A stretch of DNA of 64,000 nucleotides from Mobula hypostoma (GCF_963921235.1 NC_086108.1:51214001-51278000); one strand, 5' to 3'. Positions 1 through 64,000 are shown, counted from the stretch's first letter. Notes: generated by a model from the sequence alone, not told the origin. A program made the numbers and translations.

Positions 1-261
1 ATATATTTAATGGCAATGTGAGGCAATTATAAAATTATGTCTCCAATGAAAGCTGTCTAAGTAATGCTAAGGTCCTCATTACTCATGATTTAACAGGTTG
101 TTAGAATAGACTCCCAGAGTCTGCTGCTCTGCTTTCAGTTTGAGTGAATAGAGTGGAAGAAATTGCTTTTCTGTGGAGTTAAATAAAATGGATAAAGAAT
201 AAATAAGAAATAGTAACTAGAGAGAGAACCTCAAGTGAGACAGATGAAGCTTTTCGAACTA

Positions 262-609
<348 letters not shown>

Positions 610-757
610 CTAAAAGATACGGTAAAAGTTCAGGGTCTTGCGCCCATGATGTTGTGCTGAACTAATGAAATTAACAATCAAACCCCCAACTAAACTAATC
701 ATCTTCCTGCACATTCATGTGACAATCTAAGAGCCTCTTGAATGCTTCTTGAATGTA

Positions 758-2318
758 CAGGTTTCCCCCGCCATTCGAAGGTAGAGCGTTCCTATGAAAC
801 GGTTCGTAAGCTGGAATGTCGTAAAGCGAAGAAGCAATTACAATTTATTTATATGGGAAAATTTTGTGAGCGTTCGCAGACCCAAAATAACCTACCAAAT
901 CATGCCAAATAACACATAAAACCTAAAATAACAGTAACATATAGTAAAAGCAGGAATATGATAAATACATAGCCTATATAAAATAGAAATACTTTTCCAC
1001 AATCATTACTGCACTGTTCTCTGTAGCAAAAATCTCACGCAAGCGCCGTCAGCAGAAAATCTCATGCAAGCGCTGTTGGCAAAAACACGGTGCAAGCGCT
1101 CTCAGTAACCTTTAAGCTATGAAGCTGCCAAATCATACCAAAGAAGACGTAAAAATACACGGTCTATATAAAGTAGAAATAATGTACATACAGTGTAGTA
1201 TCACTTACAGGAATTGGGAAGACACCTTGCCGAGCACACTGATGATGGTGTGTTAGGCTGAGTCGTCGCAGGTTGGGGTGGTGCAGTGGCTCCCACCCTC
1301 CAGGCCACCAACCGATACCGATCCATGAAGCACGCAGGGGTGCAGCGGTAGCCGGGAGGCACACAGCGCATCTTTAAGAAAAAAACCGAAACAAACATGC
1401 TAATTAATTAGGTGACACCCAGCATATAATTGTCGGGCAGTACCTAATTAATTAGCTTGTTTATTTCGGTTTTTTTCTTAAAGATGTGCTGTGTGCCTCC
1501 CGGCTACCACTGCATTCTCCACGAATCGGTATCTGTCTGTGGCCTGGGGGCTGGGGTGTCATCTCATCGTCATCTGTTTCCATTAGGGCAGGCAGGTCAT
1601 CTTCTATGTCTGCCCGCCTTGATGTCGAAGGTCGAGGTTCGTCGTCTGCTGTGGCTGATGTGGAAGGCTTGCTTGACTGCTGAGCCTCGCGCATTTTTCT
1701 ATCATACAGTTCTTTGTAAGGACTCAAACCATCTTGCAAATATCTCCTAAACCTATGTACCCTTTCAAACTTAAAGTCGTACTTTATCATTGCAGCGAAA
1801 ATCTCACGCAGTTGCTTCACGTTCAGTTCGCTACTGCATTTGGTTTTGATTGTTATCCTTTTTTCTTCCAATTGCATCAGCTCTTCATCTATCAGATCTT
1901 GGTCATGGGATGCCAAAACCTCTTCAACATCATCTTCATCAGCTTCCACGAGCCAAACTCACTTTGTCCTTACTTCGTTCACCATGATCGAAACGCTTAA
2001 TTATGTCTAGTTTTACGCTAAGTGCAACACCTTTACCAGTTCTTTTAGGCTTTTCCGATACCATAGAACTCATATTGCAAGCGACTGCTCACAGGCATGT
2101 GTTTAAGCAATGCCGGCGAGAATGCAGTTCCGAATCCGGGGAGAGCGGCTGCTCGGGGCGGGCGCCACCTTTTATCGCGCGCTGATTTTTTATCGCGCAC
2201 TGCTTTTTTTTCCGTAACAGTGAAAACACCTTCTGAAAGCAAAAACAGGGTACTAATGTAGGCCTTTTGTAACAGTGAGGTTTCGTAAAGCAAACTTTCG
2301 AAAAGCGGGGGACACCTG
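758..2318 (-). mobile_element. Tigger/pogo-like DNA transposon, internally deleted non-autonomous copy 1
   Basis: TIRs CAGGTTTCCCCCGC...GCGGGGGACACCTG with TA on both sides (756-757, 2319-2320). Retains the transposase N-terminus and acidic C-terminus (DEDDVEEVLASHDQ) seen in the long copy at 44147-46798. Confidence 0.9.
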
Positions 2319-2320
2319 TA

Positions 2321-3720
2321 TTTGCCTCCATCACTACCTCACGAGCAGATTCTAGGAACTCACCACTCTGCAAAAAAACACTCAACTTCCCCTGCACATC
2401 TCCTTTGAAATTACCCCCCCCCCCACCTTAAATGCATGCCGCCTGCTATTAGACATTTTCAACCCTGGGAAAAAAGAGAGACTGTCTGTCGACTCTATGT
2501 ATGCCTCTCCTAATCTTGTGTCTATCAAATCTCCCCTCAGCCTCCGCCACTCCAGAGAAAACAATCCAAAACATCCAAGGATCCTTTACCTTTCTATCCA
2601 TCTCGTTCCTTCTTATTGGAACATACCATACCTATCCTGTACTCTCCAGTTGGTCTTTAAACGCCTCTGTATGTCAGATATGAACGTGCCCAAAAACACC
2701 TGTTCCCAACTAACACTCCCTGGTTCCTGCCTAAGACTCTCGGAATTTGCCATACTCCAATTTAATATTCTCCCGCAAGGCCCATACATATCTTTATCAA
2801 CAACCACCTTAAAACATGAGTTCAGACCACTGTTCTCTTACTGAATGATCAGTCACCTGGCCAGTCTCATTAACGAACACTAGGTCCAACATGGACCTTC
2901 CTCTTGTTGAACTACATTATGAATTAAGAATTCTCTCAGATGCATTGAACAAATTCTGCCCGCCTAAAACTCCTGCACTAAGCATGTCCCAGTCTATGTT
3001 AAATAAGCTGAAGTCACCCACTACATTTCTACACCTTTCCCTAATCTGCCTGCATATCTATTCATCATTGTCCTGGTGACTATTGGGGTGGGGTGGGAGG
3101 GCTGTAGTATAACCCCACAGTAAATTGCACCTTTCTAATATTTGACTTTTACCTGTGCAGACTCAATGGATAGGCCCTCAATGTCCCCTGAGTGCAGTTG
3201 CGATATTGTCCCTGCTTAATAGCACAACTCACCCTACCCTCTTTTACCTCCTTCTCGATCTTTTCTAAAACATCACAACTCTGGAAAATTAAGCATCCAT
3301 TCCTGTCCTTCTCTCAGCTAAATGGCCACAGCATCATTGTTCTATGTAGTAATCCATGTTCTAAGTGCATCATTCTTACCAATAAAACTCCTAACATTAA
3401 AATGCACAATTTTCAACCCATCTGTCTCACTGTGTCTATTACCTTGTTCTTACTGGTCATGACATCTACCTTCCTATCAATCCCTCCACTTTTTGAACTG
3501 GAGGTCTGGTTCCCATCCCACTGCGAAATTAATTTAAACTCTCCCAATTAGTACAAATGAACCTCCCAGCCAGGAAGCTAGTTTTCTTCCAATTAAAGTG
3601 CAATTGTCATTCTTGTACAGGTTACCCTACCCAGAAGAAATTCCACCTGCACGCTACACCAGTCCACCAGCCATTCATCTGTTCGTATTCATTCAAGAGC
3701 ATGTATGAGTTAGTAGCAAT
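2321..3720 (-). mobile_element. Degraded CR1-type LINE fragments
   Basis: Remnant peptides FSLEWRRLRGDLI and VVGDFSL (endonuclease-like); many stops and frameshifts; boundaries approximate. Confidence 0.65.
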
Positions 3721-4283
3721 TTCATTTCCCACAATGTCGTTGTGCTAGTGGGGTTTTAAAAGAATACACACTTTCACAATTTCACTTCATTCTGATTTAT
3801 GTTGGAACTTCTAATATAAATTACAATTAAATATTAGCAGCACACAATCCTGACATTTGAATTCTGGCTATTGTTAGAACTGATATTATTGACCAATTAA
3901 AATTGTTACAAGCTTTAATACATTATCTGCTCTATCAAACTGTGTATGATATACTTGTAAATAATTTAATGCAATAACAACATTAAGACATTTAAGTTAG
4001 AAACTATATCTTCACATGCAAAGCACACTAGAGAAGATCAATGCATTGCAAGGTTCTTTATTTTCTCCTCAGGTGCCGGTTGCATAACTGCACTTGTTTT
4101 AATTGTTTTTTATTTTAAATTGGATTCAGATTCATCACATAATGGATCAGCAACAATGGTAATTAAATGTTTTATTATTTAATCCTTTATTTACCTTAAA
4201 ATGAGTTTCCATAATACAAAGTGCAAAGATGCCACATCACATTAATATTTTCTGTTTCAAATTCAAAATTTTTTGTAACTTAC

Positions 4284-4342
4284 TTCCATTCCTTCAAAAG
4301 GAGGTGGGTCCTTCAACTTGCCGATCTTTTTTTCATGCTTTT
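4284..4342 (-). CDS. KIFAP3: KIFAP3 internal coding exon (exon 4 equivalent, 59 nt, phase 1 to 0); not in the ORF track
   Basis: Translates (E)KHEKKIGKLKDPPPFEGME, with the KIFAP3 DPPPFEGME motif. Acceptor ...tttttag at 4343-4344; donor gtaagt begins at 4283. In frame with both flanking exons. Confidence 0.94.
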
Positions 4343-4799
4343 CTAAAAAGAACAACAGTTCATATTTTTAGTACCAAAAGCAACATTTGAAATGGTTCAA
4401 TCTATCAGCAAAAGCAACACTTTAATGAAAAAAGGAAAATGCTGGAAACTCTCAAATCAAACAGACTTTACATTTCAGATCCAAGACCTTTCATCAGAAC
4501 AGGGAGAAAGGAAAAATAAGTTCAGTTTTCAGCAGCAGGAAACTGAACTGGTTTTCCCTCTTTTGGGGAGGAACGGATAGAACAAAAGGGAATACAAGCT
4601 AATGCGTGGTAAGGTTCGTATTAAGTGAGTTTATTTTGTAAGTTATCTAACTACTTAAATTATTAATAACTATTTCAAAAATATGAATAACAAACAATAT
4701 GAAGAATAAGCCAGATATTTCTAATGCCACATATCTAATTAACACCAACATAATGCCATTTTATCAGTGTGTATTAAGAAGCAGTCTCTCTTCATTCAT

Positions 4800-5900
4800 A
4801 GTGGAACACTTTGTGATATGGAGTTCCAAAAGGCAGTGAACAAAGTGCCTTTGAAAATATTCTCACATTCAATTGCACAGTATTAAAACTATTGATCTGG
4901 CTTGCAAATAGTCTGAACAGCAGGAGGAAACACAGAGATAATTGGAATGACGGGAGTCCCAGTACAGACTACAGGGAACTGCAACTATTCACCTTATTTG
5001 TAAACAATTAGGTTAAATTACAAGTCATATATCCAAATTTACCAACAGCACAAAGAGACATCATAAGCGATGTAGACGGATTACAAAGAGATATTGGTAT
5101 ATTATCAAAGCTGACACATATGGATTGCAATGCATACAAATGTAAGATCAAAGATTTTGGATGCAATAGTGTTAAAAAAAAACAATTTTCTAAACATTGA
5201 CAAGATAGAAATAAAGATGGTCCAAAGAGACCATCTTATGGCTAACACGAAAGGGCACAGTTTTAAGATGCTTGGAAGTAGGTACAGAGGAGATATCAGG
5301 GGTAAGTTTCTTTTTTTTTTACACAGGAAGTTGTGAGTGCGTGGAATGGGCTGCCAGCGACGGTGATGGAGGCGGATAAAATAAGGTATTTTAAGAGACT
5401 CCTGGATAGGTACATGGAGGTTAGAAAAATAGAGGGCTATGGGTAAGCCCAAGTAATTTCTAAAGTAAATACATGTTCGGCACAGAATTGTGGACCGAAG
5501 GGTCTGTATTGTGCTGTAAGTTTTCTATGGTTCTATGTTTTCTAGATCATGGGACCCATTTACACAAGTCAGTAAAATTTCATAGACATTGCAGAGACAG
5601 AGAAAAAAAAATCATGGCTGTCAAAGTGAAGGCCTTCTTGACAAAAAAAACATATTTCACTTGGGAAATTATGCTCTAGTAGAAGAAAATTGTGGTTAAA
5701 CCATACATGGAGCACAGAAAAATATTTTTGATGCCAGGTCATAGGAAGGATGATTGGCCTTCAAAGGAGAACAGGAGAAATATGAACCTCTGAAGGAGAA
5801 ATTAAAGGAACTAGACCTATGTTCCCCAGAATTCAGAAGGATAATTTCTCTGACTTTCAAGATAATAAGGACGGCTGACAGCATACTGCAAGAGAAACTA
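4800..5900 (+). mobile_element. Old CR1 RT remnant with a younger CR1 3' end (about 5240-5543) nested in it
   Basis: Degenerate EFQKAVNKVP and SKF motifs. The younger piece reads TKGHSFK... and ends in a ttctatggttctatgtt tail. Confidence 0.65.
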
Positions 5901-5915
5901 ATTCTGGAAATCAGA

Positions 5916-6115
5916 CACTGTTCTCACCGATCTGCGCGGGCGTGCGATAACTGACATGCTCCGGTGCATACAGCCTTTGTTGCTGTGCAGCTGGAATTTT
6001 CTTTCATATAATGTCTAATTAAAGTGCCACACAGTTTTCAGGCAGTGTAAAAATTTCCTGCTCAGAGCAATGATTGGTTCGAGCAGCTATATAAAAAAAT
6101 TAAGAGGGAACATTG
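5916..6115. mobile_element. Possible short hAT-like MITE
   Basis: CpG-richer 200-bp island bounded by imperfect inverted ends cactgttctc...gagggaacattg. No convincing TSD. Confidence 0.3.
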
Positions 6116-7110
6116 AGACCAAGACAAGAGGAGATTAAAGCCAGGCCTTTCTAGTATGCTAGGCAAATTGTTAACATCAAACTAGTGACTGATTTTTTTT
6201 TTTGTTACCTAATGTAGAGACACAAGGCAAATTTGGGAAGAATTTAGTTACAGATCACCAACTACTTCAATAAAAAAAATAGAGCAAGCTCTAGGGACTT
6301 ACGGCCAATTCCTGTTCCAGTATTTACACTCAAATAACTAATGCCAAAGCAACAGTGATGAAGCTAGGACAAAGATTAATGCAGTCCATCAATTTTGCAA
6401 TGAGCTCCAGCAGGTCAGAAATAGCCAGAATATTTTAAATTGTCCTTTAAAATCAAACAATGAGGGAAAAAAAACAATCCAATGTTTTTCTTTAGCTAGA
6501 ATCAAGATGATTTTGAGTAGACACCAACGAATACAAGTCTAGATTGTAATCTATATCATCATATCAGAAACTATTCTAATTGGCTTTCAGGAAGCAACAT
6601 GAGAAAATCTAAACGTACTCAGCTTCTTCAGAAAGGAGGCTTCTCCCAATTTTTTACTCACTCAAAAACCAGCCACTCAAGGAAACAGAGTTACAGACAT
6701 CAATTTGTCAAGGTATCCTAGCCTAAGACCATTAAAGGCACATGATCACAGTACAGCCTACCCTTAAGTTATGGGAGACCTGACATTCCGAGAAAACGGA
6801 CCCCATCATGATTTTGGATATATAAAGCTGTGCTATCAGCACATGAGTAAAGAAAAAAATTGTGTTCAGTTACTTTTTATACATAAATCTTATGAGATCA
6901 TATTTTATTCCGTATCTCAAATGTTTCGGTAGCGATTTGTGAATTCTGTAAGGGTGAATTTCTGTATCATGAACAGCTATAACATAGACCTGCATAGCAA
7001 CTCAAAATGTTGCTAAAAACAGAAACAAAACAGCAATGAAATAAGAAGCAACACACATCAAAGTTGCTGGTGAACGCAGCAGGCCAGGCAGCATCTCTAG
7101 GAAGAGGTAC

Positions 7111-7146
7111 AGTCGACGTTTCGGGCTGAGACCCTTCGTCAGGACT
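7111..7146 (-). ncRNA. Minimal type I hammerhead ribozyme motif in the Penelope terminal repeat
   Basis: Minus strand reads AGUC-CUGACGA-A-GGGU(CUCA)GCCC-GAAAC-GUC-GACU. CUGANGA and GAAA cores, stem II and stem I (AGUC/GACU) are intact; GUC cleavage triplet; self-complementary ACGU in place of stem III. Confidence 0.8.
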
Positions 7147-7543
7147 AACTGAAAGAAAAGATAGGAAGAGATTTGAAAGTGGGAGGGGGACGGGGAGATC
7201 CAAAATGATGGAAGACAGGAGGGGGAGGGATGGAGCTAAGAGCTGGACAGTTGATTGGCAAAAGGCATATAAGGCTGGCGAAGGGAGAGGATCATGGGAC
7301 GGGAAGCCTAGGGAGAAAGAAACTGACTATGAAAGGGGGAGGGGAGCCAAGAGGATGGAGAGCAGGCAAGGAGTTATAGTGAGAGGGACAGAGGGAGAAA
7401 AAAGAGAGAGGGAAAAAGGAGGAAAATTTTAAAATATTAAATTAATAAATAAGGGATGGGGTACGAAGGGGAGGAGGGGCATTAACGGAAGTTAGAGAAG
7501 TCAATGTTCATGCCATCAGGTTGGAGGCTACTCAGACGGAATA

Positions 7544-9125
7544 CAGGTTTCCCCCACCATCCGAAGGTAGAGCGTTCTTATGAAACAGTTCATAAGCCGG
7601 AATGTCGTAAAGTGAAGAAGCAATTACCATTTATTTATATGGGAAAAATTTGTGAGCGTTCGCACACCCAAAAAATAACCTACCAAATCATGCCAAATAA
7701 CACAAAAGCCTAAAATAACAGTAACATAGAGTAAAAGCAGGAATGATAGGATGAATACACAGCCTATATAAAATAGAAATACTTTTCTATATCGTTGCTG
7801 CACTGTTCTCCGTAGCAAAAATCTCACGTAAGTGCTCTCGGCAGAAACATTTTCTCCAGTAACCTTTAAACTATGAAGCTGCCAAATCATACCAAATAGC
7901 AGATAAAAATACACAGCCTATATAAAGTAGAAATAATGTATGTACAGTGTAGTATCACTTACCGGGATCAGGCCGAGCACACTGATGATGGTGTGTTAGG
8001 CTGAGTCATCGGCGGGTGGAGTGGTGCAGTGGTACCCAACCTCCAGGCGCGAAGAATACAGCGGTACAGCGGAAGCCGGGACGCGCCCAGCACATCTTTA
8101 AGAAAAAAGCCAAAATAAACAAGCTAATTAATTAGGTGCCACCCGGCACGTAAATGTTGGCCCAGATCAGAGGCGATGCAATCGGCAATCACTTCTGACT
8201 GGGCCGACATTTACGTGCCAGGTGGCACCTAATTAATTAGCTTGTTTATTTCGGCTTTTTTCCCTTAAAGATGTGCTGGGTGCATCCTGGCTACCACTGC
8301 GTTCTCCACGGCAATGTATTGGTCCACGGCCCAGGGGTTGGGGTGGTGGGACACTGGGGTGTCATCTCATCATCATCTGTTTCCATCAGGACAGGCAGGT
8401 CATCTTCTTCTATGTCTGCCTGCCTCGATGTTGAAGGTCACGGTTCGTTGTCTGCTGTGACTGATGTGGAAGACTTGAAAAACGACAGTATGCTTGACTG
8501 CTTAGCCTCCTGCATTTTTCTATCATACAGTTCTTTGTAAGCACTCAAACCATCTTGCAAATATGCCCTAAAACTACGTACCCTTTCAAAATTAAAGTCG
8601 TACTTTTCTACAATCATTGCAGAGAAAATCTCATGCAATTGCTTCACGTTCAGATCCTGGACGACTTCACTTTCGGTCCGTTTGCTACTGCATTCGGTTT
8701 CGATTGTTATCCTTTCCTCTTCCAATTGCATCAGCTCTTCACCTATCAGTTCTCAGTCACGGGATGCCAAAACCTCTTCAACATCATCTTCGTAAACTTT
8801 CAAACTCACTTCATCCTTACTTCGTTCACCACGATCAAAATGCTTAATTATGTCTAGTTTTACGCTAAGTGTAACACCCTTACGAGCTCTTTTAGGCTTT
8901 TCCGATACCTTAGAACTCATCTTGCTAACGGCTGCTCACAGGTACGTATTTAAGCAATGCCAGCTAGAATGCAGTTCCAGGGGAGGTGCTTGGCAGCTCA
9001 GGGCGCACACTGCCTTTTTTCGTAACAGTGAAAACAGGTAACTAATGTAGGTCTTTCGTAACAGCAAGGTTTCATAAAGCGAACGTTCGAAAAGCGGGGG
9101 ACACACACACACACAGACACATCTG
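7544..9125 (-). mobile_element. Tigger/pogo-like non-autonomous copy 2, inserted in the Penelope left arm
   Basis: Same TIRs as copy 1. The TA duplication splits GGAA-TA-TAAGGTG, which is uninterrupted in the right arm near 11661-11673. Right TIR is disrupted by a (CA)n run. Confidence 0.9.
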
Positions 9126-9205
9126 TATAAGGTGTTGTTCCTCCAGCCTGAGTGTGGCTTCAGCTTGACAGTAGAGGAGGCCGAGGATAGACATATCAGA
9201 ATGGG

Positions 9206-9431
9206 CATCAAAGTTGCTGGTGAACGCAGCAGGCCAGGCAGCATCTCTAGGAAGAGGTACAGTCGACGTTTCAGTCCGAGACCCTTCCTCAGGACTCGGA
9301 CTGACGAAGGGTCTCGGCCTGAAACGTCGACTGTACCTCTTCCTACAGATGCTGCCTGGCCTGCTGCGTTCACCAGCAACTTTGATGTGTGTTGCTTGAA
9401 TTTCCAGCAGCTACAGAATTCCTGTTGTTTG
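9206..9431. mobile_element. 226-bp palindromic Penelope-derived mini-element with two opposed hammerhead motifs
   Basis: Inverted arms about 9206-9292 and 9301-9387. Hammerhead cores at 9261-9296 (-) and 9301-9332 (+). TSD CATATCAGAATGGG / CATATCAGAATAGG at 9192-9205 and 9432-9445. Confidence 0.88.
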
Positions 9432-12039
9432 CATATCAGAATAGGAATGGGACGTGTATTTAAAATGTGTAGCCACTGGGAGATCCTGCTTTCTCTGGCG
9501 GACAGAGCGTAGGTGTTCAGCAAAACGGTCTCCCAGCCTGTGTCGGGTCTCGCTAATATACAGGAGGCCATACAGGGAGCACCGGACGTAGTATATCACA
9601 CCAGCCGACTCACAGGTGAAGTGTCGCCTCACCTGGAAGGACTGTCTGGGGCCCTGAATGGTGGTGAGGGAGGAAGGAAGTGTAAGGGCATGTGTAGCAC
9701 TTGTTCCACTTACAAGGATAAGTGCCAGGAGGGAGATCAGTGGGAAATGATGGGGGGCGGGGAGAAAGGACAAGGGAGTCACGTAGGGAGCGATCTCTGC
9801 AGAAAGCAGAAGGGGGGGAGGGAAAGTTGTGCTTGGTGGTGGGATCCCATTGGAGGTGGCAGAAGTTACAGAGAACTATGTTGGACCTGGAGGCTGGTGG
9901 GGTGGTTGGTGAGGACAAGGGGAACCCTATTCCAAGTGGGGTGGCAGGAAGATGGGGTAAAACCCGCCAATAAGGGGGGTGCTGTTGTAGTCTAGCGTCC
10001 TGAGCTCTACCTTGCCAAGGCACAGCTACAACTCGCAGATACCTCCTATTTACCCTTCGATCATGACCCCACTAAGGAGCACCAGGCCATTGTCTCCCAC
10101 GCCATCACCAACTTTATCAGCTCAGGGGATCTCCCATCCACTGCTACCAACCGTATAGTTCCCACACCCCGCACTTCCCGTTTCTACCTCCTATCCAAGA
10201 TCCACAAACCTGCCTGCCCAGGTAGACCAATTGTCTCAGCTTGCTCCTGCCCCACTGAACTCATTTCTGCATACCTCGACACAGTTTTATCCACCCTTGT
10301 TCAATCCCTTCCCACCTATGTTTGTGACATTTCTCATGCTCTGAATTTTTTCAATGATTTTAAGTTCCCTCGCCCCCACCGCTTTTATTTTCACCATGGA
10401 TGCCCAGTCCCTATATACCTCCATCCCCCACCTGGAAGGTCTCAAAGCTCTCCACTTCTTTTTGGATTCCAGACCTACCCAGTTCCCCTCTACCACCACT
10501 CTGCTCCGTCTAGCGGAATTAGTCCTTACTCTTAATAATTTCTCCTTTGGCTCCTCCCACTTCCTCCAAACTAAAGGTGTAGCCATGGGCACCCGTATCG
10601 GTCCCAGCTAAGCCTGCCTTTTTGTTGGCTTTGTGGAACAATCCATGTTCCAAGCCTATACCGGTATCTGTCCCCCATTTTTGCTTCACTACATCGACGA
10701 CTGCATTGGCACTGCTTCTTACACGCATGTTGAGCTCGGTGACTTCATTAACTTTGCCTCCAACTTTCACCCTGCTCTCAAGTTTACCTGATCCATTTCC
10801 AACACCTCCCTCCCCTTTCTTGATCTTTCTGTCTCTATCTCTGGAGACAGCTTATCTACTGATGTCTACTATAAGCCTACAGACTCTCACAGCTATCTGG
10901 ACTATTCCTCTTCCTACCTTGTCTCTTGCAAAAATGCCATCCCCTTCTCACAATTCCTCCATCTCCGCCGCATCTGCTCTCAGAATGAGGCTTTTCATTC
11001 CAGGACGAAGGAGATGTTTTCCTTTTTTAAAGAAAGGGGCTTCCTTTCCTCTACCATCAACTCTGCTCTCAAAGGCATCTCTCCCATTTCAGGCACATCT
11101 GCTCTCACACCATCACACCATCCTCCCGCCAGCCCACGAGAAATAGGGTTCCCCTTGTCCTCACCTACCACCCCACCAGCCTCCAGGTCCAACATATAAA
11201 TCTCTGTAACTTCCGCCACCTCCAACGGGATCCCACCACTAAGCACATCTTTCCCTCTCCCCCCTTCTGCTTTCTGCAGGGATCGCTCCCTACGTGACTC
11301 CCTTGTCCATTCGCACCCCCATCCCTTCCCACCGATCTCCCTCCTGGCACTTATCCTTGTAAGCGGAACAAGTGCTACAACTGCCCTTACACTTCCTCCC
11401 TCACCACCATTCGGGGTCCCAGACAGTCCTGTGAGTCGGCTGGGGTGATATACTGCATCCGGTGCGGCCTTCTATATATTGGCGAGACCCAACGCAGGCT
11501 GGGAGACCGTTTCGCTGAACACCTACGCTCTGTCTGCTAGAGAAAGCAGGATCTCCCAGTGGCCACACATTTTAATTCCACGTCCCATTCCCATTTTGAT
11601 ATGTCTATCCACGGCCTCCTCTACTGCCAAGATCAAGCCACACTCAGGTTGGAGGAACAACACCTTATATTCCATCTGGGTAGCCTCCAACCTGATGGCA
11701 TGAACATTGACTTCTCTAACTTCCGTTAATGCCCCTCCTCCCCTTTGTACCCCATCCCTTATTTATTTATTTTTTCCCCTTTTTTTCTCTCTCTCTCTTT
11801 TTTCTCCCTCTGTCCTTCTCACTATAACTCCTTGCCTGATCTCCATCCTCTGGGCTCCTCTCCCCCTTTCTTTCTCCCTAAGCTTCCTATCCCTTGATCC
11901 TCTCCCTTCTCCAGCCTTGTATGCCTTTTGCCAATCAACTTTCCAGCTCTTAGCTCCATCCCTCCCCCTCCTGTCTTCTCCCAACATTTCGGATCTCCCT
12001 CCCCCACTTTCAAATCTCTTAACTTCGCTTCTTTCAGTT

Positions 12040-12075
12040 AGTCCTGACGAAGGGTCTCGGCCCGAAACGTCAACT
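12040..12075 (+). ncRNA. Minimal hammerhead ribozyme motif in the Penelope right-arm terminal repeat
   Basis: AGUC-CUGACGA-A-GGGU(CUCG)GCCC-GAAAC-GUC-AACU; cores intact, one stem I mismatch. Confidence 0.72.
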
Positions 12076-13248
12076 GTACCTCTTCCTATAGACGCTGCCT
12101 GGCCTGCTGTGTTCCACTAGCATTTTGTGTGTGTTGCTTGAATTTCCAGCATCTGCAGATTTCCTCTTGTTTGAGCAATGAAATAATGTATTTTGAACAA
12201 ACTATTTATTTTTCATATTTAGAAAGGAGTTAATCTATATCACGTCAAATCCGCAGACAAGGTCATATCATTAACCTCATTTTGATCTAGTTTGGTGCTT
12301 TGATTTACACATTTAAAATTCAAATGTTATTTAACAAAAAGATTTACTGCAAACCACTGCTTTGTGCATTTCTGTGACAAATTTGACCAATCTCAGGATG
12401 ATTTTCATGTGATTTAGGCTATGCCATATCATGCAAATAAAAAGTTTCCATGCTGCTGCCTATATCTACTCTTGTAATTGAATTTTGCTTATAAATCTGA
12501 CAGCAACAGAATACTATTGTGGTAATCAGTTCATGGTGGGGAGGGTGTTGCCCTGAAGACAAGTCAGGTGTACAATCAGAACAGAGTAGACAATATATCC
12601 TCACAAACGTATATAACGGCATCAAACTTCCCAAAATGCAATACCTCACATCTATCTGGATTGAAAGCCATATTGCAATTCTCAGCCCAAATGCCTAGCT
12701 GATCAAGATCCTCCTGTAATTTTTCATATCCTTCTACACTCTCAAGACCACCACCTAATACACCTAAGACTGAAAAGAAAGATCACTTATGGAGAAGCTG
12801 TAAAAATGTCAACAGAACAGAATAATGCTCCTAATGAACAGGGAGCAATAGGGATGTGAGAGCTGCAACAAAGAACAAATGACAGGATTTATGTAGACAA
12901 AAAGGCTCTAGTAACATTCATTGCAGGAGTGATTAATAGTACGGCTGAGGTAAAGTCAAAAAGTGATAAAATTCAGCTGGTGGTCAAAGCAGCAGTGAAT
13001 GATTTAGGGTTAGTAGGACTGACGTGGGAAGAAGTGAGGGAGAACCTCACTAATCAGTCAAGCCAGGAAGTGTCATGAGTTGGCTAATACTAATTTTGGT
13101 GATTCTTTTGCAATGGAATGCAAGGAGCTTACTGGCCAATAGCCAGGAATTCAAGCACTTTATTAAAGAAATGGTTGTAAACCGGATATAGTATGTATTC
13201 AGGAAACTTGGTTGAAACCAACTTTAGACTTTGTGGTGTATGGGTACA

Positions 13249-14077
13249 CAGGTGTCCCCCGCTTTTCGAACGTTCGCTTTACGAAACCTCACTGTTACGA
13301 AAGAGCTACATTAGTTCCCTGTTTTCGCTAACAGAAGGTGTTTTCACTGTTACGAAGAAAGGCAGCGCGCGAAAAAAATTAGCGTGTGATAAAAGGCAGC
13401 GCGCGCCCCAAGCAGCCGCTCCTCTGATTTCCCCTCTGATCTGGGCTGACATTTACATGCTGGGCGGCACCTAATTAATTAGCTTGTTTATTTCGGCTTT
13501 GTGCTGTGTGCCTCCCGGCTACCGCTGCATTCTCCGCGGATCGGTATCATTTCGCTTCGCTGCCTGGAGGGTGGGGGCCACTGCACCACCCAAACTCCAA
13601 CGTTCAGTCTAACACACCATCATCAGTGTGCTCGGCAAGCTGTCTTCCCGATTCCCGTAAGTGATACTACACTGTACATACATTATTTCTACTTTATATA
13701 GGCTGTGTATTTTTATGTGTTATTTGGTATGATTTGGCAGTTTCATAGCTTAAAGGTTACTAGAGAGAGTGTTTTTGCCAACAGCGCTTGCGTGAGATTT
13801 TCACTACGGAGAACAGTTCAGGCAATGATTGTGGAAACGTATTTCTACTTTATATAGGCTGCGTATTTATCATATCATTCTTGCTTTTACTATACGTTAC
13901 TGTTATTTTAGGTTTTATGTGTTATTTGGCATGATTTGGTAGGTTATTTTTGTGTCTGCGAACGCTCACAAAATTTTCCCATATAAATAAATCGTAATTG
14001 CTTCTTTGCTTTACGACATTCCGGCTTACGAACCGTTTCATAGGAACGCTCTACCTTCGGATGGTGGGGGAAACCTG
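13249..14077 (+). mobile_element. Tigger/pogo-like non-autonomous copy 3 (829 bp, MITE-like) inside the LINE endonuclease
   Basis: CAGGTGTCCCCCGC...GGGGGAAACCTG followed by TA (left flank reads CA). Interrupts VVYGY|TMIRKDR. Confidence 0.88.
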
Positions 14078-17000
14078 TACAATGATAAGGAAAGATAGAA
14101 TTCTAGGGGGAGAAGGGGGTTGTGCAATGTTAATCAAACAAGGTATACCATAGAGGATATTGGAAAAAGGAGATGATCAGGAATACATTGTGGTGGAAGT
14201 GTGGGAGAGAGGGGAGGGAGTGATTATAATTAACTACTACAATCCATGTAAAAGGTTGGATTTGGACAGCCTATTAAGGATACAAGGACAAAACAGACAA
14301 AGTAGGATGGTGTGCAGATTTCAATGCTCATAGCACAATATGGGGGGATACGATTACAGATTCAAATGGAAAGGTAATTAAAGATTTGATGGAAGGAAGG
14401 GATTTGGTGTGTATGAATGATAGTAGAGGAATAAGGATAAACTTAACAACAGGAACTAAGTCAGTATTAGATATTACGTTAGTGTCTAATACGTTGGCTG
14501 GCGTTAGTAACTGGGGAGTTTGGACTGTTTAAGCAGTGGGCAGTGATCACTACCCAGTTTTATGTTCAGCGGGTGAAATAATTGAAGTAAGACCAGGTGA
14601 TGGAATCCCAAAGTGGGTGCTTGGAAAAGCAGATTGGGCTAAGTTCCAGAAGTTGAGTGAAGAGGCATTGACAGAGATTGACATTTCTGGAAATACAGAT
14701 GAATTAAACAGTCAGGTGACTTCAGCAATTATTATGGCAGCAGAAGGATCTATACCCAGGAATAAAAATAGGATGAATAGATAACTGGTACCATGGTGGA
14801 CAGAGGAATGTCAGGCTGTAAAAAACAGAAACAGAGCATTCAGGCTAGTTAAAAGAACCCATAATATGCAGCACTTGCCTCAATATAAGAAGGCACAGGC
14901 AGTGGTGAAAAGAACTATACGTCAAGCTAAAAGGGGAAGTTGGAGGAGTTTTTGCAACAAAATAGGAAGAACAACACCTGTAGGAGAGGTATGGGGAATG
15001 ATTAAGAGGATGGGAGGAGATAGAAGGGAATGGGAATATCCAGTAATGATATCTGAGGAGGAAACGGCAGTCTCCAGTAGGGATAAGGCTGAGATCATGG
15101 CCAAGTTGTTTGTACAGATACACAGTTCAGAAAATTTGTCTGAAGAAGGGAGAAGGAGAAGAGAAAGAACAATGAATCAACACCTAGATGTATTAAACAG
15201 GAGGGAAGAAACAGATGATATAATTGATGATCCATTTACGCTGGCAGAAATGGTGAGAGCAATAAAGAGGTCGAGACCAACCTCCCCAGGGAAAGATCTG
15301 ATATGCTACGTTAAAAAAATCTAGAAGGAGCGCTCTTGAAGTTGCTGCATTTTTATAACAGAATGTGGCAGGAGGGCAGATTACCAAGTGCATGGAAAGA
15401 AGCAGTAGTAATTCCAATAAGGAAACCTGACAAGGATCCGTCAAAACCCACTAGCTACAGACCGATAGCACTAACATCAAATATATGTAAAATAATGGAA
15501 AGGATGATAACAGAAAGGTTATCGTATGAGCTTGAGAAGAGAGGAATGCTGGCAAGTTACCAGAGTGGTTTTAGGAAGGGAAGGAATTCCATGGACTCAG
15601 TGATAAGGTTAGAGACTGAAATAAGAAAGGCCCAGTCAAATAAAGAGTCAGTAGTTGCATTGCTTTTTGACATCGAAAACTCTATGGTATGATGTGGAAG
15701 GAAGGACTGTTAATTAAACTGCACAAGATGGGGGCTGGTGGGAGAGTTTTTAATTGGATTAAAGATTTTTTGTTTGGTAGAAAAATTCACGTTCGGATTG
15801 GATCAGAATTATCAAACCAGTACATAGTGGGAAATGGCACACCTCAAGGTAGTGTGTCTAGCCCATTACTTTTCATCATTATGATCAATGATATCTTCAC
15901 AAAGGCATCAGTGGATATAGGTAGGTCACTGTTTGCGGATGATGGGGCCTTGTGGACAGGAGGCAGAAACATGGAGCATATGGTCAGGAAACTACAAGGA
16001 GCAATTGATGAAGTGGTGGAGTGGGGTTATGATCTGGGATGTAGATTTTCAGTAGAAAAAACTCAAACTGTATTTTTCACCATGAAAAGAACTGAGGTAG
16101 GGAAGAAGTTAAGGATGTATGGGACTGAATTAGAAAGGGTTGGATCATTTAAATTTCTGGGAGTTATATTTGATTCATGATTAACATGGTTATATGATCA
16201 CCATATCAGGAAAGTTGAGGAGAAATGTAAAAAAGTAATAAATGTGACGAGATGTTTGACTGGTAGGGAATGGGGAGCAAGTTGTTCAGCGTTGAAGAGA
16301 ATGTATGTGGCTTTAGTAAGATCTGTGTTGGACTATGGAAATATAGCATATGGATCAGCAGCTAGGTCTCTTATAAGGAAACTGGATGTGATTCAGTCTC
16401 AGGCTTTGAGAGTGTGCAGTGGGGCTTTTAAGACATCACCAGTATCAGCCCTACAAGTAGAAATGGGAGTAACGCCTTTGGAACTAAGAACGATGTAATT
16501 GACAGCAAACTACTGGGCTAATTTGCAGGGACACAATGATTCTCACCCTGCAAAAGAAGTGTTGTAGGAGTGCTGGGAAAATGGGAGGTTTCAGAGGGAT
16601 AACGTTAGTCAGGTAAGGAATGATATTGTTACAGAATGTGGAGTGTTTGATCTAAGGATAAGTCCTTCAGTAGTTTATCCGATTGTAGCTCCATGGAAGC
16701 TTGTATGGCCTGACATAGACTGGCATTTGTTAAAGGTGAAAAGGAAAGGAAAATATAAAACTGATTTGATGAGTGCATTTAACTGTCATGTGATGGAAAA
16801 TACAGTGATTATACTCAGATTTATACGGATGGTGCTAAGGAACCTGAAACAGGAGTGACAGGGTTTGGGGTGGCTATACCAGCAAAAGAAATTGGAATCA
16901 GCAGAAGAACATCTAATAAATTAGAGGTGTATACAGTGGAGATGCTGGCATTGTTGGTTGTGTTGCGATCGGTGGAGAAAGCTAGACAAGTCAAAGTTTG

Positions 17001-17135
17001 ATATGCTCAGAGTCATCCTCAGTTCTAGCAAGTTTAAGGTCTTTTCACTCAAACAGTCGGCAAGATGTACTTTATGAAGTCCTTCAGTCAGTCACAAGAA
17101 TTGCAAATCAGGGAGGTCAGGTAAAATTTTTATGG

Positions 17136-17999
17136 TGTTACGTACCCCGTAACTGGGTTGCCAAACCAGCAGAAATGGATCACTCAGTTGGAGTCTGGAG
17201 TACTAGAACTAAGAAAGTTTTATTAAAGAAACAAGCAACACAGTAATCGAAAGGATAATAAATGCAACAGTTCAGCAATGATAAACACACATGTGCACAG
17301 AATTAAGATAACAGCATCAATCAAGCACTATCGTTGTCTAGGGGTAAATGACCAAATTTCAAAGTGACTCAAAGTTCAGTCCAGTTTAGTAGTTCAGTTC
17401 GCAGTAATCGTTGCCATGGCGATGGACAACGTGGGGGAAGAGAGAGAGAGAACAGGAACAACTGATCATTCAGACACGGCTTCACTCACAGACCGGCCGG
17501 ATGGCTCACAAGCAGCTTTTTGGGCGGGTCCTTGGTGATGTCACCTGAGGTCACCGACTGTGACCCCTCCTCCAGATGCGGTCGATCCTCTGCAGTGAAC
17601 CCGGCACCCAGGCAAGGGTGGACACACACCGGGTTCCCGCTGATCGTACCTTTCCACCCTGGCCGTTGTCTGGTACTTCCCACCGACTCGTGAGAAGCGT
17701 ACCGCTTCCAGGGTCTCATTACCTCGGGTGGCGTGTGTGTCTTGCCTTAGCGAACCGGTCCCTTTTTATCCCCCTGCTGGGGTATCGCCTGTCCATCACT
17801 TCAAACAGTTCAAAGTTCAAAGGGGGCAGCCGCTCCAGACAGCTCTCTCTCCCCCGTCCCTTCATTACACATCTCCAGACGCTGCTCCATTGTTCCTTAT
17901 CTCTCCTTCCCCAGAGGGCAGGTGGCAGACCACTTGCTGATGTCACTGATGCTAACCTAGGCCAGCAAACATCTTAATTTTATGTGTATTCTCGTCACA
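17136..17999 (-). mobile_element. Solo LTR (864 bp; Gypsy-like or ERV) inserted in the LINE RNase H domain
   Basis: TGTTACG...CGTCACA termini and a 4-bp TSD ATGG (17132-17135, 18000-18003). Removal restores KFLWVPAHVG. Minus-strand AATAAA near 17220 and a TATA-like gataaaaagg near 17765 suggest the orientation. Confidence 0.88.
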
Positions 18000-18726
18000 A
18001 TGGGTTCCAGCACATGTAGGGGTGAAGGGGAATGACAGGGTGGATGAGTCAGCAAAGAGAGCGTTAAAGAAAGAAAATATAGAAATGCACATTAGTATCA
18101 GTAAAGCAGAGGTTAAGTGTGTAATCTGGGGAAAAAAATCAACCAAATGTGGCAAGAAAGATGGGACAGGGAGGGGAAAGGGAGGCATTTATATCAAATA
18201 CAAAAAAGTGTTGCAGGTACTAGGGTAGGTGGTGGATACAGAAGAGAGGAAACTGTGTGGACTAAGTTAAGGCTGGGGCACTGTACATTAAACAAAACAT
18301 TGAAAATGATAGGGAAACACCAGACAGGATTTTGTGTGTCAAGAAGAGGAGTCAGTAGGATATGTAGTTCTGAGTTGCAGGAAGTTTGGGATACAGAAAG
18401 AGATGATGATAAACAATCTAAGGGAATTGGGGGTGCAGGAATTCACATTAAAAGGGTTGCTGGGTATGGGTGAGAGAGCACAGCTCAGGGTATTTTTAGC
18501 TTTCTCAAGGGGTACAGGGTTTTTTTTTATAGGATATGACGGATAAGAGGGAATAGGGTACTAGGATGGCCAAAGATAGGAGGATAAAATGTAGGTTAGG
18601 GTATGTGTGTGTGTATGAATGGGTGGAGGAACTTGGAATGTAAGTCTATTGCACACACCGGACGGAGCAGAAGGTGGCGGTAATATACCATTAAGCTGGG
18701 TGCCAACCACTGTAAAACAGGAAGAC

Positions 18727-18873
18727 CACCACCTATTTTTAGTAATATCCTCAAACTTTCTAACAATATACATACGCGTGTGTGCGCACATATGGAGATG
18801 GGTGCGTATATGGATGGGCGCACATGTATGTATATCGTTAGAAAATTTGAGGATATTACTAAATCAGGTGGTG
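18727..18873. repeat. Inverted repeat (about 48-bp arms); centre of a CR1-derived foldback split by the Nimb-like LINE
   Basis: tttagtaatatcctcaaactttctaacaatatacatac against gtatgtatatcgttagaaaatttgaggatattactaaa (36 of 38 complementary). The right arm continues as the CR1 RT-like peptide KFEDITKSGG. Confidence 0.85.
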
Positions 18874-19054
18874 CTCTACAGAGTGTAGAAGGTTATGAAA
18901 AACAACAAGAGAATCTTCATCAGTTAGGTATCTGGGCTAAGGATATAAATAATATTTTAATATTAAAGTCTATTGACTACTCTTTATCATATCAGAATAT
19001 TTTTCTCCTTGCCCTCAGTTGCACCTAATTACATAGTATCCTCACTGACAGATC

Positions 19055-19918
19055 TGTGGATTCCGATTATTCGGCACACATCCAGACCATTGCATTTTGG
19101 CCCAATTAAGTAGCTGGCCCAATTAAGTAGCTGCCCCAATTAGCCAAAGTTTCATGGAAATAGTTTAAAAACCAAAAACTGTTTAACTGAGTAACAAATT
19201 ATGTATTTAAATGAAATACAGAACAAATTGGGGCACTGTCGATATGACTACACTAATATAAAAGTCTATTAGCTCCCAACAGTTATCAACAGAGGAAATG
19301 ATAGTGTGTGCTGCCATGTTCTTTTGATTGTAAGTGAATAAAATCAGTGCAGACACCTAGTGCAGATAATAAACTGCCTTCATTGCCTTCCTGCATGAAG
19401 TAGTGTCAAAAATCACTGCTTTTTAATTTGTAACTGACAAACATCCGAAACTGATGCTATTTAAAAATCTGTTCACACTAGTGCCCAAGACTGAAGCTAA
19501 TTAGAAACTGTTGCATCCTCCAAACTTAAATTTCCCTTGTAACATTCAAGATAACTGTCGATACCTTCATAATTCCTAACTTGAATTAGTGAAATCATAT
19601 CATTTTCACTCCCTCTGTTTCTGGACTGAATGCTTGAAATCACAGCGAGCAAAACAGCTCAGTTTTACTGCCTATTTCTCGCCAACTTACCAGTGACAGA
19701 AATCACAACTTTTTGAACACAAACACATGCAACTGATGTTATTTAAAAATTGTTTGCTCTAATCACAGTGTGGTGTCTAATGGCCACACAAGTGTGCACA
19801 ATTGACACTAGTTACAAACTGCTTGACAACAGTCTCCTGCCCCAATTAAGTGTCATAGTGTCTCAAACAAACAAAGGGAATTCCGGCTATTTTCTCAATT
19901 AGCTTTTGTCCTTTAAGA
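19055..19918. mobile_element. Degraded non-autonomous DNA transposon (CAGTGGATTCC-ended, Tigger-like family 2)
   Basis: Begins gtggattcc with subterminal ggcccaattaag repeats; similar to 29281-30446 (opposite orientation) and 63472-63600. Confidence 0.6.
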
Positions 19919-19944
19919 GTATATATGTACATACACATACACAA

Positions 19945-21320
19945 ACAGAGCAAAAGTCTTAAGCACATGTAAAAAAATTCTGTAAAGTGAAGATGCTTTC
20001 AAGAATAATGAAATGAAAAGTTTCTAAATATCAAAACAAATACTATGAAGAGGAGTACACAGTAAAAAACAAGTAAATCAGTATTTGGTGTGACCACCCT
20101 TTGCTTTTAAAAACTGCATCAATTCTCTTAGGTACACTGTCATGCAGTTTTATAAGAAAACCATACGGTAGACTGTTTCAAGCATCTTGGAGAACTTACT
20201 ACAGTTCTTCAGATTTTGCCTTTCTCGCTTACTTCTGTTTCTCCAGGTAATCCCAGACAATGATTTTGAGATCAAGCCTCTGGAGGCCATAGCATCTGTT
20301 GTAGAACTGCTCGTTCTTCTTTTCACTGAACATAGTTCTCTGTGACCTTGGCCATGTGTTTGGGGGTCATTGTCCTGCTGCAGAATGAAGTTGGGGACTG
20401 ATCAGATGCCTCCCTGATGGTATTGTATGATGGATGAGAACCTGCTTGTATTTTTCAGCATTGAGGATTCAATTAATTCTCGCCAGTTCACCTACTCCAT
20501 TTGCAGGAATGCAGCCCCAAACGGGCAGGGAACCTCCAGTGTACTTCATTGCTGGCCTCAGACACTTACCATGTAGTGCCCTCTAGCACTTCCACAGACA
20601 AAATGCCTCCTACTTGAGTCAAAAATTTCGAATTTTGACTCATCAGTCCAGAGCAGTAGCTGCCATAGTTCAGCACCCCAGTCTTGGTGTTTTTCTGCAT
20701 AACTGAGTCTCTTGGCTTTGTTTCCACTTCAGAGCAATGACTTTTTGGCAGCAACTCTTCTACGAAGACTACTTCTGACAAGACTTCTCCAGACTGTTAA
20801 AGGGTGTACTTCAGTTCTAATGGTTTTTGAGACTTCAGAGCTGATAGCAGTGATGGGCTTCCGATTTAGAAGAGATGTCAATTTGATGTATCTCAATTTC
20901 CGTGGCTGACCACTGCATTTCTGGTCCTCAACTTCGACCGTTTTCTTGTGCTTCTTCAGAAAAGCTTGAACAGCACATCTTGAAACTCCTGTCGGCTGCA
21001 AAATTTCTGCTTGTAGAAACCTTGCTGGTATAGGATGATCACCTTGAGTCTTGTTGCTATGCTCACTCTTGCCATGGTGTAAGAATTGATGATTTGAAGG
21101 TTAAACTGTCACATCTGCCCACACGCTCAACTTTTAGGTTGGTTGTCCTTCACCCAGTTTGATTCCTTCTACACACATTTCTGCATCACTTACCAGCTTA
21201 GTTCATTCAACTCATTATGTCATTGATTAATAGCACCAGTTTGTTACCTGTGCTTAATTATGGCTATATACCTACAAAGTGATCCAGCTTTTATTTGAAA
21301 AGTGGTCTCTTACTTAAATA
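19945..21320 (-). mobile_element. Tc1-like transposon remnant
   Basis: GVSRCAVQAFLKKHKKTVEVEDQKCSGQPRK...TVWRSL...RRRVAAKK (paired-like DNA-binding region) plus WTDESKF and ILQQDNDP catalytic motifs; frameshifted. Confidence 0.8.
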
Positions 21321-21399
21321 TTATCTCTCTCTCTATATATATATATTTTTTTTTCTTTTTTCATATACTATATTATATTTTTTTTTAATTACAAACAAC

Positions 21400-22480
21400 A
21401 ACTAGTACTGACCTCTATGGCACACCCCTGGACACAAGCTTCCAGTCCAAGGAAAAACTCTCGACCATCACCCTCTACTTCCTACCACTCAGCCAACTAA
21501 AAATCTATTCTTCCATCTCCCCATGGTTCTTATGCAATCCAACTTCCCACTCAAGCCTGCCACAACCTTGCTGAAGTCCATTTAGAAAACATCCACTGCC
21601 TGAACCTTTTGGTTACCTCCTTGAAGAAATCCAAGAAATTTCTGCAATTTTCTGCAATTCACCTGCTGTGGCCATAGATGAAGCAAAATTCTCTGCAAGT
21701 ACCTCTGCAATTTCTTCTCAAGCTTTCCACTAGCGCTGATGAAGCACCATGTTTGGCCCTGGGGATTTATCTACCTTTACGCACTTCGAAGTCTCCTGTA
21801 CCTCCTCCCTGTTAATTTGTATGTAGTCCAAGACAACAGTACTCATTTCACCATTTCCTTCGCATCCATTATTTTCTCCGTAGTAAAACTTAAAGAGAAA
21901 CATTCATTAAAAATCTGCCCATTTCCTTTGGTTCTATACACAGACATCCATACTATTTTTTAAAGGAACATATTCCCTCATGGCCACTCTTCTACTCTTA
22001 CCAAACCTACAGAATCTCTTCGGATTTTGCATCACCTTGCCTGCCAGATCTTTCTCATATCCTCTTTTTAACCTCCTTATTTCCCTTTTAAATGCACTCA
22101 TATGAATCAATAGTTCCATTTAATATCAGAGAATGCATTCAATATACAACCTGAAATTCTTGGTCTTCGCAGACATCCACAAAAACAGCCATGCCCCAAA
22201 GAATGAGTGACAGTAAAAAACGTTAGAACCCCAAAGCCCCTCCATTCCCCCCACGCACAAAGAGCAAATAAGCCACCTCCCCTTCCCCACTTACTTCAGC
22301 AAAAAGTATCAGCACCCTCCACCCACCAAGCAAACAATAGCAAAGCCCCCAAGAAAGTCATCAAGAGATTCACTGGTTCCCAATTGCTTACATATAGCAT
22401 ATGCCTCCTTTTTCTTCACCAAAGCTTCAAAATCTTTTGTCAACCAGTGTTTCCTGAACCTGCCAGCCTTGCCCTTCACC
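21400..22480 (-). mobile_element. Degraded CR1 fragments
   Basis: KREIRRLKRGYEKDLAGKVMQNPKRFCRF and a GVP motif; mosaic, boundaries approximate. Confidence 0.6.
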
Positions 22481-22808
22481 CTAATAGTTATTTCCCCCAA
22501 GCAGTAAACTGATCAACACCTCCACCCACTAACCCACCCTTCCACAATCCCCATCACCACTCCTATATCATTTTCTGTCAGTTACCTTTTGTACAGACAC
22601 TCATATACCAAGCATTACATTATGGACATACAATCAACCTATGTATCAAATCTATCTTACGTACTTATATTTACTGTGTTTTTTTTAACCATTATGTTCT
22701 CTACGTTGTATTTTTTTTGGGCTGCATCTGATTAACAGTAACTATTATTTCATTCTTCTTTACATTTGTGTATTAGAAATCACATTAAACAATGTTGAAG
22801 AGGAACAT

Positions 22809-23046
22809 ACCCAAAACGCTGGAGGTACTCAGCAGGCCAGGCAGCATCTATGGAAAAGAGCAAATAGTCGATGCTTCAGGCTGAAACTCTTCATCAAGAC
22901 TGCATCATAAAAGATGCTGATGAAGGCTTTCAGCCCGAAATATTGACTGTTTACTTTTTTCCATAGATGCTGCCTGCCTGCTGAGTTCCTCCAGCATTTT
23001 ATGTGTGTATTGCTTGGATTTCCAGCATCTGCAGATTTTCTTGTCT
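22809..23046. mobile_element. 238-bp palindromic Penelope-derived mini-element (older), with degenerate hammerhead motifs
   Basis: Inverted arms around a gcatc-ataaaa-gatgc centre. CTGATGA...GAAA at 22917-22940 (+); degenerate mirror at 22866-22901 (-). Perfect TSD TTGAAGAGGAACAT at 22795-22808 and 23047-23060. Confidence 0.85.
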
Positions 23047-23099
23047 TTGAAGAGGAACATGCAGGCCACTAATTCTTGACATAAAGCAGATGCTACTTT

Positions 23100-23810
23100 C
23101 CCTACAAAAATCTCACCCAATCAACCACTGCAAAATCCCACCTACTGGCACCAAAATTTGCTCTGCTCCAGTTCAGGACTTTAACCTGTGAACTTGTCAT
23201 ACCGTTTCTATAACAATTTTAAAAGCAAAAGAAGTGCTCACCACATACCTCATTTCCCAGGAGGTGGTTGTTCAGTCTTGCACCCCCTCAAGTATATTGA
23301 TAAAGGAAGCTTCCCTGGGCACACATCATAAATTCCACTCTGTCCAAACTTTTCAAACTATGGTTGCCAGTCAGTATTACAGAACTTAAAATCTCCCACC
23401 AATCCTACCCTATTGCGTTTAAAACCACAACTGCAATCTCTCTAAATACTCTATCTGCTCCTCCAGTTTCTAATGCCCATTGGGAACATATAATATAATC
23501 CCATCAGAGTGATCATCCCCTTCTTATTTCTAAATTCTACCCACATAGTTCACTGGATAATCCCCCAAGAATATCCTAATGACCATTGTTATGTTCTCTT
23601 CTATCAGGAAGGCCACTTCTCCTCTTCTCTAGCCTGCTCCTCCTTTGTCAAGCCTGCAGCATCTGTATTGCGGGATACTGAGCTGTCAGTTCTGTCCTTC
23701 CCTCAACCATGTTTTTGTCGTGGCTATGATATACCATATCCCAGAACCAATCCACACCAAGTTCATCAGCCTTACTTATCAAGCCTCTTGCATTAAAATA
23801 AATGCAGTTT
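23100..23810 (-). mobile_element. Degraded CR1 endonuclease-region fragment
   Basis: Minus-strand LVGDFKF-like motif; similar to the fragment at about 2750-3420. Confidence 0.5.
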
Positions 23811-24460
23811 GAACCTCTCGTCTTTTCTCTCCCTTTACTGTACTCCTGTCTATCCCAACTAAATTAACCACAGTATTATTCCCAATTTTTCATCAGCCAC
23901 TCTACTGCTCAGGTACTGCGGTGGGTTAAAACAGCTACTGACTCAAACATTAATCAACAAAATGCAATTTACCAATTTTAGCAACTGAGCTGAATGAATG
24001 ACCTTTGGTTAAAGTCTATTCTGTTGGTTCCTTGAATACTTTTGGTTAAACTGAAGAAAAGGCCATGACAGCAGAATTCATGAATTTATCTAACCAAAAT
24101 CTCTTTGATTTCAATTTGACACATCATTCTTCCCTACTAATTTCCAAGATCACTTGGGCAGCAGTTAAGTAATAATACTTCTGGATGTAAACTAAAAAGG
24201 ATGTTAATGTGAAATCAAAATGGTTCAGCAACTTTTCATAATAAAAAGTCACAGTACTGAATATCAAAACCCATCCCCAATTGAAAATTCACATCACTTT
24301 AACAAGGACTTATAAGGATTTGTAGGGACTCGATCGCAGAATGTTAATTAAAGAGATCAAAACATTCCTAAGTTTGTACATTTCGCCACAAATAGCATAA
24401 CAAGAGACGTCTGCAAATCTTTATGGTTGCTAGTTGTAATTACTTATGTAACAAAGACTA

Positions 24461-24706
<246 letters not shown>

Positions 24707-26842
24707 TCAGAAAGTGATGATAAAATACAACAAGTCAATAGTATAGTCCATTACTTATGGGTAAGAGATGAGGAAAATTCAGTTGTAAAGCCAACTTTAT
24801 TAAATACACAAATCTGAAAATCAATCTTTCACTATTAGCTTTACGAAACTGACAACACATTCCTAACTTCATGTTTTAAGGCAACATATTGTTTTTGTCC
24901 ATTAAAAACTAAAACTCTTAATGATGTGCTAGGTTTTGGTCACTGTGATCCATCTTTTTAAACAAAACAAAATCACTTGAGCTGTCACAATAATCATCCC
25001 AAAATATTTACTGGAGAGCATTACTGCACAACTATTCCCAGATTCTTGCTGAAAATGAAATTATATAGCGAAATAGTATAAAGTTCAAAATTCATAACAG
25101 AGTGCCAAGATGACCAGTTCACTTCAAGTTCAGGTTACTATTTTCAAAGATGTGCTATTGAATACAGAGTAGTTTGATGGTAATCAGTATGCAAGTGCAA
25201 GCCTTTACCTAAATTACAATTTGGAAAAATTGCAGATTGCACAATACTATACCTTCACAACTTTTTAACTTGGCCCGAGTATTGGGTGCCATGTACCATT
25301 TATTAATGCAAATAACCCCCTCTGTTCTGCATACTTGTTACAAAAAGGAAGGGAAAAGTTGGCACAACAGTGGCACCTGGTGCACGTAGACCGATAAACA
25401 TACATAAGCATAGGTGAGGAATCAGAGATTGTCGAAAAGTACGACAATAGTGGGTGTGATGCCTTTGGAAGTTTCAGGGAAATCAAACAATTCTACCCAT
25501 GAGGGATGCATGCTCTCATGATTGAACCACACCAGTTATTAAGCGATACCTCCTCCAAGCCAGCAGAATTAAAGCCCACCTACCACTCCAGGCCATTATG
25601 CTGATGGCCACCAATTTACTCTATATTCTCTAATGATGAAGAACAGCAGTTGGTTCTCAAGAGGAATAACAACTATTATTTGCAACATATCACCCTTATG
25701 CAGTTTAAGCAGTTTCTATTCATCACACTCTCCATCACTCCCTTTCCCATGTTGCCCTGAAACTGCCTACAGACTTTTGCAAATTATTGCTTTGTTTGAA
25801 CCTGCTATCAAGTTGCGCATAAGTAAATACACATCATGGTTTTCCAGCATATTTTGTAATATATCTCAAAGGATTTGGCTTTTTGTGCAAATAGACGCCA
25901 GAGAGAAAAAAAATGGAAAATATCAGATGTCAGAGAATCTGTGTCACTGTTCTAGCCCAAGACAAATTTTCACTGTTTTAGAAGGAAAGGCAGATCCAAT
26001 GAAAGCTTGGTATTAAGCCAACTTAAGCTAACTTGGAAAACAATGAACTTCAGTCAAAGGATTTGCTTCTTCACTTCCAATACAGTACATATGGAGCTCC
26101 AACATTCAAAGTTTATAATTGCACTTTGTAGGTTAACTGTTAAAATGCAATACCTAAAAGCCACAAGACTATTTCTGCCTACTTGCCAAAATTTATCTAA
26201 AATGACACTGTAAAAAGGCAATACTACTAAGCAACTAGCTTATGCAGTACATAAATGCAAACTGGAGGCCTTGATTGCCATACAAGTTATCATGATGATT
26301 GTGCACATTTCATAATAAATGGATGACATAACTTTCTTGCCTCCTTTGCAGGTTGCCAAAAATCTAGAATCACCATTTATATGAAGTTCAAATAATCCAC
26401 ATTTGAGCACGAAACCCAAAATTCAAGAGGAACCCAAAATTCCAAATTTTGAATGATTCCATGTCAAGAATAAAAATTTATAGATTGTGATTAGTAATTT
26501 ACATTATTACCCTTCAAGGATAAGCTGATGTTCCCAAAATCACACTGCAAATTAATTAAAGATTCCAGGACCTGAATCAACTAGCCTTCTCTATATAAAC
26601 AAACCAATGGCTTATGTTTTTATTGTTTAACATTTTGCAACTATTAATAATCCTCACTTTTACATTAATACCTGGCAGCAGTCACTAAGTCATGGATGGC
26701 AAAATGATTGTTGACCCAAATCTCTTATAAATTAAAAATGTTTGCTTCAATTACCTTAACAATTAAGTATGATAACTAGGATTAGCAGCTTCAAATTTAT
26801 TGTTGAAGTGCCCAATTGCTTATAATTTATAAGATTCAAATA

Positions 26843-29215
26843 CCGTAAATTCCGGTGTATAAGCCGAGAATGTGGCCCTAAATTTTGGTCCTAAAATTAG
26901 AGGGTCGGCCTATACAGAGGGTGCCAACTTTGGAAAAACAAATACACGGAAGACAGGTCGTATTTATTGCCTGTTCTTGAGTCAAATTCGTTCCACTGTC
27001 GATGCATGAATTCTTTGAATGGTTTGTTTAAACTCGCATCTAGTGGCTGGAGCATGGACATCAAACCACTGGGGATGACTGCAATGTCCATATTTTCAGC
27101 TTTAAATGCTGCTATTGTCTCACCTGACAAGTGCGCTTTGAACATGTCCCAGACAAGTAGCGACTTTTCCTTCCCGAAACCTTCGGGACGTCGATGCCAC
27201 ACCTCTAACTCACTTCAAGCAACCCACTTCATCCATCCAGCAGCGTTTTTGGACGTAAACAACAACACCCCACGGAATTTTCTGAGCAGTTTTTGTTTTT
27301 TGTTTCAACACAAGATCACGTCTATTCATAAATCGGATGCACCAACTTCGCGTAGCTTTGAAATTTTCGCTGACCTCACGGTGTTTTTCGTCCCATTTCA
27401 ACGCCTGAACTCGAATCATTTCTCTGGTAACAATGTATCCAGACAATCGCTGGTGATTCACCCACTCTACAACTTTTTCTTCCAGTTCCGGCCACTGGAA
27501 TGTTTTCCCGCGGTTTGCAAATTTTGCCTTTGGCATTTCCCTCAGCGTGCCCTCTGCCTTTCTCCACTCTCTCCCTTGTGTCACATTTACACCAAACTTC
27601 TTAGTAGCTGCAGAATTATTCGTTCCTTGAGCAAAATCAACAACCTTCAGCTTGAAGCCAGCATCATATCACATTCATTTTAATCTTTTGTACATGGTGG
27701 TTGCAAACTCAATACTGAGTACACGTACTGATCCCGCCACCCCGTGTTATGTTTTAATGAGATTACAATAGGCGCTAAATGGTTTCATGGGGGTTACATT
27801 TCAGAGGATTCTTTACCATTGGAGACCTAATCCAAAATTTCCCTCCCTGATTTATTTATTAAGAATTCGCTTATAACGCTCTACAATGTGTAGGCCTGTT
27901 TTCTTAGCAGGTGGATGATGTGGATGGAGAATTGGTTAGCAGACAGGAAGCAAAGAGTGGGAATAAACGGGACCTTTTCAGAATGGCAGGCGGTGACTAG
28001 TGGGGTACCGCAAGGTTCAGTGCTGGGACCCCAGTTGTTTACAATATATATTAATGACTTGGATGAGGGAATTAAATGCAGCATCTCCAAGTTTGCGGAT
28101 GACACGAAGGTGGGTGGCAGTGTTAGCTGTGAGGAGGATGCTAAGAGGATGCAGAGTGACTTGGATAGGTTGGGTGAGTGGGCAAATTCGTGGCAGATGC
28201 AATTTAATGTGGATAAATGTGAAGTTATCCACTTTGGTGGCAAAAATAGGAAAACAGATTATTATCTGAATGGTGGCCAATTAGGAAAAGGGGAGGTGCA
28301 ACGAGACCTGGGTGTCATTATACACCAGTCATTGAAAGTGGGCATGCAGGTACAGCAGGCGGTGAAAAAGGCGAATGGTATGCTGGCATTTATAGCGAGA
28401 GGATTCGAGGACAGGAGCAGGGAGGTACTGCTGCAGTTGTACAAGGCCTTGGTGAGACCACACCTGGAGTATTGTGTGCAGTTTTGGTCCCCTAATCTGA
28501 GGAAAGACATCCTTGCCATAGAGGGAGTACAAAGAAGGTTCACCAGATTGATTCCTGGGATGGCAGGACTTTCATATGAAGAAAGACTGGATGAACTGGG
28601 CTTGTACTCGTTGGAATTTAGAAGATTGAGGGGGGATCTGATTGAAACGTATAAAATCCTAAAGGGATTGGACAGGCTAGATGCAGGAAGATTGTTCCCG
28701 ATGTTGGGGAAGTCCAGAATGAGGGGTCACAGTTTGAGGATAAAGGGGAAGCCTTTTAGGACCGAGATTAGGAAAAACTTCTTCACATAGAGAGTGGTGA
28801 ATCTGTGGAATTCTCTGCCACAGGAAACAGTTGAGGCCAGTTCATTGGCTATATTTAAGAGGGAGTTAGATATGGCCCTTGTGGCTACGAGGATCGGGGG
28901 TATGGAGGGAAGGCTGGGGCAGGGTTCTGAGTTGGATGATCAGCCATGATCATAATAAATGGTGGTGAGGCTCGAAGGGCCAAATGGCCCACTCCTGCAC
29001 CTATTTTCTATGTTTCTATGTACTGGTTTACAAAATTTTCAGGTTCCGGATCTGGCAAAGCTGAGTACTGGCATGTGAGATCTTGGGATCTTTTCTGGTT
29101 AAATCAAAAACCTCTACAAAAGGGGTTAGCTTATACAAAAGTTACAAGAAAAAATCACTTTTTTAACCTTGAAAATGGGGGGGGGCGGGGTCAGCTTATA
29201 CTCCAGAATATACGG
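26843..29215 (-). mobile_element. pogo-family (POGK/Passer-like) DNA transposon, internally deleted and interrupted by a CR1
   Basis: TIRs CCGTAAATTCCGGTGTATAAGC...GCTTATACTCCAGAATATACGG with TA on both flanks. Brinker-like YDAGFKLKVV, CENP-B HTH WPELEEKVVEWV...FKATRSWCIRFM, and DDE LLVWDMFKAH...LQPLDASLNKPFK. Confidence 0.88.
27914..29021 (+). mobile_element. CR1 LINE 3' portion, relatively young (291-codon open RT fragment)
   Basis: SGVPQGSVLGP, KFADDTK, RPHLEYCVQFWSP, RRLRGDLIE; tail ttctatgtttctatgt. Confidence 0.93.
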
Positions 29216-29280
29216 TAGCCCAAAAATTTATATTTAGCGGTTGAGAACAGATTTTAAACAACAAAATCTCATTACAAGTA

Positions 29281-30446
29281 CAGTGAATTCCAGTTAAATG
29301 GGCCATCAGTTAATCGACACACTAACTTAAAGAACAAAAATGGGCCATGGTAACATAGTAGTTAGCTTGACACTCTTACAGTCTGGAATGTAGCAGTTCT
29401 GAGTTCAATCAAGGCACTTTCTAAGGAACCTCTGCACATTTTTCCCCTGGAATGAGTGGGTTTTCACCGGGTGCTCCCGTGATTACATGAGGGTTAGATC
29501 AGAGTCGTCGGGGATTGCTGGGCAGCGCTGCTCGAAGGGCCTATTACATTTCCTACTGCCCACTGTATCTCTAAATAAAATAAACAAAACTAAATGAAAC
29601 CCAATTAAGAAAATAATCAGGATTCCCTTTGTTTATTTGGGACACTATGCCTTTTAATTAGGACAGGAGGCTGTTGCCAAACAGTTTGCTATCGTGTGGC
29701 TATTAGACACTACACCAAGCATAGAGCTTTAGTTGCACGTGCTTGTGTTATGTTATTCATTGGGGTGATGGATGCCGGTTCAAAAAGCTGTGGTTTTTAT
29801 CATTTTGCTTTTTATTTTGACTTTAAAAAATTTCAGATCCTTGCCAAGATGCCAAGAAAAGATCTGACATTATCCAAAAAAAATTACTCTACTGTACCAA
29901 ATTAAAAGCTATCCTCTTTTATCGTGCCGCATCGGATGGTTCCTTTTGCTACAAACACACAACACTATCAGGTTCAAAGAAAGCAATGTATCACATAACT
30001 GTGTTGTGTTGCTCAAATATGTCAGGAACTGATTTTAAAAAATTGTTAGTTATTGGGAAAAACCTTAAGCCTCAATGCTTTAAGATAGTTCACCAAACAA
30101 GTACTATTGGTATAATCTAAATTTATTGTTAAATTACAGCACTACTTCATGCAGTTAGGCAATGAAGGCAGTCCATTATCTGCACTAGGTAGCTGTGCTG
30201 ATTTTGTTCATTTACAGCCGATCATAGGAACACGGCAGCATACATTGGATGAATTCCTCCGCTGATAACTATATAGTAGTGGTATTCTAATTTCTTCTGT
30301 ATTTACTTTAAATACAATTTGTTTCTCAGTTAAATGGCAGCTTGTCTTTTTTATAACTTTTTAACTATTTTGAAGAAGCTTCGGCTAATTGGGGGAGCCA
30401 CTTAATTGAGCTAAACTGATTTGTGCCAGTTAACAGGAATCCACTG
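29281..30446 (+). mobile_element. Tigger-like family 2 non-autonomous DNA transposon
   Basis: TA-CAGTGAATTCCAGTTAA ... TTAACAGGAATCCACTG-TA; remnant of a transposase start MPRKDLTLSKK near 29850. Confidence 0.75.
29341..29585 (+). mobile_element. Degraded tRNA-derived SINE (V-SINE-like) nested in the DNA transposon
   Basis: A-box-like taacatagtagtt, B-box-like gagttcaatc, central gtgggttttcaccgggtgctcc motif and an A-rich tail ctctaaataaaataaa. Confidence 0.55.
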
Positions 30447-32699
30447 TACTATCAACGCAGACACAATGTAATTATCTGCAGCTGAGAACAAAGAGACAAA
30501 ATATCCTGACATGATAAATAGAAGTCAATAGATTTTCATATTAAAAGAGCAAATCTTTCATAAATTATGATCTAAATTCAAAGTTCAAGCCTCTGCAATA
30601 TAAATTCCTCTATTTCACAATAATATTTTCTGTCTGGATAGGCTTTCAACACTTCAGATTCATAAGTTAATCTTCAAAACTGATGGAGGCTCATAGATCC
30701 AAAGGCATTTAAAAAAGAAAAATGAAAAGTTTGGTAATTTTCTTACATTTACAAAAAATGAATATGTTTGCATTAAAATGATTCTACGATTCAAATTAAT
30801 AACATTGCAGCCAGAAGATTTAACCACCAGCCTAATGGTTTGATAATACTAAGAATGTATACTACCTGAATTAGGTGATAAGCTACTGAAAGATAACAAG
30901 AGATTAATGGTGTTACATTAGGTATACTGGACTTGGATTATTAAGATTAATTACCATGACACAGAATATTTCAACAAAGTGTGTAATATACATTTGCAAA
31001 CAGTTAACTGTGAAAAAAAATGTGTATTCAACTGTCAGCAAAGAGCTAGCTTTTACTTAAAAGCCACCATGGTTGGTCAAAATTTCATTTCCTTCCAACC
31101 CTCTGAAGGTTTTGCCAAGAATTTTTGAATGTTTTTTCTTTGTCCCAAGGGGTCTGCAGACAATGCAATACTACTTTCCACCCAGATAAAGCTCTGTGAA
31201 GTAATCAATGAATGATCACCACATACAGTTTCTGGCACTGCACGAGCAGAAAGTTGCTTTTGCAAATGGAATGCTGGAACCTATTCTTGTACAACAATGA
31301 AGTGAATTTGGCAGAGCAAGAAAAATACTTCAAATCCACACCATTACAAATAATACTTGTACCCTTGATTAATCCCCCCACCTCAATATATATGGAAAAT
31401 TATATACATACTGTCGTCTGCTCCTGGCTTTCCAACCCTTCTCATAACAATAAATCCCATCTTTGCTTTATAGTCATAAAGGGGCTGAGGTGGGCATAGA
31501 AGAGGGCAATATTACAAAAGTAGGGAAAAAAATATGAAAATTATGTACCTACATTCCTTACTGGATGCAATAAAAGGAACTAAAGTTAACAGGGAAAAGC
31601 CCTACTCAGATTAGACACCATCTGCCTGTTTTTTTCCCCCAACGTGGCCCAGGCACACCTTTCTACTGAGAGCTCTGTTCTCACAAAAAAAAAGCATGGC
31701 ATAGTGCAGCATAGAGGCTGCTTCAGCACAAAAACAGCTGTATGACAAAATGGCTTTGATAGACTTCAAGATCATGCCCAGAATATCAGTAGCTGTTAAA
31801 AGTTCACACTGTTTATTGGAAATTATTTTGGATTCATTAATATTGAAAATCACTTGCAATAAAACAAAAATGCTAAATAGCTGAAGATTAAATAAAATTA
31901 CACATTAAAAGTTTAACTTCATTTAGTAAAAAACTAAAATTCTAGTAATCTTTCTCCTTGTAGCCAATTTATCCCATTTACTTCCATAGGATTGCTTTTC
32001 AGCCTGTCACTGGGGAAGCTTGCTGAAATACGAGCTGCCGTATTGGATTTCATAACAAATCCATCCAATAATTCATGAGCAAACAGCAGCACGGTCAACC
32101 AGCTAGAAAATGCTGCTGACAGTTCTATAAGGCAATGGCAGCATCAAATTTTGGGACTTGTACAGAGAAATGCAAAAAGTTAGCCCCAGGAACTTTGAAT
32201 CGGCATCCAAAATCAGATATTGACGTCTGGAGGCTCTGAAATTCCTGGTGAAGTGATAAAGAGGTTAAAGCTTTTGACACATTTGTAATACCAGACCTCA
32301 AATTTTAAAATATTACAAAGGGGTAACAGGAGATGAGGAAACGGGGGACAAGGAAATAACTTCAGGCAAGCCACTAGCCCAATTTTCCATTATATTATGC
32401 CTCAAGAGTTTTATGCATGAGGATTATAGGCTTTCTGGATATGCAGTCTTTCTTAAAAAATATGATGTCAATCGTTAACATTTCAGTTACATAACTCAAG
32501 TGCAAAAAAAAAACCCACTAATAACATTAGAACATAATGCAACAGAGAAACAAGCCTTTTGGCCTACCAACTATGCTGACCATGGTGCTATCTTAAACTG
32601 CACATCACCAGCACTTAGTCTATATCACTCTATTCCCTACCTACTCATATGCCTATTTTGTACTTCTTAAACATTGCTGTTATTTCTGCTTCAAACACA

Positions 32700-33346
32700 A
32701 ATGAAATGTTCGCATTCATTTCTAGAGGTATAGGATATAAGAGCAGGGATGTGATGGTGAGGCTCTATAAGGCACTCGTGAGACCACACTTGAAACTATT
32801 GTGTGCAGTTTTGGGCTCCTTATTTTAGGAAAGATGTACTGACATTGGAGAGGGTTCAGAGAAGATTCACGAGAATAATTCCAGGAATAAAAGGGTTACC
32901 GTATGAGGAAAGTCTGCCAGCTCTTAGGCTGTATTCCCTGGAGTTCAGGAAAATGAGGGAGGATCTCAATGAAACATTCAGAATGTTAAAAGGCCTGAAC
33001 AGATTAGTTATGGCAAAGTTATTTCCCATGGTAGGGGATTCTAGGACAAGAGGGCACGACTTCAGGATTGAAGGACATCCTTTTAGAACTGAGATGCGGA
33101 GAAATTACTTTAGTCAGAGTTTAGTAAATCTGTGGAATTTGTTGCCACTAGCGGCTGTGGAGGCCAAGTCATTGGGTGTATTTAAGGCAGAGATAGATAG
33201 GTCCTTGATTAGCCAGGGCATCAAATGGTTGGGGTGAAGACAGGGGAACGAGAATGACTGGAAGAATTGGATCAGCCCAGGATTGAATGGCGGAGCAGAC
33301 TCAATGCACCGAATGGCCTATTTCTGCTCCTATATCTTATGGTCTT
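32700..33346 (+). mobile_element. CR1 LINE 3' fragment
   Basis: QFWAPYFRKDVLTLERVQRRFTR...TRGH; tail ctgctcctatatcttatggtctt. Confidence 0.9.
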
Positions 33347-35317
33347 TCTTAGCAGCATGTTCCACATATCTTTCACTGTGTAAAATAGGTTTCCCATAAA
33401 ATCTCATTTAGACTTTTCCTACTCTCAACCAGTGTTTGACATTTTCATCCTCGGGGTAAAAATCTACCCACCCAATCTATGCCTCTTTTTTTTTGTAATT
33501 TATTTTTTATTGAATTTCATCATCAAACATTTCCATAAGATGTATTTCAGATACTGTACATATATATCATAATATTTGTCACAAATCTCCATATAATATT
33601 CATCTGAGATATACACTTACAGAAAGGAGAGGAAAGAAAGAACAATCGAAAGAATAAAACTATGTACAGAGTAGGGTTACAACATATTCATTGACTTGTG
33701 AGAATAAAATCAGGCCTATGAGGTGTTATGTAGTTAAACCATTTTTTTCCAGTATGAATCAAATTCTTCTAACTTATAGTTAACAGATGCTGTTATCTTC
33801 TCCATTTTGTAAATGTCCATTGTAATTTCCATACATACATTTAAAGTTGGGCTCTCCTGTGATAACCATTTCCTGGTAAGGGTCTTTTTACCAGCCACCA
33901 GCAGTACATTCATTAAATATTTATCTCTTTTCAACCATTCTTGAGGTATATACCCAAAATATATGGTCTTACTCTCCAAGGGTATTTCACATTTAAAGAT
34001 GTCTTGTGGGGCATTATGTATCCCACTCCAATAGTCTTTGATAACGGAGCATTCCCAGAAAATATGATAATGGTTTGCATTTTGATTTCCACAATTTCTC
34101 CAGCAAACAGGGAGTTTACTACCATAATGGGATTTCTGAGAGGGTGTAATATCATATCAAGTTTTTCCACGCAAACTCCCTCCATTTCTGTGAACTGGTA
34201 CACTTCCATTGATACCTTCATATTATTGTCCAATCTTCCTCAGATATTATTATCCCTCCTTCCTTCTCCCATTTTGTTTTAATGTATGAAGTCGAATGTG
34301 TTTTAAGATTTGACAAGATCCTTATATACGCTTGAAATTATTCTACTACCATTGTCTGAATTATATGCTTTTCTAAATAACTCTATCAGACATGTACTTG
34401 CCTTGGTTACATTTTTAACTGTCCTATTAACATACTGTCGCATCTGTAAATACCAGTAAAAGTCTTGTTTCTCTAATAAGTGTTTCTCTCTGAGCATTTC
34501 AATACTGAACAGTGTTCCTTCTTTCATTATATTGCAAATAGCTGTTATTCCTTTAGCTGTCCAGTCCTTAATTCTAGCATCCAGTTTATTCGGCGTAAAA
34601 TCCGAGTCATATGCACACCACTTGAGAACTGCAATGACTCTCTCTAGTTTATATTCTTTTATAATAGTTTTCCATATTTTAAGAGCCCATTTTACTTGTC
34701 AATATTATTTATGAAACTTTGTAGGTTATCAGTCTGTACGAGGATGGAAAGTATCCTCTCCTCAATGTTTTGCCATTGAGGGCCATATGATAGGTTGCAC
34801 CAGCATATCACAGCTCTCAACTGTGCTGCAAAATAATAATCTCTAAGAGAAGGTAGGCCGAATCCCCTCTTTTCCTTGGCTAATTGCAAAGTTTTGAGAC
34901 GAACCCTAGGCCTTTTACCTTGCCATATATATCTTGATAGCATCTTGTTCCATTCTTTGAATGGATTCATCTCTATTGGTAGGGTCTGAAAGAGATATAG
35001 TAGTCTGGGCAGTATATTCATTTTAATAGATTTAATCCTTGAACTGAGACCAAGAAAAGGAATTAGGTTCCATATATCTTCCTTAATTTTTTATATATAG
35101 GCTGATAATTGCATTCTGATAACTTTGCCAAATCTTTTGGCATAATGATGCCCAAGTATTTGACGGACTCTGTTTGCCATGCCCAAGGATATCTACTTAC
35201 AATTTCTCTTGGTGGGCTATAGTTATATGAAAGTAGTTGGGTTTTATCTATGTTGATCTTGCATCCTGATAATTGGCCATATTGTTCAAAAGATTGCATC
35301 AATTTAGGTAAAGAGTA

Positions 35318-35451
35318 AACACAAAATAATCTACAGATGCTGGGGTCAAAGCAACACTCACAACACACTGGAGGAACTCAGCAGGTGGGGCAGCACCCGT
35401 GGAAAAGAACAGTCAACGTTTCAGGCCGGAACCCTTCGTCAGGACTGAAAA
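35318..35451 (-). mobile_element. 134-bp single-arm Penelope-derived mini-element inserted in the L1 RT
   Basis: Same terminal-repeat sequence as the other copies. Perfect TSD AGGTAAAGAGTA at 35306-35317 and 35452-35463. Removal restores YLGQPTYSLPKLMQSF. Confidence 0.9.
35411..35446 (-). ncRNA. Minimal hammerhead ribozyme motif
   Basis: Minus strand reads AGUC-CUGACGA-A-GGGU(UCCG)GCCU-GAAAC-GUU-GACU; cores and stem I intact, GUU triplet. Confidence 0.75.
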
Positions 35452-38400
35452 AGGTAAAGAGTATGTTGGTTGCCCTAGATACATCAAAATGTCATCTGTG
35501 TAACAGGCCAAATTATGCTCTGTCCCTTTAATAGTAATTCCCCTGATATCTTCACTATGTCTGATGCATTGAGCTAGTGGTTCCAGATATAATGTGAGGA
35601 GTACCGGTGACCATGCACAACCCTGTCTCGTGCCCCTTTCTAGGGTAAAACTATTAGATGAATATCCATTGATATTAATCCTGGCAGTAGGATTGTCGTG
35701 TAGTGCCTGCATAGTTTTAATAATTGTGTGATGTAGACCATAGCTATGTAAAACTCTGTAAAGAAAATTCCAATTAACCGAATCAAATGCCTTTTCAGCG
35801 TCCACACTTATCACTATTGTTTCAATTTCATTTTTTTGTATATGATCCATAATGTGAAGTGTCCTTCATATATTGTCCTGTGTTTGGCATTGTTGTATAA
35901 AACCTATCTAATCATTATGTATCAGTGTGAGTAGAAACTCTACTAATCGTTTGGCCATGATGGAGGTAAATATTCTATAATCCACATTAAGAACAGATAC
36001 TGGTCTAAAAGACCCACATTCCATTTTATCCTTGCCTTCTTTTGGTATAGCTGAGATTATTGCCTTCTTCCAGCTGGATGCCATTTGCGCCTTTCTTAGA
36101 GCCCAGTTCAGTGTGGGGAGTAAAACAGGAATTAACTCATTTCTAAGCTCCTTATACCACTCTGCCGTATATCCATCTGATCCTGGTGACTTGCTTAATT
36201 TAAGGCTACTAATTGCAGTTTCCAGTTCAGCTTCAATTATGTTAGCAGTCATCGTTCTATTTTGTTCTGTGCTTAAAGTGGATAACTCTGAAGAATTCAG
36301 GAAGGTATCAATTTGGGTTATGCTTCCCCCTGGAACTTCGGAATATAGAGTTTTGTAAAACATTTCGAAGGCTTCTTGAATTTCATTTAGCTTATTTTTT
36401 TTTAACCACTTTTGTTCTTGGATCCCTAATTTTATGAATTGTATTTTCTGATATCTTATTTTTCAGTTTCCACACCAGTATTTTCATAGATTTAGATCCA
36501 CTTTCATAGTGTCTCTGTTTCAGAAACATTAAATTTTTTCTAACTTCTTGTGTAGCCAAACTATTAATTTCATTCCTAATTTTTTTAATTTCCCCTGTGT
36601 ATCCTGTGCCAAATTCAATTTGCGTTTTTTTTTCTAGTTCCTTCTGCTTATTTTGTAATTCCTCTAATGTTTTATTCCTTTTAGTTTCCAAATCGTATTC
36701 TTTGGTTGTAGGTCAAAATCAACTGATAAATATATAGGTGCATGGTCATTTACATCTATTGTCCCAATTCCACAGGTGATTATTTTGTCTTTATCTTTTC
36801 CAAATGTTATGAAATAGTCTATTCTTGTATATATGGACTGAGCGGGGGGGGGGGTGGGGGGCAGAATAATGAGTGTAATCCCTTCTGTCGGGGAAAAGGT
36901 TCCTCCATTTATCAATTAGACCAACATCCTCAAAAAGAGTGTTAACTTTCTTATGCAAGGACTTTGTTTCAAAAGTTTTTCTATTGGAAGGGTCTAACTT
37001 TAGTTGTAATTGTAAATTTAAGTCTCCCCCATATATCAAGAGACCTTCTGTTTCCATTACCATAATATTAGTAATTTTCTGGAAGAAACTAACATCACTT
37101 TCTGGGGGTGCGTATATATTCAATAAAGTAACTGGATTTCCGTCTATATTCCCCCTTACCAGAATATATCTGCCCCCCTTATCTCCCATTTCGAATACTT
37201 TTTCAAAATTTACCTTAATTGAAATGAGAATAGCAATTCCTCTTCTATGTCCTGATTTATATGAGGAGAAAAACAAATTAGTGAAGCCCATTCTCTTTAA
37301 TTTTCCATGCTCATTATCACTTAAATGAGTTTCCTGTAAATATACTACATCGGCTTGTTCTTTTTTCATTTTTGATAGAATTTTACTGTGCTTGACTGGA
37401 TTCAACAGCCCACTGACATTAAAGGAAATGAATTTGACTTTGTCCTTAGCCATGTGTATTTATCTGTTAGTATATCATTGAAATTTGCAGAATATAACTT
37501 AATCGATCTACTCCCTGAACAAGTAAGAGCCAAGAAACACGAATAATAAAAAAAAGGTAACAAAGGTGTGATTCCAAGGCTGGGGTCTCTAGATGACCCT
37601 GGGTTGAGCTAGAAGAAACGTCTAGCCGTGGGGGATAGCCCCTTTTACCTGTGAGTTGAGGACCCCCACTGCAGTACCTATAAAAGTAAGTTAAAAAATC
37701 TATGTCTATTACACAGAAATAATTTCCCTGTATATTCCTCCCATGTATATATTCTCATTTAGGTGGGGAAAAAGGAATGAATGAATGAATTTAAAATAAT
37801 TGAGTTATATAAAATCCACATTATAATACGTATTTCTCAAGATAGGTATATCACTGTTTATTTTTGCTTCAGTTTAGTTTATCAGCACTATTAAAGTTAG
37901 CCAAACCTTCTGGCTCTTCTGGAGGAGGCAAGGGCTGTCTTCGGAGAACTCACAGTCTCTTCCTAATATCCTTCTCTTGTCCTGTTCCTGTCCCCTACTT
38001 TCTCGGTTCTCTTACTATTTGCCAAGCAAATCGGGATAACTGCTCAGCCAGACTTTCCCTTGATTTGATCACGCTGACGGGCAGTCCTTTGTTCTTCATG
38101 TCTGTAGTTGCCTCTTCCACAGTCTGATATAGTCGTATCTCTTCTTGGTAAAATACCCTCAGTTTAGCAGGGTATGGGGTTTGGAATTTAATCTTTTCTT
38201 GCTTTAATATTCGTTTTGCTTCGGAATATTCCTTCCATTTCTGTAGGACCACCGGGGGGGGGGAATCATGATCGAAGTATATTAACCTCCCATTCCAAAA
38301 AACCCTCTTCTTACCCAAGTCCTTCGTAGAATCTCCGCCTTGCTCTTGAATCGAAGGAATCTAAGTACTATTGAGCGCGGTTTACTTTCTCTGTCTCCGG

Positions 38401-39247
38401 GAGGCCGCGGAACAGCAAACGATGGTCCTCTCAATTTCAATCTCCATAGTCAGGGGGATCTCTGGCGCTTCCCACAGCAGCTTGTCTCCAAAGTCTCTCA
38501 TCGACAATCCCACCAGTCCTTCGGGAACATTATAAATCCTGATATTTTTCCCTCGTGATCTTCCCTCCTGGTCAAGCAACTAACTTTCCTGTTGATCTTC
38601 CACCTTCTCAATTGGAGTCTCTGCCACCGCTATTTTTTGATTGAATTTGGCGAGCTCTGACTTTATAACATTGAGTTGCTGTTTTATAAGTTTTTGGACT
38701 TCCCTTATCTCTTCCAAAATCCTGCACGAAGCCCAGCGTCAGCCTTGCCACCACACGCACGTGCAGGAGAGCCGCGCTGCACCTCTCTCTTCTGTAGGTT
38801 CCGCAGTGATGCTTTTTTTAAAATCTCCATTCTTTCTCCCCATTCTTGCCCCCCCTTATCAATTCAGATATTTTCGAAAGATCTTATATTTGATGGATTA
38901 ACAGGGCAAAATATGCGTTTTTCCGGAGCAGCTGTTGATTTAAGCTGTCATTCTGAACGATGATGCCACCAGAACACCCAATTTATGCCTCTTAATGCCC
39001 TTCACTTTTTTCTAGCATACTTCTATCTGATCACCATGCAGTGTTCGACACTCAATCCAATTTGTCCAAACTCTTCTCATAACAACACTCTCTAATAAAG
39101 GAAATACCCTAGTAAGCCTCTTCTGCATGCTTTTCAAAGTCTCCACATCCTTCTTGTAGCTTAGCAATTAGAACTGCACAGATACTCTAGGTGTACCTTA
39201 GCTGAAGTTCCATGCAGCTGAAACGTGACTTCCCAATTCTGTAAGAC

Positions 39248-42200
39248 GTCATCTTCTTCTTCTCCTTCTTCTTCTTCTGGCTTTCAACTCACTGGTAAGC
39301 ATGTGACCATGTCATTCCCACTTTCCTAGCATCAGTTAACACTTCCCTCCTCTATGTGGACTTGGGCCTACCTCGATTTCCCTTGCCCTGAGGATTCCAT
39401 GTGAGAGCTTGGCTGGTGATACTATTCGGGAGCTTCAACATGTGTCTTATCCAGCACCACTTCCTTCTCTTGATCTCTGCCTCAAATGGCGTCTGGTTGG
39501 TCCTCTGCCATAATTCTGTATTGTTCACATAGTCTGTCCGTTTGCCCCAAAATCTGACGCAAGCATTTGTTGATGAAGGTCTGGATTTTTCTGATTACTT
39601 CTGATGTCAGTCTCCAAGTTTCAGAGCCATATAGGTGGACAGATTTGACACTTCATTTGAAGATTCTCAATTTGGTTCTTAACCTTAGTTCTTTTGCCGT
39701 CCAAACAGGACATAGTATTATGAAGGCTCCTCTGTCTTTTTGGATCCTGGTCTTTACATCCTCACCTGTATCTTCTTCCTTGTTGACAATGCTTCCCAGA
39801 TAGACAAGTGACTCAACTTCTTCAAGAGGAGCATTTCTCAGGATAACTGTGTTGTTTCCTGCATTTATTTTTAGTAATTTTGTTTTCCCTATATGGATGT
39901 GTAGCCCTATTTTCTGTGATGTGGAGTCTAGAAGATCTGCTTTCTCTTGCATCTGGGCATGGCTGTATGACAGTAGTGCCAAATCATCAGCAAAGTCAAG
40001 ATCATCTAGCTGTCTGAACAATGTCCACTGTATTCCATTCTTCTTGCCACCTGTTGCTTGCTTCATAATCCAGCCCACTGCTAGCAGGAAGAGAAAAGGG
40101 TCCCTGTCATCCCTGTAAGGGTCCCTGTAAGCATCCCTGTCATACCCCAGTGTTAACCTTGAAAGTATCTGACAACTGACCTATATGGATTACACTGCAT
40201 TCCATATCTTCATAGATCTTCTTTACCAAGTTAGTTAACTTCTCTGGAATCCCAAAATGCCCCATTAGTTTCCACAATGTCTCCCTGTCCAGGCTGTCAA
40301 ATGCTTTTTCATAATCTACAAAACTAATGCACAGTGATGTGTTCCATTCCAGCCACTGTTCAATGATAATCCTAAGAGTTGTAATCTGATCAGTGCAAGA
40401 CCTGTTTTGTCGAAATCCTGCTTGTTCATCTCTAAGCTTCTCATCCACTACATTTTTCAATCTCTCTAAAATGATTCTGCTCAGAGCTTTCCCTGGCACT
40501 GAAAGGAACATTATCCCGCTGTAGTTTTTGCATTCCTGGAGATCTCCTTTCCTAGGGGTTTTAACTGGAAGTCCTGTTCTCCAATCTTTGGGGGGTACTT
40601 CTTCTACTTCCCAGACCTTTTCTATGATGTTGTGCATCATTTCAATAGATATGTCCATTCTGCTCTTGAATGCCTCTGGAGGTATACCATCAAGTCCTGC
40701 AGCTTTACCATCCTTTACGAGCTTGATTGCCATTCTGATCTCCTCTTTGGTAGGAGTGCCACAGTATCTCTAGGTTGTTCTCTGCTTGTGGGACGACAGA
40801 TGGCTCTGGTGGTGATGGTCTGTTTAGAAGCTGTTCAAAGTGTTCGGCCCATCTTTTGGTCAGGTCCTCAGCTCCTGTCAGAACTTGTCCTTCTTTATCC
40901 TTAATTGGTCTTTCTACTGGTTGAAATTTGCCAGAGAGTTCCTTGGTTGTGTCGTACAGTCCTTTCATGTTCCCTTCCTACTCTACTTCTTTTGCTAGGT
41001 CTTCAATATAGTTTCTTTTGTCCATTCTGATGCTTGCTTTAACTTCCTTATTTGCTTCTGCATAGTTTTTCTGTGCAACAGTCTTTGATGCTCCTGTTTT
41101 GTTTTTGTTAAGTGCATCCTTTTTTGCTTTTCTTTGCTCTATTTTTCTGAGCATTTCAGCAGAAAACCATGGTTTGTGTTGGTGGTCTGTCTTATCTCGA
41201 ACTTCTTCACAGGTACCGGTCCAGACATCTTTGGCTTGTTCTCAGATCTCCTCCACACTTGATTCTTCACTTAGGTTCTCCAAAGCTCGAAATCTGTTCT
41301 GCAATACTAAGTGGAATTGTCGTCTTTTCTCCTGGTCTTTCAGAAATTGTGTTGCATAGCTTTTCATTTTGCTTGTTGCAGCATAGTTCCTTTTAAGTTT
41401 GAGCTGAAGCTTACCAATAAAAATAGGCATTCGTTAGTCTCGTGAGACCATAGATGTGTGCCTTGGAAGGTTTCCAGGGCGCAGGTCTGGGCAAGGTTGT
41501 AAGGAAGACCGGTAGTTGCCCATGCTGCAAGTCTCCCCTCTCCACGCCACTGATATTGTCCAAGGGAAGGGCACTAGGGCCAATATAGCTTGGCACTGGT
41601 GTCATCGCAGAGCAATGTGTGGTTAAGTGCCTTGTTCAAGGACACAACACGCTGCCTCAGCTAAGGCTCGAACTGGAGATCTTCAGATCACTAAAACAAC
41701 ACCTTAACCACTTGGCCATGCGCCAACAGCTTACCAATAACATGATGATGATCTGATGCCACTTCCGCACCTCTAAGGACTCTGACATCCTGCATGGATT
41801 GTCTGAACTTCTTACTAATACAGATATGGTCGATCTGGTTTCCTATTCGCTGAACTGGTGAAATCCATGTTGCCTTGTGGATCCGCTTGGGAAGGAATAT
41901 GCTGCCACCAATTACCATTTTGTTGAATGCACAGAAGTCTACAAATAGCTCTCTGTTTTCATTTTTGTCTCCAAGTCCATGCTGCCCCATTATTTCTTCA
42001 AATCCTACGTTGTCATTTCCAATTTTGGCATTAAAATCTCCCATGACAATGGTGATGTCTCTTCTTTTCAGCTTCCCCAGGAGTACTTGCAGTCGGTTAT
42101 AGAAATCTTCCTTGACAATGGTATCCTTGTCATTTGTAGGGGCATAGGTTAACACAGTGTTTAGCTTTATTCTCCTATTACTGGTGCGGAAGGATGCAGA

Positions 42201-42746
42201 CATGATCCTGGGTCCTGATGTTTCCCAAGCCAAAAGTGATCCCTTTGCTTGTTTTGATAACATTAATCCTACTCCCTCAGTGCACGATGCATTCTCTTCC
42301 ACGTGTTCTGAATAGATGATAGTTTCCCCTGAAGTGAGTTGTACTTGCCCTGAATTTGTCCACCTAGTTTCACAGAGTCCCAAAATATCTAATTTATTGT
42401 TCTGAAATTCTTTTGCCATTTGTAGGGTCTTCCCAGCTTCATACATGGTCCTCACATTCCAGATGCCAATTCTAGAGGTCTTCTTGGTTGACAGTAGGTT
42501 TTTCGGTAAAGGAGCTTCCTTTCGGCTTTCACTTCTCCACGTCATACAACTCTCTAAAGAAGCCCTACCTCTCCCAAGACTGGCTGGCTTGGTTTTGATG
42601 CCACTGATGTTTCTGTAGTAACAATTATTTTCACAGGATAGGGCTACTAACCCTATACCCAACCCTCCTTAGTCGCCTTTTACGACATGCGTGGCAGGGT
42701 ACAGTGATTCTATTCTTTTAAAGGACCCGGAAACCGCATGGGTACC
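39248..42746 (-). mobile_element. RTE-clade LINE, near full length, single EN-RT ORF disrupted
   Basis: IGIWNVRTM, LGLCETRW, YAPT, MGDFNAKIG, SDHH, QAGFRQNRSCTDQI, FVDYEKAFDS, LDFADD. (GAA)n tail at 39251-39278. Candidate TSD GTAAGAC at 39241-39247 and 42747-42753. Confidence 0.92.
41421..41727 (-). mobile_element. tRNA-derived SINE with CORE-like body, inserted in the RTE
   Basis: A box TGGCCAAGTGG, B box GTTCGAGCC, CORE-like gtgtccttgaacaaggcacttaacc. Perfect TSD AGCTTACCAATAA at 41408-41420 and 41728-41740. Confidence 0.9.
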
Positions 42747-43520
42747 GTAAGACACAGGAGCAGAATTAAGCCATCGGCCCATCAAGCCTACTCCACCATT
42801 CCATCATGGCTGTTTATTATTCCTCTCAACCCTATTCTCCTGCCTTCACCCTGTAACCTTTGATGCACTTACTAATAAAGGAACCTATCAACCTCCATTT
42901 TAAATATTCCTAATGACTTGGCCTCTACAGCCATCTGTGGTAATGAATTCTAAATTCGTTACCCTCTAGCTAAAGAAATTTCTCCTCATCTCTGTTCTAT
43001 CTTTATATATTTTTGTATTCTTTGGCTGTCTCCTCTGGTCCTAGACCCTACTACTATAGGAAACATGCTCTTCGTGTCCATTCTGTCTAGGCCTCAATGA
43101 AGGTAAGCATGCTACTTTTATTTCTGCCTTCAGGGAGCTACGGGCTTCCATCCCAATATCTCATTTACATCTGTGCTCTTAATGTTCCTGCTATTTACAG
43201 CATACTTTCACTTGCATATGATGTCCCAAAATGCAACTCCTCAGACTTGTCTGAATTAAATTGCATGTGCGATTTTTCCACCCAAATTTCTTATTGTTGT
43301 AACAACTTTCATCACTATCCAAAATCTCAATTTCCATGTCATCTGCCCTTACTGATCAGATCACCTACACTTTCATCAAAATCATTTACAGCACAAACAC
43401 TATGTCCTAGCACTGATCACAGAACTCTAGTCAGAAAAGCATCCATTCTCCACTATCCTCTGACTTCTATGACCAAACTAATTTTGTTTACAACTTAACT
43501 TACCACGAATCCCATGTGAC
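42747..43520 (-). mobile_element. CR1 3' end (42747 to about 43096) followed by an older CR1 RT remnant
   Basis: Reverse-complement CR1 tail taagacacaggagcagaatt and 3' UTR similar to other CR1 copies in the window. Confidence 0.75.
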
Positions 43521-44146
43521 TTAAAACGACTGAGAAAATTAGATGCTAAATTTAAAATTTTGGTTTTCCATCAGAGAACATGCCTGCTTCTACTTATCTC
43601 CTGGTTACTTTTTCACATCCTTCATTGTTCTGCTCTATTGCACGTGTACATACATAAACATGCATGCTCTTTGTTTAGTCACAATCTCTCTGGTATAAAC
43701 ACCTGCAATTTTTGCTTCACTTTATTTGCAAAAATAAATCAGATGCAGGACTCTTAACCAAAATGCATGATTACTTACAAGCATTTATTGGGCATATGAA
43801 AGGAGTAGGCATCAATGAAAATAAAACAGCATTTTTAGGAAATGCACGTATCTACTCATCTGACATCATTTCAAGTTATTTGCCTTCCAAGTTGTGCTAG
43901 AAACATCGCCATGTCCAAGACAGCAGGGAACTTCACCCTTTCAATTACTTTGATTTGCTCTTAGAAAAGTGAAACTTCATTTGTGATGCCAAAACTAAAC
44001 AGCTAATATTTTCCCAAGCCCCATTCTCTAACAATGCAAACAAAACGCTAATTTTCTGACCGTGTTTACCATCTCCCATTAGAAACCATTGATTACAAGC
44101 TCTAATAAACACAATTACCTCTACACTATCACAGATAAATACAGTG

Positions 44147-46798
44147 CAGGTGTCCCTCTCTTTACGAACATTCGCTTTACGCCACTTGCTTTTACGGAAG
44201 ACCTACATTAGTACCTGTTTTCGCTAACCAAAGGTTTTCGCTTTTACGAAAAAAGGCAGCACGCCCCAAGCAGCGCTGCTAAGCTCCTCCCCCAGGAACT
44301 GCACTCAGCATCAAGCCACCATAGCTTAAACACGTGTCTGTGAGCATCTGTGCTTTACAGTACAGTATCGCGATTTATTTTGTGCATCCGTTAGCAAGAT
44401 GAGTTCTAAGTTATCGGAAAAGCCTAAGAGAGCTCGTAAGGGTGTTACGCTGAGCGTAAAAATGAACGTAATTAAGGGTTTCGATCCTGATGATCGAAGT
44501 AAGGTCATTGTACGTGCGTTGAACTTGCCTGCGTCCATCATTCGCACTATTTACACACAGAGAGAAAGAATCCCGAAAGCTGCCCATGTTACTATTGGTT
44601 CTGCTAGTAGCAAAGTTGTCTCTTTTAGTCAGCATCCAGTAATGGATAAAATGGAAAGTGTATTGCTTGAGTGGATTGATGGATGTACAAAGCGTGGTGT
44701 TCCATAAGTTATCTTATACTTAAGGAGAAATCAGTCAGTCTTTTTAATATGCTGAAACACAAAGCACTGGACGATGGTGATGAAAGTGCTGCGTAAATGG
44801 AATTTAAAGGTAGTCATGGGTGGTTTGATCGGTTTTTGAGGTGAGGGCAGCTTCATAGCTTAACGTTTGCTGGAGAGAGTGCTTCGGCTGATACTGAAGC
44901 TGCCAAAAATTTCCCAGCAAAACTGAAGAAAATAATTACAGAGGGTGGTTATTCCTATAAGCAAGTGTTTAACTGTGACAAAACTGCTATTTATTGGAAA
45001 AGATTGCTGAGCAAGACATTTATTTCGATAGAAGAAAAGCAGGCTAAGGGACACAAGGCATCGAAGGACAGGTTTACCCTAATGCCTATTATTAACGCCA
45101 CTGGTGATGCTGTACTTAAGCCTCTACTCGTGTACCATTCAGAAAATCGGAGGGCACTTAAAGACGTTGATAAGAATACACTTCCTGTTGTGTTCCGTTC
45201 ACATCCAAGCAACTGGAATAGCCAAGTGAATTTTTCTGAGTACATGAGCAGATACGTTAGTCCTTTTGTTGAAAAATACTGTAGAGAAAATAACCTCGAT
45301 AATAGGCGTCTTGTGATTGTCGGTAATTGTGCTGCTCATCCGGCTGACATTACCGAGTATGGCAGTAACATTCGTGTTGCGTTCTTACTGCCGAATACGA
45401 CGTTATTGCTGCAGCTGTGTGACCAAGGGCTAGCAGCCACAGTTAAGACTTACTATATGCAAAATGTGATGCGTTATATCGTAAGTGCCATTGACAGAGA
45501 GGGCAACTCCGAAGCACCTTTGTGAGAGATCTGTAAAGAGTACAAAATAAAATTAGCAATTGCCAACATTGGAGATGCTCTCGATAGGCTAACAGTCTCA
45601 ATGAGAAATGGCGTTTGGAGGAAACTGTGTCCCGAAGCAGTCAACGATTTTAAAGGCTTCGAACCAACAACAATAAATACATCAATAGTGACTTTGCCTA
45701 AGGAGGCTGGGTTTCTGGAAGTTGACGAAGATGATGTTGAAGAGGTCTTGGCATCCCATGACCAAGAACTGACAGATGAGGAGCTGATGCAATTGCAAGA
45801 ACGGATACGAATCGAAACCGAATGCAGTAGCGAGCGGCCTGGAAGTGAAATCGTCCAGGAACTGAACGTGAAGCACTTGCATGAGATTTTCGCTATGATT
45901 GACAGTGCTGCAATGATTGCAGAAAAGTATGACTTTAATTTTCAAAGGGCACATAGGTTTAGGACACATTTGCGGTATGCTTTCAGTGCTTACAAAGAAC
46001 TGTACGATAGAAAAATGCATGAGGCTAAGCAGTAAAGCATACTGTCGTATTTCAAGCCTTCCACATCAGTCACAGCAGACGAACCTCAACCTTCCTCTTC
46101 GAGGCAGGCAGACATAGAAGGTGTAGACGTACCTCCCACCACCCCAGCCTCCGAGACTCAGCCTAACACACCATCATCTGTGTGCTCGTTGTTTTCCCGA
46201 TTCCGCTAAGTTGAACTAGACTGGACATACATTATTTCTACTTTATATAGGCTGTGTATTTATCATATCATTCCTGCTTTTACTATATGTTAGTATTATT
46301 TTAAGTTTTGTGTTATTTGGCATGATTTGGTAGGTTATTTTTCGGATCCGGGAATGCTCAAAAATTTTTCTCATATAGACATTGTTGCAAAAGTGGAATT
46401 TAAAGGTAGTCATGGGTGGTTTGAACAGTTTTTGAGGCGATGGCAGCTTCATAGCTTAAAGGTCACTGGAGAGAGTGCTTCAGCGGAGAGCACTTCTGCC
46501 GAGAGCATTTACGTGAGATTTTCCCTAGGCTTGACAGTGCTGCAATGATTGCAGAAAAGTATTTCTGCTTTATATAGGTTGTGTATTTATCATATTATTC
46601 CTGCTTTTACTAAATGTTAGTGTTATTTTAGGTTTTATGTGTTATTTGGTTTGATTTAATAGGTTATTTTTTGGGTCTGGGTACACTCAAAAATTTTCCC
46701 CATATAAATTAATGGTAATTGCTTCTTCGCTTTACACCATTTCTGCTTACAAAAGGTTTCATAGGAACACTCTACCTTCGGATAGCGGGGGAAACCTG
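44147..46798 (+). mobile_element. Near full-length Tigger/pogo-like transposon (parent-like copy of the family at 758, 7544 and 13249)
   Basis: CAGGTGTCCC...GGGGGAAACCTG-TA; 2652 bp; carries the whole transposase reading region. Confidence 0.93.
44399..46170 (+). pseudogene. Tigger-type transposase pseudogene
   Basis: HTH start MSSKLSEKPKRARKGVTLSVK, CENP-B-like FKGSHGWF, and DDD region FNCDKT / IVGNCAAH (second Asp position is Gly) / LCDQG. In-frame stops at about 44705, 44793, 45523 and 46033. 3' end approximate. Confidence 0.88.
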
Positions 46799-49050
46799 TA
46801 TTATAATCTGACACTAGAAGAGTGATAAGATTCGACTTTCCAGAATAAGATCTTGTTGAATACTTGATCATGTTGATTCATACTTACTTGGCTTTTCAAA
46901 TTGATTTTCAAATAAAAAGGCAAAAGTTATTTTAAACTATTTTTAATTGTATTGTTCAATATTTTCATCTTTTAGCTTTCACTTTATTGGCATACAATCA
47001 AAGAATATACACTCCTTAATGTGTTCATATTTATCATGTTTTTTATTATAGTGTTCTTAATCTTATTGTTCTTTTTTGTGCTGCAACGGATCTACTCTGC
47101 ACTTGTGTACAAGAAATGACATTAAACAATATTGATCTTTCTTGCATATTCTTAAGTCTCACAACACCACTAAGATATTTTTAGTTAATTAATGGTGTAG
47201 TTTGACATCATTTCATCACAGACTTAGTAGCTTAAATTTCTAGTATGATCAGGTATCAGAATGTTATCAAGTACAAGAAATGATGCATGAAGCATCACAC
47301 GACCTCCTTTAAAATATGCAAAATTTAATTTTAAGAATGTGAATAGTTACTTACAGCAAAGAAAGCTAACACCAGGATTGTAGGCAGATGTACTCAATAA
47401 TTAGGGCCAATGTTAAAACTCATTGCAGTGATTACAAAGCCATGCTTACAAAGCAAAAATAAAAATGCCGACTGTGGTAGTTAAACAGAAAAACACTGGG
47501 CACTTTCAGAATCCGATGTAGCTAGCAAAATTAAGCTATTGTTGATAATATCTACTTGTTTAAAAAGTGCTCCTTTAATAAACTGATTTTTCTCCACAGT
47601 GCTAAACAAGTGAGAATTTCAGATTTACTGCTATGTTCAAAATTAACTGAAGTAACTATTGTTCACTTTGCTGCTGGTTGCCAAGTTCTCAGTACCTCTC
47701 TGTGCTATATTTTAGCCTAATAATATTGATGATAAATGTGATAGGATAGTGTTCTCTTTAAAAACTCACACCCATTCAATTATTATTAAAAGCTTTACAA
47801 TTTGACGGTCCATAAACATATTCCTATTAAACAATTAACAGAGCCAGCCAACAACTTACAAGCATTTAACAGAAACTGATGTGAACAGACAAAAACAATA
47901 CATTTGGAAGCTTTTTTCAAAAGCAGAAGTAAGATTTTCTGTACAAGCACAAACAGATTATTCTATCTTGGCACCTTTTAGGGGCAACAGCTATTTTTTT
48001 AAAATCACATTTTTATATTTTGCTAAAAAAAACTATAGGAAACAAAATTATTTTGACAACAAGGCTAAAATGTATCCCATACTCAAGAAAAATGATTCAG
48101 TGATTCACCAGACATCCTTTTCTATTTTGTGTTCAAACCAAAGCAAAATCATTATTACTATATTCATTTTAGTTTGATGCAAGGAAAGATTAAGATAATG
48201 ATAAACAAATTTACTCTCAATTTATTAAAATGAAGTTAAATTTGCAGGTACATAGCTAAGGTTTATAAATCTTCACTGAAAATATTGAAAGTAAATGAAA
48301 AATCAACACAACTGCAGATGGAAATCTACAATAAAAACAAAAATGAAATACTTAGGAGGTCAGGTAGTATTTATAGAAAGAGAAAACAGATAAAGCTAAC
48401 ATTTTGATTTCAGAAACCTTCATCATAAAAACAATCCTAGATAGCAAAAAAAAAGGGAAAATGGTAGGTCTCTACTATGATAGGACTAGAAGATAGACTG
48501 TGGCATTTATGGAGGAGTTAAAATCAGATTAAGCTTCTGTGTCTTTGACCTGTACTAATTACATACTTCTGAGAAGCATCTGCTCTGTATAGGTTCATTA
48601 ACGTTTAACACTCGACATCAAACCTGAATTCATTAACAACACATCTTATAACAGACATCCTTCTAAGATGAAAGGAGAGGATAAAAGACCTCATTTCTGA
48701 AACAAGCATCATAAACATAAGAATGAAAATCTGGTAAAAGATGAAAAAGAGGGAAAAAAAATCAGTTGATAAATCCTAAATGGCCAATCAACCCTTTTGC
48801 AGACAATAACTTCCCATTTTTTCTGCTCAGTGAACTTAAAAGAGCTCTGAAATATATAGATTAAATCAAGGAAAAGGTTCATTTTTAAAAAATTATACTT
48901 TACCACTCCCTTTCAATTGTTATTGAAAAATTTTACCCACTTAGCCATTCTTCATTGATAAATTCAAATTGTTAGAGATTTTTAAAATATTTCGTAAATC
49001 AGTTACAGTGTGAAAAATAATTAGCAGTATTTGTAAAGAAATAATACTCA

Positions 49051-49200
<150 letters not shown>

Positions 49201-49553
49201 TTATGAGAGCGACCAAAAGAAATGTGCATTTCCATTAAACTTAAAGAAATATGTTGCTGTAGTAAGTTAATCCCATTACTTTAAAATTACATTTTTCCAA
49301 TAGCATTCAAAATTAGTCTGGAGGACTTCAGAAAGTTTCTCCAAGTCCTCGAGTTGCCTCCAACACCCTTATTCACTCACCGTCATCCCCTTCCCCTTCC
49401 TGGTTCTATCCCCCACTAAATACCACAAGTTCACCCATGGGATCCTCCTCCTGATCTAGTTCCATATACTAATCACCACTCCCCTAAGTTTCCATTCTCA
49501 CCTTCTCATCATAGTTTAGCACTGATACTTTTGTGTTCCTGTTTCTATCCCTC

Positions 49554-50410
49554 CAGAATCAGAATTCGTATCACTGGCAGTAGCAATACAATGCAAAATG
49601 TATGAATTACAGTATATATTTAATAGTAGTACAAACAAAGTACAGATGTAGTGTACATTTCAATGTTCATTCAGCAATCTGAAGGCAGAGGGGAAAAAAG
49701 CTGTTCCTGAATCACTGAGTGTGTGTCTTCAGGCTCCTATACCTCATTCCTGATGGTAGCAATGACAAGAAAGTATGCCCTGGGTGGTGGGGGTCCTTAA
49801 CGGTGGATGCCGCGTTTTTGCACCATCGCTCCTTGAAAATGTCCTGGATGGTACAGAGGCTAGTGCCTTTGATGGAGCTGACTGAGTTCACAATTTTCTG
49901 CAGCTTCTTTCAATCCTGTGCAGTAGCCCCTCCCCCACGCCCAACACCGGACAGTGATCAATGATGCAGCTAGTTAGAGTGCTCTCCATGGTACATTAGA
50001 AGAATCTGAGAATGTCCTTGGTGACATACCTAATCTCCTCAAACTCCTAATGAAATATAGCTGCTGTCGTGCCTTCTTTGTAACTTCATCTATATGTTGG
50101 GTCCAGGGTAGATCCTCAGAGATACTGACACCCAGGAACTTGAAATTGCTCACTCTTTTCACTTCTGATCCCTCTATAAGGACTGATGTGTGTTCCCTCA
50201 ATTTATCCTTTCTGAAGTTCATAATCAGTTCTTCGGTCTTACTGACATTGAGTGCAAGGATGTTGCTGCCACTCCACTCAACTAGTTGATATATCTCACT
50301 CCTGACCATCTTTGCATCACCATCTGAAATTCTGCCAACATTAGTTGTAATAAGCAAATTTATAGATGGCATTTGAGCTGTGCCTAGCCACACATGGGTG
50401 TACAGACAGT
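49554..50410 (-). mobile_element. Rex1/Babar-clade LINE 3' fragment
   Basis: LALNVSKTEELIMNFRK...FKFLGVSISEDLPWTQH...KKARQQLYFIRSL; (gattct)n-type tail at about 49554-49565. Confidence 0.85.
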
Positions 50411-50449
50411 ACAGCAGTGTCTCCAAGCTTCACAATGCCCATCCAATTA

Positions 50450-50760
50450 CCTTGTCCTGTCTCTCCGTCTTTTATATTTTTTTTCTCACTCTTTGTCTGC
50501 CTCCATGTATCATTTACTTGACATTGCCTCACAATTGCATCCCTGCTCCCCTATCTGGCATACCTGCTTCTTAGCTTACAGCCCTCTTCAGTCCACCAAT
50601 CAGTTTGGACTCCTTTCTCACCACCCCCTTTCTCCACATTGTACTGGCCACCTCTCAATCCTGCATCAGGACTTCAACCCAAAATGTTGACAATTCCTTT
50701 CCTTCCGCAGATGCTGTTTGACCTACTGAGAACACAATCGTCCAGCAGATTGTTTGTCGA
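50450..50760 (+). mobile_element. Old degenerate Penelope 3' terminal-repeat remnant
   Basis: Pyrimidine-rich tract, then ctgcatcaggacttcaacccaaaatgttgac...cagatgctgtttgacctactgag...tccagcagattgtttgt, colinear with 12040-12135. Ribozyme core lost. Confidence 0.6.
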
Positions 50761-51139
50761 TGGAGAAATGTTCTTTCTGGTGGTCTATCCATACTACGAA
50801 GATCCAGAAAAAAAAATTGACCGCTGGCATTTAAGTACTGGATCTTCTTGAAAAAAGGCACCACACTATTTTACTGTATTTCAGAGCATCAGTAGTAGAA
50901 GTAGACCAAGATGTTAACATCATAACAGCCACTTTACTAAATGCAACATAAATTATAAGTGCACTGTGAATTTGCAAACTTGTAGGTTAGACATTGAACA
51001 GAACAGATTTCTCAAAAGTAAGACATAACTCTAGCAGAAGGCCAAACCTCATAGATTGTATTTTACATTACTTGCTACAGAAATTAAATACACAATAACA
51101 CCTGGAAGCAATTAAATGGGAGTAAGCTAACTAAGGAGT

Positions 51140-51550
51140 TACTGCCTGTTACACCACTGGCATTTAGGTCCTCCATCTCTTTCTGTCCTTGGCCAGGTGG
51201 TACTCAGGACTTCCTTCATGTGCCAGTAGCCTCCTCTCGGTTTTCACAACCGTCAGTCCTGTAAATCCTGGGTGGATACTCAGGAATACCGTCGCACACA
51301 GATATAGGATCCTTCATTGCTGTCTCCGTAAAAAAAATTTTTTGACAAGACACGGTTATTAGTCCTGAGCCGAACCCCTGAACCAGGAGGATCAGTGGAC
51401 TAGTCTGGCCTACACCCTTTAACCTGATTGGCATGGGTGACCCTGCCAAGAGTCGAAGCACAACTCTCTGACTCCAGCAACATAGCTCTCCGGGTTACTG
51501 AGGCACACAAACCTCTAAACCCCACAACAAAGTCGTGATCTTCTTGAAGG
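51140..51550 (-). mobile_element. Short interspersed repeat, probably a non-autonomous RTE-related element
   Basis: GC-richer island with motifs resembling RTE 5' regions (cacggttattagtcctgagccgaacccc, compare 42640-42667). No TSD confirmed. Confidence 0.45.
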
Positions 51551-53100
51551 AAACCAACTGAAGGATTCCTAAAATATCAGTGAAATAAATTGATATAAAT
51601 CACTGGATGGGGATGGGATTGCCATCTTAAAATTCACTGATCTACCAAGGCTCAGTTCATGATTCTCAGTATTATAATCAACTGATTCTACCATAGTAAA
51701 TTTAAAAACCAAGTAACAACTTTGGTTTATAAAAAAACAAAATAACAACTTTGATTAATAGGAAATAAAAACAATATAGCTTAGAAAAATATATAAATAA
51801 TTTATCTCAGTGGCGATGACAGCTCTCCTTAAAAATCTTATTGCCACTTTGCTGTTAGATTACTAAATGTTTTATAATGAAATGGGCATGCATCATCTGA
51901 ATTCTAAAAAAAATTCAGGAATTTGTTTTGATTACCAATTCGCTCTTTTTTAATATAATGCTCAGCCAAAAATTATACCAACACCAAGAATGTTGCATGT
52001 GTATCTATTCTGTCATGACATTTTTTTGCACAGTTTATTGCTTGATCGGGGGGGGGTAGGTAATTTTCATTTAAAAACCATAAAATTGTAGATGTAAATA
52101 CTTATATAAAAACATTAAATAGAAAAACATAGTCCATTTATTGCAGAAGTGAACATGATGCCATTATATACAACTCAGATGTCTTTCATTCTTTAATACA
52201 ACTCATAGAAAATTCTAACTATTTCACATACACTATAGCATACTTAATCATTTTTGCTCTGATCAAAGTCTCTTAAAATAATATTGTTTTATATTTAATA
52301 TCAGAGGATGGGAAAGGCCAAGTTTACTGCTTATAAGGAATTTAATAAAGTGAGGAATGATCAGAATGCAAACCTTTTTTCGCCATGCTACCCAATTATA
52401 CACTTGGGGTTTTAAATACAAATATTAAATAGGCATAGCCAAAGGATATTCTGAAATATCCAAAGCATAAATCTTTTTGATTTTTGCTTTCCACCTCAGT
52501 AACTTTAAATGACATCTCAAAAATTATGTTTTCAATCCATAGTTGGCAGAAACCCATTAATACATTTTAACCTTCCATAGTTTACAATCATTTTAAGTGT
52601 CTAAACAATTGCAACTCACAGGCTCAGAAAGATGCACAATTAGAAATCTTGACACCTAATTTATTCTACAGTAACAGGAAAATTAGATGTCATAGTTGAG
52701 TTAAAAAAGAAAATGAAGTTGAATACATTTAACAACAAGGTTGTGTGCGTACAATTTCTGGAATCCCCATCTGCACTGTTCTGACAGACACATTTATCTT
52801 AGTACTGTGGGTGTAAAAGCAAGACCATACTGCACAAGGGCAATCAGGCCTCAAGTGGCAAATCCGAAGGCTCTTCACATTGACCTCCCTTGTGGCCCAC
52901 CGCTGTCATAGACCTTTCAAATATCCAGCAGAGTGTGGGAGATTAAATGGGCAAACATCCTACCTCAAGCACATTCCTGACAGTAATTCAACATTCAATA
53001 CTCAAGCTGCAGAGATTTCTCACCATTCATATGCTTCATAGATCTATCTATTTTTACAAATGTCATGATGTGATCTGATCATCAACCTTGGTTCACTCAT

Positions 53101-53255
53101 GGAGGGAGTATGGAGGGAAGGTGGGGGTATGGAGGGAAGGCTGGTACAGGGTTCTGAGTTGGATGATCAGCCATGATCATACTGAATGGCGGTGCAGGCT
53201 CGAATGGCCAAATGGCCTACTCCTGCACCTATTTTCTATGTTTCTATGTTTCTAT
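53101..53255 (+). mobile_element. CR1 3' UTR stub
   Basis: Near-identical to 28895-29021, including the ttctatgt tail; short tandem duplication at the 5' end. Confidence 0.85.
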
Positions 53256-53739
53256 TCATTGCATCCAATCCAGTAAAAATTATCTGTAGAATTTCAAAAC
53301 ACACTTTGTCTGATTAAAATGTTCACATGTGGACTGCTTAACTTTAAAAATGTAACGCAGTTAAATATTAAACTACAAGGTTTTTGAGGATATAACTGGT
53401 AGAACAGTTCAGGGAAAAACCACTAGATGTGATGTGATGTGATGAATTTGTGTACATTATCAGAAGTGATGCACATGTATTATCCAAAAAAACCTTTAAT
53501 GAAGTCCTATGTGAAAAGTTAGTGAGAGAAATTAAAGTATATGAGTACTTGCATGAATCAAAATGTGGTTAATAAGAATACAGAGATACATGCAATAATA
53601 TAGCATGGAAATGGGCCTATCTTGTCCATGTCAACCATGGTCCCCACCAAGCTAGCCCCTGCCTATATTTGGCCCACAAACCCCTCCTATCTATGTACTT
53701 ATCCAAATGCCTTCCCCAAGATAGTCAGCCACCCTCCCA

Positions 53740-55130
53740 ATCGGATCCCACAGGGGTCAGTATTTGACGTTGTCATTACTCACAATATATACCAATGATT
53801 TAGATGAGCGAACAAAATGTAATATCTCAAGGTTTGCTAATGACACCAAACTGGGTGTAATTGTGACTTATCAGAAAGATGCAAAAGGGCTTCAAGGCAA
53901 CTAAAACTGAGTGAGTGGGTATAATAGCTTAGTGAATGCCATATAACTTGCATAAAGTTATACCCCCTCTGGCTATCCATCCAATAGGATGATGATGGTT
54001 CCTTTCAGTTAGTGAGGTTTAGGATATCCCACTCCTCAGAAAGGAACAGCGTGTGCGTGAATGGATTTAGGTGAGGAGGGGGTTGCACAGGTCCAGACCC
54101 ACCCTCACAACATCCCCTCCCAGATCCAGCAGCATGGTGGGGTCTAAGACGGCTGGAGGTAGTTCTATTGCTGTGAATGGCCAGACCAAGCTTTGATGCA
54201 AGGGATGCCCTTTCCACGCTTCACGGCACGTTTGCTAGATGGCCGTTGACCCTACGAGGGTTCATCCGCCCTTTGACAGGTCTTGTTTTTCGTCCTGCAG
54301 GGTGTCTAGCCACCCTCCTCACCAGGCAAGCCTGGTGGGGGGAGCCAGTTTAGTCACCGACCACCTGACTATGCAACAGGTAGGACTGGGTTACATGGTA
54401 CCAGTAGCACTCAAACGAGTGACCTGACTACTGTACACAATACTGTACTAAAAGGAGAAAGACAAGATTACTATGGTGAGATTGGGAAGAGTTGATATTC
54501 ACCAGTCACTGAAAACATGCAGGTATAGTAAACAGTGACTAAGACAAATAGTATGCGAGTTTTCATAGCAAGGATGCAAGAGACAAGAATACCTTGCTCA
54601 AATTATACTGGGCCTTGGTGAGACCACACTTGAAGCACTGAATACCGTTTCAGTCTCCTGTCTGAGAAACCATATATGCTATGGACAGTGTGTAACTTTA
54701 TGAAGCATGACTAAGTCAACGACATTTATATTCACATAAATTTCAAAAAATATGAGGGGATCCAACTTAAACTGAAAATCCTGACTTGCTTAAAGTAGCT
54801 TGATCCAAGGAGCATGTTCACCTGGCAAGGATGCTTAGATTCATGTTACAGGGTAAGAGATTTATGACTGGGCTGAAGAGAAATTTCTTCAGTTAAAGGG
54901 TGGTGAACTTATGGAATTCCGTGAGCTGTTGTGGCCACTATCAAATATACTTAAGGAGGACACATTTAAACATCCAGATGTAATATCATCAAAGGTAATG
55001 GGGGAGGAAAGGGGAAAGAGAGGAAATATACTTTAAAGCTAATGAACACCCATGACAGTATTGAATACTGGAGCATAGTTGATTATTTGAAGGGTTGTAT
55101 GTTCTACTTCCGCTCTTGCTTTTCCTTTTC
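53740..55130 (+). mobile_element. Old CR1 RT remnant interrupted by an unclassified insert (about 53963-54430)
   Basis: ISRFANDTKLG and ALVRPHL motifs, then a degenerate 3' UTR. Confidence 0.7.
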
Positions 55131-55429
55131 CAGGTTAAATTCATTAAGTCTGATATTTCAGATTTAAAACCTCACATTTAATGTAGTATTCAAAGAATAA
55201 CAGCGGAGTTCGAGTTCTTCTGATGTGCTAACCAACATCTGAGTCTCAACCAATCAATATAGAAATGCATTTGCTTGTGGGATATTGTTATGCACAACTT
55301 GACTGCTATTACTCCAGTATTTCTCTTCTAAGATGTCCCTTCCATTATCACTGTGATTACAATCTGAAAGGTACTTCATTATCTGTAGAGCACTTTTCAG
55401 CCATCTTCAGAAAAATTGAAAATAAAAAG

Positions 55430-55615
55430 AGATGTTGCAAATCTGAAATAAAAACAGAAAATGCTGAAAATATTCAATAGGTCAGGCAGCACCTATGGAA
55501 AGATAAACGTTGCTTCAGTCTGATGAAATCACTTGGCATAAAGAGTTAACTCTGTTTCCCTTTCCCTAAAGGTACTAACTGACCTACTGAGTGTTTCCAG
55601 TATTTTCTGTTTTTA
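55430..55615. mobile_element. Old palindromic Penelope-derived mini-element
   Basis: aaaaacagaaaatgctgaaaatattcaataggtcag pairs with ctgacctactgagtgtttccagtattttctgttttt; residual agtCTGATGAA at about 55517-55527. Confidence 0.65.
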
Positions 55616-55749
55616 TAAAAGTTACAACACTGGCAACTATCCTTGATTTCAATGGTATTACCACATCAAGTCTCAAACAAACCCAATAAGCTATATTGAA
55701 ATGCAACAAATTTGGAATGGGCACATTAGACCAGGATGACCAATAAGTA

Positions 55750-57706
55750 CAACACAGTAAAGACGAGTGGGAAGCCGGAGGATTAGGAAACTTTTAAAGA
55801 GCAACAGAAGGTAACTAAAAAGGCAATACGTGGAGAAAAAATGAGGTACGAAGGTAAACAAGCCAAGAATATAAAGGAGGATAGTAAAAGCTTCTTTAGG
55901 TATGTGAAAAGGAAAAAAAATAGTTAAGACCAAAATTGGGCCCTTGAAGACAAAAACGGGTGAATTTATTATGGGGAAAAAGGAAATAGCAGATGAGTTG
56001 AACAGGTACTTTGGATCTGTCTTCACTAGGGAAGACACAAACAATCTCCCAGATATAATAGTGGTCAAAGGACCTAGGGTAATGGATGAACTGAAGGAAA
56101 TTTATATTAGGCAGGAAATGATGTTGGATAGATTGTTGGGTCTGAAGGCTGCTAAGTCCCCCGGGACCTGATGGTCTGCATCCCAGGGTACTTAAGAAGG
56201 TGGCTTTAGAAATCCTGGATGCATTGGTAATCATTTTCCAATGTTCTATAGATTTAGGATCAGTTCCTGTGGATTGGAAGGTGGCTAATATTGTCCCTCT
56301 CTTCAAGAAGGGACGAAGAGAGAAAACAGGGAATTATAGACCAGTTAGCCTGACGTCGGCGGTGGAAAAGATGCTGGAGTCAATTATAAAAGATGAAATT
56401 ACGACACATCCGGATAGCAGTAACAGGATCGGTCTGAGTCAGCATGGATTTACGAAGGGGAAAGCATGCTTCACTAATCTTCTGGAATTTTTTGAGGATG
56501 TAACCATGAAAATGGACAAGGGAGAGCCAGTGGATTTAGTGTACCTGGACTTTCAGAAAGCCTTTGATAAAGTCCCACATAGGAGATTAGTGGGATTGGG
56601 GCACATGGTATTGGGGGCAGAGTACTGACATGGATTGAAAATTGGCTGGCTGACAGAAAACAAAGAGTAGCAATTAACGGGTCCCTTTCGGAATGGCAGG
56701 CGGTGACCAGTGGGGTACCACAGGGTTCAGTGCTGGGATCGCAGCTGTTTACAATATATATTAATGATTTAGATGAGGGAATTAAAAGTAACATTAGCAA
56801 ATTTGCAGATGACACAAAGCTGGGTGGCAGTGTGAAATGTGAGGAGGATGTTATGAGAATGCAGGGTGACTTGGACAGGCTCGGTGAGCGGGCAGATGCA
56901 GTTTAATGTGGATAAATGTGAGGTTATCCACTTTGGCGGTAAACAGGAAGGCAGATTATTATCTAAATGGAGTCAAGTTAGGAAAAGGGGAAGTACAATG
57001 AGATTGAGGTGTTCTTGTACATCAGTCACTGAAAGCAAGCATGCAAGTACAGCAGGCAGTGAAGAAAGCTAATGGCATGCTGGCCTTCATAACAAGGAGA
57101 ATTGAGTATAAGAGCAAAGAGGCCCTTCTGCAGTTGTACAGGGCCCTGGTGAGACCACACCCGGAGTACTGTGTGTAGTTTTGGTCTCCAAATTTGAGGA
57201 AGGACATTGTTGCTATTGAGGGAGTGCAGCGAGTGCAAGGTTAATTCCCGGGATGGCGGGACTGTCATATGTTGAAAGACTGGAGCAACCGGGCTTGTAT
57301 ACTCTGGAATTTAGAAGGGTGAGAGGGGATCTTATTGAAACATATAAGATTATTAAGGGATTGGACACGCTGGAGGCAGAAAGCATGTTCCCGCTGATGG
57401 GTGAGTCCAGAACCAGAGGCCACAGTTTAAGAATAAGGAGTAGGCCATTTAGAACGGAGTTGAGGAAAAACTTTTTCACACAGAGAGTGGTGGATACATG
57501 GAATACTCTTCCCCAGAATGCTGTGGAGGCCAAGTCTCTGGATGCTTTCAAGAAAGAGATGGATAGAGCTCTTAAAGATAGCGGAATCAAAGGTTATGGG
57601 GATAAGGCAGGAAATGGATACTGATTGTGGATGATCAGCCATGATCACAGTGAATGGTGGTGCTGGCTCGAAGGGCCGAATGGCCTACTCCTGCATCTAT
57701 TGTCTG
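55750..57706 (+). mobile_element. CR1 LINE 3' 2 kb, frameshifted
   Basis: KSPGPDGLHP, NYRPVSLTS, QHGF, YLDFQKAFDKVPH, SGVPQGSVLG, KFADDTK, RGDLIE; tail ctattgtct. Confidence 0.93.
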
Positions 57707-58089
57707 TTGAGTTGAATTAGTTTCTTTTTGTGTCTGTCTCAGCTCCTTTGAAGTCTAGCAAATTCAGATATGACAGCAACAAATATATGAAAAGTTTGAA
57801 TTATTCTGAATGAAAAACTTCGAAAATGCTTTCCTTAATGATTCAAACTTGAGAAATTCTATTTAAATCTTCAACAGAATAAAGCTTTCATGCAGTAAAG
57901 GCAATACTGCTAAAAACATTTTTAATGCAGATAAATTAGCTTCTGATATTTTACCATTCAAAAACAAATATATGCTCATGCATTTTTTTAAATGGCTCTT
58001 TTTGCATCTGCCATTAACTTCCTTTGGAAGTCTGTCAAGGAATATGCCAAAGTAATCAAAATTCTTTAAAGCACAAGATTGTCAACATA

Positions 58090-59988
58090 TGAACCAACAG
58101 AAGGCAACTAAAAGTCAGAAGGTAAAGATGGAATATGAAAGTAAGCTAGCTAATAATATTAGAGATTACCAAAAGTTTCTTCAGATACATAAAGTGTAAA
58201 AGAGAGGCAAGAGTAGATATCAGACCACCAGAAAATGATGCTGGAGAGGTAGTAATGGCAGACAACGAAACGGCAGATGAACTGAGTAAGTATTTTGCAT
58301 AAGACTTCACTGTGGAAGACAGTAGCAGTATGGTGCAAGTTCCAGGGGTCATGAAGTGTGTGAAGTTAACATAACTAGCAAGAAGGTGCTTGGAAAACTG
58401 AAAGGTCTGAAGGTAGCTAAGTCACCTAGTCCAGATGGGGTATACCCCAGGGTTCAGAAAGAGGTGGCTGAAGAGATTGTGGAGACATTAGTAATGATCT
58501 TTCAAGAATCACTAGATTCTGGAATGGTTCCGGAAGACTAGGAAAATTGCAAATGTCACTCCATTCTTCAAGAAGGGAGAGATGCAAAAGAAAGGAAATT
58601 GTGGGCCAGTTAGTCTAACCCATGGTTGGTAAGATGTTGGGAGTCAATTATAAAGGATGAGGTCTCAGGGAACTTGGGAGGAACATAGTAAAATAGGCTG
58701 TAGTCAGCATAGTTTCCACAAGGAAAAATCTTGCCTGACAAATCTGTTGGAATTCTTTGAAGAAATAACAAGGATAGACAAAGGAAAATCGGTTGATGAT
58801 ATGGACTTGGAATTTCAGAAAGCCTTTAACAAGGTGCCACATAAGGATGCTTAACAAACTACAAGCCTATAGTATTGCAGGAAAGATTCCAGCATGGATA
58901 AAGCAGTGGCTGATTGGCAGGAGGCAGACTGGGAATAAAGGCAGCCTTTTCTGGTTGGCTGCTGATGACTAGTGGTGTTCCACAGGGGACTGTGTTGGGA
59001 CCGATTCTTTTTAGGTTATATGTCAATGATTTGGATGATAGAATTAATGGTTCTGTTGCAAAGTTTGCAGACGATATGAAGATAGGTGGAAGGGCAGATA
59101 GTTTTGAGGAAGTAGAGAAGCTACAAAAGGGCTTAGACAGACAGATTTGGAGAATTGGCAAAGAAATGGCAAATGGAATGCAGTGTCGGGAAGTGTATGG
59201 TCATGCACTTTTGTAGAAGAAATGAAAGGGTTTACTATTTTCTAAATGGAGAGTAAATACAAAAAACTGAGGCACAAGGGTCTTGGGAGTTCTTCGGCAT
59301 TCTTGGGCAGGATTCCCTAAAAGTTAATCTGCAGGTTGAGTCTGTGGTGACAAAGGCAAATACAATGTTAGCATTAATTTTAAGAGGATTAAAATATAAA
59401 AGCAAGAATGCAATGTTGAGACTTTATAAAATCACTTGGAGAACTGAGAGCAGATTTGGGCCCCTTACCTTAGAGAGGATGTGCTGAAACTGAAGATGGT
59501 TCAAAGCAGGTTCACAAAAATGATTCCAGGATTGAATGGCTTGTCACATGAAGAGCATTTGGTGGTTCTGAGCCTGTATTCACAAAAATTCAAAAGAATG
59601 CAGGGTGACCTCATTGAAACCTATCGAATGGTGAAAGGCCTTGATAGAGTAGATGCGAAGATGATGTTCCCTGCGGTGGGAGAGTCTAAGACCAGAGGAA
59701 ACAGATTCAGAATAGAGGGGCATCCTTTTAGAACAGAGATGAGGAGGAATTTCTTTGGCCAGAGTGGTGAACCTGTGGAATTCTTTGCCACAGACAGCAG
59801 TGGAGGCCAAGTCTTTATGTATATTTAAGGCAGAGATTGTTAGATTCTTAATTGATCAGGACATGAAGTGATACAGGGAGAAGGCAGGCAATTGGGGCTG
59901 AGAGAAAAACTGGATCAGCCGTGACGAAATAGCAGAGCAGACTTGACGGGCCAAATGGCCTAATTCTGCTCCTATATCTTATGGTCTT
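58090..59988 (+). mobile_element. CR1 LINE 3' 1.9 kb (second subfamily), frameshifted
   Basis: KSPSPDGVYP, SCLTNLLEFFE, SGVPQGTVLGP, KFADD; tail ctgctcctatatcttatggtctt. Confidence 0.92.
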
Positions 59989-60107
59989 GTATCACAAAAT
60001 TGCAAGACAATTCCTTTATCAAAAAAAAACTTTGACCGTAAAATAAAAGTGGAAGAATTTTTACCTTCTCAATACAGTTCAGAATTAATTTATCATTTTT
60101 ATCTTCA

Positions 60108-61775
60108 TGTGAGCTGCCTTAATGACTATCGCCCAGCAGCACTCACATCAACAGTGATGAAATGCTTTGAGAGGTTGGACATGACTAAACTGAACTCCAG
60201 CCTCAGCAGGGACCTGAACCCACTGCAATTTGCCTACTGCCACAATAGGTCACTGGCAGACACAATCTCCATGGCTCTCCACACAGCTTTAGACCACCTG
60301 GCCAACACAAGCACCTATGTCAGGATGCTGTTTATCGACTATAGCTCAGCATTTAATACCATCATTCCCACAACCTTGATTGAGAAGTTGCAGAACCTGA
60401 GCCTCTGTACCTTCCTCTGCAATGGATCCTCAACTTCCTAACCGAAAGACCAGAATTGTGTAGATTGGTAATAACATATCCTCCTTGCTTTGTGGGCACG
60501 TGGCCAAGTGGTTAAGGCATTCGACTAGCGACCTGAAGGTCCTGAGCTGAGGCAGCGTGTTGTGTCCTTGAGCAAGGCACTTAACCACACATTGCTCTGC
60601 GACGACACTGGTGCCAAGCTGTATGGGTCCTAATGCCCTTCCCTTGGACAACATCGGTGTCGTGGAGAGGGGAGACTTGCAGCATGGGCAACTGCCAGTC
60701 TTCCATACAACCTTGCCCAGGCCTGCGCCCTGGAGAGTGAAGACTTTCCATGGTCTCGCAAGACTAACAGATGCCTTTGTTTATCCTCCTCGCTGATGAT
60801 TCACACTCAGGGGTGTGTGCTTAGCTCACTGCTCTACTCTCTATATACACATGACTGTGTGGCTAGGCATAGTTCAAATACCATGTATAAATTTGCTGAC
60901 GATACAACCACTGTTGGCAGAATCTCAGGTGATGACAAGAGGGTGTACAGGAGTGAGATATGCCAACTAGTGGAGTGGGGACCCAGCAACAACCTGGCAC
61001 TCAACATCAGTAAGAAGAAAGAGCTGATTGTGGACTTCAGGAAGGGTAAGATGAAGGAACACATACCAATCCTCAGAGAGAGATCGGGTGGAGAGAGTGA
61101 GCAGTTTCAAGTTCCTGGGTGTCAAGATCTCTGAAGATCTAACCTGGTCCCAACATACAGATGTAGTTATAAAGAAGGCAAGACAGCAGCCATCCTTCAT
61201 TAGGAGTTTGAAGAGATATGGTGTGTCAACAAATACACTCAAAAACTTCTATAGATGTACCGTGGAGAGCATTCTGACAGGTTGCATCACCGTCTGGTAT
61301 GGAGGGGCTACTGCACAGGACCGAAAGAAGCTGCAGAGGGTTGTAAATCTAGTCAACTCCAGCTTGGGTACTAGCCTACAAAGTTCCTGGGACATCTTCA
61401 GTGAGCTGTGCCTCAGAAAGGAAGCGTCCATTATTAAGGACCTCCAGCACCCAGGGCATGCCCTTTTCTCACTGTTACTATCAGGTAGGAGGTACAGCTG
61501 CCTGAAGGCACACACTCAGTGATTCAGGAACAGTTTCGTCCCCTCTCCCATCCGATTCCTAAATGGACATTGAACCCTTGGACACTACCTCACTTTTTAA
61601 AATATATATTATTTCTGGTTTTTGCACAATTTTTCATCTATTGAATATATGTATACTGTATAAAGTATACTGAATAAGATTTGCTTATTTATTATTTTAT
61701 ATTTTTCTTCTGTTATGTATTGCATTGAATTGCTGCTAAGTTAACAAATTTCACGTCACATGCCAGTGATTCTGA
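60108..61775 (+). mobile_element. Rex1/Babar-clade LINE (RT and 3' end); a second 3' end follows at about 61885-62118
   Basis: [68 protein letters not shown]; gattctgattct tail. Confidence 0.9.
60490..60781 (+). mobile_element. tRNA-derived CORE-like SINE (same family as 41421-41727; B box deleted)
   Basis: A box TGGCCAAGTGG and the same body. TSD tatcctcct(t/c)gct at 60477-60489 and 60782-60794. Confidence 0.88.
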
Positions 61776-62317
61776 AGCCTTTTCACAATACCAATCAACA
61801 CTAATGTTATCAGAAAGAGAAAGATTGTTCTTTAGCAATAACCAGTTTTCGAAATTGTAGGTAGAGCTGTGCTAACTAGTGTTGCTGTTTTTTTAAATAT
61901 ATAGTATTTCTGGTTTTGCACTTTTTTTGAATCTATACAATATATGCATGCTGTAATTGATTTACGTATTTATTATTATTTTTTATTTTATTTATTATTT
62001 TCTTTAAAATTTTACTTATTTTTTTTCTCTTCTATATTATGTATTGCATTGAACTGCTGCTGCTAAATTAACAAATTTCACGTCACATGCTGGTGATAAT
62101 AAACCTGATTCTGATTCTAATGTTATAGTAATTACATTTAATCACCAATTTTTAAAGTTAAGTTTAAGAGGGTGGAAATTAAATAACTTCAGCCTCATTT
62201 TTAATTAAAATTAATAATTTATTATTGTGCCTTTTATTTATTAATTTTCAATTAACCAATGCCTGGGACAAAACGTGAATATAAGCAAACTTGGAAGACA
62301 AAAGCAAGAGACATATA

Positions 62318-63290
62318 CAGTGGTGAGAAAGTTTTTGAATTCTTTAGTATTTTCACTATGTCTGCATAAACAGGACTTAAAATGTGATCAGACCTTCATG
62401 CAAGTCCTAAAATTAGATAAAGAGAACCAGTTATATAACACAAAAAACATTGTACTTATTTATTTATTAAGAAAACTGATCCAATATTACATGTATTTGT
62501 TGGAAAAAGTATGTGAATCTCTAGGATTATTCGATAATTTAAAGGGGAAACTAGAGTCAGGACCAGAACAGCTTGGCATCATTGATGGAACTATGAATTC
62601 TGAATTGTACCAGCAAAATCTACAGAAAAATGTCAGGGTATCCATCCATGAACTGAAACTCAAGAGAAAGTGAGTCATGAAGCAAGACTCTGCTCCTTTG
62701 TCTTGTGATCTCTGCTCCTTTGTCTTGTGATCTCTGCTCCTTTGTCTTGTGATCTCTGCTCCTTTGTCTTGTCTTGTGAAGCAAGATAACAACCCTAAAC
62801 ATTCAAGTCAGTCTACCAAACAATGGTTAAAGCAGAGGAAATTTCACATTTTAGAATGGCCAAGTCAAAGACCTGACCTTAATCCTATAGAAATGTTGTC
62901 GAAGAACCTAAAGCAAGCAGTTCATGCCAGGAAGCCCACCAACACCCCAGAGTTGAAGCAGTTTTGTAAGAAGGAATGGCCTAAGATTCCTCCAAGCCCA
63001 TGTGCAGAACTGATCAACAGTTACCAGAAACATTTGGTTGAAGTTATTGCTGAACAAGGGGGTCACACCAGTTACTGAAAGCAAAGGTTTACATACTTCT
63101 TTCAACAAATACATGTAATATTGGAACATTTTTCTCAATAAATAAAAAGTACAATTTTTGTGTTATTTATTTAATTCGGTTCTCCTTATTTAGTTTTAGG
63201 ACTTGTGTGAACATTCGTTCACATTTTAGGTCATATTTATACAGAAATAAAGAAAATTCTAAAGGGTTCACCAACTTTCCAGCACAGCTG
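62318..63290 (+). mobile_element. Tc1-like transposon, internally deleted, with long (about 200 bp) TIRs
   Basis: TA-CAGTG...CAGCTG-TA; long inverted ends; C-terminal transposase QDNNPKH...WPSQRPDLNPIE (DD34E-type). Confidence 0.9.
62688..62776 (+). repeat. 22-bp tandem repeat (about 4 units of ctctgctcctttgtcttgtgat) flanked by a 10-bp direct repeat
   Basis: Read directly; TGAAGCAAGA at 62678-62687 and 62777-62786. Confidence 0.9.
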
Positions 63291-63471
63291 TAATTGAAAC
63301 AGGAACTATCAAAAGGACTTCTCCAAAAATAACAATAAAAACATTGAAATGAAAAGAGCAAAGGCAGCAAGTAAACATAATCTAGTCAAAAGTAGCAAAG
63401 GACATATCCTTAACAACTGAAGGCATTTTTTTTTGGAGGAGTGGGAGATGGAGGTGGAAGACAGGGAAAAT

Positions 63472-63600
63472 ATAGTGGATTCTGGTTAATTGAGACATAT
63501 TGGGACCAGTACATTTTGGCCCAATTAAGCAGCTGCCCCAATTAGACAAAATTTCATGAAAATAGTTAAAAACATATAAAAAAAGGCAAATTACCACTGA
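63472..63600. mobile_element. End of a Tigger-like family 2 element, followed by an unclassified GC-richer sequence to the window edge
   Basis: tagtggattctggttaattg...ggcccaattaagcagctgccccaattag is similar to 19055-19175. Confidence 0.6.
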
Positions 63601-64000
63601 ACGAAGGCAAAGCTTAGGAGGGTTAATGGCACCTAACAGCCACTCCTTTGCTTGCATCTTCGGAAACAGCTCTACTTCCATCTTTAATATCTCTATTTCT
63701 CCCTTTCAGGCTTCTTTTGAAGACCCTGACCTGGAGTTACATGCTGACTATGGTTCTTTGTGGGAATTGGACCTGCTCTCAGGGTTCCATAACTGGCCGT
63801 TGTTCAGCACACCAAAGACTCGGTCTAACAGTTCGGCTTGAATTCAGAAGCCTAGGATCTCGGGGCTCCGGAGACGGGCAGATTGAGGGTCGGTGCCACG
63901 ACAGGAGACCTGTGTGTGTCATGGGGGGAGTCGGGATATCTGCTGTGTGCCTAGAGACCTGGGATCATTGCGATCTTCAGGCACAGAGCTAAAAAAAAGC

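Follow-up and report, generated by a model that had tools for sequence, protein, structure and literature searches.

The window, by which we mean the whole 64,000-nucleotide stretch of Mobula hypostoma DNA analyzed here (GCF_963921235.1 NC_086108.1:51214001-51278000), carries four insertions that contain terminal sequence of a Penelope-like element (PLE). They lie where a preliminary description of this DNA had placed them, and each is flanked by a target-site duplication (TSD), measured at 11-13 bp (Table 1). Three of the insertions are short. The fourth, which had been described as a 5.1-kb coding element, is indeed a TSD-flanked insertion but not a single coding element, because it is a composite of truncated arms, holds two later nested insertions and has a broken open reading frame. 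In its direct arm (9960-12173), remnants of RT and GIY-YIG survive, and 12 stops interrupt one frame over 9996-11540. The nested repeat at 7544-9125 returned 41 HSPs in a random 1.6-Mb sample of the genome, the longest among the matches listed being 76-87% identical. The earlier observation that arms of the short units start near the ribozyme core holds for 5/5 arms of the three units, all of which begin no more than about 5 nt from the first base of stem I. Among the older relics that had been proposed, those at 55430-55508 and 50674-50757 are solid and acceptable, respectively, whereas those at 4430-4510 and 48310-48430 are weak, with 1 and 2 matches among 273 sample arms (E about 3e-4) and a CTGATGA...GAAA remnant discernible by eye.

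Table 1. Features of the PLE-derived insertions in the window (positions counted from its first nucleotide; HHR, hammerhead ribozyme motif).
Feature	Position	Strand	Remarks
Composite PLE insertion unit	7045-12173	.	Inverted and direct 5'-truncated arms, head to head; junction ~9959
TSD of 7045-12173 unit	7032-7044 and 12174-12186		13 bp; agcaatgaaataa
Inverted arm of 7045-12173, outer part	7046-7543	-	Reference unit 3026-3479; tailless; HHR motif 7111-7146
Unrelated 1.58-kb interspersed repeat, nested, not PLE	7544-9125	.	Divides inverted arm of 7045-12173
Inverted arm of 7045-12173, middle piece	9126-9205	-	Reference 2945-3027
Nested 226-bp head-to-head PLE unit	9206-9431	.	Inside inverted arm of 7045-12173
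226-bp unit, tailless inverted arm	9206-9296	-	HHR 9261-9296
226-bp unit, tailed direct arm	9297-9431	+	HHR 9297-9332
TSD of 226-bp unit	9192-9204 and 9432-9444		catatcagaat(g/a)g; one mismatch
Inverted arm of 7045-12173, inner piece	9432-9958	-	Reference 2437-2961; GIY-YIG-like remnant
Direct arm of 7045-12173	9960-12173	+	Reference unit 1287-3513; 3'UTR, HHR 12040-12075, tail
238-bp head-to-head PLE unit, older	22809-23048	.	Both HHR cores decayed
238-bp unit, tailless arm	about 22809-22901	-	
238-bp unit, tailed arm	22913-23046	+	
TSD of 238-bp unit	22797-22808 and 23049-23060		12 bp; gaagaggaacat
134-bp unit, a single 5'-truncated arm	35318-35451	-	Sense strand minus; second PLE subfamily; HHR (GUU triplet) 35411-35446; tail at 3' end
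TSD of 134-bp unit	35306-35317 and 35452-35463		11-12 bp; aggtaaagagta
Old decayed PLE terminal arm	50674-50757	+	Acceptable, weaker support: matches 12/273 sample arms
Old decayed PLE terminal arm	55430-55508	-	Solid: matches 68/273 sample arms

A minimal HHR motif is present at the reported places, in degenerate form in both arms of the oldest copy, at 22.8 kb. The pattern CTGANGA-N6-30-GAAACGTC has four matches in the window (7115-7142 and 9265-9292 on the minus strand, 9301-9328 and 12044-12071 on the plus strand) and is absent from 100/100 dinucleotide shuffles; in the copy at 35 kb the cleavage triplet is GTT. The motif has the parts expected of a minimal HHR: the core CUGANGA...GAAA, a GUH triplet, helices I and II, and a helix III whose loop is palindromic. 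All 19 alignment columns that are at least 90% conserved fall within it, and its stems are paired in 79-85% of cells, compared to 8-48% when the partners are slid. A search with Rfam for hammerheads gave no match at the gathering score, nor at E up to 10, and the stems showed no covariation above shuffled controls.

The short units derive, as had been proposed, from the 3' end of a PLE, from the HHR to the tail. Aligned to a natural unit of 3513 nt, arms cover either its final 100-135 nt or up to 2.2 kb. A full-length natural relative (L042) matches RVT_1 and then GIY-YIG in Pfam (E 2.5e-5 and 4e-4), at scores that lie below the curated cut-offs (24.5 bits against 29.6, and 21.0 bits against 22.6, respectively) and to that extent count against the PLE identity. 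The window's own PLE fragments gave no Pfam match. A piece of the open reading frame yielded 38,035 first-look candidates, 150 of which were scored. The 3513-nt units occur in tandem, with starts about 3515 bp apart, and partial copies lie upstream at 32/32 full-length places examined; these pseudo-LTR partial tandems, together with the inverted 5'-truncated copy, are what is expected of a PLE. The random 1.6-Mb sample contains 273 terminal arms, those shorter than ~60 nt being under-detected by BLAST. Tailed and tailless arms are equally frequent among the 88 young ones (42 each, with 4 of other kinds), and in 15/15 young two-arm units the arms stand head to head, one tailed and one tailless, as they do in the two-arm units of the window. 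TSDs of 9-15 bp and a one-sided tail of ~35 nt are likewise insertion signatures of the PLE type, and we infer that PLE machinery is the source of the short units. Outside the window, we also encountered a real non-autonomous PLE derivative of 424 bp.

The preliminary description had read the short units as a long-lived, self-propagating non-autonomous family, similar to SINEs or retrozymes, with a boundary set by the ribozyme and mobilized by the PLE enzyme. We regard that reading as very improbable, even though the five arm starts in the window suit it, the genome-wide excess of ends at the HHR front is real, PLE-derived non-autonomous elements exist in principle (bioRxiv 10.64898/2026.07.22.740005; PMC7229834), and one such family, differently built, is present in this genome. 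In the 1.6-Mb sample, however, no separate lineage is apparent, and short and long arms form a continuum. Among the 153 sampled arms that reach the HHR, 83 extend into the common 3'UTR and 2 doubtfully do so, 38 adjoin an inverted arm and 30 adjoin unrelated DNA. Furthermore, 22/29 of the closest genomic relatives of the 134-bp unit run upstream into the common 3'UTR and are thus parts of longer copies. A tree that includes 30 short arms and 33 long ones, although it spans only 98 aligned nucleotides and has little resolving power, shows the two classes intermixed: labels change 19 times, compared to 21.2 +/- 2.1 times in shuffles, of which 210/1000 gave 19 or fewer. Identity to the natural full-length copy is also similar, with medians of 91.8% for short and 89.8% for long arms (p 0.31).

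Each of the three short units has its best match in a different terminal variant of the element, and the two variants tested (the young type and that of the 134-bp unit) also terminate longer copies. The short units stop at the tail and lack the first ~187 nt of the PLE unit, a stretch that the 424-bp derivative keeps, and the anole PLE enzyme requires RNA about 55 nt past the RT start (PMC11167929). Nor are there direct tandems among the window units. Their boundary precedes the ribozyme cleavage site by 32 nt, and only 1/88 young arms starts at the predicted end of the cleavage product. Very probably, then, the short units are shortened or head-to-head by-products of an abundant PLE, with no family of their own.

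The suggestion that 5' ends are distributed non-uniformly is borne out by the 88 young arms, which are 88% or more identical to the reference and whose upstream UTR can be aligned. Counting from the HHR front edge, 16 ends lie at or beyond -595, 17 at -594 to -101, 3 at -100 to -31, 11 at -30 to -9, 17 at -8 to +8, 5 at +9 to +13, 1 at +14 to +31, 1 at +32 (the cut site) and 17 at +33 to +110, such that 33/88 fall between -30 and +13. Of the 55 ends between -100 and +103, 17 lie within a 17-nt interval (binomial p 1.4e-6). Such an excess might simply reflect alignment, given that the block from HHR to tail is conserved across subfamilies and the upstream 3'UTR is not. Indeed, use of a single reference made 23/51 arms of less than 85% identity seem to begin at the HHR front, several of 31 edge arms had C/T-rich, UTR-like upstream sequence of other subfamilies, and a reference-free test reclassified some edge arms as extending. 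Nevertheless, the 17/88 ends within 8 nt persist in the class that is at least 88% identical to the reference, and there are young examples with a TSD or an inverted arm exactly at the boundary. We therefore rejected an artefact as the explanation for young arms, and give it hardly any credence overall. The pile-up is also confined to shorter arms: among copies longer than one unit, only 1/19 ends between -594 and +110 falls in the hot zone, compared to 33/72 for shorter arms (Fisher p 0.001), and no pile-up is seen at the upstream HHR.

What might cause arms to end at this position? The account that we favor, with nearly even chances, is that the HHR front edge is where the PLE template RNA begins. 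In 71/83 extending arms a YYANWYY motif places its A at the first base of stem I, and A/T content reaches 83% at -32 to -25, compared to 27-32% just upstream, although both the motif and the A/T box are loose and the copies are related and non-independent. Each arm probably represents cDNA primed on one side of a staggered cut, as the activity of the anole PLE protein on both strands suggests (PMC11167929). On the RNA-start account, the mRNA would start at the first A of stem I. Reverse transcription that starts at the tail, beside the start of the open reading frame and near the mRNA 5' end, would reach the RNA end after 100-135 nt, leaving short copies. Against this account, of 32 copies that exceed one unit in length, 26 start upstream of -30 and a single one at 0; this requires RNAs with a more upstream start, and means that run-off from the proposed start seldom gives full-length products. 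In addition, the 11/88 young arms that end at -30 to -9 do so within the proposed promoter.

A bolder version, for which we would put the chances rather below even, is that the HHR sits at the extreme 5' end of the Penelope mRNA, that the pile-up marks the cap site, and that the default product in vivo is a tiny dead copy. In the mRNA of a single, non-tandem copy, the sole competent RT start would be the tail beside the open reading frame, 100-135 nt from the cap, and only read-through into the next unit would allow full-length copying. If true, this would account both for the flood of HHR-fronted mini-inserts and for the upkeep of active PLEs as partial tandems.

Alternatively, the initiating ribonucleoprotein (the RT, a second protomer or a protein-assisted HHR fold) might act as a barrier that halts cDNA synthesis once the first HHR has been copied, irrespective of the RNA start. 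In that case too, the short units would remain dead by-products. Such a barrier would fit the restriction of the pile-up to the HHR nearest the RT start, and the broad shoulder from -30 to +13 suits a footprint as well as it does scattered starts. The anole protein, moreover, binds near the RT start, is a predicted dimer and aids HHR folding (PMC11167929). A structural stall, however, is expected 3' of the folded motif, before it is copied, whereas here the whole HHR has been copied first. With the anole enzyme in vitro, RNA truncated at its 5' end gave a shorter product, indicating that the RT had reached the RNA end (PMC11167929), and the conserved A/T box and initiator, which are suitably spaced, favor an RNA start. 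We consider a barrier unlikely, though by no means negligible. As a whole, the best explanation, which we hold to be likely, joins truncated PLE by-products to the RNA-start account.

The insertions can be compared with several known systems. SINEs that share a 3' end with an autonomous partner are likewise short, non-coding and TSD-flanked, with an identical 3' end, but the units described here lack a head, a demonstrated internal promoter and a master-copy lineage of their own, and their lengths are continuous up to the full element. Metazoan non-LTR retrozymes, as presented in two reports (PMC7229834; bioRxiv 10.64898/2026.07.22.740005, Li, Clavereau and Pollet 2026), are similarly non-coding and HHR-bearing, related to PLE repeats and co-resident with autonomous PLEs. 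These retrozymes form direct tandems of 150-450 bp that run from cleavage site to cleavage site, and circular RNAs (PMC7229834; Cervera and de la Pena 2020), whereas we found no direct tandem of monomers among the window units (one single arm and two inverted pairs), which begin 32 nt before the cleavage site and have no lineage of their own. The retrozyme analogy thus fails on its defining features, the units being solitary or inverted and bounded elsewhere than at the cleavage site.

The likeness to the minimal HHRs of metazoan PLEs is closer. Cervera and de la Pena (2014, PMC4209133) describe a type I core (CUGANGA...GAAA) within the terminal repeat, a helix III cut down to a palindromic ACGU that is suited to dimers, and motifs that are mostly single or in opposite-strand pairs 100-700 bp apart, all of which are found here; solo and opposite-strand motifs are attributed there to truncated PLEs. 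The host genome and the PLE subfamilies are new relative to that work, and the motif here is a predicted ribozyme. Purified anole PAc protein (Frangieh et al. 2024, PMC11167929) cuts and extends both DNA strands; its reverse transcription begins from two internal positions ~35 nt apart, which yields tailed and tailless ends like those of our arms. Its RNA spans the junction of repeat and open reading frame, its product runs from an internal start to the RNA 5' end, and the distance from HHR to RT start is comparable, at about 135 nt. Cleavage by the ribozyme is unneeded, the main template in vitro being unprocessed RNA. The anole products were made in vitro from a defined RNA, whereas ours are genomic copies for which the RNA start is only deduced. 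The two elements also seem to differ in the place of the first ATG, which in the element studied here appears to follow the tail instead of lying within the HHR region.

In the portions of the PLE literature that we compared, we found no description of arm ends being markedly enriched at the HHR front edge. In other respects the units closely resemble the truncated and head-to-head PLE units of Arkhipova et al. (2013, PMC3846280) and of Craig et al. (2021, PMC8557442), the latter giving 5' truncation, an inverted 5' copy and a one-sided tail of 30-40 bp as the norm for PLEs. Heavy 5' truncation, an inverted adjoining copy, a one-sided tail of ~35 nt, partial tandems and short TSDs are common to both, and the units of this genome differ from those in being very small, with 40/71 of the young ones no longer than 300 bp. 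The four insertions are thus a known kind of PLE debris, in a host genome and in PLE subfamilies that are new.

All four insertions that the preliminary description had marked out, with their target-site duplications (TSDs), are present in the window as described, and their origin from Penelope-like elements (PLEs) holds. The largest had been taken for one coding element; comparison with itself and with a natural full-length copy resolved it into two arms joined head to head at about 9959, where an arm is a PLE copy, often 5'-truncated, that ends at the 3' terminus and is called tailed or tailless according to whether it carries the tail of about 35 nt. There are 12 stops in the reading frame of its direct arm, Pfam searches with eight stop-to-stop fragments of the window element gave no match, and its inverted arm is broken by two insertions, an interspersed repeat and the 226-bp unit. 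The 226- and 238-bp units reproduce this layout in miniature: in each, the inverted arm is tailless, the direct arm is tailed, and the two join at the front of the hammerhead motif. The 134-bp unit is a lone tailed arm on the minus strand. Among the older relics that had been proposed, those at 55430-55508 and 50674-50757 are supported, and those at 4430-4510 and 48310-48430 weakly so.

Coordinates of the PLE insertions and associated features in the window
Feature	Position	Flanking duplication	Remarks
PLE insertion unit	7045-12173	13 bp	
Its inverted arm	7046-7543, 9126-9205, 9432-9958		unit positions 3479 back to 2437
Its direct arm	9960-12173		unit positions 1287-3513
Interspersed 1.58-kb repeat	7544-9125		unrelated to the PLE; 41 HSPs in the 1.6-Mb genome sample
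PLE insertion unit, 226 bp	9206-9431	12-13 bp, one mismatch	
PLE insertion unit, 238 bp	22809-23048	12 bp	
PLE insertion unit, 134 bp	35318-35451	11-12 bp	

The 1.58-kb repeat sits exactly within the inverted PLE arm, and its end adjoins a (CA)n run. It contains a 233-bp palindrome (8067-8299), and the longest listed HSPs to it in the 1.6-Mb sample show 76-87% identity.

PLEs are defined by a reverse transcriptase (RT) with a C-terminal GIY-YIG endonuclease, by pseudo-LTRs and inverted 5' copies, and by a tail of 30-40 bp on one side (PMC8557442, PMC3846280). In the natural full-length copy, locus L042, a partial upstream copy and an inverted arm stand ahead of the 3513-nt unit, and the ORF matches RVT_1 followed by GIY-YIG, with both scores marginally under the Pfam curated cut-offs. 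The ORF piece of the direct arm drew 38,035 first-look candidates from the 3.48-Gb assembly, 150 of which were scored. Genomic copies of the unit's first 250 nt reach 98-99% identity to the reference, some of them as direct tandems spaced about 3515 bp apart, and the family looks recently active. Young full-length units in such tandems lie at G000:C12:173178974-173182738 and G000:C2:157232120-157235885 (fetched locus pairs L207/L208 and L226/L227).

In the sense orientation, the terminal block common to the four insertions comprises stem I (AGUC), CUGACGA, a short helix II, GAAAC, GUC and GACU, followed by about 65 nt and then the 35-nt tail. A strict pattern, CTGANGA-N6-30-GAAACGTC, matches the window four times and 100 shuffles of it not once. 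Judged by its sequence, this is a predicted minimal, dimer-type hammerhead of the PLE kind with helix III cut to a palindromic ACGU, an architecture that PMC4209133 describes for PLEs. Rfam returned no hammerhead match, either for the whole window at the gathering score or for 6500-36000 at E up to 10, and the only matches it gave were miRNA-like, attributable to chance and located on the palindromic units; the minimal hammerheads of PLEs are probably too small for the Rfam models. Chance-level miRNA-like matches also fall, on both strands, on a palindromic AT/GT-rich stretch of about 110 bp at 18741-18856, which is probably a simple inverted repeat.

When 148 arms were aligned over 57 columns, all 19 columns conserved at 90% or more lay within the hammerhead motif, and its proposed pairs were formed in 79-85% of cells versus 8-48% when the partners were slid. 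Departures from the ACGU palindrome mostly replace CG with TG (22 rows) or TA (5 rows), which we read as CpG decay. Covariation in the stems did not rise above shuffled controls in two registers of helix II. Such a lack is what a conserved motif would show in copies that are decaying, and it speaks neither for nor against function.

Had the data borne out the ribozyme-bounded, SINE-like family mobilised by PLEs that had been proposed for the short units, it would have been a notable finding, but they do not. Terminal arms are abundant: 160 stretches of 10 kb (1.6 Mb in total), placed at random by a seeded script, contain 273 of them, or 267 without duplicates, at about 170 per Mb. A first census by single-reference BLAST overstated the common start of old copies because the region from hammerhead to tail aligns across subfamilies and the upstream UTR does not; it was replaced by a reference-free test and an analysis of young copies. 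In the reference-free test, 153 sampled arms reach the hammerhead front. Upstream sequence common to at least two other copies continues from 83 of these and is doubtful in 2, an inverted arm adjoins 38, and unrelated DNA adjoins the remaining 30.

Other comparisons likewise fail to set the short units apart. Each of the three in the window best matches a different terminal variant of the element. The 134-bp unit comes from another PLE subfamily, and 22 of its 29 best genomic relatives (93-95% identity) run upstream into common UTR, one ends about 25 nt upstream and six end at the front. A tree of the 98-nt block from hammerhead to pre-tail mixes the 30 short arms with the 33 long ones, with 19 label changes versus 21.2 +/- 2.1 after shuffling (210 of 1000 shuffles gave 19 or fewer), although the alignment is short and the test weak. 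Since the 5' ends of young arms are distributed as tabulated below, arm lengths form a continuum up to the full element. From these sequence comparisons we conclude that the short units are most plausibly by-products of full elements, without a lineage of their own, rather than a long-lived family.

Distribution of 5' ends among 88 young arms (0, first base of stem I)
Interval	Arms
<=-595	16
-594..-101	17
-100..-31	3
-30..-9	11
-8..+8	17
+9..+13	5
+14..+31	1
+32 (predicted cleavage product end)	1
+33..+110	17

These young arms are at least 88% identical to the natural reference, and their UTR is therefore alignable. The proposal that 5' ends are non-random is borne out: instead of spreading uniformly they cluster, with 17 of the 55 ends in -100..+103 falling in the 17-nt interval at the hammerhead front (binomial p 1.4e-6). 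The interval -30..+13 holds 33 of all 88, and density falls about tenfold further upstream. Tailed and tailless arms share equally in the ends within 8 nt of the front (9 and 8, respectively), and these 17 arms include 6 that are single and 9 in two-arm units. The cluster marks the 5' edge of the motif, meaning that the RT has copied past the whole ribozyme. Only one arm in 88 starts at the cleavage site, which rules out ribozyme-cleaved RNA as the main template and indicates that self-cleaved RNA is rarely used; with ends gathered at the front, the retrozyme-like reading is not upheld. The anole enzyme in vitro agrees, since unprocessed RNA is its main substrate (PMC11167929). The sole exception, in a 187-bp head-to-head unit of the random sample (L149:625-811) whose arms start at +32 and +38, may be a rare copy of self-cleaved RNA.

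Why, then, do copies end at the hammerhead front? One possibility, which we favor tentatively and at somewhat less than even odds from the sequence context, is that this front is where the template RNA starts, with the RT running off its end. In 71 of 83 extending arms, across subfamilies, the sequence around the first base of stem I has the YYANWYY form of an initiator-like element, and an A/T-rich box at -32..-25 is 83% A/T versus 27-32% just upstream, both being loose motifs counted on related copies. PLE terminal repeats are reported to contain a promoter (PMC2377424, PMC3846280). The anole enzyme has an internal RT start beside the repeat-ORF junction and needs RNA for about 55 nt past the start site, and trimming the RNA 5' end shortens its product (PMC11167929). 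On a single-copy mRNA, the competent RT start would lie only 100-135 nt from the 5' end, and exactly such short copies would result. Under this reading, capped RNA should be found to begin at the first base of stem I. The shoulder at -30..-9 and the many longer copies with an upstream beginning show, however, that RNA starts elsewhere too.

The same pile-up would arise if a barrier specific to the initiating ribonucleoprotein stopped cDNA at the hammerhead front, which we consider less likely. Copies longer than one unit were assessed at 32 young places from 41 loci (8 had no unit start, and 2 coincided), where the upstream partial copy starts anywhere from beyond -1265 to +88, upstream of -30 in 26 and at 0 in 1. 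Within -594..+110, the hot zone holds 1 of 19 ends from longer copies versus 33 of 72 from shorter arms (Fisher p 0.001). The hammerhead is therefore no general roadblock, and the excess of 5' ends is confined to the hammerhead nearest the RT start. Word depth in four Logan contig runs, whose RNA origin is a guess, does not inform on RNA ends: the terminal 100 nt exceed the ORF start about 1000-fold in summed depth, a contrast that looks like DNA copy number. Both readings fit the position of the excess, and a template RNA beginning at the hammerhead front is the one we prefer.

Each of the 15 young two-arm units joins one tailed and one tailless arm head to head, the same layout as in the published PLE pattern. 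The anole enzyme cuts and extends both DNA strands from two start sites that lie about 35 nt from each other (PMC11167929), an activity that the two-arm layout would fit. Arm lengths are near-equal in 9 pairs and very unequal in 6 (for example, +70 with -504), and these unequal pairs rule out snap-back of a single cDNA as the sole source.

A non-autonomous derivative of the kind envisaged in the preliminary description does exist, but it is distinct from the tiny units and has no copies in the window. On the minus strand at L086:7129-7720 (contig G000:C2, random sample), a partial upstream copy precedes a 424-nt unit composed of the parent's first 187 nt and last 227 nt or so (the 3'UTR end, hammerhead and tail). 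A 151-nt junction query found 38 further places across the junction at 78-89% identity; each of the 11 loci that were fetched has a near-full unit accompanied by an upstream partial copy or an inverted arm of PLE type, and one locus of the derivative holds a partial dimer (relatives L236-L246, L247). Unlike the tiny window units, this derivative keeps the stretch downstream of the tail, which suggests which cis parts are required of a PLE passenger. PLE-derived retrozymes have been reported in vertebrates, including one cartilaginous fish (bioRxiv 10.64898/2026.07.22.740005), and the 424-nt derivative may correspond to those cartilaginous-fish repeats.

Of the interpretation offered earlier, then, PLE origin and non-random ends stand, and a separate family and retrozyme-like propagation do not. 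The window insertions are PLE insertions of an ordinary sort, truncated and head to head, for which descriptions go back to 2005-2014, and add further instances to a known type of debris; Cervera and de la Pena report that most minimal hammerheads stand alone or in pairs on opposite strands, separated by 100-700 bp, and call them 'probably related to truncated PLEs' (PMC4209133). What the insertions still offer is a trace, left in the genome, of a transposition mechanism that is poorly understood, and the pile-up is a modest, testable clue to it: ends lie at the hammerhead's front edge instead of its cleavage site, and only at the hammerhead nearest the RT start, in agreement with the uncleaved RNA template and internal RT start found in vitro in 2024 (PMC11167929).
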